A stretch of 64,000 nucleotides of DNA from Vitrella brassicaformis CCMP3155 (taxonomy: Eukaryota > Protista > Chromerida). The notes beneath the pieces were generated by a model that had not been told where the DNA came from, searched no databases, and saw only the letters and a list, made by a program, of their open reading frames with translations. This document shows, piece by piece, positions 1 through 64,000 of this stretch. How positions within the stretch are numbered: position 1 is the first letter of the stretch; each line of letters begins with the position of its first letter. A program made the position numbers and the translations under genes. The stretch spans positions 1-64,000 of the forward strand of contig CDMY01000374.1 of NCBI GenBank assembly GCA_001179505.1, read 5' to 3'.

Positions 1-769
1 GGAGCTGCTCAACAAAACCCTTGGCGACAGGTCGCCTTGGTTTCTTCTCGAGGACTCATCCCGAGGACTCATCCTCTCTCACGAGTCGCTCGTTCAGCAT
101 CCAGCTCACGTAAGGAACCCTCGCACACACCCAGGTTGTGCATTGCCCGATGTTGTGCGTCTGTCACTTCAGACCACTCCTCTGCATCGGGGCTATTTCT
201 GGCTTCTGGATAGCTTTGATGGATGCACAATATCTGCCATATATCGGCACCGGCATGACGCTAGTCAGGCCACCGAATTGCTATTGGCTCCCTGTTGTGT
301 CTGCGGTGTGTAGGTGTGGGTGGTGTGAGAGGTAGGGAGTCTCTTCTGCGGCCAAGCAGGCAAAGCAGCACATCTCCGTGCCAGCCCTCTTGCCCCTGTT
401 GCCGTGCGACCCTCTATCTTCGTCACACTCCCCATATCCCCCGCACAGCAACGCCACAGCCTCTCTCGCTTCGTCACATCGACCAGGCGCGAGTAGAACG
501 CCTTCCTATCCTTCAGCCATTCTGCTATGTGCTGTTCGTGCGTTGGGTGCCTGCGGCCTGAAGGTGGATGATGCGCATCAATTGAGGGCGACTTGCTTTC
601 GCCGCGATCAAGACCATCCGCATTATCCATCCACTCAGCCGTCTCGGCATTATGCCAGCCACACGTCGCGTATGACAGCACATCAGCCTCGGGCATCTCA
701 GCTGATGACAACGCGAGCGCGTATACATCTCAAGTGTCAGCACGCAGGCTCGACAACATGTTGTTCATC

Positions 770-971
770 GCCCGATCGGCCATCTTGTGGGGCAGAAGGA
801 GCCTTTTCATCCGGCACGAAAACCGGCTTGAAGCCGAGCTCGACGTCATCTATTGCCGCATACTCGATGGGCCCGATCGGCCATCTTGTGGGGCAGAAAG
901 AGCCTTTTCATCCGGCACGAAAACCGGCTTGAAGCCGAGCTCAACGTCATCTATTGCCGCATACTCGATGG
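770..971. repeat. Tandem 101-bp duplication inside the retroelement (integrase-RT spacer)
   Basis: 770-870 and 871-971 are near-identical (gcccgatcggccatcttgtggggcagaa...atactcgatgg); 101 nt is frame-breaking. Confidence 0.95.
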
Positions 972-2307
972 CAGTTGGATCGTCTACAGGAGCAATCACT
1001 TCCCCTCTTCGATCCAAGTGCTCAGCGAGTGTGCCAGCGACGGATTTCTGTCCCGACGAGCTGCTCTTCCCCTCTTCGAGGAATACTCTCGGTCATGTGC
1101 TCCACTTACTCATCCGTCATGTCAGCCCCCTCACCAACAGCTGGCCGGCCGTATGGCCGCGCATCAGCCGCAGCTCCGCTCTCTCTATCCGTCCATCGGC
1201 AGACAACGTCTCGCCAGTGCGCCCATCGCATCGACGTCGGCACAGAGTCACTGACTTTGCCTCGTCTATCGTCTGACCGACTGTCTGAGAGGCAGCGGAA
1301 CAGCTTGTGGGGCAGCTGCTGCATCAGTCATTACAAACATAGCGCCATCCACGATCGGATGCTGGATTCGTGAGCCACTGCATTGACATTCATGGGGATG
1401 GGCTCTGGGTTGGGTGCGCGTGGCCCTTCGGGGCTCACTGACACCTGCGCAGCCAAGCCATCCACGTCTCCCATCCGATGCAGGATTAAATCCCTTAATC
1501 ATGCCACATTCCACACGTCTCGTGTGGTGTCGTCTTTTGTGACAGATTGGTTGTGGATATGCGATTGAAGAGATGCACTGCCAAGGCAATCGCAAAGGAC
1601 CAGAACGCCACAGCGATGCGATGCTCGATCATCAGAGCACTCGCCATCTCAAGCAGCATGCTGTTCACCGGCTTGGCGATCCCATTCTATGCCGCACTGG
1701 GTTCTGCTTGTGGCCTTCCTCTGTACAGGTCTGTTCAACCGACAGCCCCTGTCCATCGCTCGACCGGAGGATCTCAAGCGTCTCCACCTCATCACAGAGG
1801 CGTCTCAGTGCTACTACTGACTCACGGCCATCTGGCAGTGGATGCACTCTACGCATCAACGAAGGTGACAGGATACCGACAGCCATCAAGGGTGGACTTC
1901 AGAAGTGTAAAAGTCCGACTTCCCTTTTGTGTGCAGCTGACGGTTTCATCGTCTCGGTTGATGGGATTGGGTGCTATTTGCCTGGTCCCCTTCAGCCATC
2001 CTCAAGCTGTGAGGGTTCCAAACGAAGCCATTGCGTGCCCTCCTCGTGTGTGCGACACGAGGGCCAAGCATCCGGGCCCGTGGCGAGCTTTGGAGGACGC
2101 ATCACACACCCTATAATGGTGAGCGAAGCTTATATGCGTCCATCGACAGGCTGCTCTGTCGATTCCATCCGGGTTAGGGATGTTTATGCCTGTGTTTAAT
2201 TCCTCAGGGTCGGTGTGTAAGACCTTCCCTTCCGCGGTCACTGGCGTGCCTTGAGGATTCACCAGAGATGCTGGCTTTCTCTCTGACCAGTCGCATGCAC
2301 CGACGAC

Positions 2308-2607
2308 NNNNNNNNNNNNNNNNNNNNNNNNNNNNNNNNNNNNNNNNNNNNNNNNNNNNNNNNNNNNNNNNNNNNNNNNNNNNNNNNNNNNNNNNNNNNN
2401 NNNNNNNNNNNNNNNNNNNNNNNNNNNNNNNNNNNNNNNNNNNNNNNNNNNNNNNNNNNNNNNNNNNNNNNNNNNNNNNNNNNNNNNNNNNNNNNNNNNN
2501 NNNNNNNNNNNNNNNNNNNNNNNNNNNNNNNNNNNNNNNNNNNNNNNNNNNNNNNNNNNNNNNNNNNNNNNNNNNNNNNNNNNNNNNNNNNNNNNNNNNN
2601 NNNNNNN
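2308..2607. other. Assembly gap (300 N)
   Basis: Run of N. Confidence 1.
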
Positions 2608-3338
2608 GCAGCGCCATACCGCATAGCTTGCGGCCTCGCCATCCCATTTGGGGACTTCCTCGACCTTCGGTCGTTCGAGCATAGCCACGATCGGTGTGTG
2701 CTGGGCAGGTCGACGCACTTCGAGCATGGTCTGCTGCAAACCACCAAGTGCTCGACGTGTCGCATCACACCCGATCAACATGCTTTCCGCCTCAGTCTCA
2801 TTCAGCGTCTGCTGCTGGGGTCGCATCTTGGTCACCCAAGCGGGCACGGTAAGAGCCTTGCCACGGCGGCGACCGACCACAGAGATGCCGCCACCAGATG
2901 AGACACAGCGTTCCACACCAGATGCGTCGCATGATGTCAGACTCTCCCACTTGAGAGCGAAGGCGCATAGCTGCTCGAGAGGCGAGGGCTGTTGACCTTC
3001 CTCTTGGCCATTGTGACCACCGGAAGCACCACCTCCCTCCTCCTCGAGGCAGAGATCTGCCACAGCAGCCCTGACGCCACCCATCTCGACATCACCGACC
3101 ATGACGTCCACCTCAGTGTGTTGGTGTGGGTCGTGATCACCCTCTTGACGAGGCGTGACCTGACCACTCAGACTCATGCTGAGTCGAACCACAGCACACA
3201 CACAGAGATCTGTGTTCTGGTGCTCGACAAGCCTTCTCCCCTTGGGAGGTGCTCAGTGGGCTCTATAACCTGTTGAAGAAACGTGAGTAGCTTCAGCGGG
3301 TCAAGAGTTAAGAGCCAGGCTTGACAACCAGCACAAAC

Positions 3339-3839
3339 ACGTCCGAAGACGCCAGGTGTGTGTGAGGTGTCTAGGGACCCTCAGCTCCAAACCCTCGCGT
3401 GTACGAGCACTTTTAATTCATCTAGACTAGGGTACGCCTTTCTCTTAGCTCTTGCGAGCTGCGGGCGCATCATTTCCTCAACACACCGGTCAATCCATTT
3501 AGGCAGCCCTTCATGCACACGATCCGAACGAATTCGACGTACGTGTTGTGTGCTGATTGGTGTTCGAGAAGGCATCCACATGTGGCCCCACGGAAGAGCG
3601 CTGAAGATTGAGCTATGACGTCGGCTCCGCTTGGGCTGCGAGCCCTTCGCGTTGCCAAGTGTTTGGGTGGTGCTCGCTGCTTCCAGCTTCCGAGTGTCTA
3701 TTCAGCGAGCGGGTCTTAGTGAAGAATGGATGTGTGAAGCGACAGGCGGATTGGCTTGGTGGCGAAGATCTTCGCTGTGGTTGATTGAGAGTGACCGATG
3801 ATAAAGATATCAGTCGCTGTGAGCGTCCGTACACACACA
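3339..3839 (-). repeat. Putative 5' LTR (~3357-3839) with adjacent primer-binding site
   Basis: The segment is bounded by tgtgtgtg (3357) and cacacaca (3839), a TG...CA short inverted terminus. On the minus strand the end CA is followed by 2 nt and TGGCGTCTTCGGAC, a PBS-like position just upstream of gag. The partner LTR is outside the window, so this is unconfirmed. Confidence 0.45.
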
Positions 3840-3952
3840 CTGATAATAGAAAGGACTGTCCGATGCTCAAACAAGCACGAAAGGGGGAAACGAAGCAACA
3901 CACAGAGGTCAACCAGTCGGAATAAGGAAGGCGCCGACGCAAGAAAAAGACA

Positions 3953-4019
3953 GAGAGACCGTTGAAGACAGCCCAAAGCAGAGAGACCGTTGCCGCTGGG
4001 CTGTCTTCAACGGTCTCTC
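3953..4019. repeat. Perfect 23-bp inverted repeat with 21-nt spacer
   Basis: gagagaccgttgaagacagccca (3953-3975) and tgggctgtcttcaacggtctctc (3997-4019) are exact reverse complements. Confidence 0.95.
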
Positions 4020-4369
4020 CTCCCCTGTCTACTCCATCCTGTCTCCCCCAAGTTTACAAGACGCGGCTAAGCTCGCAGTAGAGGCCGCGCGTCTCATTCA
4101 TACGCATGAGCATACACACATACACTTACACATGCACATACAGACCCAGAGGAGCGAAAGCAGACAGTACACCCCACAAAGTAACCCGAAAATGCTCGTG
4201 CGCTGATGGAGTGACGAATCACTGACGATGAGGGACCTTCCCTCCCTTCATCAGCGCAGCGATATACACCACAACATGCACGCAAGACACCACTTTCCTC
4301 ATGACAGACTCATCATTGATGTGTCATTTCTTGCACCCTGCAACAGGGGCCAGGTAAATTTGCGAAGGT

Positions 4370-4840
4370 TTGTCTGGCTTTGGCGAGCTTTGCTTGGCTT
4401 TGGCGAGCTTTGGCTTGGCTTTGTCACGGGACCCATTCGGCTGGCCCCCAACTTTTCACTCAGCATTACCGGCACAGAGAGGGCTTTGCTCTGCTTCGCT
4501 TTGCTCTGCTTCGCTCATTGACCCTCCAGAGGAAAGGTTCGTCCGTTGGTTTGCTTTGCTTGGGCCGGTTTGCTAGGTTTGCTTTGGGGGCTGTAGCCGT
4601 TGCACTCTTGGGGACTCGCTCCGCGTTCCGGCGGCCGCGTCGCGAAATGCATGCAAAGCCCCCAAGCTCGCATGCAAGCCCCCATCGAAGACGGTACCGA
4701 ATGAAAAAGTCTCGATGGCCCCAATTACGAACGAACAAACGAACGGACACGAACTTCGGGTAAGAGCGTGCCTCGCTCCCTAAAAGCTCGCGAGTCCCGA
4801 AAGAGCGTGCCTCGCTCGCAAGCTTCGCGAGTCCCGAAAG
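4370..4840. repeat. Block of short tandem duplications
   Basis: ctttggcgagctttg(g)cttgg x2 (~4377-4420), gctttgctctgcttc x2 (~4483-4512) and gagcgtgcctcgctc...cgcgagtcccgaaa x2 (~4763-4839). Confidence 0.7.
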
Positions 4841-4982
4841 CCCCAGGAGGCGACTATCTGTCATCTCTCGCCGGTTGTCCATGTCAGTTGCGGGGGTTGC
4901 CGGAGCCAGATACCCGCCCGAATCCTTGGGGCGGCGGTGAGGGCAGGAACGGACTGCTCGGAGTAGAGTAAGTTCGCCCCTC

Positions 4983-7900
4983 ATGGCTTCCCCCGTTCCT
5001 CGCCTGTTGATCAAGGCGAGGGACCTGACTGTGAGCGACAAGAAGCTTGGTGCGCCTCACGACCAATTGCTGGCCCGATGTCATCGATTGGGTGACCTCT
5101 GTGTACCTCTGTGTGTCTGTGTCAGGGGGTGGAGCATTCGGGACAGTGTACCAGGGCAAGTGGAAGGGTCTGGACGTGGCTGTAAAGATCACAAACATGG
5201 AGGAATTGAGGGAGGCCTCCCCACTCACCGGGGAGGAGCTTACCGAAACAGTGAGTATCACAGTGCGTGTCAAATAACGTGGCACACGAATGTCATGCAG
5301 GAGCTGATGGCTGGCGCGATATAGGATGCTCTGTCCGAGGCTCAGGAGATGCAGCACCTGCGACACCCCAACATAGTGCAGTTCCTCGGTGTCTGCATGG
5401 ACGCCAAGCACGGCCTCATGATCGTCACAGGTACTTCACTTTTTCTCGATTCCATCCATCTGCTTCCTGTCTGTGCGTCGCGTGTCTGTCATTCTCAGAA
5501 TTGTGTCAGGGCGGATCGCTGGACAAATATTTGGTCAAGAACAGACCACTGCCGTTGGATGTGCGAGACAGATTCGTGAGAGAGGTACGAGCGGGCAAGC
5601 CGTCACGCGTCTCGTCTGGATCTGCGTGTCGATTGCCGTCAGATATGCGAGGGTGTGCAGTATCTTCACAACCACGGAATCCTGCATCGAGACTTGAAAC
5701 CAGGGAATATTCTCGTGAGGGAAGACGGCCTTCATGTCTCACTCGATGGCTGCAGCATCTTGTTGTCGTGTCTCGTGTCTATCAGTTGGGCGAGCATTTG
5801 GTGATCAAGATAAGTGACTTCGGCATGACGCGGAATGTTCAAGTGACGTCGAGCTCTTTTGCAGGTAGCAAGAGACATGGGATGGCGGAATGCGGTGAGC
5901 GAGGTGCGTCTGTGTGTGTTGGTGCATCCGTCCCTAGACTGCAGGCGGCATTAAGGGAACCCCCAATTACATGTCGCCTGAATCATTGGATCCAGACAAG
6001 TGTGAGTGCAAGAAAAGACGGTCGCCTTGGGAACTTGAATCACCGCCGGTGTGTGCAGTGGGGAAACCCTCTATGGAGGCGGACATATGGGCGGTTGGAT
6101 GCATTATCGCGCAGCTGTTTGGCGGTCAGCAGATGCACTTTCAGTCAAAGACAGTAGCCTTCACTTGTAATGTTCAGGCGGGCCTCCCTTTGAGGGTTAA
6201 GCACCTCTCATCATCATCACCGCCGTTGTCGTCCGAAAGCAGGTGACCTGCCACGTTGACACATGTGCACAGATCCTCTGAAGTTCTCTTTCTGCCTACT
6301 TCTGTCAGACCCCCCGCATCCCCGATTCCCTGCCTGAGCACATCAAAAGTGCCATCAAGGTAAACCGAGAGCCCTTCTCGTGTGCTGCATTTCCCTTCCG
6401 ATTGTGACGGTGATCAGAGTTGTTTTGCTTTCAAGCCGAAAGATCGCCCCACAGCCAAAGAGGTACCTGCCATAGACTATTGGACAGAGGCGTCGGCATG
6501 TCGTGTCTGCTTGCCTGACTGCGCGATAGTTGCTGACCAAGCTGGGCATGTCGCCGTCTCCGTCAAAAGAGACAGGTCCACTGAAGGTCAAATGAGACGA
6601 GAAGGCCCCCTCGCCTAATCCTGACTGCTTGACTGCGTGCAGAGCCGGTGTTGGTTCCCCCTGCTTCCGTTTCTCGGCTGTTGATCAGGGCGAGGAACTT
6701 GGCTGTGATGTGGGGAAAGAAGCTTGGTGCGCCTCACGACCACTTGCTGGCCCGATACCCTTGACTCATCTGCGTGTATGTCAGGGGGTGAGGCGTTCGG
6801 GACAGTGTACCAGGGCAAGTGGAAGGGTCTGGACGTGGCTGTAAAGATCACAAACATGGAGAAATTAAGGGAGGCCTCCTCACTCACCGGGGAGGAGCTT
6901 ACCGAAACAGTGAGTATCACAGTGCGTGTCAAATAACGTGGCACACGAATGTCATGCAGGAGCTGATGGCTGGCGCGATATAGGATGCTCTGTTCGAGGC
7001 TCAGGAGATGCAGCATCTGCGATACCCCAACATAGTGCAATTCCTCGGTGTCTGCATGGACGCCAAGCACGGCCTCATGATTGTCACAGGTACTCTACTT
7101 TTTCTCGATTCCATCCATCTGCTTCCTGTCTGTGCGTCGCGTGTTTGTCATTCTCAGAATTGTGTCAGGGCGGATCGCTGGACAGAGATTTGGTCAAGAA
7201 CAGACCACTGCCGTTGGATGTGCGAGACAGATTCGTGAGAGAGGTACGAGCGGGCAAGCCGTCACGCGTCTCGTCTAGATCTGTGTGTCGATTGCCGTCA
7301 GATATGCGAGGGTGTGCAGTATCTTCACAACCACGGAATCCTGCATCGAGACTTGAAACCAGGGAATATTCTCGTGAGGGCTGACGGCCTTCATGTCTCA
7401 CTCGATGGCCAAAGCCTCTTGTTGTCGTGTCTCGTGTCTATCAGTTGGGCGAGCATTTGGTGATCAAGATAAGTGACTTCGGCATGACGCGGAATGTTCA
7501 AGTGACGTCGAGCTCTTCTGCAGGTAGCAAGAGACATGGGATGGCGGAATGCGGTAAGCGAGGTGCGTCTGTGTGTGTTGGTGCATCCGTCCCTGGACTG
7601 CAGGCGGCATTAAGGGAACCCCCAATTACATGTCGCCTGAATCATTGGATCCAGACAACTGTGAGTGCAAGAAAAGACGGTCGCCTTGGGAACTTGAATC
7701 ACCGCCGGTGTGTGCAGTGGGGAAACCCTCTATGGAGGCGGACATATGGGCGGTTGGATGCATTATCGCGCAGCTGTTTGGCGGTCAGCAGATGCACTTT
7801 CAGTCCGAGACAGTAGCCTTCACTTGTAATGTTCAGGCGGGCCTCCCTTTGAGGGCCAAGCACCTCTCACTATCATCACCGCCGTTGTCGTCCGGAAGCA

Positions 7901-10900
7901 GGTGACCTGCCACGTTGACACATGTTCACAGATCCTCTGAAGTTCTCTTTCTGCCTACTTCTGTCAGACCCCCCGCATCCCCGATTTCCTGCCTGAGCAC
8001 ATCAAAAGTGCCATCAAGGTAAACCGAGAGCCCTTCTCGTGTGCTGCATTTCCCTTCCGATTGTGACGGTGATCAGAGTTGTTTTGCTTTCAAGCCGGAA
8101 GATCGCCCCACAGCCAAAGAGGTACCTGACACGCACCACTGGACAAACGCGTCGGCATGTCGTGTCTGCTTGCCTGACTGTGATAGTTGTTGGCCAAGCT
8201 GGGTATTCCGGCGAGTCCGTCAAAGAGCGCAGGTCCACTGACGCTCCACTTTGACACGAGAAAGCCCCCATTTGACTGCTTGACTGTGTGCAGACCCGGT
8301 GTTGGTTCCCCCTTCCCCTGTGTCTCCCGTTGACGTGCCTTCCGCTGGCGCTCCACCGGGTGTTCACACGAGCATGGTCAGCACAGTGCCGGGGCCGCCG
8401 AGTACGGTCCATCCAGCACAGGTCGAACTTGTGGTTGCGGAAGAGCAGACAGGTCGGTGTGGAAGGCACGAAGACAACACATGGAGAGACATACGACTGG
8501 TCATCCATGGTTTGTGTGTTGCAGCGCTCCCTACACAGCAGCCGTCAGTGAAGACACCACCGAGCGCCCCACAGCCGCAGATCAAACACGTAAGGGACAC
8601 AGCAGCTGAACCCCACACGTCAAAGGGACGCTGTTCTTGTGCTGGATGTGTGGCAGGCTGACATCTTCGATGCCGTCAGAAAAGGCGATGAGCAGTCGGT
8701 TCATTTGCTCATCGAGCGAGAGGGCAAGGATATACTCGACAAACGAGACAACGACGGGGTATGGAATCGTGACGACGAGAGAAATACACTCAGTGGTCTG
8801 TCTGTGTGGTCTCGTTCTCGCACGCAGTTGACACCCTTCCTTTGGGCTGCCAACAAGGGTCACGTGGGCGTCATGTCGGTCATGTATGAGAGCAAAGTTG
8901 ACGTACTGCAGCAAACAGACCAGGTACCGACCGACGCAGACAAACCACCCTGTGTGCGGCTAGTGATGATGAGGAGATGTGTGTTGGGTGTGATGGAATG
9001 CAGTTTGGTAACACCGCCATGCACTTAGCTGCCAACAGGGGCCATGTTGCGATGGTCAATAAGTTGCTGGAGTGGGATCCCAAACTGATCGACGCACGCA
9101 CCCCGGTAACAGAGCACACACATGTCTCTGACACCTCGGGGTGTGTGTGGATTGCAGAATGGCATCACGCCATTCATATGGGCTGCCTGGGAGGGTCATG
9201 TCGATGTGATGGAGGCCATGTATGAGAGCAAACCTGACGTACTGAAGCAAACAGACAAGGTGTCCACACAGACAAACCATCCTGTGTGCTGCTGGTAATG
9301 AGGAGATGTGTGTTGGGTCTGATGGAATGCAACAGTGGGGTAACACAGCCTTGCATGAGGCTGCCCAGGCGGGTCATGTTGTGGCGATTAATCAGCTGGT
9401 AGATTGGGATTTGAAACTAATCGACGAACGCAGCAATGTAAGAGAGCACACATATGTCTCTGACGCCTCGGTGTGTGTCGATTGTGTGTGTGTGTTGATT
9501 GCAGGATGGCACCACGCCATTCATGCAGGCTGCCTCAGGTGGCAAACTTGCTGTGATGAAGGTTCTGTATGCCAAACGAGGAACAAAGCTACTCACAGAG
9601 ATGGACAACGTGAGACAACACAGTCTTCTCTCACTGCTTGATTGTCTTTCCTTGTGTGCATGACACACAAAGGACGGAAACACAGCACTCCATGAGGCTG
9701 CAGGCTGCTTTCTCCACACTGGAGCTGTGTCTCAGCTGTAAGAAGACAGATAAATGACTGACTCGAACATCTCATCCACTCGGAGTCCCTCTCTCTCTCT
9801 CTCTCTCTCCCTGTGTCTATGTGTGTGTCAAAAGGCTCGAGTGGGGCGGCGGTGCTCTGTTGGATATAAAAAACAACGAGGTGAGCGAACACAGACATTT
9901 ACATAATCGATGGGTCGAGTGGTGTGCTCATCTCATCTCATCACATCAGGGCAAAACGCCGTGGGACATGGCGGTGGACAAGCCAGAGATCAGAAAGATC
10001 ATGAAGAAGTACATGCCTTTNNNNNNNNNNNNNNNNNNNNNNNNNNNNNNNNNNNNNNNNNNNNNNNNNNNNNNNNNNNNNNNNNNNNNNNNNNNNNNNN
10101 NNNNNNNNNNNNNNNNNNNNNNNNNNNNNNNNNNNNNNNNNNNNNNNNNNNNNNNNNNNNNNNNNNNNNNNNNNNNNNNNNNNNNNNNNNNNNNNNNNNN
10201 NNNNNNNNNNNNNNNNNNNNNNNNNNNNNNNNNNNNNNNNNNNNNNNNNNNNNNNNNNNNNNNNNNNNNNNNNNNNNNNNNNNNNNNNNNNNNNNNNNNN
10301 NNNNNNNNNNNNNNNNNNNNGCCATGTATGAGAGCAAACCTGACGTACTGAAGCAAACAGACAAGGTGTCCACACAGACAAACCATCCTGTGTGCTGCTG
10401 GTAATGAGGAGATGTGTGTTGGGTCTGATGGAATGCAACAGTGGGGTAACACAGCCTTGCATGAGGCTGCCCAGGCGGGTCATGTTGTGGCGATTAATCA
10501 GCTGGTAGATTGGGATTTGAAACTAATCGACGAACGCAGCAATGTAAGAGAGCACACATATGTCTCTGACGCCTCGGTGTGTGTCGATTGTGTGTGTGTG
10601 TTGATTGCAGGATGGCACCACGCCATTCATGCAGGCTGCCTCAGGTGGCAAACTTGCTGTGATGAAGGTTCTGTATGCCAAACGAGGAACAAAGCTACTC
10701 ACAGAGATGGACAACGTGAGACAACACAGTCTTCTCTCACTGCTTGATTGTCTTTCCTTGTGTGCATGACACACAAAGGACGGAAACACAGCACTCCATG
10801 AGGCTGCAGGCTGCTTTCTCCACACTGGAGCTGTGTCTCAGCTGTAAGAAGACAGATAAATGACTGACTCGAACATCTCATCCACTCGGAGTCCCTCTCT

Positions 10901-11154
10901 CTCTCTCTCTCTCTCCCTGTGTCTATGTGTGTGTCAAAAGGCTCGAGTGGGGCGGCGGTGCTCTGTTGGATATAAAAAACAACGAGGTGAGCGAACACAG
11001 ACATTTACATAATCGATGGGTCGAGTGGTGTGCTCATCTCATCTCATCACATCAGGGCAAAACGCCGTGGGACATGGCGGTGGACAAGCCAGAGATCAGA
11101 AAGATCATGAAGAAGTACATGCCTTTGTGTGGGCCTTGCTGTGTGATCATGTGA
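4983..11154 (+). pseudogene. G1: tandem TKL-like kinase + kinase + ankyrin repeats + CaaX, with nonsense codons in both kinases
   Basis: Spliced model: [48 protein letters not shown]. It continues in frame through EPVLVPPASVSRLLIRARNL into a second kinase, then a Pro-rich linker, about 8 ankyrin units and ..KKYMPLCGPCCVIM*. In-frame TAG at 5322-5324 and 6981-6983 and TAA at 6198-6200. Confidence 0.85.
9215..11126. other. 806-bp apparently identical duplication flanking a 300-N gap (10021-10320); probable scaffolding artefact
   Basis: 9215-10020 matches 10321-11126 (offset 1106), each abutting the N run. Confidence 0.8.
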
Positions 11155-11400
11155 GTCAGAGTCTGTCAGTTGCTCGGGTGTGCATCGAATAAGAAGCTAA
11201 GAGGCATTTCGAGTGGGTGATCTGACAGTGAGACGTGACCGATCATGTGTCGTCGTAAATGACACGGCGAATGGCAGTCCTCGGGTTCTTTCTTGTGTCT
11301 TCGTGTGGACCACTGCGAGGGGCTGTGAGGTGCTGTGTTTTTGCCAATGAGACATCAAGACTTGATTGGAAATGTCCATCAACACGTGAGCATACAGCCC

Positions 11401-11658
11401 TCAGTTCTTTCTGCATTGATGCTGCCCTGATTGCTGGTCAGCTGCTCGCGAAGGCTGCGATTCTCCTCTTGCGAAGCGCCAAACGTCTGTATCAGTGACA
11501 TAAGGAGACACACACCTCACGCCGATTAGCAGCCTTTGTCGTTGGCACACACACCTGTTGGTTGACAGTCTGTCTGGTCCTCTCCTTGTCGAGGCAGCTC
11601 TCGACCACCGACTTTCCAACGCAGCCGCCTGCAACTCACGTTAAAGACGCAATATCGC
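11401..11658 (-). pseudogene. Orphan copy of the last two exons of the coiled-coil gene (cf. 45325-45581)
   Basis: Same exons (AIL.LxRELQAAALE..CLDKERTRQTVNQQ / TFGASQEENRSLREQLTSNQGSINAERN*) without the upstream gene. Confidence 0.85.
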
Positions 11659-12224
11659 CTGACAAACGCCCCCTTCCTCCCTCCCTCCCGATTCATGCAC
11701 ATCTGACCCCTTACGTCTGTTGGGCGGGTTGATTAACTTGATCGAATTCAGCTCTCCCTGACAAGTACGTGCACGTACGTATGCCTGCGTTGTTTTTTCG
11801 GGGTTTTCGCGTGTTTAGTTCCAGGCACCAGCACATACCAAAGCAAACACGTGGCTGGCAAGGCAAGCGCACAGCCGGATGTGTCCCACTCTGGCTCTCT
11901 GTGTGTGTGGTCTGTATGTTGTCGTGGATGTACTCCATGTTTGTTCAGCCGTGAGATGCGACGCAGCATCGAGTGCATCGACGGGGACGCACAGACCACA
12001 CAACACCAGGAGCGAGCAGCACTACACACACACAAAGCACTGTACGGTCGGGTTATGTGTGTGTGTGTTTGTGTTCGCCTCGACGTGAGAACGGATATGG
12101 CAATTTAATTGCGTGTGCGTGTGCGTGTTGGGGGATTTATTCATACCATGCATTTCGTTTGCTTTTATGTGTTCGTGTTCGTGTGTGTGTGTGATGTGTA
12201 TATACCGATGTGTGTGTGTTTCTG

Positions 12225-13108
12225 TGTGTTATGTATTTATCTCACCGTTGTGTGCCTATCCATCTGTATGTGTACGTAGGTATGTATGTATTTAACCTGT
12301 GTACGTACCAACCAGCACCCCCTCACAGACGAACGTCTTTTTGCTACCACTACCCCCGCGTGGCCACCCTGACCGCTTTTTGCCACACACATGCCTTGTC
12401 TAACTTGCGTAACAATACATACACACATGCAGACGCGCTGGTTCTGTTACCCATCTGGTTTTGCCACTCATGCCTTCCCTCCCTGCTCACATGGTCAACA
12501 TCACGAATGTCTTACAGGGAAGCGCGGTGCAGTTAAGCAAGAGACACGCATGAGACAGACAGACAACCGAACAACATGCACTCTCTGGCAGTACGGCTCA
12601 TCGGTTCGATCATTGTGAGTTTTTCGGTGTTGAGATGGATGGACAACGAGATGAGTTTCGGTGGCTGACAAGTATAGCACACACCAACAGAAGTGGTGAT
12701 TGACTAATGTGGGCGCTGCTACTCGGTCCACAAGTAGCTGTGTACTGCTGCTTTTACGGTCAGAAATGAGCGTGTGCAATGGGAACTCTTTTCGCGGTTG
12801 CGTGCGTGCTGATTGATCGCATCACCATGCAGTGACATTCCTCCATCGCATCGAGTGGAATTCATCCACACAGACGCATGCCGGGTGACATGTGGGGTGT
12901 GTGTATGTAATAGTATGTAACAAGGACCGTCCTCAGTCACTTGAGATACGAAAAGCGAGTGAGCACCCACACGTGGACCAAAATGTGTCTGTGTCTGTGG
13001 ATAGCGCTCGTGATCTGCCGTGCTTGGCCAGTGGTCGAGAACCCTGGGGGCATTGGGGGCCGAACGGACAGCGGGGCTGCCAGTGACGAGTGCGTAAGTT
13101 CGCCCCTC
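12225..13108. repeat. ~0.9-kb upstream flank of G3, inverted copy of ~50152-51003
   Basis: Shared sequence such as atgtatttat..gtgtgcctatccatctg..gtaccaaccagcaccc..cagacgaacgtcttttt.. through to the ATG context of both kinase genes. Confidence 0.85.
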
Positions 13109-16100
13109 ATGGCTTCCCCCGTCCCTCGCCTGTTGATCAGGGCGAGGGACCTGACTGTGGGTGACAAGAAGCTTGGTGCGCTCACGACCAACTGCTGGCC
13201 CGATGTCATCGATTGGGTGACCTCTGTGTACCTCTGCATGTGTGTCTGTGTCAGGGGTTGGAGCATTCGGTATAGTGTACCAGGGCAAGTGGAATGGTCT
13301 GGACGTGGCTGTAAAGATCACAAAGATGGAGAAATTGAGGGAGGCCTCCCCACTTACCGGGGAGGAGCTTACCGACAGCGTGAGCATCGCAGGGCGTGTC
13401 AAATCATGTGGCACACAGGCATCATGTGATGCAGGAGCTGATGGCTGGGGCGATGGAGGATGTTCTGTCCGAGGCTCAGGAGATGCTTTACCTGCGACAC
13501 CCCAACATAGTGCAGTTCCTCGGTGTCTGCACGGACGCCAAGCACGGCCTCATGATCGTCTCAGGTCACCTCGGTTCATTCATCTGCTTCCTGACTGTGT
13601 GTCGCGTGTCCACAATTCTCAGAGTTGTGTAAGGGCGGATCGCTGGACAAATATTTGGCCAAGAACAGACCACTGCCGCCCGACGTGCGAGACAGATTCG
13701 TGAGAGAGGTACAGCACAGCAGACAGCGTCACATCTAGATTTGTGTGTCGATTGCCGTCAGATATGTGAGGGGGTGCAGTATCTGCACGACCACGACATC
13801 GTGCATCGAGCCTTGAAGCCGGGCAATATTCTCGTAAGGGCAGACAACCTTCACCTCTCGGTCGATGGCTGCAGCATCTTGTTGTGTCTCGTGTCTGTCA
13901 GTTGGGTGAGCGTCTGGTGATCAAGATAAGTGACTTCGGCATGACGCGGAATGTTCAAGTGACGTTGAGCTCTTCTGCAGGTAGCAAGAGACATGGGATG
14001 GCGGAATGCGGTGAGCGAGGTGCGTCTGTGTGTGTTGGTGCATCCGTCCCTGGACTGCAGGCGGCATTAAGGGAACCCCCAATTGAATGTCGCCTGAATC
14101 ATTGGATCCAGACAACTGTGAGTGCAAGAAAAGACGGTCGCCTTGGGAACTTGAATCATCGCCGGTGTGTGCAGTGGGGAAGCCCTCTATGGAGGCGGAC
14201 ATATGGGCGGTTGGATGCATTATCGCGCAGCTGTTTGGCGGTCAGCAGATGCACTTTCAGTCAGAGACAGTAGCCTTCACTTGTAATGTTCAGGCGGGCC
14301 TCCCTTTGAGGGCCAAGCACCTCTCATCATCATCACCGCCGTTGTCGTCCGAAAGCAGGTGACCTGCCACGTTGACACATGTTCACAGATCCTCTGAAGT
14401 TCTCTTTCTGCCTACTTCTGTCAGACCCCCCGCATCCCCGATTCCCTGCCTGAGCACATCAAGAGTGCCATCAAGGTAAACCGAGAGCCCTTCTCGTGTG
14501 CTGCATTTCCCTTCCGATTGTGACGGTGATCAGAGTTGTTTTGCCTTCAAGCCGGAAGATCGCCCCACAGCCAAAGAGGTACCTGACACGCACCACTGGA
14601 CAAACGCGTCGGCATGTCGTATCTGCTTGCCTGACTGTGGTAGTTGTTGGCCAAGCTGGGCATTCCGGCGAGTCCGTCAAAGGGCGCAGGTCCACTGACG
14701 CTCCACTTTGACACGAGAAAGCCCCCATTTGACTGCTTGACTGTGTGCAGACCCGGTGTTGGTTCCCCCTTCCCCTGTGTCTCCCGTTGACGTGCCTTCC
14801 GCTGGCGCTCCACCGAGTGTTCACACGAGCATGGCCAGCACAGTGCCGGGGCCGCCGAGTACGGTCCATCCAGCACAGGTCGGACTTGTGGTTGCGGAAG
14901 AGCAGACAGGTCGGTGTGGAAGGCACGAAGACAACACATGGAGAGACATACGACTGGTTATCCATGGTTTGTGTGTTGCAGCGCCCCCAGCCCAGCAGCC
15001 GTCAGTGAAGACACCGCCGAGCACCCCACAGCCGCAGATCAAACACGTAAGGGACACAGCAGCTGAACCCCACATGTCAACTGGCCGCTTTTCTCTGCTG
15101 GATGTGTGGCAGGCTGACCTTTTCAGGGCCGCCGTGTTTGGCGATGAGCAGTCGGTTCATTTGCTCATCGAGCGAGAGGGCAAGGATATACTCGACAAAC
15201 GAGACGAGCTCATCTTCAAGGCATGCAATCGTGACGACGAGAGAAATACACTCAGTGGTCTGTCTGTGTGGTCTCGTTCTCGCACGCAGTTGACACCCTT
15301 CCTTTGGGCTGCCAACAAGGGTCACGTGGGCGTCATGTCGGTCATGTATGAGAGCAAACCTGACGTACTGCAGCAAACAGAACAGGTACCGACCGACGTA
15401 GACAAACCACCCTGTGTGCGGCTGGTGATGATGAGGAGATGTGTGTTGAGTGTGATGGAATGCAGTTTGGTAACACCGTCATGCACTTAGCTGTCAACAG
15501 GGGCCATGTCGCGATGGTCAATAAGTTGCTGGAGTGGGATCCCAAACTGATCGACGCACGCACCCCGGTAACAGAGCACACACATGTCTCTCAAGCCTCT
15601 TCATGCCGATTGTGTGTGTGTGTGTGTGTGTTGATTGCAGTCTGGCGAGACGCCATTTATGGAGGCTGCCAGAGATGGTCATGTCGATGTGTTGGAGGCC
15701 CTGTATGACAAACGAAAGGACCTGGTCACACAGAAAAACATCGTGAGACACAGAATGCCTCCCGCCTCATCTGATTGATTGCCTTTCTTTGTGTGCATGA
15801 CACACACAGCTCGGCGAGACGGCGCTGCATGAGGCTGCAGGCCATGATGAAATTGAAGTGATGAAGTTTCTGTACGAGATGAACGGGTCCATCCTGCAGC
15901 AAACAGGCCGGGTACCAACCTAAGCATCTTCTGTGCTGCTGGTCATGGTGAGAAGATGTGTGTTGGCTGTGATGGAATGCAGAATGGTAACACTGCCCTG
16001 CACTCGGCTTGCTGGGGTGGCCATCTTGTGGCCGTCAATAAGCTGCTGGCGTGGGATCCCAAACTGATCGATGCACGCGACAAGGTAACAGAGCACACAC

Positions 16101-16676
16101 ATGTCTCTGACACCTCAGCGTGTCGATTGTGTGTGTGTTTTGATTGCAGAAGGGCAGGACGCCATTCATGCAGGCTGCCATAGGTGGTAACGTTGCTGTG
16201 TTGAAGGTTCTGTATGCCAAACGAGGAACAAAGCTACTCACAGAGATGGACAACGTGAGACAACACAGTCTTCTCTCACTGCTTGATTGCCTTTCACTGT
16301 GTGCATGACACACAAAGGACGGAAAAACGGCACTCCATTTGGCTGCAATCTGTGGCAACTCTGCGGCTGTGTCTCAGCTGTGAGCGACACACATGAATGA
16401 CTGACGCGAATGTCTCATCCCCACTCTCTCTCTCTCTCTCTGTGTGTGTGTCATTCTCAAAGGCTCAAGTGGGGCGGCGGTGCGCTGTTGGACATCAAAA
16501 ACAACTATGTGAGTGCACACAGACATTCACACCATCGATGGGCTGAGTGGTGTGCTCATCTCATCTCATGACAACAGGGGGAGACGCCCTGGGACAATGC
16601 AGAGGACGAGCCAGAGACCAGAAAGATCATGGAGAAGTACAAGCGCGCGTGTGGGCCTTGCTGTGTGATCATGTGA
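13109..16676 (+). pseudogene. G3: TKL-like (pseudo)kinase + ankyrin repeats + CaaX
   Basis: Same exon structure as G1 with a single kinase. The catalytic loop is HRALKPGN (GCC at 13810-13812). TGA at 14084-14086 replaces the Tyr of GTPNYMSPE. About 9 open ankyrin units follow, ending ..KYKRACGPCCVIM*. Confidence 0.88.
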
Positions 16677-16922
16677 GTCAACGTCTGTCAGTCGCTCGGG
16701 TGTGCATCGAATAAGAAGCTATGAGGCACTGTGAGTGGGTGATCTGACAGTGAGACCTGACCGATCATGTGTCGTCGTAAATGACACGGCGAATGGCAGT
16801 CCTCGGGTTCTTTCTTGTGTCTTCGTGTGGACCACTGCGGGGGGCTGTGAGGTGTTGTGTGTTTGCCAATGAGACATCAAGACTTGATTGGAAATGTCCA
16901 TCAACACGTGAGCATGCAGCCC

Positions 16923-17350
16923 TCAGTTTCTCTCTGCATTGATGCTGCCCTGCTGGCTGGTCAGCTGCTCACAGAGGCTGCGATTCTCCTCTTGCGAAGC
17001 GCCGAACGTCTGTATCAGTGACACAAGGAGACACACACCTCACGCCGATTAGCAGCCTTTGTCGTTGGCACACACACACCTGTTGGTTGACAGTCTGTCT
17101 GGCCCTCTCCTTGTCAGGCAGCTCTCGAGCCGCCGATTCTCCGGGGCATGAGTACTCACACCCGTCCGCAGTCACATGACACACAAGAAGACGAGCTGAC
17201 GGTCCCCACACGTGGACTAAAATGCCTCAGATGCAATTAACCACAGAGAGAAATCTGTATGTGCGCATCTGCCACTCAGTGATGCGTTCCGTCAGGCAGG
17301 CACTGAGTCGGGTGGCCTCCTCCCTTCCAAAGGCTTCTCTTCGGTGCGTA
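16923..17350 (-). pseudogene. Coiled-coil gene 3' fragment plus adjacent exon-like block, inverted copy of ~51150-51750
   Basis: ENRRLESC.DKERARQTVNQQ / TFGASQEENRSL.EQLTSQQGSINAERN*. The block gaggaggcca.ccgactcagtgcc..acggaacgcatcactga also occurs at ~51190-51230. Confidence 0.75.
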
Positions 17351-18246
17351 CGCGTGTTGATCAATCGTCGCATCACGAGTGTGTGTCTGTCATGGCGCAT
17401 GGCATCGATCGTCGTGCTCCGTACACACACACACACACACACACACACATGCACAGCCACATGAATGCAGGTAGCGGCCATGTCAGCTGGACACACTAGG
17501 GAACGAGCGCATAGGCAAGCAAGGGACAGGAGATGCACAGTGGAGAGCAGTCAGTCAGTCACGCTCAGCAACACATGCGTAGAACACATATGAGATGAAG
17601 AAAACAACAAACATGACCGTTTGTGTGTATGTCCACGGCCAAGAAACCGACGAGAGGAGAAAAATCATATCATCAATCAATATGAATGGGCTGAGCAGCG
17701 AATCGATCAAGAAAGAATGGCCGGAGGTGACTGCATGCCGAAACACCCTCCCTTCCGTATACACAGACAAACACCAACACGCACACACACACACATACAC
17801 ACATGTACACACACACAGACTGATACAATACATACATACATGCATACATACGTAGATACATGTACAGGATACATATGGAATCGATAGCAATAGAGGGAGC
17901 ATTGACCATGCAGCCGCCAGCCCACCGCCCCAGTCAGTCAGACAGTGACACGCTGCCGCTATTCAAGCGGCGTCAAAAATCAGACACACAGACAGGCAGA
18001 TAGACAGCAATACCCCAACCGACCCACAAAGGCCCCCACCACGTTGCCCGTCTCCTCTACGCACCGACCGATCGACCAATGCCGTCGCAACTCGCAACAC
18101 CCCCCAGCTCACGCCAGCCTACTGGTGTCACTCGCTACTCGTTGCGTCCATATCATCTCACCCACTCCAAAACTCACTCACCGACTGACTGACTTCATTT
18201 TCAGGGATGGGCGAAACGCAAGGAGACACCATACGCATCACATCGA

Positions 18247-20709
18247 TCACACTGTCCAGAAGGCAACCACATCTCTCCTCTCTCGTTGTGTAGGCTGGTC
18301 TGAAGACGATGGGGACGTTGCTGCTGCTGCTGGTGTTAATGGAGGGGCGGGAAGGGCGAAAGGTGATGTCAGCCATCTTAACGCCCACACGGCTGACGCA
18401 ACGGCCTGGTCGATGCATCAAAAGCCGCTCGTGTGTGTGTGTGCGCCTCGGTGATGGGTGGTTTCCTCCTTACGAATATGCGAATGAGTCGTAGTCTCGA
18501 TCTCAGTCGGGCGAAGCCGCCCCGCATTCGACGACGAAAATTCAAGATTGCACGCGGATACTGACATTGAGACACACACACACAGACACAGGACAACGTC
18601 TACGGACCGCATTGATGTCCGCCAGTCTGTTCACGGCACCTGTATGTTTCTTAGCTTGGCCATGGAAGCCTCCCAGCTCCACTGCTCGGCCTCCCTCCTG
18701 GCGGCCTCGCCCATACGCCGCCGCAGCGCATCGTCAGACAGCAGCTCACGCACCCTGTCGACGTACTGCTGGACGTCATCGCTTTGGACGAGGAATCCCG
18801 TCTCGCCGTGCCGGATGAGGTTGGGGATGCCGCCTGCACGGGCGCCGATCACCGGCACACCGCTGGCCATCGACTCTAGGACCACAAAACCTGAAAGAAG
18901 GAAGCATACACAGGTGGCAGGGGCGTGAGTGCAGACGCTTGTGTGGTGTGTATGTGTGTCTTACCGAGTGTTTCGGATTCGGATGGCATGACAAATATGT
19001 CCCCGGAGGCGAACGCCTCACTCAACGCCTCCCCTACACACATACAACAGCTTCCATGCCTTCATACCGTCTGTATGTCGGTCTTCCTCTTTCTGTCGCG
19101 AACCGGTCATGAATCCCGTGAAGACAGTCTTGGTGCCGTTGAAGTACTCCCTGAGCTCATCCTCACACGGCCCCGCACCCACAAACGCCAGCCTGGCCTC
19201 CGGCACCCTCTCAAGCACATCCCGCAGCAGGTGCAGGTTCTTCTCGGCACCCAGGCGGCCGATGTACACCAGCAGGGGGTCGTCTGGGTGGCCGTCTGAG
19301 AGCCGACTGCGCATGGCCGCTGACCTCTTGGTCGGATTGAAGGTCTGACAAGAACACACACAATGAGGGAGGGAGGGAGGGCCGAGTTTGTGTGTTGAGG
19401 AGAGAGGTGGGAGGTCACCTCAGTGTCGATTCCTTTTTGCCAGACGTCGACCTTCTGTATGCCGTGGCTCTCGAGCTCACTCTTGATCTGCGGACTGGTC
19501 ACCAGAGTGAGGTCAGCCAGGTTGTGGAACAGACGCAGTGCCAGCCATGACAGCCACACAATGCCTACACACACACACGGGCACACACAGGGGTAGTGTA
19601 CACAGACGTGTGGATGCACTCATTGACTGACCTGGGAGCCATCCGAGGTACTTGGCTGCGTATACGGGTAGGTGTGTGTGATAGCTCATGACCAAAGGGA
19701 TCTTCAGAAGACGCGCATACAGACACGCCGTCATCGCCAAGAAACCGGGAGTGCTCACCTGCACACACACAACACCCACACAGTCACATCCGTATGTGTG
19801 TGTGTCTGTGTGCCATGATGTGCTCATTACGTGCAGCAGGTCGGGTTTGAGTCGTTTGAGGACCCGCAGTCCCTTGAAGTCGGGGAAGTCTGTCGACAGC
19901 GCCAGGCTCTTGTAGAACGGCAGCCGGAAACTCCACGTGTTGTGAATCCGAAAGCCATAGGCCTGAGCCATCAATGGGCCATTCAGCCACACACAGCCAC
20001 ACATACACATGCCCATTCGCCCCTCTGTGTGCGTGTGTGCACACTCACACCCTCCCGCACCTCTTTTGGCGGGTTAGTGCTGTCGTCTGGCGTGACGATC
20101 TCGACGGTGTCCTTTTGCCGCCTGCAGTGCTTGAGCAGCTCCTTGAACCGATTCGCATACCCACTGATGTACGTGAACGGCGTCGGCTCCACCAGCAACG
20201 CTATCTGATCGACACACACCAAGACACAACACACGCATCCATCCGTCCATCCAGCCCACATGTCAGTCACGTGTCCACCGATGCGATGCCATACGTACCT
20301 TCTTGGGCGGCGCGATGGTGATGGTGTCCGGGGAGAGGACATCTCTCGGTGTCGGGCTGCTGACGGGCAGCACGCTGCTGTCCAGCAACGCATCGGTGCT
20401 GTCCAAGATCTCTTCCGCAGAGGGAGCTGACGCACCGGTGCCCAATGTCGTCGTTGAGGAGACTTCAGGAAACTGACACACGCAAGATCACCACACACAC
20501 GCACGCACGCATTGAGACGATCTGTCAAGCGCATGGCTGGGCATGTGGCTGCGTACCAGGCCATCGGGAGCAGCCCTCCGCGCACTCTGTTGCCGCATCC
20601 ATCTGCTCGCCAGGCGGGGAGCCGGCCGGATGAAAGATGTGTGCCGCCTCGGTGCACAAAACACAACGGGGAGGCATATGAAGGCGAGCAGACGCCATCT
20701 CAGCACCAT
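18247..20709 (-). CDS. SQD2: Sulfoquinovosyldiacylglycerol synthase (GT4 glycosyltransferase), plastid-targeted
   Basis: Spliced exons give IALLVEPTPFTYISGYANRF, LVMSYHTHLPVY, ADLTLVTSPQ, WQKGIDTE, LVYIGRLGAEKNL, FVMPSESETLGFVVLESMASGVPVIGARAGGIP, matching plant SQD2 motifs. The N-terminus MVLRWRLLAFICLPVVFCA-PRRHTSF.. looks like a signal peptide plus transit peptide. The 3' end is approximate. Confidence 0.92.
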
Positions 20710-20851
20710 CCTTTGCCCTTCTCTGTGTCAAGTCAAAGCTCGCAAGCGATCGGTCTGCGAGCTTGGCGCTTGGAGAGAGAGGGAAAAAGCAGAAGGGCGA
20801 CAGCATGCACAAATGGGGAGATCACCAGAGGGAGATACGATTCAATGAATC

Positions 20852-23580
20852 ATGAGTGAGTGTCATCGGACAGCGGAGGTGTTCGATGGGCTCTGCGCGT
20901 GGTTGAGGGATGGCGGGGCGTCGTGCGGCAAGGTCGGAGTCCGGCAGATGGGGGAGGAGGGCGAGTACGGCGTGGTGTGCACTCAGGAGATAAAGGTAAG
21001 CAAGAAACATGAGTGAGTCAGGCACAGCACACTCGTTGACAGACAGATCTGTGTCGTGTTGCATGTGTGGTTGTCAGCGGGGCGAGAGGTTTCTGACGGT
21101 GCCTGTGGATCTCTGCATCACGCCCGATACCGTGCTTGAAGGTCGAACACAAGACGCATGCATATTCACAGCACACTCACCTGATGTCATGTGTGTGCCA
21201 CAGCATGCCCTCAGCTGGGTCCGCTGGTGAATCTGGACAGGCTGCTGCTGGGCCACCAACACACAGGCGAGGCCGCCACTGCAGACGATGCCGACACTGT
21301 CGACGGAACGGTGAGATGCACAGAGAGAGAGGAGCATTAATATGCATGTATGTGTCTGTATCACGACGCCATGTGTGTGTGTATGCAGCCACCCAATGGG
21401 CGTCGTGATTGCAATGGCGATGATTTGGCGTCATCGGGTGAGTCCCCTCCTGCATTGCAGCTGTTGAGTGGCCACAGTGCGGTGGCTGCCTTCCTGCTCT
21501 ACGAGAGGAACAAGGGACACAGATCCAAATGGAGGAATTACATCGGTCGGCGAGAGACCGCATGTACACTATGGATCTGCATTTGTGTCCCTGTGTGTGT
21601 CGGTCCGTCAGCGAGTCTGCCCCCTCTGTCCTTGGTCCGTCGTCACCATTCGGTGTTCTTCAGTGACAAGGATCTGACATGGCTCATTGGCACCACCGTA
21701 CACAGTGAGTGTACACGCACATGAGTGTGCTGAGGCGGTATATATATTTGCCTGTGTGTCGCATCGTCAGCGCGTGGTGAGGTCAAGAGGAGGAAGCAGG
21801 AAATCATGACCGACTACGCCATACTCACCATCGTACAGCTCACACACTACTACACAGCTATCTACCGAAATGGCTACATGCACATTGGTTTGTGATCAGG
21901 CCCTGGGTGACTTCAGCTCCGTCGCATCACTTGAGGACTTCATGTGGGCACGATGCATCGTAGGGGTACGAAGTCACGCACACACACACGGACAGAATGC
22001 GTGTCTATGTGGCGACGCCTTGATCAGAGTCGTCTGTTCTCCTTTCTCCGTCAACGCCAGAAGGACGCCACGTGTCCGCTGGTGATGCTCTGCCCACTCG
22101 CCGACATACTCAACCACAAAATGCCGCCGGAGGTGCGCATCACACACACACAGGCAAGCACATGGACCCTTTTACGCATGTGTGTGTTCAGAGTCGTTGG
22201 TATTTCGATGCGTGTGAGGGGTGCTTTGTGCTGGAGGCACTGAGGGACTTCACTGTGGGCGAAGAGGTCCGCAATACACTGTGGATGTGTGTGATCCAGC
22301 CCATGCGCAGATCCACATGTGTGTGTGTGTGTGTGTCTTGATGCAGGTGCATGATTCCTATGGCCCCAAGGCCAACCGTCTGTTGTATCTCTACTACGGC
22401 TTCACACTGCTCGACCAACACCACATCCACGACACCGTCGATGTACACGTAGGCTACTACATGACTATTCACTACACACACACATGACGATGTGCACACA
22501 CACACGGATCTTAGCTATGTGTGTACATGTCAGGTGGATTTATCTGAGGAGCAGAGAGAGCTCTGGGCGGCGAAGGCGCGGCACTTCAGCGGCAAAGCGA
22601 TCGACGTCGATGGCAACAACACACACAGGTATCTATAGGTACCCTTGTGCTATCTGTGTGGAGTGTGGAGTTCTGTGTTTTTTGTGTGTGTAGGCTTACG
22701 TTTCGCCTGGCGTGGGACAGTGCCGACCCGTCCCTCTATCAGAGGCTCATGGCGTTTCTCCGCATACACGTCATCACGTGGGCATACCCATGAACACACC
22801 CATGCACGCGCACGCTGTTTCTCCTTTCTGCACGCAGCGACGTGGATGAGCTCCCATCAATTTCTGGTACCCTCCTGAGGCATGGCAATCCTGACCTGTG
22901 TGCATGTGTCTGTCTGCATGCCTTCGGTGTCGTCAGACATGTGGAGCGTCCCCCCGATCAGTGTGCACAATGAGCTACTGGTACGTATACATACTCCCCC
23001 ACTCGTGTGCAATAGAGTGTGAAGGTTGTGTGCATCTTGATACAGGCTCTGACCCACTTCCAGCAGCTGTGTGCGGACGCGCTCAAACGCTACCCGGCAT
23101 CACTGCAGGTCAGCCACATCCGTATACATACAGACTTGATGTATGTCTGTCTGCAGGATGACGAGCAGCTGCTGCAGCGGCCGGGCTCACCCCTGACCCC
23201 ACCTCAGAGAAACGCCCTCGTCGTCCGCATAGGCGAACAGAGGGTACACGCACACACCCACGCCCACGCCCACGCATACACACACACGTGTCTTTTCTGT
23301 GTGTGGTACAGCTGTTGCGTCACTATGAGAGCATGTGTGTCCGTGCTGCGGATGTACTGAATCGGCCGGCCGTTGAGGTGCGGAGGTGGCTGGCCAAGAG
23401 GACACGAGAAAACACCACACACTGGGTGGGTGAGTGGGCGAGATGCAGCGGCACATACGCACATTCAAACGTGCCATGGTGTGGCGGGGTGGGTGTGTGT
23501 GTGTGTGTGTGGTTCAGGATTACTTTGGGACGGTCCCCCACCAGCTGCTCGAGATGACCAGTCAGACAGACAACAAGTGA
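20852..23580 (+). CDS. SET-domain lysine methyltransferase, Rubisco LSMT/SETD3-like
   Basis: MSECHRTAEVFDGLCAWLRDGG..YGVVCTQEIK, EDFMWARCIV, LCPLADILNH, EEVHDSYGPKANRLLYLYYGF, followed by a substrate-binding-like helical region ending ..MTSQTDNK*. Confidence 0.88.
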
Positions 23581-23800
23581 AGTGTGCCCTTTCCTGCCGA
23601 AACGCCAGGCAGTATATAAGCATTCTGTATATGGCTCGCTTCAGCACTCACTTTGAACTGAACATATGTGTGGATATACAAGCATGTCTCTGTCCATCAC
23701 CGTCAAGGCGTCTCCTACCCAATTCCACCCATCGCTCACACATCGCTTCGTATTCTCATCCCAAAAACGCATTCCCCTCTCCCCTCTCCCCCCGTCTGAG

Positions 23801-25675
23801 TCACGTGTAGTCTCTCCCAGAAATGGCAGCCGACGAGATGGGCGTCTGCTCGTTCGTCCATCTGCCAGAGGAAAGAGCCGGGCCACCTCGATAGGCGACA
23901 TACGACCACTGGGAGAGTAGGGCCAGAGGGATGTAGAGGGCTGCCAGAGGGACATATGGCTGTGCGGGGTCGGATGTGACGAACAGGATGATGGAGGATA
24001 GGAGGGGCCCGAACAAGAGTCCGCTGTTGAAGGCCAGCTCCAGCTGAATACAAACAAAGAACATGACAGACAGACAGACAGACAGACATGAGGGAAGCAT
24101 CTGTGTGTTTGTCTCTCAGATATACGTACCACTGCGAACAGCCTGCCATGATCAGCAATTCCATGGTCGTCCATAAACTTCGCTGCAACAGCCCCACCAT
24201 GCACATTGGGCACAACAATTCCCACGCGTCACTCTCCTTCACTCCCTCCCGCGCTTTTACCTGCGAATGCCGTCGATGAAGTCTCCACCGCCCCGAACCC
24301 AGCTCCGAAGAGTGTGAGGGCAATGGGTTGGCAGACGTCCAGCTGGTGGGTCTCCAGCCGCCCCGCCAGCAGGAAGATGCTGCCCGAACACAGCAGGCCC
24401 CCGATAGTGGTGATCAGCTGGTGAGACAGCGAACATCTGACAACGGGGAGAGAAGTGCATGGATGGGGGTGTGTCTCTGTGTGTGGGTGGGTGGATGGGA
24501 TACATACATATCGATGAGTGCGCCTGTGCCGATGCCCATGATGATTTCCATGAGTGTCGGCGGCGTGAGCAGCAGACCGATGTAGCTGGCTGACAAGTGG
24601 TACCTCGTCGCGTAATAAAGCGGCAACAGCGCCTGAAGAGACACACACCCACACACACGTGAGGTGAGGCGCCAGCTGGCGGCCATCTCGCCAGACTCGT
24701 CACCTGTATGGCCGCCATGGTCATCCAAGGGACGAGCAGGCCCACCAGACACACCACAAAATGGAGGTTGGCGAACACGCCGTACCCCCTGCCGCCCCCT
24801 GTCATGCCGCCCGGCCGCATTCCCCCAGTGCTCGACGCCTGCGGAATGCTCTCCAGATCGCCCTGGCCAGCCTGATGGCTGGTGCTGGCCGCCAGACCGT
24901 CTCTGATCGATGGTATGTCCGACGGCAGGCCTCTTGCCGAGTTGGCTTGTGAGAAGAGCGCCAGGAGGGTGAGCACGGTGAGGGCCAGCATCGAGGCAGC
25001 GAGCAGATGCCGGCCGCCCCAGTCGTAGAGGAGGCCGCCGAGCAATGGACCAATGATAATGGCGACATCTGATACAAACACACAAATTGGCAGACACCGT
25101 GATGGGTGTGTTGTTGGATTGGTTTCACCTCCTGTCAGTGCAATGGCCACGGCGGTGCCTCTGGCGGTCTCGTCGTGTGTGCGTGAGACTGCCGTGAAGC
25201 CCGCCGGGTAGAGCAGGGCTGCAGCAAGGCCTTGCAGAATGCGGACACACAAATACGTCAGAGAATTGTTCTGAAAGGGGGAGAAAAGGACAAATGAAAG
25301 CGTGACACCAGGGGGATGTCCTGTGTCACTGCTGCTGTACCCCGACGAACAGGACAGCTCCCGCGATGGCCAAGAGTTGAAAGGGAAGGTAGATCATCGC
25401 ACGCCAGCCATACCTGCACACACACAAATAAGGTCATTGCAATACAGACGGACGGAGATCTTGGCACTGCGGGCCCACCTCTGAATGAGAATCCCAGCCA
25501 CCGGGGCGCCGAGGATGGCCACGGTGGGGCGGATCTCAAACATGAGTGCGTGCATCAGCGGGTTGGTGAGGGTGAGGGCCTTAGGCAGCACGGACGTGAG
25601 GGTGGTGTGGTACATCATGTCAAGGAAGGCGCCCATCCACACCAACCCGATAAGTGAGTAATGGAGCTTCATCAT
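23801..25675 (-). CDS. Major facilitator superfamily transporter (DHA1/SLC18-like)
   Basis: Multiple hydrophobic exons with MFS motifs GILIQRYGWR, VRILQGLAAALL, RGTAVAIALTG and IIIGPLLGGLLYD. Confidence 0.8.
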
Positions 25676-25844
25676 GGCAAATTCAATGAATGGAGGGAAA
25701 AGGGAACTGTGTGAGGGAATGAGGAGGGAATGAGTCTTCTACGAGTGATGGGATGAAAGTATGCAATACGGAGTGATGGGAATATCATTCGCTTGATCAT
25801 TCGGTCGGTTTCGCGGCGAACTTTCCCCCCTGCACGCGCAAGAG

Positions 25845-28244
25845 ATGGAGAATTTCGAGCCCGCTGTGACTTGGAGTCCTCCCAGCAGGTCACAGACCTC
25901 TGCTGATGAGGTGCCCTCAGCTGCAGCGGCTCCTGCAGCAGCAAGGCCCACCGAAGATTCACCTCTGAGAGCCAATACGACGACAGGGCAGTTCGGGCGC
26001 CTCATGCGATGTCCCAGAGGTGAGATGGACTCAGAGACGCAAAAACCTGCCAACATTCACTGCAATTGTATTGTCTTCTCTGGTGCTGTCTCGTGATCAG
26101 AGCTGTGGTTCGTGTATGCGATGAAGATGGGAGAAAGCTTTGCTTACTTTAGCATGTCATTCATCCTCGTGCTCTTCCTTAGGTGGACACCGCCTGACAA
26201 AAGACGGCTTTGTCTCATCTTGTCCCTTTTGCAATGTTGCAGTGAAGAATATGGGTTTAGCGATAGGGAGGCTGGGTGGATATACGGTGAGCATGACGCG
26301 ACATGAAGAGGACAGCCACGTGGTGACTAGTCTGTGCTGACTTGCAGGGGTTTTTGGTCTTCTGTCGTCGCTCGTGGGTTTATGCGTAGGGTCTGCGGTG
26401 GACAACCTTGGCGTGAGAGCCAGCCTTGTGCTGGGGTCAACCATTCTCACTGTCAGCCGTGTGCTCCTGTGCCTCACATACAGCTCACATATCACCGTTG
26501 CTGTGCTGGTGGGGAAGGCTTTGTTTGTGTGGGGTGCGTCTGATTGTCTGTCTCTTGTGTGTGTTCAGTTGGTGGGTCTCCCTGTCGGCGCTTCGCTTGG
26601 CATCCCTCTTCTGAGTCACGGTGTGAGGAGGTGAGTTCGCAAATCTCCAGTGCGAATGCAGCCGTACACGCATACTTGCTCATCATATGCACATGATGTA
26701 CAGGTACACATCAGAGCCTACTCGTGGTGAGTGGGCCAGAGAACGCTTGTCTCCAGTATTCCTCTCGTCTACATGCCTGTTTCCTCATCAGCGCTGGCGT
26801 TCAGCATTTTCTACGTGATCATGAACCTCGCTGCCTTCTTGGGAGGTACGCATTCATATCACATTTCCACACATGGACATCGTTGCCGTGTCTCTCCCCG
26901 CGGTGCAGGTGTGACGTCCAATATAATCCGTCACCAGTACAAGAAGGGGCTGGACCTCCACATAGGCAACGCGGTGTTCCACCTCACCACCTACAGAATA
27001 CTCTTATCCGTCGGCACATGTGTAAGGGCACCATGCAGCAGCTGAAGATTGCACGCAAACACCCCTCTTCTCCATCTCTGTCAGCTGTCTGTGGTGAATA
27101 TGAGCCTGGCGTGCTGCATTCGCGAGATCGTTGTGGTGCGCCACGATGCACAGCCCGAAGAGTTCAAGACCAGAAGGTGCCTTGCCAGCACTTGGTTCTC
27201 TCACATACATCGACATGTCTCTCTGTGTGTATGTGCGTCTGCAGAGCCAGCCCCGTGCAGATCACATACGAGGTCCTGACGCAGGCACGATTCTGGCGGT
27301 ACTGCGGCCTGGCGGCCATCTTCGTGGGCTGCCGGATGAATCTGCGCCACATGGACGCCACACTACCCAAGTATCTGACCAGAATGCACGGCCCAGACGC
27401 GCCATACGATCTCATTATCAGCCTCAATCCCATGCTGGTGAGTGAGTGAGCACAGAACTCATGGACGTGCAAATGTGCATTGGGCTCTTTTGTGTTTCTG
27501 TGCGTGTGTGCAGATCGTGGGTCTGGTGCCCCTGGCGACGGTCTTTGCCGAGCATATTCAATGGCCTATCACACACTTCCTGCAGATCGGCTGCTTTCTC
27601 TCATCCGTCTGCCCATTCGCACTGGCAGTAAGGCCACATATACACTCCTTCATGTATTCTCAATGGCGGCCATTGATGCATTTGCATGTCAGGTGTCGAC
27701 CTCGTACACAGCGGCAGTGTGTTCCATAGTGGTGCTGTCTCTCGGCGAGGCCATGTGGTCCCCCAAGCTGTATGAGTACAGTGTCACTGTGGCTCCTGAG
27801 GGTCGAGAGGGGACGTTCATCGCACTCGACACGGCGCCCGTATTCCTCTCTAAACTCGCCACTGGAGGCATCTCGGGGACCATGCTGGAGCGATTTGTGC
27901 CCAGGGACGACCCGGAGCGTCGCAACCCACTGTACGCAAATTGCGGTGGGCTGTCTTGTATGTGCATGTCTCTGCCTCGATGTGTGTGCCCTGCAGGCTT
28001 ATGTGGGCTATTATTGGCTGTCTGTCCATGATCTCGCCCATCCTACTGGTACGCTCCCTTTATCGTCGATGCTTTTTGTGTGCCTTACTCTGTGTGTCAC
28101 ATGTGTCCCTCGGTGCAGTGGTCGCTGCATCACATCATTTTCCGCATCGAGGACTACAGAGGCAGCGGCAGCCAGCGGGCCATCGTGCATCAACAGCACG
28201 CATCAAAAGGGCCGGCCGATGAGGCCGCTGGGGCCAGCCAGTGA
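25845..28244 (+). CDS. POT/PTR-like MFS peptide transporter
   Basis: ELWFVYAMKMGESFAYFS, GFSDREAGWIYG, LAFSIFYVIMNLAAFLGG, LIISLNPML and LSLGEAMWSPKLYEYSVTVAPEGREGTF resemble proton-dependent oligopeptide transporter signatures. Confidence 0.75.
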
Positions 28245-28614
28245 TTTGTGACACTCAGTTGTTCCACATATCCATCGATGGGTTCGTGTGTGCAAACCCG
28301 TGATGGGCATGTTGCCGTGGATGCGAGAGCGAGCAGTACATGACTGCGTCGAATCAGTCGCTGTCTCGATCAACGTGCGCACGACATGTGTGTTCGGTCC
28401 ATACAGCCGGCCAGACGCTGACCACTCAGTCAGCACCCGTGGCACCGAAAAAGACACCAGGTAGAAGGACAGCACACAGGCAGGCTGAGCTGCTGAGGCA
28501 CCTCACACCACAGAGTGACAGCTGCTGTCTATCAGGCAGCCCCAGACACACACACACACACACACACACTGGACAGAGACAAGGCCTTAAACACTTCACA
28601 TCAGGCAGCAGTGA

Positions 28615-28900
28615 CTATCCCTTGTACTTCTCCATGATCTTTCTGATCTCCGACTCTCTTGCCCCCCTGTCCCATGGGGTCTTCCCCTGTTGTCATGAGA
28701 TGAGATGAGCACACCACTCAGCCCATCGATGGTGTGAATGTCTGTGGGCACTCACCCTGTTGTTTTTGATGTCCAGCAGCGCACCGCCGCCCCACTCGAG
28801 CCTTTGAGAATGACACAGACAGAGAGAGAGTGGGGATGAGATGTTCGCGGCAGTCATTCATTTGTGTCGCTCACAGCTGAGACACAGCTGCGGATTTGTC
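28615..28900 (-). pseudogene. Truncated 3' end of a kinase-ankyrin paralog (last three exons)
   Basis: ..AAVSQL / LEWGGGALLDIKNNR / GKTPWDRGARESEIRKIMEKYKG*; no upstream ankyrin or kinase exons. Confidence 0.8.
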
Positions 28901-28974
28901 ATTGTATGCAGCCGACATTTCCCGACTGCACAGTTGGGTGTCCTCGGTCCTGCTATGTGCGCGATGTGCATTAG

Positions 28975-29215
28975 TATGAGTGTTGCAGAACGACACACTT
29001 CGCAGTCAGTCCACAAAAGTGACAGACAGAGGCCCCACACCACAGACTGACTTATCACTTCACTTAGCGCCCCTCCTCACGAGTGGGTGTCTCCGGTCGC
29101 TCTTGACAGGAGGTGTGTGGATGCTCAAGCGAAACTTGCCTGTCTCGCCCGCCTCTTTCGTGAACACAATCACTTGACTGTCGCCCTTGTTCGTCAACCA
29201 AAGCTGCTGGCTGGG
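28975..29215 (-). repeat. Copy of the calpain gene terminal exon and 3' flank
   Basis: KGDSQVIVFTKEAGETGKFRLSIHTPPVKSDRRHPLVRRGAK*; inverted match to ~36673-36890. Confidence 0.9.
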
Positions 29216-29617
29216 GATGGCGGTGGGTGTCGTCTGTCTGCGGGGTTTATGTGAGGCAGTGCAGGCACGGTCCAGACAGACACAGACTCGGCCATCGGAC
29301 AGCTGCCACTCTCACACACTCAAACACACAAGTCAGACAGACAGACAGACAGGCAGGCACTTCGCGCGCAATCAGACACACACCCTGACGAAACGAACAC
29401 CGAAGCAGACACCTGCACGTCAAGTGGAACCGACACAGACACCAGATAGACAGAGAGACACACCGCACACATCAGGTCATAGCACACTTATCTCCCCGCT
29501 GCCCTTTGATCTCTCTGCACCGCAACACAAAAGTGGCAGCTGCTGTCTGTCAGACAAACCCACCCAGCTGGACAGACGAAAGGCCTCACACACTTCACAC
29601 ACATCAGACCAGAAAGT

Positions 29618-32478
29618 CTATCGCTTGTACTTCTTCATGATCTCTCTCATCTCCGACTCGCTCCACGGCGCATTGTCCCACGGCGTCTTCCCCTGTTTGT
29701 GATGAGATGAGATGAGCACACCACTCAGCCCATCGATGGTGTGAATGTCTGTGGGCACTCACGTCCTTTCGTTTGATGTCCAGCAGCGCACCGCCGCCCC
29801 ACTCGAGCCTTTGAGAATGACAGAGAGAGAGAGAGAGAGAGTGGGGATGAGATGTTCGCGTCAGTCAGTCATCTGTGTCGCTCACAGCTGAGACACAGCC
29901 GCAGAGTTGCCACAGATTGCAGCCAAATGGAGTGCCGTCTCGCCGCGCTGTGTGTGTCATACACACAAAGGAAAGGCAGTCAATCAGATGAGAGAAGACT
30001 GTGTTGTCTCACGTCGTCCTTCTGTGTGAGTAGGTCCTTTCGTTTGGCATACAGGGCCTTCAACACATCGACATGACCACCATAGGCAGCCGATATGAAT
30101 GGCGTGTAGCCATTCTGCAATCCACACACACAGACACACAATCGGCACACTGATGCGTCAGAGACATGTGTGTGCTCTGTTACCTCGTCGCGTGCGTCGA
30201 TCAGTTTGGGATCCCACTCCATCAACTTATTGACAGCCGCAACATGGCCCTCCCGAGCAGCCCAGTGCAGGGCATTCCGACCAGACTGCATTCCATCACA
30301 GCCAACACACATCTCCTCATCACCAGCAGCACACAAGATGATTTGTCTGTGTCGGTACCTTGTTTGTTTGCTGCAGTACGTCAGGTTTGGTCTCATACAT
30401 AAGAGACATGACGCCCACATGACCATACAGTGCATCCTCCAGGAAGGGCGTGTCCTGCATGAATGAGAACACACAGACAGACCAATGAGTGCATTTCTGC
30501 CGTCTCCACGACTGCATACCCCCGCGTTGTCTCGTTTGTCGAGTATGTCCTTGCCATCTCGGGCGATGAACAAACGGACGGACTGCAAATCGCCGGCCTT
30601 GACGGCATCGAAGATGTCAGCCTGACACACAACCAGCACAAAAACAGCGGCCCATTGGCGTGTGGGATTCAGCTGCTGTCTCCCTGACGTGTTTGATCTG
30701 CGGCTGTGGGGCCGGAGCGGGTGCTGGCGTGGGACTGACTGCATCATCAAACAGACACACACGATTGCACTCATTGGTCGTCTTGTCCGTCCGGTGGCCC
30801 ACCGCGCGGGTCGGGTGTCACTGCCAGGACACACACCAATCATGATGCCCAAATCGTCGATTTGATGAGCATTTGGTGGTGTGGTGTGTGTCACCTGTCC
30901 GGCCTCTGTCGTTGAGTTTGTTCAAAAGCTGATATCATTATATGCGGCACGTCAGATGCACAGAGACGCACAAAGTTCAGACAACAGTCCTCTCATTGAC
31001 CTCGGCTGTGCAGACTGCGTCAGCTCACCTCATGGGCAGACGGCCGGCTCCGTGGGTTGAAGGCAAAACAACTCTGATGGACCACAAGAGACAGCTGCAT
31101 TCAGCATCGCACGTCAGATCTGACGTTACCTGTATGGCCTGTTTGACATTGACGGGGATCTTTGGAGGAATGGGCGGCGTCTGCACGACACACAGACACA
31201 GCGCAAATTTCAGGCGTCCGAAAGTCTGTACCTCTTTGTTTTCACAGATCGTCTGCTCAATCTGTCTCATACTCAGACCGGCAAAGGGACTGGACCCTGA
31301 CAAATATCACGTGACGATATGCCCTCTCAGAGAGCTGATTGTGTCTGTGGACTTCTCACCGCCGAATACTCCGCGATGATGCAGCCAACAGACCAGATGT
31401 CCGACCTGTCCGTCAGCTGGGGCCCTGACGTGCACAGAGAAGCGAATGGATGGCATCTCCTGCATGTGTGCGCTGACTGTCTGCGAATGCTTCAGGAGGC
31501 GCATAGACAACGGTCCCACCTGATTATCACACACAACGTACGGTCCTCAACCCGTATGCAGTGAAGTCAGTGACTCACCGAAGTGGCTGGAGCTGTGGTG
31601 TGTGCCCTGCAACTCTCTGGAGAGTCCGAAGTCGGATATTTTCACGTTTTGGTCATCATCCAGCTGGCGGACCCCCAGATGAGAAGAGACGTGCAAGGGA
31701 GACACATCGATCATGCGGTCTCATTCATCTGAACACTCCCTAACCAGAACATTTTCCGGTTTGATGTCTCGATGGATGCCGCCCTTGCTGTGTATGTAGG
31801 CCAGCCCCTCACACAGCTGAGATGCATGAGGGCAGCTGTCATGGCGATGTGTTTGTGTTACCGATGTGACCTAACCTGCCTGGCCAGCATGTATCTCTTG
31901 TTCTCGGGGAGGCCGCCCCTCCTTTGAAGTATGCTGAGACACTTCCGCAACGAGTCCACATAGAACTCTGCACAACAGACACCTGCACAAGACTGTCGCC
32001 AATGGTGCGGCCAGCCCTACCGAGGACAAGAAACGGGATTCTCTTGTCGTAGCAGACACCCAGGAGCTTGGCCACGTTGGGATGCTTCATACCTGCCACG
32101 AATTTGGCCTCGGCCTCGACCTCCTTTACGAGATTCTGATGACACAAAATCAGCGGCGTTGTTGCCATACAGAGGACCTGGTCGAGGCTGACTACACACG
32201 CACCTCCTTCCCCAAAGAATTGATGAGGTGTTTCTTCGGAATCTTGAGGGCAACAGTCTGGTCCCTCCACTGCCCCTTGTACACCTCAGCAAACGCACCG
32301 TCCCCTGACACGGACCCCACAACACGAGGCAGTGGATGCCACTGGATGGTTGGTTCGTACCGATGCAATCCACTTCATCGTCCCAGTAGAGCTCATGCAG
32401 TCGTATGGAGTCTATTTGGACAGAACCACGCCTCATCGGGGGAGGAGCGGGAAGGGGAGGGAACGCGCGAGCTTGCAT
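29618..32478 (-). pseudogene. Gene I: second-subtype TKL-like kinase + ankyrin repeats, no CaaX, probable frameshift
   Basis: [45 protein letters not shown]. The exon ending GAG TA TTC GGC G is 1 nt shorter than in gene K (~31365), which shifts the next exon into a stop. The ankyrin exons are open and end ..MKKYKR*. The start may instead be 32436. Confidence 0.8.
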
Positions 32479-32522
32479 GCGGGAAGCCCCCGTCTCCCCC
32501 CACCCTTCTTTTGTAGTCCCCT

Positions 32523-35500
32523 ATGGAAGTCAGAGGGGGTCAGGCAGCGGGCGAGGCCATTTTGGCCTTTGTCCTGGACCTGAAAGGCAAAGTAGGGCGC
32601 GGGACGGACTCACTATCAGCACTCGCGAATAGCATATCGAAGTTCATGGAGGAGTACGATGACAGCAGTGAGGATAAACGACACTTCCGATGGATCATCG
32701 ACAACGACGAGGCCACACAAGTACTCATCGACTGGGGGGGATCGGGGGCAGGCAGGGCTTGTCTACTTTCCTTTGCAGGACGGGCGCACGCTGCTGCACT
32801 GGGCAGCGAGGACAAGTCGGGGGGACGTCGTTGAGGCCTTGCTCTACTTTGGCCTCCAAAAGTTGATTGCCACACAGGACGATGTGAGACAAATGGCTGG
32901 TGGCATTGATGGCATGCACTCAAATTTGTCTGGCTTTCTCCTACAGGAACAGAAGACTCCCATCCATGCAGCAGCCGAGGCCGGCAATGCTCAGCTCGTG
33001 GCCCGGCTCGTCACGCTCACTGACCCCGCTGTCATCGCGCTCAAAGACAAGGTCAGCTTTACTTTGATTCGAGGGACGCAGATGTGTCTGTGTTTGCTCA
33101 GGATGGCAATACCGCCCTTCATCTGTGTGCCCTTGGAGGCCACACACACGTCACTCGGCTGCTGGTAGCCGCGGAGCGTATCAACACTCGGAACACCAAG
33201 GTACTAAGAAACCAACAAACATTATGGCAAGACACCTGTCTCACTCAGTTTGCTTCTTGTGGCTGTAGAGCCGTACGCCTCTTCACGAGGCCGCTGCCAA
33301 TGGAAGTCCATCCGGCATGGAGGTGCTGCTGCAGGTGGCCGACATAGAAGCTCTGCTCATGAGGGACCACGTAAGGGCGCGACTAAACAGGGAACTACGC
33401 AACTCCGACTGTGATGCATAGTGTGTGTCTCCTGTCTGTCCATCAGGCCAGCCAGACAGCACTGTGTGTTGCCGCGGATTGCGGCAAAGGTGACTGCGTC
33501 CGCCTGCTCGTGACGGCTGCCCAGGCCAAGGGCTGCCCTCAGCTGCTGGACATGGGCGATAGGGACGACGATTTGCCCCTTTACCTCGCGCTATTCTCGG
33601 ACAACTATGATGAAGAGATCGTCTTCCTTCTGGCTTCAAGAGAGCGCATTGTCAAACAGAGAAGGGTACCAACAACGATAAGTATCAAACAGGGCTTGGC
33701 AGCATCAGTGCTGATTGGCTGCAGCCTGATGGCCAGACGCCGTTGCATCTGGCCGTCTCGAGAGGCGACGACGTGTTGCTGGTTGAGAAGCTGCTGAAGA
33801 TGTTTGGCACGGACGCTTTGCAGATCAGAGACCACGTAAGGAAGCCGGATGCACGGAAGTCCAACACCAATAGTTCTTTGTGTCTCCATTGCAGAGTGGC
33901 CGCACGCCTTATGATGTGGCTCTCGAGGATTGCGATACGGAAATGCAGCAAGTGCTGCGGGAATGGATGCCTACTGTCGGCGAATCCTCGCAACAGAAGC
34001 AGCAGCGGCTGTCTGAAGAAGCGGACGGCCGCCTCAAAGAGCACTACAACGTCTTCGGCTCGATCGAAGTCCCTCTCAGCACCACGAACTTTCCTCAGCA
34101 GATGGCACGTGCCCTCGGCCTGCCCGACAGATATGTGCAGCAGCTGCTTGCAGGTCAGGCTGCAAGGTCGCCCAACAAGGTGATTGCGGCCCAGCTGGCA
34201 GAGATTGAGGGCATCCTCGAGGAAGCGCGGGAGAAGCTGCTTCCAGGCTTCCCCGCCACGCACATCGGCTCAGGTTTCATCATCGTCCCCAGTTGGCTGC
34301 GAAAGCCCAAGAGCGAGCGGGAGATCCTCGATGAGGGGAGCAGAATTGGCGGACGAGTGTTCCCTTTGTGGCGAGACGGTGATTCAGATCTTCTCGTCTC
34401 GAACCATAGCAGTCAGCGGAAATTCGATGATCCTGATGAGCGGTTGCCGCTTAATGAGAGCATCGGGAACGTCTTCTCACCCTCGTTTGACAAGTGGAAG
34501 CGTCTGCCGGATCTTTTCCAGAACCCAGTGGTGGCCGCTCGCTCTCTTTCAAGTGACAGTGTCGTCCAGGGCCGCATAGGCGACTGTGCCTTCCTCAGCT
34601 CTCTTGTGGCACTCGCCAATTGTGAAGAGCAGAGCGGCCAGCGGCATCTGTCCAGCGGCATATACCCCAAAGTGTCCCTGTCGAGTACGGAGCCGGTCAT
34701 CAGCCCCGAGGGCAAGTACGTGTGTCGGCTATACTTCAATGGTGGTCCTCGCAAGGTATTGCTCGACGACACTATTCCTTCGCTGACCCCTACTGGCAGC
34801 GAGGCTCCTCGCAAGCTCACCGCGGTGTCTTCGATCCCTCGAGAGACCTGGGTCACATTGTTCGAGAAGGCATATGCAAAGGTAGAAAGGTGCGCGCTCC
34901 AACCATGCATTGGTGTTCTGTCTCCTGTTCATTGCTTCATGCAGACGATGGGTGGATATGACGCGATAGACGGAAGTCATGCGCCAGACAACCTCTATCT
35001 GCTCAGCGGATGGATCGTCGAGTTGCTACATTTTCAGTTCTCAGTCGTCAAGGGGTTTGACGCAGACAAGCTGTGGAAGGAAATCTATTGGCCTCTCAGC
35101 GGCCGTCAAGCCGTTGCGTGCCTGTCCTCGCCGGCACGAGTAAGCCAATTGTCGACAGCATATACATACATTCTATGTGTCTCTGCCATTTCCCTCTCAG
35201 CCTATTGATCCCGTTGAGGCTAGGGACAAGCCAGAGCCCATATCACGCAGAACGGATGGGATGTCTTGCTGTGTCAGCAAGTCAGAGCCCATGGCTTCTG
35301 TTTCCTGTGGCATCAGGTTTGGCGTACGGGCATGCGTATTCAGTGCTTGAGGCAGTGGAGGTTGATGGACGTCAGCTGCTGCTGGTTCGCAATCCTTGGC
35401 GAGAGCAGCGATGGAAAGGCAAGTATTCGCCAGACGATCCCGGTTCGTGGACATCCAAAATGAGGCAACAGCTGAACTACGACCCTGATCAAGCGGTACC

Positions 35501-36802
35501 CGACGGAGAATGTATGTGGCTGACATGTCTTTGTCTCCTTCCTCTCCTGTCTCAGCGTCGGTCTGATGACGGGAGGTTCTGGATTAGCTGGGATGACGTT
35601 ACGAAAGAGTTCCGTGGCATGTCCATTGCCTATAACTTCCACCCCTCGCGATTCCCTCATCGAGTCGACATTCATTCATGGTGAAGCGACACACAGGCAC
35701 ATACCTACAAATACAACCACGACACTTGTCTCTGTCTGCTCTTATCAGCTTCAACCCGAGTGGGCAGACGGCCTTTGTTTCGAGCGCGCGCATGATCTCG
35801 GGCTTCAGTCCTCAGTTTGCCCTCGTGTTCCACCCCACGACGGCCGATTTCTATCAGTCGGAGCTGAATGTGTGGGTGCAGCTACACCGCCACGTCACCA
35901 GCGGCAAGAATGTCAAGAAGGCCAAGGAGAAGATCATCCGGATCTCCACCAACATCTATGCCGGCAGCGAGAGGATCCTAGGCGAGAATACGGCTCGCGA
36001 CTGCTACTACGGGTCCTCTATCAACCTCATGATCAAGCTGGACAAGTTCAAGCTGCCTTGGAAGTAAGTGTGACTGAGACGCACCCCAAGGCATGATTGT
36101 GCTGTCTACGTCAATTCAGGAAAGACGGATGGCATCGGTGCGTCGTTCAGGCGCTTCAATCAGCCGTCTGACTTCAATCTCGACACAGATTCAGCAGCTT
36201 TCCATGACTGCATGACTGTCAGGAGGACTTAACTTCACCCTATCAGTCTTCTCGACCGTCCGAGCCACCATTCACGAGCTGCCTCCCCTGATCCCCCGCG
36301 GATGGATATCGCAGCACTATGATGGTGAGTGGGCTGCAGAGTCAGCAAAAGGTCCAAGCCCGTCATCTTTTGATAAGAACCCCACCTTTGCCGTTACGAC
36401 CCCTGAGAACGTCAAGGCTGTCATCCTGCTTGAGTCTCTCGAGGTGAGTGAAATGCATCAATCGACTGAGCTTTTGGTCCGTATTGTCTGTGTATCTGTG
36501 TAGTCGCATCGTGTGGGAATCACTGTGATTGACTCGCAAGGGAAACGGACGAGCAGTCCTGACCCTTACGAGACGAATGCAACACTGCTCACTGACGTCA
36601 CACTGATGGTACGCGCTCGAGCAGGCGAAGACACAAGGACATGTTTGATAGGCTTGTGTCTCTTTGGCTGCAGAAAGGCGACAATCAAGTCATTGTGTTC
36701 ACGAGTGTGGCGGGCAGAACAGGCAAGTTTCGCTTGAGCATCCACACACCTGCTGTCAAGAGCGAGCGGAGACACCCACTCGTGAGGAGGGGCGCTAAGT
36801 GA
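32523..36802 (+). CDS. Ankyrin-repeat calpain (calpain-7/PalB-like CysPc catalytic core + C-terminal calpain domain III-like region)
   Basis: About 7 ankyrin repeats (GRTLLHWAA, KTPIHAAA, GNTALHLCA, GQTPLHLAV..). Intact triad: QGRIGDCAFLSSL (Cys 34585-87), GHAYSVL (His 35331-33) and VRNPW (Asn 35391-93). Also GKYVCRLYFNG, LFEKAYAK and DDGRFWISW. Confidence 0.9.
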
Positions 36803-36989
36803 AGTGATAAGTCAGTCTGTGGTGTGGGGCCTCTGTCTGTCACTTTTGTGGACTGACTGCAAAGTGTGTCGTTCTGCAACACTCATAGTTATCCCGTATA
36901 GTTCACAGACATGGATAAATAGAGTGTGTATCTTGAACTCGTGGGGCGGCCCCCTCTCCAAGCTCGCCGTCTCCCAAAATTTTAAAGTC

Positions 36990-39897
<2,908 letters not shown>

Positions 39898-40310
39898 GTT
39901 CTTCTGGTCAGACTCTGATGTGTGTGTGGAGTGTGTAAGGCCTTTCGTCTGTCCAGCTGGGTTTGCCTGACAGACAGCAGCTGCCACTTTTGTGTTGCGG
40001 TGCAGAGAGATCAAAGGGCAGCGCGGGAGATAAGTGTGCTATGACCTGATGTGTGCGGTGTGTCTTTCTGTCTGTGTGGTGTCTGTGTCGGTTCCAGTTG
40101 ACGTGCAGGGGTCTGCTTCGGTGTTCGCTGGGTTAGGCTGTGTGTGTCTGATTGCCCGGGGGTAAAGTGCCTGTCTGTCTGTCTGTCTGGCTTGCCGGTT
40201 TGACTGTGTGAGTGTGGCAGCTGTCCGATGGCCCTTTCTGTGTCTGTCTGGATCGTGCTGCACTGCATCACATAAACCCCGCAGACAGACGACACCCACC
40301 TCTATCCCCA

Positions 40311-40475
40311 GTCAGCAGCTTTGGTTGACCAAGAAGGGCGACAGTCAAGTGATTGTGTTCACGAGTGTGGCGGGCAGGACAGGCAAGTTTCGCTTGAGCA
40401 TCCACACACCTCCTGTCAAGAGCGACCGGAGACACCCACTCGTGAGGAGGGGGGCTAAGTGAAGTGATAAGTCTG
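40311..40475 (+). repeat. Second copy of the calpain terminal exon
   Basis: QLWLTKKGDSQVIVFTSVAGRTGKFRLSIHTPPVKSDRRHPLVRRGAK* (stop 40460-62). Confidence 0.9.
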
Positions 40476-40846
40476 TGGTGGGTGCTAGGCTGTTGGACAG
40501 GTAGGTGAGGCTCTTAAAAATCTGACATTGTGTCGTCTGTGTGCTTGATGGATGGAAGCAGCACAGACGCATCGTGTCCATGAAACAACACCGCAGAGTT
40601 TGAAGTGTCAGCTGCGCCGGTCTCGCATACAACGTACATCTTCGTCTACACAGACAAAGGTGTCTCCCCCGAGATGCAACGTTTGTTCTCTATGTGTCGC
40701 GTGCCTCTGATTGATCAGCGAGAGAACCGATGTCCACTCGTGTGCACAGGACTAGTGGAGAGAATTGTCGCGCGAAAAGCACTGCACTCTATCCTAGAAG
40801 GTCTCTTCTTCTCGTTCCTAACGGGTCCTTTCTTGTCGTTGACTAA

Positions 40847-41837
40847 CTAGGCCTTTGTCATTGTGGCCACATACTCCATCCCGTTGACGTTGGCCATCAG
40901 ACTCGACAGGGGGCATCGACGCTCCACCTTCTCGAGCAACTCCTGATGACACACCACACACACACACACACATACATACAGAGAGAGAGAGAGGGAGGGA
41001 GGGAGAGGTATACACATACATACGTATATGTGCATAAGTATATGCATATGTGTGTATACCATGTGTGTGTGTGTGTGTGTGTGCTGTGGTGTACACATTG
41101 GCTCACGTGGATGCGATCATCCGATTCATTTGTGGCAATCTTCCCCTCGACCGTCACCTTCTGGAAGTGGCTCTGAACGTTTGGGTCTCCCTTGAGGCCC
41201 TTCACATCGAGCTCACCCTTGGCCGTCCAGTCGATCTGACGGATGACCCACACATGCCGACACACATGCGTCACTCAGTGTAGGTGTGTTGATGTCTGAC
41301 CTGCATGACGGCCACATCTTACTCACCTTGTCGAATTTCATCTTCATCTCGTTGGCCACTCCCACACTCAGCACGTGCAGACAACCACACAGGGCACCCA
41401 GGCTCGTCTCTGCAGCACACAGTTCTCACACACAAACAAACATCATCATATGTGACACCTTCAAACAGACACACTCATGTGCCTGCATCACACACATACG
41501 GATACGCACCAAGTGGGTTGGGCCCCTTGTCCTGGCCGCCCAGCTTCGCCGGCTCGTCAGTGAACTGCACCCATCCACATATGCCACACACACACACACA
41601 CACAAAATCAACACAGATGCTCATCGACAACCAAAAAATGTCCCAGCTCCTCCCCCTTTCCTCACCTGCGCGTGTTTGCCCGAGGTGTACTTACACGTCA
41701 CCGACATGGCGCCTGAACAGACAACACACAGAGTGGAAGCAGCAGATCTGCATGAGCATCTTTCGTGTCAGCTGACCCTCGGCCTTGACGACAAAAGGCA
41801 TCAACGCCAGGCGACGCATCGATAGACGCAAAGCCAT
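40847..41837 (-). CDS. OsmC/Ohr-family peroxiredoxin-like protein
   Basis: Spliced: MALRLSMRRLALMPFVVKAEGAMSVTCKYTSGKHAQFTDEPAKLGGQDKGPNPLETSLGALCGC..EKVERRCPLSSLM..KA*. The DEP..GG.DKGPNP motif and both conserved Cys are present. Confidence 0.85.
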
Positions 41838-41997
41838 CGCGACGACGATGAAAGGCCACCGAAATCCGGACGAAGACAGTGCGAGCTTCAAAGCAATCGC
41901 CAGACGAGAGATCCGGCCAGACAGCTCATTCAGCCTCTCGTCGGTCAGCCGGAGAGGCCCGTGTGACGTCGATGCCACAACACGCCATAGTTGATGA

Positions 41998-43719
41998 ATG
42001 ACGAGCTCCACCAATCTGCTGTCTGAGCCGGTGACGCTCACTAATCTGGAGAGGGTGGCTGAGCTGCACTGCGGCTCACGCAGCAGCGTGTGGGTGGTCC
42101 GCAACAGAAAGAACGACAGCCAACTGTTCGCACTCAAGGTGGGAATTTCACACAGAAGGCCAGGGCTCTGGTCATTGGCAGTGTGTGTGTGTGTGTGTGC
42201 AGGAGATCTTTCTGGATGAGTTGACGACGGCCAAGCAGGCCGAGCATGTGTGGAATGAGCGAAGGGCACTGGAGGAAACCACTGCTGCCAATATCAAGGG
42301 CATCAACCACCTGTAAGTCACGCCGTGCGAATGCACTAACACTCATCTGTGCGTGTGTCTGTGTGTCCCGTGTATATGCAGTGTATCCACATTCAAGGAT
42401 CCCTCTGCATTATATTTCTTGCTCGAGTACGTCCCTGGTGCGGCCCTCTTTACGCACATTCGGTGCGAGAAGGGATTCGACGTAGACAAAACCAGATTCT
42501 ACGCTGCAGAGGTGCGCACACACACTCAGCTGTATGGATCTCCTCTGCGAAGGAACGTGTGTGTGTGTGTGTGTGTGTGGCAGCTGGTGTTGATACTTGA
42601 GCGGCTGCATGGGTTGGGGTGGGTGTATCGTGACCTCAAGGCGGCCAACGTGATCGTCACGCGCACAGGCCACCTCAAGCTGGTGGACCTGGGCATGGCC
42701 AAAAAGATCCACAACAAGTAAGACCTAAAGGCGCACACCCACACGCACATGGGTGCCCCCATCTCTGTAGTGTGTGAATGTCAGTCGCACTCATTCGATT
42801 TGCGGCACTCTCCACGCGATGGCGCCCGAGATGTTCGGGCAAGAGGTGGATGCAGATCGGTTAGGCGACGATGATGGCGAGGCTGCCGCTGCTGCCGGTG
42901 GGGCTGGGTATGGCCTGGCTGTGGATTGGTGGGGTTTGGGCGTCATTGTCTATGAGATGATCGTCGGGTAAGGAGCCCATAGAGAGGATGTGTGTGCCGC
43001 GTCCACTCCTATCTGTGTATGCTGTGTGGCTGCAGGGACGCCCCATTTGGCTACCGTGACTTCGAGCAACAGGGGTACCTGAGCATCCTGGCACATACAC
43101 ACTCAGGCACCAACACACTGTGTCTGTCCGTGTGTCTGGGTGTCTGCAGTGATGGTCCGTCAGGCCGCATAGAGGAGTTGGCAAGGCGGTCGCCGGAAAG
43201 CATTCGCTTCCCACCCCGATGCAAGATCGATGCACACACAAGGGACTTCATCACCAACCTGATGCAGGTGAGGCGGGTGGCTCTGTGTTACGCATGTGCC
43301 CATGTGTCTTGCCGTCTGTCTACAGGCCGATGAGACCAAGCGGCTGGGGTACAATGGTGCGGCAGAGGTCAGAAAACACCCGTTCTTCCAGGTAATGGCA
43401 GAACACACGTGTATCTATCGTTTGCACAGATTCACGTGCGTTAGGGTTTCGTGTGGTCGTCCCTGACTGACCCGACTGCCGTGCCGCCATTCGACAAGAA
43501 ACTCGGGCACAACGAAGAGGTGCGTCGATCAAACCACCAACCCGTTCACACTCTCGTGTTCCTGTCCGTGTACACGTGTCTATACGTATGTGTGTGTGTG
43601 TATGTGTGCAGGGTGTGGCCGCTGATGACGACAGCAGCTCCGACAGTGCCAGCAACAGGCGCAGCAGCCAGAAGACCACCGCGTCGCGGGAGGCGCAGGA
43701 CATATTTGCCGACTTTTAG
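41998..43719 (+). CDS. AGC-group Ser/Thr kinase, PKA catalytic subunit-like
   Basis: [87 protein letters not shown] and a terminal FADF* (PKA-type FxxF). Confidence 0.88.
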
Positions 43720-43826
43720 CTGCATGCACTGGTGGGATGACGTAATGCGCATGATGCGCATGAAAAATCGGCAAATGAAATTTACAGCAGGACTGGTCTT
43801 TTGTTGGACCGACGAAAAACAACATC

Positions 43827-45581
43827 ATGAAGAAGGGTGTTGAAGTGGTGATGGGCGGCAAGTGGGGTGAGCTCCAGGCCGAGAACGCATCACTCGCCGC
43901 ACAAGTAGCTGACATGACGCGGAAAGTAGCCCAACTGGAGCAGCAACTGATGGTCAAATCCGACGTGCTGCAGGTGCACCCGATTGCATACATGGATGGA
44001 TGGATGGATCAAGCACCTCAAAGGAACGACCCCAAATGTATCGTGTAGAGGCTGGACGAGTCGGAGAGGATCACAAAGGAGAGCTACGAGGCGCTTCTGA
44101 GTGACCACAGGGACCTCACTTCCAACCATGCGCTGCTGGAGGGAGAGATGGAGGAAATGAAGATGGAGAAGGGCACTCTGCAGGTCAGGCAAGGAGTGAC
44201 AATGACCCACAATCTCAATCTCCATCACGCACACACTGAATGGTCATGCCTGTCTATCATTATGCAGCGTCGCGTTTCTGAGTTGGAGGGGGAGTGCGTG
44301 GACAAACAGGGGAAGATAGAGGTGCGCACAACTAATCGATGATCGCTGGGTGTAATTAGTAGTTGATTGTCTACCTGACTGCATGCAGGCGTATGAGAGT
44401 GAGATTGCCTCCCTGAGTGAGGCCGAAAGGCGACTGTCGAGCACACTGACGGAACATGTACCACGTGGCAAACTTGCAGACGGGGAGAGATGGTATCATG
44501 CCCCTCTCTCTCTGTGTGTGTGTGTGTGTGTGTGTGTGAGTGCAGGAATTGGCTTACCACAATCTCTACAACGACTACGCAAAACAGCTGGACTACACAG
44601 ACGTGAGCACACGTAGAGCACACAGAAAGTGGTCGGGTCATGTTATGTGGTGTCTGTGTCTCCTTTTGCGCGTCAGCGTCTGAGAACCAATATCGAGTCT
44701 CAGAAGCGTCTGCGTGACCAGAAGGACCGACACATTGCCACCATACTGAAAGAGAAAGACAAACTATACAGACAAGTGTACGCAGGGTGAAGAAAGATGC
44801 ACACGTAATTGTTGGTGCTCTTGTGGTCCTCATTCGTCAGCACGCAGACCCGCGTTCTCCTGTCCAACACGCGCAACTCTGCCCAGCGGGTGCAGAGGGC
44901 GGCGTACGACCATGCCGACGAGAACCACCCCAGGTGAGAAAAGGAGACAGATAACAGAACACCCGAGTGTGCCCCGTTTGCTGCCCTGTGCATGTCTCAT
45001 GTCAGTGCGATGTCTGCCCGCCGCCCCCCTTCTCGGCAGCACGTCTCATCTGTCAGGGCGGCCTCTGACGTACCACTGGCGTGCATGCGCCGATCGCCCT
45101 CATGCCCTGTGGTCAAGGAGAAGAAGAAGACGGAGGGGCCGCCTGGTGAGAAGAAGGGACAGAAGGCACGTGAGGCAGTGAAGAAGGCGGAGGCGTCCAA
45201 ACAGCAGGAGGGCAAAACCATCGAAGACGTAAGGGGCCAGATTATGCACGAATCGGGGAGGGTTTGTGTATATGTGTGTCTGTCCATGCGTGTGCGTGTG
45301 TGTGTGTGTGTGTTTTTTTTGGCAGGCGATATTGCGTCTCCAGCGTGAGTCGCAGGCGGCTGCCTTGGAGAATCGGCGGCTCAAGAGCTGCCTCGACAAG
45401 GAGAGGACCAGACAGACTGTCAACCAACAGGTGTGTATGCCAACAGAGGCTGCTGATCGGCGTAGGTGTGTGTCTCCTTATGTCACTGACGCAGACGTTT
45501 GGCGCTTTGCAAGAGGAGAATCGCAGCCTCCGTGAGCAGCTGACCAGCAATCAGGGCAGCATCAATGCAGAGAGAAAGTGA
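43827..45581 (+). CDS. Coiled-coil protein of unknown function
   Basis: Heptad-rich exons (ELQAENASLAAQVADMTRKVAQLEQQL; AILRLQRESQAAALENRRLKSCLDKER; EENRSLREQL..AERK*). Middle exons are uncertain. Confidence 0.65.
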
Positions 45582-45835
45582 GGGCTGCATGCTCACGTGT
45601 TGATGGACATCTCCAATCAAGTCTTGATGTCTCATGCATGGCAAGAACACAACATCTCACCCCCCTCGCAGTCGCTTACGCATATATCCATGCCCCCTCA
45701 CATGAAAACACGAGAAAGAAGCTGAGGGCTGCCATTTGTATTCGCCATGTCATTTGCGACGACACATGATCACCCACTCACAGTGCCTCCTGGCTTCTTA
45801 TTCGAAGCACACCCGAGCAACTGACAGACTCTGAC

Positions 45836-48800
45836 TCACATGATCATGCAGCAAGGCCCACAAGCAGGCTTGTACGGCCGCATGATCTCTCTGATCTCCG
45901 GCTTGTCGTTTGCCAATCCCCACGGGGTCTTCCCCTGTCGTCATGAAATGAGATGAGCACACCACTTAGCCCATCGATGGTGGGAATGTCTGTGGGCACT
46001 CACCCTGTTGTTTTCGATGTTCAGCAGCGCACCGCCGCCCCACTCGAGCCTTTGAGAAGGACACAGAGAGAGTGGATGAGACATTCGCGTTAGTCGGTCA
46101 TTTGTGTCGCTCACAGCTGAGACACAGCTGCGGATTTGCCACTGAGTACAGCCACATGGAGTGCCGTGTCTCCGTCCTGTGTGTGTCATGCACACAGGAA
46201 GAAGGCAATCAATCAGACAAGGGGCATTCTGTGTATCTCCGTTTGTGTCTCTTCACATTGTTTGTCTGTGTCAGCAGGTCCTTTCGTTTGGCATACAGGG
46301 CCGCCATCACATCGACATGACCACCCTCGGCAGCCATCATGAATGCCGCCACTCTGCAATCACCACACACACAATCGACACACTGAGGCGTCAGAGACAT
46401 GTGTGTGGTCTCTTACCTTGTCGCGTGCATCGATCAGTTTGGGATCCCACGCCAGCAGCTTATTGACCGCCGCAACATGGCCATTGGCGGCAGCGAAGTG
46501 CAAAGCGGTGTAGCCATCCTATTGCATTCCATCACACCCGACACACATCTCATTATCACCAGCAGCACACAAGATGGTTTGTCTGTGTGTGGGTACCTCG
46601 GTTATTTGCTGCAGTACGTCAGGTTTGCTCTCATGCATAAGAGACATCATGTCAGCGTGACCTAGCATGGTAGCTCGAATGAACGGTGTCCACTGCGCGC
46701 AGAAAGGATGAAAAGAGACCCCTCCATGAGTGCATCTCTTGCTCACCCCCTTTCCATTTCTGATGTCGAGAATCTCGCTGCCCATTTCTTCGACAAGCAA
46801 ACGAGCCCACTCCACGTCGCCGGCCACCACGGCGTCGAATATGGTCTGCACAGAATCAACACAAAGATGGCGGCCCATTGGCATGTGTGCAATTCAGTTG
46901 CTGTCTCCCTTACGTGTTTGACCTGCGGTGATGGCTGCTCCCGGGCAGGCGCCTCTGTAAAACACATCGCAACAGATAAATGAGAAGCTCCTCTGTGCAC
47001 GCGAAGCCCACCACACCTGCTTCCGTCAGCCATTTGACCCTGATGCCATCAGCCCATTCACCTCTCCTCGATATACCTGCCCGAGCGACATCCGCACACA
47101 ACCCCTTGAGCTGTATGTGTGTGTGTGTGTGCTTACCTGATGCAGTGGTATATGTCCCTTTTCCATGCTGCTTGCCGTCCTTCCACTCGCCCTGATATAC
47201 CAGACAGGACACATATGATGAAGTGGCTTAAGGGATTTGAGTCTCTCATGCACCTCGTAGCAGCGGCCGTCGGGCCACACGAATTTGCCCCATCCGTGTT
47301 TCTTGTCTCCGTGGTACGGGCCCTCGTAGTGGCGTCCGTCGGGCCACTCCATGAGACCCTCACCGTGCATTTTGTTGCCCTCCCACTGCATTCACAGCGG
47401 GCAGACCTTTGCGATGGTGTATGACACTGTATGTGTGTGTGCTGCGTATGACCTGTCCCCTGTAGAAGCGTCCTTCGGCCCATTTGTACGTCCCGGATCC
47501 TTGCAGGTTGTTGTGCACGAAGTGGCCCTCGTATGTGCTGCCATCGGGCCACGTGAACACGCCTTCTCCGTGCTTCATGCCGTCCTTGCAGTCAGAAAAT
47601 GCACTTCTGTGTCCGAATGGTCGATTGTTATTAGTTGTGTATACGCACGTGTAGTATCCTTTGTATGCCGATCCGTCAGCCCATGTCTCGACGCCATAGC
47701 CAGTCTGCTTGTCGTCTGCCCAATCGCCCTCGTACCTGCAGCATTCACGACCAGCCCTGCCTGCATATGTCTTCGTCTCGTCCCTCGGGCACCTGGATCC
47801 GTCAGCATGTGTCAATTTGCCTTTGCCATGTCTCCTGTTGTCCTTCCATTCGCCCTCGTACACATCACCATTGATTTTTATGCATTTTCCGTGCCCCTGC
47901 ATCAATGCATTGAGTGGATACTCGTCAGACCCCTTCCTTTGTCAGCAGCTCACGTGATATCTATTGGTCTTGAATTGTCCTTCGTATTTGCCCTCATCTG
48001 CTTTTTCCAGTATACCGTAGCCATCGAAGGTATTACCAACCCACTCGCCCTCGTACTGCGCGCCTCCTGCAACAACAGGAGTCAGCCAGCTGACAAACTG
48101 CCAAATCGTCCTCATGGTGTCTCCACGCACCTTTGAGTCTCACCATAGACCGCCTTTTCCTTGCCTGTGGGAAAGAGAGCTGTCCTGGCCACACTTGGTG
48201 CATCGATTCGTTCGTGTGTACCTGGCTGGTGTTTTGTTGTTTGGTGGGGGCTGGTGTGGGAGTGACTGCAGTCAACGGATCATCTATAGTGTATCCTTGT
48301 GTGTATAGATGCCTCACACAGACACGCGCAGCCGACCTGTTTGCTCTTCCGCAACCGCAAGCTTGATCTGTGCGGGAGAGACCGAACTCGACGGCCCCGG
48401 CACTGTGCTGGCCATGCTCACGTGAATACCCGATGAAACGCCGGCAGGAGGCACGTCAACGGGAGACACAGGGAGAGAGGGGGCCAACACCGCTTCTGCA
48501 CGCAGCCAGAAAAACATCGGCCAATGAAGGCTTTTACCTGTGGCAAGAGCGCAAAGCAGTGGAAGTGTATTTTCTGACGAACCAGATGGAGAGTCCAGCA
48601 TGGCCAACACCTAGCGAGCAGTCAGGCAAGCAGATAGTCGACATGCGCACGCCTTCGCCCAAAAGTCCATGTGAGGTACCTCTTTGGCTGTGGGGCGATC
48701 TTTTGGATTGAAGGCGAAACAACTCTGAGCAGCAATCACAATCGGAAGGGAAATGCAGCACGAGAAAGGTTTTCGGCTTACCTTGATGGCACCCTTGATG

Positions 48801-50151
48801 TGCTCAGGCAGGGAATCGGGGATGCGGGGAACCTGACACGCGTGTGCAAAAAAAGGCCTTCAGGGAATCTGTCAACATGTGTCAACGTGGCAGGTCACCT
48901 GCTTTCGGACCACAACGGCCATCATGATATTTACGGCACTTTGGCCTTCAAAGGGAGGCCCACCTGAACATCACATATATAGGCTGCAAGTGTGTCCGAG
49001 TGAAGGTTGCATCTGCTGACCGCCACACAGCTCCGCAATGATGCATCCAACCGCTCATATGTCCGCCTCCATAGAGGGCTTCCCCACTGCACACACCGGC
49101 AGTCATTCAAGTTCCCAAGCCCATCGGCTTTTGTTGTACTTACAGTTGTCTGGATCCAAAGCTTCAGACGACATATAATTGGAGGTCCCCTTAATGCCAT
49201 CTGCAGTGCAGGCACGAATGCACCAACACACACAGAGGCACCTCGCTCGCCGCCTTCCGCCATGCCATGTCTCCGCTTACCTGCAGCAGAGCTCGACGTC
49301 ACTTGAACATTCCGCGTCATACCGAAGTCAGATATCTTGATCACCAAATACTCAGCCAACTGACAGACACGAGACACAACAAGAGGCTATGGCCACCGAC
49401 CGAGAGGTGAAGGTTGTCTGCCCTCACGAGAATATTCCCCGGTTTTAGGTCTCGATGCAGGATTCCGTGGTCGTGCAGATACTGCACGCCCTCACATATC
49501 TGACGGCAATCGACACACAGATCTAGATGAGACGCGTGACGCTGTCTGCTGTGCTGTACCTCTCTCACGAATCTGTTTCGCACATCTAGCGGCAGCCGTC
49601 TGTTCTTGGCCAAATATTTGTCCAGTGATCCGCCCTTACACAACTCTGAGAATGATGGACACGCGACGCACAGTCAGGAAGCAGATGAATGAATCGAGGT
49701 GACCTGAGACGATCATGAGGCCGTGCTTGCCGTCCGTGCAGACACCGAGGAACTGCACAATGTTGGGGTGTCGCAGATGCTGCATCTCCTGAGCCTCGGA
49801 CAGAACATCCTCCATCGCGCTAGCCATCAACTCCTGCATGACAGTTGCATGACATTCGCGAGTGTCGTGTGATTTCACACACACCGCGATACTCACGCTG
49901 TCGGTAAGTTCCTCCCCGGTGAGAGGGGCGGCCTCCCTCAATTTCTCCATGTTTGTGATCTTTACAGCCACGTCCAGCCCCTTCCATTGGCCCTGGTACA
50001 CGATACCGAACGCTCCACCCCCTGATACACACACACAGATCACCCAATCGATGACATCGGGGCAGCAATTGGTCGTGAGCGCACCAAGCTTCTTGTCGCC
50101 CACAGTCAGGTCCCTCGCCCTGATCAACAGGCGAGGAACGGGTGAAGCCAT
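45836..50151 (-). pseudogene. Gene O: TKL-like kinase + MORN repeats + ankyrin repeats + CaaX
   Basis: The kinase has HRDLKPGN and DFG but DI*AVG (TGA at 49055-57 for Trp). It splices in frame into MORN repeats and back into the ankyrin cassette. One ankyrin exon has a 5-nt deletion (~46348). It ends ..KPACGPCCMIM*. Confidence 0.85.
47017..48066 (-). other. MORN-repeat domain block within gene O
   Basis: Repeats [70 protein letters not shown] and [12 protein letters not shown]. Confidence 0.92.
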
Positions 50152-51424
50152 GAGGAGCGAACTGTGCTCGTTAGCCCCGCTGTCCGTTCGGCCCCCAACG
50201 CTCCCAGGATTCTCGACTATCCGCCGGCAGATTGGTATCCACAGAGACATTTTGGTCCACGTGCGGGTGCTCACGCGCCTTTTTGTATCTCAACTGACTG
50301 AGGACGGTCCTTGTTACATACACCCACCCCATCATGTGACCCGGCATGCGTCTGTGTGGATGAATTCTACTCGATGCGATGGAGGAATGTCACTGCATGG
50401 TGATGCGATCGATCAACACTCACGCAGCCGCGAAAAGAGTTCTCATTACAGGCGCTCATTTCTGACCGTAAAGGCAGCAGTACACTGCTAATTGTGGACC
50501 GAGTAGCAGCGCCCACATTAGTCAATCACCCTTACCGGCCGATCTCCTCCCTCTCTGTTGGTGTGTGCTATACTTGTCAGCCACCGAAACTCATCTCGTT
50601 GTCCATCCATCTCAACACCGTAAAACTCACAATGATCGAACCGATGAGCCGTACAGCCAGAGACTGCATGGTGTCTGCTTGTCTGTCTGTCTCATCCGTG
50701 TCTCTTCCTTAACTGCACCGCCCTTCCCTGTATGGCGGTCGTGACGTTGACCATGTGCGCAGGAAGGGAAGGCATGAGTGGCAAAAACAGATGGGTAACA
50801 GAACCAGCGCGTTTGTGCATTGTTACGCAGCTTAGACAATGCATGTGTGTGGCAAAAAGCGGTCGGGTGGCCACGCGAGAGAAGTGGGAGCAAAAAGACG
50901 TTCGTCTGTGAGGGTGCTGGTTGGTACGTACGTACACAGGTTAAATACATACACATACACAGATGGATAGGCACACGACGGTTAGATAAATACATATCAC
51001 ACAGCGTCATGTGGCCCGAACAGTGGAACGTGTGCACTACATGTGCACATGTGTGTGTATGTGCCTGGCTTTCTGTCTGTCTGTCTGTTTGTCTGTTGGC
51101 TGGCAGGGATTGAACTGAACTTTGACCGCGAAGTCGTGCAAGTGGTCTTCAAGTGGGCAGCCGAAAGGAAGCCTTTGCAAGGGAGGAGGCCATTCGACTC
51201 GGTGCCTTCCTGACGGAACGCATCACTGACTTGCCGTGCAGACGCGCGCATACAGATTTATCTCTGTGGTTGCATCTGAGACACTTTGGTCCACGTGTGG
51301 GGACCGTCAGCTCGTCTTCTTGTGTCATGTGACTACGGACGGTCCCTATTAAGTACACCCAGTCACTTCAGGACCCCTATCGCACTCATGCCCGGAATGA
51401 AAGGCAGGATACGGGCGCCTAAAC

Positions 51425-51748
51425 GGCAGGAGGGCAAGACCATCGAAGCTGTGAGGAAGGGTGTGTGTGTGTGTGATTGTTTGTCAGGCGATATTGCGTC
51501 TTCAGCGTGAGTTGCAGGCGGCAGCGTTGGAGAATCGGCGGCTCAAGAGCTGCCTCGACAAGGAGAGGGCCAGACAGACTCTCAACCAACAGGTGTGTGT
51601 GTGCCAAGGACAAAGGCTGCTGATCGGCGTGAGTGTGTGTCTCCTTATGTCACTGATGCAGACGTTTGGCGCTTTGCAAGAGGAGAATCGCAGCCTCCGC
51701 GAGCAGCTTACCAGCCGGCAGGGCAGCATCAATACAGAGAGAAACTGA
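51425..51748 (+). pseudogene. Orphan copy of the coiled-coil gene 3' exons
   Basis: QEGKTIEA / AILRLQRELQAAALENRRLKSCLDKERARQTLNQQ / TFGALQEENRSLREQLTSRQGSINTERN*. Confidence 0.85.
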
Positions 51749-51979
51749 GCGCTGCGTGCTCACGTATTGATGGACATTTCCAATCAGGTCATGATGTCCC
51801 ATGGCAAACACACAACACCTCACAGCCCCTCGCAGTGGTCCAGATGGAGACACAAGAAAGAAACCGAGGGCTGCACTTCGTATATTCGCCGTGTCATTCG
51901 CGACGACACATGATCACCCACTCACAATGTCTCCTAGCTTCTTATTCGAAGCACACCCGAGCGACTGACAGACTGTGAC

Positions 51980-54900
51980 TCACATGATCATCCAGCAAGG
52001 CCCAGAAGCAGGCTTGTACGGCCGCATGATCTTTCTGATCTCCGGCCTGTTTGCCGCCCAGAACCATGGCGTCAGTCCCTGTTGTGATGAGATGAGCTGA
52101 GCAAACCACTCAGCCCATCGATGGTGGGAATATCGGTGTGCACTTACCTTGTTGTTTGTGATGTCCAGCAGAGCACCGCCCCCCCACTCGAGCCTTTGAG
52201 AAGGACACACACACAGAGAGAGAGAGAGAGAGTGGATGAGATGTTCGCATCAGTCAGTCATCTGTGTCGCCCACAGCTGAAACACAGCGGCAGATTTGCC
52301 CCAGAGTACAGCCCCATGGAGTGCCGTGTCGCCCTCCTGTGTGTGTCATGCACACAGAGGAAAGGCAATCAATCAGTGAGAGAAGATTGTGTTGTCTCAC
52401 CTTGTCGGTCTGTGTGAGAAGGTTCTTTCGTTTGGCATACAGGGCCTTCAACACATCGACATGACCATTCCCGGCAGCATAGATGAATGGCGTGGCGCCC
52501 TCCTGCAATCAACACACGTACACACACAATCGAGACACTGAAGCGTCAAAGACATGTGTATGCTCTCCTAGATTGTCGCGTGCATCGATCAGTTTGGGAT
52601 CCCACTCCATCAGCTTATTGACAGCCGCGACATGGCCCTCGTAGACAGCCTTGTGCAGGGCAGTGTCACCACGCTGCATTGCGTCACACCCAATACACTC
52701 TTTATCACCATCAGCAGTACAAGATGGTTTGTCTGTGTCGGTACCTTGGTCTCTGTTTGCTGCAGTACGTCAGGTTTGCTCGCATACATGACCGACATAA
52801 CGCCCACCTCACCCTTCTGTGCAGCCTTGAGGAAGGGCGTGAACTGTGCGCAGGAATGAGAAGACACAGACCACTGAGTGCATTTCGATCGTCTTCACGA
52901 TTCCATACCTCGAAATTGTATTTGTCTCGTTCCCGTTTGTCGAGTATGTCCTTGCCATCCCTCTCGATGAGCAAACGAACTGACAGAGACCATGACCGAT
53001 GGATGGTTCGATGGATTCTTCACTTATATGTTTGAGTGTCTCGCGATGTCTCTGTTTACCCATCCCATCCCATGTTACCGGACTGCTCATCGGCGGCCTT
53101 GACGGCTTCGAAGATGTCAGTCTGACAGACAATCAGCACAAGAACAGCGGCCCATTGACGTGTGGGGTTTAGTTGCTGTTTCCCTTACGTGTTTGATCTG
53201 CGGCTGTGGAGGGCTCGGCGATGTCTTCACTGACGGCTGCTGGACGGGGAACGCTGCACGACACACATGACACATGAAACGATTCAATACATGTGCGTGC
53301 CTTCCACAGCTGACCTGTTTGCTCTTGCGGAACCACAAGTTTGATCTGTGCTGGCGAGACCGCACTCGGTGGCCCCGTTATGGTGCTGGCCATGCTCGCA
53401 TGGACACCCGCTGTATGGCCAATGGGAGACACGACAGCGGGAGAAACAGAGGGAGGGAGAACCGACAACACCTCTGCACGTAGTCAAGCAGTCTAAATTA
53501 GGCGACGGGGGCTGGCCCAAGGCGTTTAACCGGCAATTGACCTGTATCTTTCGACGGACTCGCCGGAATACCCAGCTTGGCCAACAACTACCAAGCGGTC
53601 AGGGAAGTAGACACTCGACATGCACACGCCTTTGTCCAATGTCTATATCAGGCACCTCTTTGGCTGTGGGGCGATCTTTTGGATTAAAGGCAAAACAACT
53701 CTGAACAGCAACCACGATCAGAAGGGAAACGCGGCAAACAGGAAAGGGCCCTCGGCTTGTCTTGATGGCACTTTTGATGTGCTCAGGCAGGGAATCGGGG
53801 ATGCGGGGAATCTGACATGCGTGTGCAAAAAAAGACTTCCAGAGAATCTGTCAACACGTGTCAACGTGGCAGGTCACCTGCTTTCGGACCACAACGGCCA
53901 TCATGATATTTACGGCACTTCAGCCTCCGAAAGGAGGCCCACCTGAACATCACAGATATAGGCTGCAAGTGTGTCCGAGTGAAGGTTGCATCTGCTGACC
54001 GCCACACAGCTCCGCAATGATGCATCCAACCGCCCATATGTCCGCCTCCATAGAGGGCTTCCCACTGCACACACCGGCAGTCATTCAAGTTCTCAAGCCC
54101 ACCGGCTTTTGTTGCACTTACAGTTGTCTGGATCCAAAGCTTCAGGTGACATGTAATTGACGGTTCCCTTAATGCCACCTGCGGTGCGGTGACGGATGCA
54201 ACAAGCACAGACGCACCTCACTCGCCGCCTTCCGCCATGCCATGTCTCTTGCTACCTGCAGAAGAGCTCGACGTCACTTGAACATTCCGCGTCATGCCGA
54301 AGTCAGATATCTTGATCACCAAATACTCAGCCAACTGACAGACACGAGACACAACAAGAGGCTATGGCCACCGACCGAGAGGTGAAGGTTGTCTGCCCTC
54401 ACGAGAATATTGCCCGGTTTCAGGTCTCGATGCAGGATTCCGTGGTCGTGAAGATACTGCACGCCCTCACATATCTAACGGCAATCGACACACAGATTGA
54501 GATGAGTCACCTGATGGCTCTGACGCTCGTATGCTTTGCTGTACCTCTCTCACGAATCTGTCTCGCACGTCGGGCGGCGGGGGTCCGTTCTTAGCGAGGT
54601 AGGACGCTAGAGAGCCGCCCTCACACAACTCTGAAAATGACAAGCAGACATCACGAGACAGCCTGGCTGGACAAAGCGAAGTGTATGACCACCTGTGACG
54701 ATCATGAGTCCGTGTTTCTTGTCTGCGCAAACACCTAACAGCCGCACGATGTTGGGATGCCGCAGTGAAAGCATCGGCTCAGCCTCGATCAGAGCGTCCT
54801 CCATCGCTCCAGCCATCAGCTCCTATGCACATGCCACAACAAGGCATGCGATAAACAATGCACGAGCGGCGACATCTCACACCCTCACGTCGTCATCGAC

Positions 54901-55159
54901 CTCCTGTCCGGTCTCCCTCGTTTCCTCTCTCAGCTTCTCCATATTTGTCACCTTGACCGCCACTGGCTGGCCGCGCCAAACGCCTCTCAACACCACCCCG
55001 AATCCTCCACTCCCTTAGAAATGCACACACAAAGAAACCAGCCCACTGACACTGACAGGTGGTTGCGGCCCGCAATTAGATTTTGTCGAGCTGACCAAGC
55101 CGCTTGTCCTCCACAGTCAGGTCCCTCGCCCTGATCACCAAACGAGACGTGGCAGCCAT
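51980..55159 (-). pseudogene. Gene P: TKL-like kinase + ankyrin repeats, CaaX lost
   Basis: [37 protein letters not shown] 1-nt deletion (TGGG vs TGGGG, ~54061-63) frameshifts the DIW exon. An ankyrin donor reads CT instead of GT (52571-70). It ends ..PASGPCWMIM*. Confidence 0.85.
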
Positions 55160-55272
55160 GGCGAAGACCTGAAGACGCGCCGGCGGCGGCGGCGGAAAGG
55201 CCCCCAAGAGCCCCCACCAAAAGCCCGGGGGGCCCCTCTCGACCCGGACTCGGAGAGCATCTTCATCTCGAG

Positions 55273-57820
55273 ATGGCTTCGGGCGTGCCCCTCCCCAAGG
55301 AGACTTCCCTCGACATCCTGAACAAGGCCAATTGCGAAGCATCGGTAAGCGGGCAGTCTTCGTGAGTCAGACGGCATGTCAGCCAGTGTGTGGTCATGTC
55401 AGGTGATGCTTGTGCCGGCGGGTGAACCTAAGAGAGTTCGAGAGCGGCTGAAGAAGGAGGAGAAGAAGTACGATAGAAAGGGCATCGAAATGGAGCTCAC
55501 TGGGGAAGTCTGTGGCGTCGAGGTCGGCGCAAAGCCAGGGTTCAAGTGGGAGAGTGGGTAAGAACAATGCGGAGACTAGGGCGGAAGACATTTTTGATGA
55601 TCGCCCTTCTCCCATGCAATGCAGTGAGGAGAAGGAGGAGGAGATCGATGTGGAGGTTGAGTATGCGTATTTCCGCCTGGCCAAGGAATGGCACAAGCTC
55701 GATCCTGGCAAGAAGATGACCCTGCACACCATCAGCCCCTGCTACATCTCCATCTTCATCGACGGCAGCAAGCACAAGGCCATGGACCGAATGATCCACC
55801 CTAACGAACTGCGGGATGAGAACGGCATTGTGCTTGTCAGGAGTAACCCTCCCTTCGTGTCCTACAACGAGTATTTCCACCAAGAGAGAAACATCGAGGC
55901 TACCGGCTTCCGGCTGCATATGTACAACCTCGGTAGTGGTACAAGTGACACCGTGCTTACGGCTGTGCATGGCGTCGGTCCCGGTGCAAAGGCTTCTGTG
56001 GTCTTGAAAACGAAGACGCCGGCGCCCCGCAAGGAGGACGAGCCTGTGGACAATTCGCAGCTCTGGATGGACCACACAGATCCCTTCTGCCCCGAAGAGA
56101 CCTTCCGCCTTGTGTCTGCAGCCTTCCCTCAGTCAACCCTTCGAGTGCACAAGGAAAACAAGACGCTTCTACTGGATACGCCGACGATCACGACTCCTCA
56201 GGCGAGGGAGAAGGGCACGGCCAGCTTGGAGCACTGGAAAATGACAGGGGCCGCCTTGAGCAAGCCACTTGATTTGTGCCAGTCTTTCTCTGCATGCTGC
56301 AAGCCCTCGGTGTCAAAGGACGACGAGATCAACACGCAGAAGCACACCTCGGGGCGCAGGATCAGTGCCACGTACGGCGTGGCGTCGACTCTGTCGTGTG
56401 AAGGCCTGCCGGAGCATCTGATGTGTGTGGTGAACGACACCGTCGTCATGAAGAAGATCGGATGCTGTGACCGGACGCCTCACCTGTGGCAAGCTGGTGA
56501 ACCAATCGTAATTAAAGGTACTCATAGGCTGCAGAGGACGTGTGGTGCGTGCATTTGATAGTGTCTTGTTTCTGTCCTCAGGGCAAACGGTCCCTATCGA
56601 TCGGAAAGGGGCGGCTCACGACGCAGACACGACAGCAAGCGAAGAGGTCAAGCAGGGAATGAATGCTTTGAAGTCCTCTTCATGTCTCTTGTCTCTCGTT
56701 CCAGAACAAAACCATCTTTGAAGCGTGTGCCGAGGGCTCCGAGGGCGACCTGAAGGCGTTGATCAAATTCATCACCAAGAAAAGGCCCCAAGTGTCTCGA
56801 GGACGCTGACGACGACGGCTTCACGCCTCTGCACTACAGCGCCCAGAACGGCCAGGAGATGTTGGTCAAGGAGATTGTCGAGCGAGGAGGGAAGCACCTC
56901 ATTGAGAAACGGACGAAGGTTCAGGAAGAGCCCACTCCTACACATCTTGCGGCGAAACGAGGGCATGTGTCGGTGGTCAACCTGCTGCTGAAACTGGGAG
57001 GAGACCGTCTTCTCACCATCCAAGACAAAGTAAGTGTCATCTTCGTGCTTTCAAATGACAGACTGGCAGACAGTTCATGCAACTTTCGCGTGTCTGCTGT
57101 GTCTCTTGCGTGTAGTATGGTCGCACGATTGCCGGCGTCGCTGCGGAGGAGGGACAGCTGGCGGTGCTCAAGGCCATCGTCGAGCGAAAAGGCGTCGACT
57201 TCATCCTCTCACTCGAATCCAACGTACACCTGTTTCGCACAAATCATGTCTCCTGCACAAAGGTCTTCGTATTCTTTCAGGGTCGGACGGTTTTCCACGA
57301 CGCTGCCTTTGGTGGCCATGTGAGCGTGTTGCGGCAGCTAGTCGAGTGGAGCGGCAGCCCCCTGGCCCTCAAAATTGGCAACCAACATGGCCTCACTCCT
57401 TTGCACATGGCTGCCAGCGGCAATCGTGTGGAGGCGATGGAGTATCTGCTGAAGGAGGGAGGGGTGACCCTGCTTCAGAAGACCAACACGGTCGGCGGAG
57501 ACACAGAAGAGAAGTGTTCTCTGTTGTCACTCTTTTCTCTTCATTTCCGCTGCGTGCAGTTCCGCAACACCTCAATGCATCTAGCCTGCCTGCAAGGGCA
57601 CAGGGAGGCCGCCATCTGCATGGTCAACAAGCAAGGAGGCCGCGATCTTCTCAAGAAAACCAACAAACATGTAAGGAATGCACGCACAGAGTCATGGCAA
57701 GCGATCTCCCTCTCTCGCCGTCCCTGTGTGTTTGTGTGTGTAAAGGGGAAGACGCCGATTGATTTGGCAAAGTGGAGGGGCCATGGGGATTTAGCGACAG
57801 AGTTGGAGAGTAAGGGCTGA
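55273..57820 (+). pseudogene. Gene R: unrecognised ~370-aa N-terminal domain + ankyrin repeats; probable 1-nt frameshifts
   Basis: Long open exon ~55625-56518, then ankyrins (GFTPLHYSAQNG, PTHLAAKRGH, GLTPLHMAASGN, GKTPIDLAKWRG). An extra A in AAGAAAAGG (56780-83) breaks the frame between TIFEACAEG..FITKK and KGPKCLED. A second slip is likely near 55290. Confidence 0.7.
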
Positions 57821-58496
57821 TGTGGGCGTGCGGGCAGACAACACGGTGGTCTGATGTGGTCTCCTGAGTGCTACTTCACCTTAAGCCGTTAAATGAGGTT
57901 GCGAATCGATGGATGCACTTGGCTATCCACTACACACCACTAAGTCGTCGTGGCGTGTGAATTGCGCTGCCTGCACTGCACTGCATCACTCACTCAAATG
58001 CCTGTCAGACCTTATGGCAAGATTGCACAGCGGGCCCACACACTGCGCGTCAGTCAGGGATTCAGTGCAACACAACGCACCTCAACTGAGTCTCCCCCAC
58101 ATCCATCCATCCATGAATGGCAATACGTCTGTATGTCTCGAGTATGTATGTACATCAGACCAATGAGCGTTACAGCAGCAGAGCATCCAAGCCATCCGTT
58201 ATGCAGAGAGAAAGCTGTACACACCAGGAGAGCTAGAGGGAGTCGTATCATCTGTATCCATGTATCCACCAGCAACAAGGAGAGATCGAGATAATCGAGA
58301 CAAAGAAGGCCAAAAACGGCCCGACTGACTGTCTGTCCGTTCCACCCACCCACCCATAGCACAGACAGATGGATCGTTGATCAGCGGACTGACACCCACC
58401 AGCAGAGCAACCAGCATTCAAAAACACATTCCATCAAGCAGGCATGAATGACCTGGCCCCAAAACGACCCACCCTCACGCCCTCCTTCCTTCCCCC

Positions 58497-59024
58497 TCAT
58501 TTGTCGCCCCCAGCCGCCTCGAACCTTGCATCTTCGTGCGGCCCATCTGGACCGCTCTCCTCATCATCAGACGAGCTGCTCTCGTCTTCTTCCTGGTCGC
58601 CTTCCTGCCTCTCACCAGCCCCACCACCACCACCACCAGCAAGCATAGCGTGCCGCGTCAAGCTCTTCCTCAGTCTCTCAGCCAGCACCTCCCTGTCCAA
58701 TATGACGCTCGCCCCACCGCCACAAAAGTCCCTGTTCTTGACATCCTTGATAAGTGACCCGTCCTCCTCGCTCAAGTCATCATCAGTGGCTATCTCTGCC
58801 AGCTGCCGATACTGGGGGTCCTTCGCAGTGAGGAACTCCAGGCGCACACTGTCTGGCGTGAACTCGATATGCGAGAAGGCCGACTTTCTGTTGGGATTGA
58901 GCACCACGTTCTTGTAGGCCTTGCCGAGCTCGTGAGGCTGCTGGAGGCGCGAGAGGAAGCCTGCTTGCGCCTTGGCACCTTGCAGGGCCTGCGGGAAGAT
59001 CTGCACGAGGGCTTTGCCCTTCAT
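58497..59024 (-). CDS. Single-exon hypothetical protein with acidic C-terminal tail
   Basis: 175-aa ATG-initiated ORF with coding-like composition (..GERQEGDQEEDESSSSDDEESG..); no family recognised. Confidence 0.6.
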   Translation of the reverse strand: MKGKALVQIFPQALQGAKAQAGFLSRLQQPHELGKAYKNVVLNPNRKSAFSHIEFTPDSVRLEFLTAKDPQYRQLAEIATDDDLSEEDGSLIKDVKNRDFCGGGASVILDREVLAERLRKSLTRHAMLAGGGGGGAGERQEGDQEEDESSSSDDEESGPDGPHEDARFEAAGGDK

Positions 59025-59240
59025 TTCGAGAAGAGAAGAAGCAAAACAAGGACGCCCAGAGCCTCACCAGGGGCTGACAGAGGGGAAGAGAGGAAAGACG
59101 CTGAAAACGGATGCGAGCTAAAGTTGCGAGCTCCGATCGCTGAAGACAGGAAATGACGTTTTCGAAAACAAACGGGAGATATCCATCAAGAAGATATGGT
59201 GTGAGGCCGTGAGGCCATCGTCTTTCGCTTACAGAAGAGA

Positions 59241-61164
59241 ATGAGCGTCATCAGAAGCTTTTCGTCATCCCCCGCCTCTGAACAGCAAGCACAGCAGGCA
59301 GGTGCTACCCGGTCCATCTCGTCGCCGTCGGCCAGCGGCTCCCAGCCCCAGGAGCAGCGGTGGTGGCAGCGGGTGCTCTTCGGCTGCTCGTCCGTCACAC
59401 TCCCTCACGACCGCTTCGAGGAGGCTGCCGTCATCACCAGAGTCACGCCAGCCATTGAGAGCATCTTGGACCAACAGGTTGATGAGGATTGGGAAATTGT
59501 CGACTTGGCCGTCCCCGCCGCAGCTGCTGTGGCAGATGACGGCATCATCACCCGAGATGGCGGTGTGGCCGGGTTTGGTGAGGTGGAGAGCAGCCACAGC
59601 ACGACGCCCGTGAGGCGCGAGAAGAGCGGCAGGAAGGAGGGGACATCGAGTGCGGACGAGGAGGGGGCGACGCTGCTGCTGCCTGCGATAGTGATGACGA
59701 GTGGGGACGGGGAGGAGTGTCCCATATGCGGTGAGGAGAGGGGTGAGTTGGTGTGGTTCGGCTGCTGCGAGAGGGTCAGTGGAGATGTGGCCTATCGGGC
59801 GTGCCACGAGTGTTTGGAGAGGCACATCGAGGTGCAGCTCAAGGTGAGCATCTCGTCATGGGCAGACGGACAGACAGACAGACAGACAGACAAACGGACA
59901 GGCGCCCGTGTGTTCTGGTGTGTGTTAGGATCTGTTCTTCCTTCCCAAGCTGAAGTGCATCTGCGGTCAGTCCAACGGTCTGTCTTTCCTCGCCGTCAAG
60001 CCTTACATATCCAAGGACCTCCAGGCGCGCATCCACGAGCTGGCACGACGCGCACTGACTTTCAGGTACGCCCTAGTGCGCGTGGGCTGACGAGACCGTT
60101 TCTCATCATGTGTCGTGTGTTGGTGTGTGTGCTGTCAGGTGTGCGTGTGACGAGACTGACAGTTTGTATCATGAGAGCGGCGGCAACACCGATCGCAGGA
60201 GGGAGGTCATGAGGAAGTGAGTCAAGAAGATGATTGTGTGTCTTCCGCCGTCACAGCCACGTGTGCACATGTGTGTCTGTGCATCACACAGGGTCGGCCG
60301 TGCGGTGCGAGCTCTGGGTGAGGGGGAGAGCAACAAACTCAAACAGGCAGCGTGGAAATACCAGGTCACCACACCACAGCACACGCGCCTCACCAGCCAC
60401 CGAATACTCATACACATGCTCTCCCTTTTCCCACACCTGACTGCAGGCGTATGCGACTGGTGCGCGTGAGTGTCTGAATGAGGTGATCGGGCTGTACGAG
60501 TCGGCGGATGTGGCCGATGAAGGGTCTGAGGGCGCCAAGAGGCTAATCGAGGCCATCGAGGAACCTGAGAGGAAGTGAGCAGACAGACAATCAAACACAC
60601 AGATGTATGTGTATCTGCGTGTGGATGCGTGGGCGGTCATCAGGGTGTCGCTGCATCTGCGCTTCTTGGCCACGTGGCCAAGATTCGAGACGGAGTGCTG
60701 CGAGGACGTCAGTGGCCTATAGCAAACGAGAGAAACACACCATCATGACGGTCATCTATATGTATTTTTTGTGTGTGTGCTCATGCAGATATTCTGTTGG
60801 AGGTGTCAGATGGCCCACGGGGACACCGATGAGTGCGATGCCATGTACGATGAGGACAACTTCCAACGGCTCTTTCAACAGGTCAGTTTTGACACTATCA
60901 ACATCCACACACACACACACACACATACACAAAGCGTACGCTCTGTCTGCAGGAAATGTCTATCGAGCCGAAGCACTGCCCAGAGTGCGGCATCGCCGTC
61001 CTGCGGTCAGAGGGATGCAACCAGGTGTGCAGTCACATTTCTCGTCTGTCGCGCACACCCACATCTGCATCTCTGTGTGTGATGGTGTGCAGATGACGTG
61101 CGTGTGCGGCGCGTCGTTCTGCTACGTGTGTCTCACCACGAAGGGCGACTGCCACTGCGACTGA
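59241..61164 (+). CDS. RBR (RING-IBR-RING)-type E3 ubiquitin ligase
   Basis: RING1-like CPIC..C..CHECL, LKCIC; IBR-like FCWRCQMAHG; RING2 KHCPECGIAVLRSEGCNQMTCVCGASFCYVC. Middle exons are uncertain. Confidence 0.8.
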
Positions 61165-62162
61165 CGACGGGGGCGTGATTGTATAGGCCTGCTTGTCTGT
61201 GGAGATATCTGTGTATCGATGTGTATGTATTATTTGTGAACTTACTCTGCTGGGATGAATGGGTGCGGTCTTGACTGCTGGCCCGAGAGACTCACTCTGA
61301 GGTTGTTTTTCTTCTGGCTGTCGATCGATGCATCATGTCATGTCTCTTCTGACGATCTCATTGCTTGTCGTCATTCATTCTTGCATGGCGACATGGCACG
61401 AAGGCGAGAGACGCATAGACACAGACAGCCAATCCTGTGCACTGTTTTCACCTATCGCAAGCCAATCGATGAGCGCGTGATGAGCTGTGACGTATACATA
61501 CGTATTTGTGCACACCTACACGTCAGTCATGTCATGTATACCGTCCATACACATCTATACACGTCTATACGCATCAACAACAGACACGATTTGCTGTCTG
61601 CCTGTCTGTCTCTATGCATGTGTGGGTGTGGGTGTGGGTGTGGGTGTTTTTGTAATCAAGCAAAGATGTGTCTCCTCCCTCCCCATTTGCTGTTTGGGTG
61701 TCCGGAGGTGCAGAGAACCTGCCCACCTGCCTGTCCGCCTCACTGTCTGTCTGTCTGTCTGTGTGTCTGTGTGTCTGTCTGTCTGTCTGTCTGTGTCTCC
61801 ATTCATCTGGATCTGCGTGTGTGTGCATTCATCTGCCTATGTGTATAATCATCATGATGTGTTTGTGTATCATATGATGCGATTCACTCATTTCACGTTC
61901 GTGTGTTTGCATGATGACAGGGTGTATGCTGAAATCTCTATTTACACACATAATTCCGACAGACTCTTCACTTGCATGGGTGTGTGTGCATGTACTTGTG
62001 GCTGCTGTATCAATTGATTGAAATTGCGTTTCCGTCCGTCCGTCCGGCTGCAGCGGCTGGTGTCTCGACACAGGATCGATCCTGTGGGGGCTCGGTGGGG
62101 GCCCCTCCCGGTTCCCCCTCCCTCCCCTCTCCTTTTGGAGCGCGAAAAGGCATCGCCCCATC

Positions 62163-64000
62163 ATGTCGGCCGCTCCCCGCCTCCGCATCGGTCGCAAGGA
62201 CCTCACATTCAACGAGGCAGACAGGCTGGGTGAGCTCGAGACCTTCGCGCACCACACCGTCAGGGGAATGCGTGTGTGTGGCACTGTGGGTGTGTTCAGG
62301 GAGGGGGGGCTTCGGAACGGTCTTCAAGGGCATGTGGAAAGGTCAGCCTGTGGCTGTCAAGGTGGTCGACGAGGACATCAGACAAGAAATCGACAGAGAT
62401 GTGGGCAAAGCGATACCTCCCGAATGAATGACGACTGTTACGAGTGTCTTTTGCTCATGCAGGACCTCTACGACGAGGTCTTGAAGGAGGTGGAGCCGAT
62501 GCTGCACGTCAAACACCCCTATGTCATCAAGTTCCTGGGCATCTGCACCGACAAAACATATGGGCCCATGATCATCACAGGTGAACTCTGCTGTCTGCTC
62601 GTCGCGCCCACTTGCCTGCGGATTGTTTTCATGTGTCTCAGAGTTGTGTGAAGGGGGCTCGCTGCAGTCGTATCTCGAGAGTGGGGAGCCCCTGTCAGCC
62701 GACCTCCGCGCCAAGTTCACCAAACAGGTGAGAAACAAATTAGGGCAGTAAGCCGAATCATCATACCGGCTCTTTGCTCCCTGACAGATTTGTGAAGCCA
62801 TGCAAGCTTTTCACGACCATGGCGTTGTGCATAGAGACCTAAAACCTGGCAACATACTCGTAAGCTGCACGCTGAGCCGTGCATTGTCCATTTGCTGTTT
62901 GTTTATGCTGCAGGTGACCAAACTATTTGACCTGAAAATCACAGACTTCGGTCTCGTCATTGACCTCAGCAAGACACTGTCGACGGCACAAGGCGGTAAA
63001 GAGACGCATACAGAAAGAGACTCCGATTCAAATACACATCACACGTCTATGTGCAGGGGCTGGCACATTTTTGTACATGGCCCCTGAGGCACTCGATTCG
63101 AATGGTGAAGTCAATCCAGCACCAAATAATGTTGTGTTCATGCATGGCTTGTGTGGCAGCCAAGGGGTTGACGACAGCGGCGGACATCTGGGCCGTCGGG
63201 GCGATCATCCTGCAGCTGCACGGCGTCTCAGTGCAGGTTCTGTTTAAGTGCCTCGTCAGATTGCGGAAGGTCCACCGAAGCGAACCCAAGACAGAAAGAT
63301 AGAGTGCTATAGCTGGAGCCATTGTCACTGCCTTTAATATATGCAGGCACCCGACATTCCCGACTCCATCCCTCCACAGGCCAGAGACATCATCAAAGTA
63401 AGCGGACTGCTGTTTTCACATCGATTGCCGTACTTCGGAAAGGCCCTTGTTTTTCTCTGCGTGAAATGGATGATTCATCAGAAATGCTTTGCCGAGAAGC
63501 CCGCCGATCGGCCCACAGCCAAACAAGTCACATACAAGCGATCCGACACGGCAAATTGAGGGTGCTGATACGTCTGTCGCTTCTTGTTCACAGATTCTCG
63601 AGAAGCTGGGGGTCTCGTACGTGCCCTCAACTCAACAGGGGGCTGCTCCGCATACTCGGAAGGGCCCAATGGGGTGGCTGTTAGGAAGCTTCAAACGACA
63701 AGGTGCGTCTACACATGCTTAAGCTGCACACGATCGATCGCATACGTGTTTGTCATTTTGTCTCGTTCTGGCCTCCAGCGGCTGTTTCGCATTCTCCGAC
63801 AAGTGCATCGTCCACCAATGTGTCTGCCGTCGGGCACTCGTCCAGTGTGCACATGAGCACGGCCAACACCACAACGGGGCCGCCCAGCAGTGTGGCCAAG
63901 ACCTCTCAGCCGCCCCCACAGCACATTGGTCGGGGAGACACACACACACAGAGGGAGCCACACCTTTCGATGCTCTGTCGGTGTCGTGCAGCGCCTCCCG
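62163..64000 (+). CDS. Gene Q: divergent TKL-like kinase paralog, open as far as visible, 3' end beyond the window
   Basis: [52 protein letters not shown]. It has the same intron positions as G1/G3/O/P and a similar Ser/Pro linker. Confidence 0.82.

Follow-up and report, generated by a model that had tools for sequence, protein, structure and literature searches.

A Vitrella-only kinase-ankyrin gene family with a diversifying ankyrin face as a candidate recognition system

Receptor repertoires with hypervariable solenoid repeats are present in animals, plants, fungi and bacteria. To our knowledge, almost nothing is known about the recognition of viruses, bacteria or each other by free-living alveolates, the nearest photosynthetic kin of the apicomplexan parasites. 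A cluster of genes encoding kinases followed by ankyrin (ANK) repeats in Vitrella brassicaformis, an alga of coral reefs and a relative of malaria parasites, raised the question of whether such genes form a recognition repertoire or an ordinary set of signalling kinases. The family was not found described in a literature search. The window analysed was the stretch of 64,000 nucleotides at positions 1-64000 of contig CDMY01000374.1 of Vitrella brassicaformis CCMP3155.

Organization of the locus

Seven kinase-ANK genes were located within the window (G1, G3, I, K, O, P and Q). The kinase motifs and ANK blocks were found at the positions given below, in agreement with the public annotation.

4983-11154, forward strand: G1, kinase unit a (4983-6641), kinase unit b (6642-8232), Pro/Ser-rich linker, six ANK exons, CaaX end CGPCCVIM before the stop
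10021-11126: assembly artefact, a gap of 300 N and then 9215-10020 a second time without mismatch
13109-16676, forward strand: G3, kinase, linker, seven ANK exons, CaaX end CGPCCVIM before the stop
28553-28930, reverse strand: fragment, duplicated 3' end of an ANK cassette, copy of the 3' end of I (part of D, CT, end KYKG before the stop)
29618-32436, reverse strand: I, intact-looking type-2 kinase, four ANK exons (A, B, C, D) and caps, end KYKR before the stop
37022-38437 (kinase) and 38869-39897 (ANK), forward strand: K, type-2 kinase, four ANK exons, end KYKR before the stop
From 41998: kinase-only gene, unrelated to the family
45836-50250, reverse strand: O (P0153), type-1 kinase, linker, MORN block (46914-48265), four ANK exons, CaaX end CGPCCMIM before the stop
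51980-55159, reverse strand: P, type-1 kinase and four ANK exons, annotated as two genes
55273-57820, forward strand: divergent ANK-only gene of 652 aa, head-to-head with P, 114 bp between them
62163 to contig position 65159, past the window edge, forward strand: Q (P0154), kinase-ANK gene encoding 626 aa, kinase domain complete

Single-exon Pfam scans were weak, since the exons measured only 45-160 nt, and annotated proteins with exact exon mapping were used instead. Gapped tblastn fused exons over introns; ungapped tblastn was used with exon borders projected via DNA alignment. The structure of G1 was derived from the P0151 exon map, exon projection, ANK HMM matches and a reading of the C-terminus.

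In the preliminary description six kinase-ANK genes, a seventh at the right edge and a fragment had been listed. All were recovered, and Q proved to be a full kinase-ANK gene continuing beyond the edge. The same held for two kinase subtypes on one type of ANK cassette (kinase motifs, ANK blocks and annotation), for the integrated domains (the MORN insert of O, Pfam E = 8.5e-32, and the tandem kinase unit of G1) and for a variable repeat number, which by ANK HMM matches was 4, 6 or 7 between paralogs, within a range of 4-7. The repeat number of G1 had to be corrected from 9-10 to six. Self-blastn showed that 9215-10020 and 10321-11126 were 100% identical over 806 bp and abutted both gap edges, from which it follows that the flanks are an unmerged assembly overlap. 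When the overlap was collapsed, the last G1 exon stayed in frame through the CaaX end.

Gene I (P0163) contained a full kinase by Pfam (profile positions 5-259 of 263) in 21 GT-AG exons. The exons of K were open and its kinase motifs intact, without an ATG of its own; in the annotation, K forms the 3' portion of an ANK-calpain-kinase-ANK gene (1483 aa, 32523-39897). Gene O was transcribed and spliced, as exact RNA contigs covered 47253-47365, 47453-47584, and 47791-47895 joined to 47953-48065, and MMETSP transcripts exist for other family members. The head-to-head pairing of a P-type gene with an ANK-only gene recurred on another contig. The kinase-only gene at 41998 was rejected as a member, having a generic Pkinase match only and no similarity to the family guide. 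Unrelated genes were interspersed (GT4, SET, two MFS, OsmC and RNF216-like), and the telomere repeat (TTTAGGG)n was absent from the whole window; a subtelomeric position of the cluster was not confirmed.

The window paralogs were 72-98% identical at the nucleotide level across kilobases, far above chance. The family census returned about 25-30 close relatives on at least 15 contigs, all from Vitrella, which agreed with the lineage specificity suspected earlier; the next matches were generic ANK proteins. When JGI and MMETSP relatives were looked up, five of six had a Vitrella cluster-mate at 90%. The "metagenome relatives" were dismissed as a second lineage, because those looked up joined Vitrella proteins in 90% clusters. 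Hence, the gene family is seen only in Vitrella brassicaformis. The summed contig depth of the cassette was about 30x, in line with the census, though depth is not copy number.

Kinase heads, lesions and the ankyrin cassette

Pkinase followed by Ank_2 was recognised by Pfam in P0163, P0154 and P0155. By similarity ranking among the 60 best solved relatives, which is not a phylogeny, the type-1 kinase was nearest to MLK4, DLK, CTR1 and MLK1 (P0155: E = 7e-36 to MLK4 and 8e-35 to DLK), and type 2 was nearest to GCN2, plant "ScRIPK", CDK2, CIPK and BIK1, with no clear group. The VAIK, HRD and DFG motifs were present in P0155, P0154 and K, and TKL (MLK/Raf-like) membership was found for type 1 only. 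The RIPK4/ANKK1-like architecture of the preliminary description thus stood in its domain order and failed in RIP-family kinship, as no chain named RIPK4 or ANKK1 occurred among the 60 best solved relatives of the kinases.

All five type-1 kinase units (G1a, G1b, G3, O and P) carried stops or a frameshift. Units a and b of G1 were tandem copies, 92.7% identical, with in-frame stops in each (TAG 5322-5324 and TAA 6198-6200 in a; TAG 6981-6983 in b, where the G-loop reads GGEAFG). In G3 a stop (TGA 14084-14086) was found in E7 and HRD was changed to HRA. Gene O had a stop in E8 (TGA 49057-49055), and 5 nt were missing from its ANK exon C; the stops were called from one assembly, and the contig over the O stop has one unlocated mismatch. 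In P, one nucleotide was deleted from kinase exon E8 and a stop lay in E9; the ANK part had lost the start of r1, the donor of exon B (GT to CT) and the CaaX cysteine (Cys to Trp, GPCWMIM before the stop). The lesions differed from copy to copy and included substitutions as well as indels, and the annotated models skipped them via "introns" of 180-466 nt. The suspected pseudogenisation of many copies was thereby traced to specific lesions in four genes. Judged by these lesions, P is a pseudogene and G1 likely one; G1, G3, O and P are decaying, I and Q look intact, and K is open but without its own start codon.

Each ANK repeat corresponded to one symmetric, phase-0 exon, and the repeats were recognised as Ank_2 with E values down to 1e-44. 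An AF2 model of the ANK part of I (pLDDT 92.8) predicted six helix pairs and, within the loop, one additional short helix, and the variable positions mapped to the inter-repeat loop and helix 1 of this model. In a Foldseek search the best matches of the model were DARPins, at about 2 Å rmsd over 190 residues, and AnkB was also matched. The variable positions were richer in aromatic (15% versus 6%) and charged (40% versus 16%) residues.

A CaaX box, CVIM or CMIM, followed CGPC in G1, G3, O, P0152, P0148 and P0159; it was lost in P and absent from I and K. The membrane-anchor tails described earlier do vary, but they are CaaX boxes rather than transmembrane segments, and neither a signal peptide nor a transmembrane segment was seen in the family proteins. 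The proteins are predicted to be cytosolic and mostly lipid-anchored, and the Cys-rich CaaX box should farnesylate and palmitoylate the protein onto the membrane.

Selection on the ankyrin face and cassette mosaicism

The dN/dS ratio was 0.27-0.49 for the kinase, about 1 for the linker and 0.64-1.13 for the whole ANK part. Within the ANK part the surface dN was 0.55-1.24, as compared with 0.06-0.20 in the framework, 0.07-0.37 at four-fold sites and 0.06-0.23 in introns, and the introns had diverged less than the exons. The strict binding-face codons gave an omega of 2.9 (dN 0.94, dS 0.33) and the framework 0.40 in nine cassettes, including intact genes of other contigs, by NG86 counting with a surface set that was guided by DARPin positions and fixed after the alignment had been seen, an approach cruder than recombination-aware codon models; Q was omitted from the codon analysis. 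None of 10,000 random codon sets reached an omega of 2.9. In four independent pairs, the counts were 107/235 nonsynonymous against 76/377 synonymous (Fisher p = 3e-11). Four of the six window cassettes came from broken genes, so that part of the signal belongs to copies that are now neutral. The surface excess was also observed between intact genes (I-K and P0159-P0231), and the pattern held among I, K and three intact genes elsewhere.

Site-wise dN/dS of the ANK part against the kinase had been suggested as a check of the preliminary description. Rather than uniform purifying selection without a surface excess, it revealed a large nonsynonymous excess at the binding face (dN 0.94 against dS 0.33) together with purifying selection on framework and kinase. 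Codons of the canonical binding face (hairpin tip and inner helix) were near-random between paralogs while framework, kinase and even introns remained similar, which indicates selection for diversity at the putative ligand-binding face of the ANK repeats.

The kinases of the two types were 33% identical, yet the introns of their cassettes were only 6-7% diverged. Gene G3 was pieced together from G1-, O- and I/K-like tracts, in which the nearest paralog switched about every 150-1000 bp; here the mosaic paralogs reported earlier were confirmed. As read from these tracts and introns, the cassettes have evidently been exchanged between genes via gene conversion or recombination, although a short-read assembly of about 30 similar cassettes may contain chimeric joins that would inflate mosaicism. 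A RIP- or deaminase-like origin of a transition-only patch was considered and rejected, as both lineages showed all four transition types. Together with the lesions and the census, the patchwork supported the birth-and-death, mosaic and lineage-restricted character of the cluster.

Proposed role and comparison with known systems

The proteins are modular. At the N-terminus stands a TKL/MLK-like kinase, a very different second kinase or, in some members, MORN or no head at all. Next come a disordered linker rich in Pro and Ser and a consensus-like solenoid of 4-7 ankyrin repeats, and the basic C-terminal tail in many cases carries a Cys-rich CaaX box. The genes are born by tandem and segmental duplication and then die. 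The ANK face may capture variable protein ligands at the membrane, the kinase may phosphorylate the captured ligands or signal their presence, and the family could represent a recognition-kinase repertoire evolving like innate-immune or allorecognition receptors. A Vitrella-only modular recognition-kinase family with a diversifying ANK face is the explanation that we consider moderately probable.

The ANK variability could have arisen by relaxed constraint in a pseudogene graveyard, without selection, given the stops, frameshifts or splice-site losses in G1, G3, O and P and the overall ANK dN/dS of 0.64-1.13. However, neutral decay predicts an omega of about 1 throughout, rather than 0.40 in the framework and 2.9 at the surface; surface dN far exceeds intron divergence, the intact pairs I-K and P0159-P0231 share the pattern, and a kinase omega of about 0.3 indicates that the decay is recent. 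This account is largely refuted and extremely improbable. Nearly as improbable is an assembly or annotation artefact, in which collapsed or chimeric short-read contigs would produce the mosaics, fusions and lesions. The duplicated gap flanks are one clear case of it, Logan contigs of the DNA runs were short over the ANK part with many alternative joints, and the annotated models avoid lesions by their 180-466-nt "introns". Against it, DNA contigs of public runs, possibly the source data of the assembly and not independent, matched O exactly in pieces of 190-1365 bp, the exon structure and hypervariable positions recurred at loci on four other contigs, and the lesions were copy-specific substitutions and indels.

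A more serious alternative, although still rather unlikely, is that signalling kinases expanded in this lineage in the ordinary way, with ANK faces specialised to different endogenous substrates or scaffolds and no conflict or non-self role. The cluster lies among housekeeping genes, its kinase is under purifying selection, cytosolic lipid-anchored proteins resemble many signalling kinases, no defence-type domain was found by Pfam in the members scanned, and paralog divergence under selection fits as well. Such specialisation is harder to reconcile with a surface dN about 3-fold over dS and about 10-fold over intron divergence, with rapid birth and death marked by independent lesions in five kinase units, and with repeated cassette exchange, a combination typical of arms-race or allorecognition families and not of stable substrate specialisation. 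Even if the role were endogenous signalling, the family would be a clean natural case of DARPin-like surface diversification.

A recognition role, as the preferred reading, is supported by the evolution of the family, which makes it a concrete recognition candidate with a defined putative binding face, an output domain and a predicted membrane anchor. That the ligands are foreign (virus, bacterium, parasite or selfish element) rather than diversified endogenous partners is suggested only tentatively, as possible rather than probable. Still more speculative, and unlikely as a whole, is the idea that the family is an innate recognition system of an alveolate with kinases in the place of NOD domains. 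Membrane-tethered kinase-ANK proteins would sense foreign or non-self proteins with their hypervariable ANK face, and the decaying copies (G1, G3, O and P) would act as a store of cassettes for templated gene conversion into expressed genes. Such conversion, likened to the diversification of chicken Ig or VSG, would explain hypervariable codons inside near-identical exons and introns.

Animal RIPK4 and ANKK1 share with the Vitrella proteins an N-terminal Ser/Thr kinase, a linker, C-terminal ANK repeats and a cytosolic location. They carry about 10-11 ANK repeats and lack a lipid anchor, whereas the Vitrella proteins have 4-7 repeats and a CaaX box, a kinase that is not RIP-like by its nearest solved relatives, and form a diversifying multigene family rather than one or two conserved genes. 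The likeness is one of convergent architecture. Cereal tandem-kinase resistance proteins (WTK/TKP class) are kinase proteins with integrated domains, and the likeness extends to kinase-based birth-and-death clusters, the two kinase units of G1 in one reading frame, and the integrated MORN and calpain. However, the units of G1 are a recent tandem duplicate, 93% identical and both with stops, and not the two distinct kinase domains of one functional protein that define the TKP class; the variable recognition part in Vitrella would be the ANK solenoid and not a kinase or pseudokinase decoy.

DARPins are designed consensus ankyrin binders whose libraries are randomised at positions 2, 3, 5, 13, 14 and 33. 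The natural hypervariable positions of the Vitrella repeats coincide with these, and the predicted ANK fold superposes on DARPins as described above; the Vitrella family differs in being natural and in its 34-residue repeats with an extra short loop helix.

Fungal NLR-like (STAND) receptors carry hypervariable ANK, TPR or WD repeats (Dyrka et al. 2014, PMC4986451). As in Vitrella, positive diversifying selection acts there on a few residues of each ANK repeat, located in the inner helix and hairpin loop of the concave face; the number of repeats is variable, members swap repeats with each other, and many N-terminal domains are combined with one repeat module in a large lineage-specific repertoire (PMC4986451). 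The positive selection at the repeat binding surface that marks NLR/STAND receptors was found here as well (omega 2.9 versus 0.40). In contrast to the fungal receptors, the Vitrella proteins begin with a protein kinase, with MORN or without a head domain, and neither NACHT nor NB-ARC was detected by Pfam in the members scanned or in precomputed Pfam lists. The repeats within a Vitrella gene are not near-identical, each occupies one exon, the C-terminus carries a CaaX box, and the host is an alveolate alga. In this family, the exon-per-repeat layout, cassette exchange and birth-and-death known from immune-type families have arisen independently, on a kinase scaffold.

Organization of the kinase–ankyrin genes

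The genome was intron-rich, with exons of 45–160 nt and GT-AG introns of 52–100 nt. The kinase–ankyrin (ANK) genes and their neighbours were arranged as follows.

G1: 4983–11154, + strand, two kinase units (G1a, G1b) fused in frame, then ANK
G3: 13109–16676, + strand, kinase-ANK
Between G3 and I: GT4, SET/Rubisco-LSMT-like and two MFS genes
I: 29618–32436, − strand, kinase-ANK
32523–39897, + strand: 1483-aa gene model in the order ANK–calpain–kinase–ANK, with K as its 3' half
Between K and O: OsmC gene, then a kinase-only gene unrelated to the family
O: 45836–50250, − strand, kinase-ANK with a MORN block
P: 51980–55159, − strand, kinase-ANK, split in the annotation
Divergent ANK-only gene: start 114 bp from P
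Between the ANK-only gene and Q: RNF216-like gene
Q: from 62163, kinase-ANK
P0158: 78–81 kb of the same contig, outside the window, a further family member

The kinase was encoded by 11 exons and was followed by three Pro- and Ser-rich linker exons. The ANK cassette, common to both kinase types (type 1 in G1a, G1b, G3, O and P; type 2 in I and K), began with an N-cap exon (r1), continued with repeats A to D, of which D was divided between a pair of exons, and closed with an exon for the C-terminal cap. The ANK exons were 96–108 nt long, all in phase 0, with one repeat per exon, a layout also found at loci on four other contigs. Four repeats were counted in I, K, O and P and seven in G3. A Cys-rich CaaX box (CVIM or CMIM) terminated G1, G3, O and the family proteins P0152, P0148 and P0159; its cysteine was lost in P, and I and K ended in KYKR. 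The ANK part of I was modeled by AF2 (pLDDT 92.8) as six helix pairs with a short third helix in each repeat, and superposed on DARPins at ~2 Å rmsd.

The two G1 kinase units arose by tandem duplication; they recurred at a spacing of ~1.66 kb and were 92.7% identical. In a representative search, a kinase-exon query matched CEM06973.1, encoded on the same contig CDMY01000374.1, at 92% identity. This contig spans 95,438 bp, and the positions of three annotated proteins placed the window at its nucleotides 1–64000. K lacked its own ATG. An ANK-calpain (Peptidase_C2) gene at 32523–36500 lay immediately 5' of K and was fused to it in the annotation; a calpain–kinase–ANK protein is predicted by the annotated model.

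In the self-comparison, 9215–10020 and 10321–11126 were 100% identical over 806 bp and abutted both edges of the N run, and the remaining paralogous segments were at most 98% identical. Therefore, these flanks were read as overlapping ends of two contigs, joined with a gap between. When the overlap was collapsed, the last exon of G1 became continuous and in frame, terminating in CGPCCVIM and a stop; the public model ends at 9298 and omits this terminus. The kinase-ANK cluster of the preliminary description was confirmed, with the gap flanks corrected to an assembly overlap and the G1 repeats to six. Another 300-N gap was located at 2308–2607, within the first 4.9 kb, where long ORFs gave no Pfam match.

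Selection on the ANK surface

Between type-1 units, dN/dS was 0.27–0.49 for the kinase and ~1 for the linker. For the whole ANK cassette it was 0.64–1.13, and the cassette exons were more diverged than the introns. When codons were split by canonical binding positions, dN reached 0.55–1.24 at the surface versus 0.06–0.20 in the framework; divergence was 0.07–0.37 at four-fold sites and 0.06–0.23 in introns. The surface set followed published positions, but was fixed after one alignment had been inspected; dN/dS was estimated by NG86 counting, which ignores recombination.

In an enlarged set of nine cassettes, including three from intact genes on other contigs, strict DARPin-type positions gave a dN of 0.94, a dS of 0.33 and an omega of 2.9, versus 0.40 for the framework. 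None of 10,000 random codon sets attained the observed surface value, and four non-overlapping pairs showed 107/235 nonsynonymous versus 76/377 synonymous changes (Fisher p = 3e-11). The variable positions mapped to the inter-repeat loop and helix 1 of the model of I and were enriched in aromatic and charged residues. The diversification proposed earlier was supported more strongly than could be known from reading the DNA alone.

Decay, exchange and co-duplication

The 14 kinase and linker exons were projected by DNA alignment, and every type-1 kinase unit of the window carried a lesion.

G1a: TAG at 5322, TAA at 6198
G1b: TAG at 6981 (the same stop as in G1a), G-loop mutated
G3: TGA at 14084, HRD changed to HRA
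O: TGA at 49057
P: 1-nt deletion in E8, stop in E9

Public gene models skirted these lesions by "introns" of 180–466 nt. The lesions were considered recent because of the low kinase dN/dS between the units. In the ANK parts, O had a 5-nt deletion in exon C, and P had lost the r1 start and one splice donor; in G1 and G3, both the ANK array and the CaaX box remained open. Pfam detected a complete kinase in Q and I, and the kinase exons of K were open with intact motifs. The MORN part of O was still transcribed and correctly spliced, as judged by RNA contigs.

The type-1 and type-2 kinases were 33% identical and differed in their nearest solved relatives, yet the cassette introns of G3 diverged by only 5.8% from K and 7.2% from I, versus 14% from G1, the nearest paralog of its kinase; along G3, the nearest paralog switched every 150–1000 bp. 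The MORN-to-ANK junction of O was 54% identical to a MORN-ANK protein of another contig. Between O and P, 42 transitions and 3 transversions were counted at 48675–49208 (kinase C-lobe exons and introns), and 123 and 108, respectively, in the adjoining 924 nt; the O stop codon was one of the changes within the segment. A one-directional deaminase or RIP signature was rejected, since both lineages showed all four transition types.

An ANK-only gene stood head-to-head with a kinase-ANK gene both here (across 55159–55273) and on another contig (across L005:3633–3841). The ANK-only genes encoded 652 and 611 aa and lay 114 and 208 bp, respectively, from the partner gene. The two ANK-only genes were 70.5% identical across 2.4 kb, therefore the pair was duplicated as one unit.

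About 560 bp 3' of the stop codon were also conserved, at 11169–11732 (G1), 16691–17226 (G3), 45331–45633 (O) and 51422–51975 (P). Within it, an RNA contig from a paralog showed an opposite-strand splice with GT..AG borders, linking 45427 to 45492, and an annotated 356-aa gene without Pfam matches converged on O. The stretch possibly represents a transcript that is convergent or antisense to the kinase-ANK unit and was duplicated together with it. A Rubisco-LSMT substrate-binding domain gene recurred near kinase-ANK genes (20852–23580 here; L007:21449–22545 on contig CDMY01000429), which hints at a larger segmental duplication.

Family range and comparison with known systems

Protein searches recovered about 25–30 Vitrella proteins with the cassette on at least 15 contigs, headed by a kinase in most, by MORN in some and by neither in others; beyond them, E-values fell to generic ANK proteins. 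The JGI and MMETSP matches looked up fell into 90% clusters with Vitrella proteins, two of which held MMETSP transcripts, and no other organism was present among the 90% clusters of relatives looked up. Literature searches found no published description of the family.

Kinship with RIPK4/ANKK1 was not established. An immune role of the family is likewise not established. Among described systems, fungal NLRs came closest to the Vitrella family, through their hypervariable ANK domains (Dyrka et al. 2014, PMC4986451).

Follow-up and report, generated by a model that had tools for sequence, protein, structure and literature searches.

A likely farnesylation signal at the C-terminus of kinase-ankyrin paralogs in Vitrella brassicaformis

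Results

Kinase-ankyrin genes of the window and their last exons

The DNA under investigation (positions 1 to 64,000 of contig CDMY01000374.1, 64,000 nucleotides, hereafter the window) belongs to Vitrella brassicaformis CCMP3155, a member of the chromerids, the closest photosynthetic relatives of apicomplexan parasites. It harbors the kinase-ankyrin genes G1, G3, O, P, I and K, plus a fragment at 28.6 kb. The body of G3 (13109-16676, forward strand), delimited by Pfam and by tblastn of the annotated protein P0004, consists of exons for a TKL-type kinase, then a linker, then ankyrin repeats at roughly one per exon, and finally the tail exon; the PK_Tyr_Ser-Thr/Pkinase match is followed by Ank matches on successive exons, and the same order is found in the annotated proteins P0001 and P0004. 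G3 alone carries HRA instead of HRD.

In four of these genes, the last exon ends in a tail of the CaaX type. The terminal exon of G1 (11056-11154, forward strand) ends with KKYMPLCGPCCVIM (CGPCCVIM), with the CVIM codons at 11140-11151 and the TGA stop codon at 11152-11154, and that of G3 (16578-16676, forward strand) with KYKRACGPCCVIM (ACGPCCVIM), as does the annotated protein CEM06973.1 (P0004). On the reverse strand, the exon of O (45836-45934) ends with KPACGPCCMIM and that of P (51980-52098, stop codon at 51980-51982, annotated protein CEM06991.1) with ASGPCWMIM. The positions and translations of these tails, as given in the initial annotation, were all found to be correct. The degenerate tail pattern has four matches in the window versus 0.17 expected, so that chance is excluded, and the four tails are paralogous copies rather than independent events. 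A second G1 tail exon (9836-10020) is a scaffolding duplicate, since region 9215-10020 is 100% identical (806/806 bases) to 10321-11126 (forward strand), the two being separated by a gap of 300 N (10021-10320).

The tail of P deserves a separate description. The CCA triplet at 51992-51994 is TGG (Trp) on the coding strand, so that the CaaX cysteine is replaced by tryptophan, giving SGPCWMIM. The loss of the cysteine at position -4 had been correctly noticed; however, P is not simply tail-less, in that it keeps the cysteine at position -5 (CWMIM). Pentapeptide CaaaX substrates of the CMIIM type have been shown, even though the rat farnesyltransferase (FTase) tolerates little at the residue following the cysteine (PMC11121372); the farnesylation of CWMIM as a pentapeptide is thus conceivable but doubtful. 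The cDNA of P uses an acceptor located about 20 nt upstream of the one usual in the family, which adds LISSQQ.

The other copies lack a CaaX motif. The terminal exon of I (29618-29692, reverse strand) ends with KKYKR and TAG, that of K (39823-39897, forward strand) with EKYKR and TAG, and that of the 28.6-kb fragment, of which only the last two exons are present (28615-28686, reverse strand), with EKYKG. All three stop nine codons before the CaaX-type end and are followed by an unrelated 3' region, as originally described: the stops are confirmed, and the likeness of the 3' sequences is at the level of dinucleotide shuffles.

The two classes diverge exactly after AAGCG, each being joined to its own 3' cassette. 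The cassette of the CaaX class is a 3'UTR block of about 465 bp, located at 16677-17142 (forward strand) in G3, with copies at 11155-11611 (forward), 51529-51973 (reverse) and 45361-45829 (reverse); among nine CaaX copies in the genome, its identity is 87-97% and its distal boundary is the same. The cassette of the tail-less class (39898-40484, forward strand, in K) is common to I (29603-29036) and to copies elsewhere in the genome. It had been proposed that CaaX tails co-occur with the flank of a coiled-coil gene. The existence of a specific 3' flank for each class is borne out; however, no coiled-coil ORF was found in the 3' flank common to the CaaX copies, and what the tail travels with is the block of about 465 bp. 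This co-occurrence is a side effect of duplication, in which each class took along about 0.5 kb of its 3' sequence.

Transcription of the gene ends

The tail of O is covered by transcript contig L057, whose positions 1347-1445 are 100% identical to 45905-45807 and include the stop codon and 29 nt of UTR. For P, positions 1549-1932 of contig L059 are 100% identical to 52193-52148 joined to 52098-51759. Contig L058 aligns in spliced blocks, with 100% identity, to another member of the family (the C170 gene) and runs from the predicted acceptor through CMIM and TGA to 226 nt of unspliced UTR, and L057 and L059 likewise run through the stop codon into the UTR. Contigs of the run X1, whose nature as RNA is a guess, cover the tail of G1 (11144-11265, no mismatches, no splicing) and that of G3, where the contig starts exactly at the exon start (16578) and extends to 16679. 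All the transcript contigs crossing the CaaX stop (4/4) continue unspliced for 29-226 nt. The spliced contigs thus confirm the predicted last exon in its acceptor, its TGA and its unspliced 3'UTR, and the CaaX motif is the true C-terminus of transcribed genes. Further upstream than the last two exons, these contigs are chimeric and join different paralogs, so that the support covers the gene ends and not full-length isoforms. Runs X3-X5 were discarded as expression evidence, since they are DNA-like, with an even cover of intergenic sequence and no clean intron joints.

The family across the genome

About 40 copies of the last exon are present in the genome: 12 are of the CaaX type, i.e., about a quarter, and about 18 of the KYKR type, the remaining ones being either extended or joined by splicing to an additional ankyrin module. 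The CaaX copies include ten intact ones, in which a cysteine lies exactly four residues from the C-terminus and is followed by two mostly aliphatic residues (10/12), and two broken ones, namely P (CWMIM) and the C297 copy, which has lost its stop codon. A genome-wide search with the degenerate tail pattern gave eight matches versus none with the reversed control. The last exon encodes half an ankyrin repeat (G-x-T-P-W-D ... E-I-R-x-I-M-x-K-Y-K), to which the CaaX class adds nine codons, A-C-G-P-C-C-[V/M]-I-M-stop. The genome-wide copies and the shared 3' blocks bear out the originally proposed split of the family in two, with a CaaX and a non-CaaX class that differ also in their 3' flanks. The use of the exon as an internal one, spliced on to another ankyrin module as in the homologous exon of the C170 gene, is a third fate that the initial annotation had missed.

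In the search for orthologues, a profile of 11 tail exons compared with 1.84 billion representative proteins retrieved only Vitrella family members and two generic, tail-less ankyrin proteins. The scan of JGI metagenome contigs with the exact pattern of the tail DNA gave no matches in a set that may not include records close to this genome. The genes form a tandemly amplified family of TKL-type kinases with ankyrin repeats, found only in Vitrella in the protein search.

Conservation of the CaaX box

In the CaaX codons, pS is 0.53 and pN 0.074, with a ratio of 0.14 versus 0.66 in the rest of the exon, values obtained from non-independent paralog pairs and, for the box, from four codons only. 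CVIM and CMIM, both canonical CaaX boxes, are maintained by purifying selection. Isoleucine is encoded by ATC, ATA or ATT and cysteine by TGT or TGC, while the methionine and TGA are invariant. The final methionine, a last residue of the FTase type, is present in 11/11 aligned copies; the cysteine at -5 is found in 10/11 copies (Arg in the C170 copy) and that at -8 in 8/11 (Ser in the other three). The most constrained positions of the tail, i.e., Cys -4, Ile -2, Met -1 and the stop codon, are those of the CaaX box itself. The divergent C433 copy retains ACGPCCMIM, with an exon 62% and a UTR 31% identical, and its intron and UTR no longer align.

Predicted structure of the tail and prenylation machinery

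An AlphaFold model of the last 217 residues of CEL96958.1, a paralog, reaches a mean pLDDT of 93.5. Its final helix stops at residue 204, which leaves 13 residues up to the C-terminus, and the last seven of these (211-217) have a pLDDT below 50. The tail is therefore predicted to protrude from the last ankyrin cap as a disordered, accessible segment.

The genome contains a candidate enzyme set for the modification of such tails, consisting of candidate FTase alpha and beta subunits, a CaaX protease (Rce1-like) and ICMT. PPTA alpha-subunit repeats are present at two loci, and three candidate beta-subunit loci were assigned, on the basis of the best PDB matches of single exons, to FTase (C255), GGTase-I (C376) and RabGGTase (C581). 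DHHC genes are found at about 18 loci or more and at least one cysteine lies within about ten residues upstream of the CaaX cysteine, so that the tail has the features of a dual-lipid one, its acylation being putative.

Discussion

Farnesylation of the CaaX paralogs and the alternative explanations

It is known that CVIM is the farnesylation box of K-Ras4B, that a last CaaX residue Met, Ser, Gln, Ala or Cys directs farnesylation rather than geranylgeranylation, and that tails with a palmitoylated cysteine upstream of the CaaX box occur as dual signals in proteins of the H-/N-Ras, RhoB and paralemmin type. In the CaaX paralogs, FTase would farnesylate the cysteine at -4 of a canonical box with X = Met; the terminal tripeptide (-IM/-VIM) would next be cleaved off and the C-terminus thus exposed would be methylated, and one or two upstream cysteines (-5, -8) might be S-palmitoylated as a second membrane signal. 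The CaaX paralogs would then be placed on the cytosolic face of membranes and the KYKR ones would lack this anchor, so that the paralogs probably differ in membrane anchoring. Farnesylation, probably accompanied by palmitoylation, is likely because the motif is the true C-terminus of transcribed genes, its codons are under selection, the tail is predicted to be disordered and the enzyme genes are present; the palmitoylation part is weaker, since the upstream cysteines are less conserved. This assignment follows general CaaX rules, which may differ from the substrate rules of the Vitrella enzyme. On the whole, we regard a farnesylation signal as the probable explanation of the tail.

Other explanations can be envisaged. 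The cluster of cysteines might act without prenylation, through palmitoylation only or as a redox or metal-binding CxxC, VIM and MIM being incidental. CGPC indeed has the same letters as the active site of thioredoxin, C-G-P-C-C is found in 7/11 copies and DHHC enzymes are abundant; nevertheless, the first cysteine of CGPC is a serine in three expressed or intact copies, the C170 copy (CRSRCMIM) has no CGPC, the strongest constraint falls on the CaaX box itself with its stop codon, and the model displays a disordered tail without a thioredoxin fold. This makes the idea quite unlikely. Less probable again is that the CaaX box is a neutral passenger, kept by the youth of the copies or by homogenisation through gene conversion: even though the 3' block is 87-97% identical in most CaaX copies and the family bears signs of concerted or mosaic evolution, the CaaX codons exhibit many synonymous and few replacement differences (0.14 vs 0.66), and the C433 and C170 copies maintain the box in spite of diverged exon, intron and UTR.

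The least probable reading is that of a true switch, in which the stop codon, embedded in a splice donor (AT|GTGAGT), is conditionally removed by splicing to a downstream ankyrin module, yielding both CaaX-ended and extended proteins. GTGAGT is the usual donor of the family, ATGTGAGTC is conserved in 10/11 copies, the C170 gene has its homologous exon in an internal position, and at several loci tail exons occur in tandem on the same strand, 1-1.7 kb from each other. Against it, the 4/4 crossing contigs are unspliced for 29-226 nt, the run contigs contain no joint at the stop site, and neither a CaaX motif nor an in-frame acceptor was found further downstream.

Relationship with known systems

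The tails for which farnesylation is preferred here resemble those of Ras proteins in the CVIM box shared with K-Ras4B, in the cysteine directly upstream of the CaaX one and in a flexible tail following a folded domain; unlike them, the carrier is a kinase-ankyrin protein and not a small GTPase, there is no polybasic stretch, and the modification is a predicted one. The architecture, with an N-terminal TKL-type kinase followed by ankyrin repeats, is that of RIPK4 and ANKK1, neither of which, to our knowledge, has a CaaX tail; the present family was found only in Vitrella.

The CCaX tail of brain Cdc42 undergoes tandem prenylation and palmitoylation of adjacent cysteines (PMC9868626), and alternative terminal exons of Cdc42 (CVLL vs CCIF), with different 3'UTRs, lead to different lipidation states (PMC9868626; bioRxiv 10.1101/366369). 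Two C-terminal coding ends with different 3'UTRs are a common trait; however, Cdc42 is one alternatively spliced gene, whereas each Vitrella paralog has one fixed ending. AnkB of Legionella pneumophila combines an F-box and ankyrin repeats with a farnesylated C-terminal CaaX membrane anchor, a motif lost by C-terminal change in homologues of other strains (PMC2916131, PMC5506055); unlike the Vitrella proteins, it is a bacterial effector, its modification being carried out by enzymes of the host, and it is without a kinase domain, and its tail is not homologous to the Vitrella one. LKB1/STK11 is a soluble kinase whose conserved C-terminal CaaX cysteine is farnesylated, promoting membrane association (PMC3898322); differently from the multi-copy Vitrella genes, with and without the motif, it is a single gene of another kinase family, devoid of ankyrin repeats.

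Since CaaX lipidation is textbook knowledge, the value of these data lies in annotation and in hypotheses rather than in a new mechanism. No prenylated protein set for chromerids was found described in the literature searched. The family of about 40 kinase-ankyrin genes, about ten of which carry a selected farnesylation box, offers testable candidates for membrane-proximal signalling kinases, and the near-identical paralogs with and without the anchor represent a natural experiment.

Fixed endings and 3' cassettes

The tail had been described as switchable. This does not hold within single genes: no gene with both endings and no alternative splicing were seen, the transcript contigs disclose one ending per gene, and the tails of G1, G3, O and P account for all matches of the CaaX pattern in the window, none being located 3' of I or K. 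Each ending is fixed in the paralogs that carry it and sits on its own 3' cassette; the two do not represent isoforms of a single gene.

The idea that all CaaX copies have one common origin was rejected, since a tree of the 800 nt upstream requires seven label changes versus 7.6-8.6 after shuffling, although the tree is poorly resolved, which limits the direction and the number of tail changes that can be read from it; the AU test against CaaX monophyly gave p = 0.02, with or without the long branches. The endings thus appear to have spread among paralogs independently of the upstream sequence, and their scattering suggests that the 3' cassettes were repeatedly shuffled or lost. A bolder and rather unlikely idea, which we put forward tentatively, is that the lipid anchor is a swappable module, with recombination or gene conversion moving the 0.5-kb 3' cassette (CaaX tail plus UTR) between paralogs, possibly together with a regulated use of the splice donor overlapping the stop codon; if so, any kinase-ankyrin combination might be re-deployed between membrane and cytosol.

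As a minor observation, GGCCTT flanked by TGTG is present in both 3' classes, which prompted the idea that the tail-less 3'UTR is a decayed relic of the CaaX tail. This idea was discarded, since local alignment against dinucleotide shuffles gave p values of 0.15-0.79 in 8/9 pairs, the sole exception being C433 vs C429 (p = 0.018).

Organization of the kinase-ankyrin genes

The Vitrella brassicaformis CCMP3155 genome comprises 72.7 Mb in 1064 contigs, and the window (C374:1-64000) harbors a tandem and inverted array of kinase-ankyrin genes sharing one architecture: exons matching PK_Tyr_Ser-Thr/Pkinase are followed by a Pro/Ser-rich linker, by ankyrin repeats (roughly one per exon), and by a short terminal exon. 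The array includes G1 (6784-11154, +), G3 (13109-16676, +), I (32305-29618, -), K (about 37130-39897, +), O (50151-45836, -), and P (55144-51980, -), together with a kinase-only piece (4983-6471) and a two-exon fragment ending at 28615. Two V. brassicaformis CCMP3155 proteins, CEM06973.1 and CEM06991.1, match the predictions for G3 and P exactly. The segments 9215-10020 and 10321-11126 (806 bp each, on either side of a 300-N gap at 10021-10320) are 100% identical; therefore, the extra G1 tail exon, which runs into the gap, is an assembly duplicate, and this scaffolding duplicate also creates false extra ankyrin exons.

Some copies show peculiarities of their own. The HRDLKPGN motif of every other copy in the window reads HRALKPGN in G3 (13804-13833); this puts Ala in the position of the catalytic Asp, so G3 is possibly a pseudokinase, despite its intact CaaX tail. 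Only gene O has MORN-like repeats (YEGEW.. motifs; a block at 46900-48340, -), which separate its kinase part from its ankyrins. The G1-G3 spacer is covered at 11722-12892 by a 1.2-kb contig of X1, a sequencing run presumed to be RNA (about 97% identity), and recurs between P and O at about 50.6-51.0 kb; it may represent a transcribed 5' region or a non-coding RNA.

Three fates of the terminal exon

The endings reported in the initial annotation were recovered in all cases. G1 closes with LCGPCCVIM-TGA (stop 11152-11154, +), G3 with ACGPCCVIM-TGA (stop 16674-16676, +), O with ACGPCCMIM-TGA (minus strand, last base 45836), and P with SGPCWMIM-TGA, its Trp codon lying at 51992-51994 on the complementary strand; I and K are tail-less, stopping at KYKR-TAG, as is the 28.6-kb fragment, at KYKG-TAG. 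A degenerate tail pattern has four matches in the window versus 0.17 expected. Each of these exons, CaaX or tail-less, is preceded by an AG acceptor, and the preceding exon closes with a phase-0 GTGAGT donor. The acceptor of P (52079-52098, -) lies about 20 nt upstream of the usual family one, adding LISSQQ before the terminal half-repeat, and is supported by the annotation and by an independent transcript contig. P retains the Cys at position -5 from the C-terminus; CaaaX pentapeptide substrates exist, and rat FTase accepts few residues at the position following the Cys (PMC11121372). The CWMIM tail is probably best taken as a loss of CaaX function.

The genome holds about 40 copies of the last two exons with the intron between them, and translating the terminal exon of each copy disclosed three fates. 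Twelve copies are of the CaaX type: ten are intact (seven CCVIM, two CCMIM, one CRSRCMIM) and two are broken, namely P (Cys to Trp) and a copy in contig C297 (stretch L045; about 18150-18450, -; CEM00697.1), where NCGPCCMMM has lost its stop and reads on into FRIKDHFR-stop, burying the motif; the latter is a decayed family member. About 18 copies end in KYK(R/G/Q)-stop. In the third fate, the tail exon is extended or internal: a transcript contig (L058) identical to the genome reveals that in the C170 gene the homologous exon (C170:124290-124457, i.e., 1623-1790 of stretch L030; 818-910 of L058) uses a GTAAGG donor right after KKYKQP and is joined by splicing to another ankyrin module, itself ending in CRSRCMIM. 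If unspliced, this exon would terminate in KKYKQPVRE-stop.

The CaaX tail as the true C-terminus

The TGA stop sits within ATGTGAGTC, a perfect copy of the family GTGAGT splice donor that is kept in 10 of 11 CaaX copies (in the window at 11149-11157, +; 16671-16679, +; 45833-45841, -; 51977-51985, -), so that a different last exon or stop had to be checked against cDNA. Three short JGI contigs (L057, L058, and L059) lack introns and are thus transcript assemblies, and they confirm the predicted exon and stop. The blocks of L058 that align to the C170 gene are exon-sized and 100% identical to it; the contig runs from the predicted acceptor through CMIM-TGA and, unspliced, for a further 226 nt. 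L059 (1549-1932) is 100% identical to P (52193-52148 joined to 52098-51759), a stretch that spans the final intron, the stop after CWMIM, and 221 nt of UTR; L057 (1347-1445) is 100% identical to O (45905-45807), covering CCMIM-TGA and 29 nt of UTR, with the last intron gone at the predicted sites. An X1 contig crosses 11144-11265 of G1 with zero mismatches; the first base of another coincides with the G3 exon boundary (16578), and that contig goes on into letters located elsewhere, which is consistent with a spliced molecule. No use of the donor overlapping the stop was found in the transcript contigs examined. The tail-less ends are likewise present in transcript-derived proteins (P0024, P0010, and P0007).

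Upstream of the last two exons, short-read transcript contigs jump between paralogs, and hence document the terminal exon and stop rather than a full-length isoform. L057 and L059 (JGI samples 3300017148 and 3300017297) are chimeras changing paralog at shared exons; L059, for example, switches from the C429 gene to gene P at the penultimate exon. Protein models built from such contigs should not be trusted as isoforms.

A fixed difference between paralogs

The tail had been proposed to be switchable. No gene of the window possesses both endings, the tail pattern being absent downstream of I and K, and each transcript seen carries one ending; these observations do not support regulated switching of the Cdc42 type. 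A maximum-likelihood tree was constructed from the 800 nt that precede the terminal exon. On this weakly resolved tree the CaaX label requires seven changes, no fewer than with shuffled labels, and a single CaaX clade is disfavoured by the AU test (p = 0.02, whether long-branch rows are kept or dropped). The same scattered picture could come from gene conversion in the ankyrin exons; given this and the weak resolution, the data are read only as mosaic evolution, in which the 3' cassette and the gene body would not share one common history.

Selection and possible lipidation

Among 11 aligned CaaX-type copies, the final 30 nt of coding sequence are the most conserved segment (mean pairwise identity 87%, versus 71% in the rest of the exon and 66% in the UTR). 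Changes inside the box are nearly all silent or conservative (Cys TGT/TGC; Ile ATC/ATA/ATT; Val/Met), and the Met and TGA are invariant. Nei-Gojobori counts on the non-independent pairs formed by nine copies of equal length gave pS 0.53 and pN 0.074 (ratio 0.14) for the CaaX codons, and a ratio of 0.66 for the 23 codons before them. Constraint is weaker on the upstream cysteines: three copies have Ser for Cys -8, and the C170 copy has Arg for Cys -5. The most telling single case for selection on the box is the C433 copy, which still reads ACGPCCMIM-TGA with an exon only 62% identical and an essentially unalignable intron and UTR.

For the paralog CEL96958.1, the C-terminal 217 residues were modelled with AlphaFold (15-sequence family alignment; mean pLDDT 93.5). 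In the model the ankyrin stack is regular, with residue 204 closing its last helix, and KYNPACGPCCVIM sticks out as coil, with pLDDT < 50 in the last seven residues. An exposed tail is characteristic of prenyltransferase substrates. The genome contains two loci with prenyltransferase alpha-subunit repeats and three beta-subunit loci, whose best exon matches are FTase beta (C255), GGTase-I beta (C376), and RabGGTase beta (C581); candidate ICMT, Rce1-like proteases, and many DHHC acyltransferases are also encoded. CVIM is the K-Ras4B box, and Met at the last position directs farnesylation. The Vitrella tail would undergo ordinary CaaX lipidation. In CCaX-type tails, adjacent cysteines can be prenylated and palmitoylated (PMC9868626).

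The nearest analogues are the dually lipidated Ras- and Rho-type tails, the alternative Cdc42 termini, kinases that are farnesylated (for example LKB1; PMC3898322), and Legionella AnkB, a farnesylated ankyrin effector, some of whose homologues have also lost the motif via C-terminal change (PMC2916131, PMC5506055). A literature search retrieved no paper tying Vitrella to the present kinase-ankyrin family or to prenylated kinases, and a search of 1.84 billion representative proteins with the tail-exon profile gave no relative outside Vitrella. The finding is a real, well-supported annotation: a lineage-specific kinase-ankyrin family in which about one member in four carries a putative farnesylation box under selection.

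3' blocks of the two classes

The CaaX and KYKR classes diverge exactly after AAGCG. Nine CaaX copies share a 3' block of about 465 bp (87-97% identity) with a common distal end; a different conserved 3' block, reaching about 570 bp at most, follows the tail-less copies, and comparison detected no relatedness between the two blocks. Tail-less copies genome-wide carry in their 3'UTR the motif GTGTGTAAGGCCTT(T/G)..GTCTGTCCAG (39935-39965 in K; 29560-29590, -, in I), which contains the palindrome AAGGCCTT and is kept even across otherwise divergent UTR subtypes.
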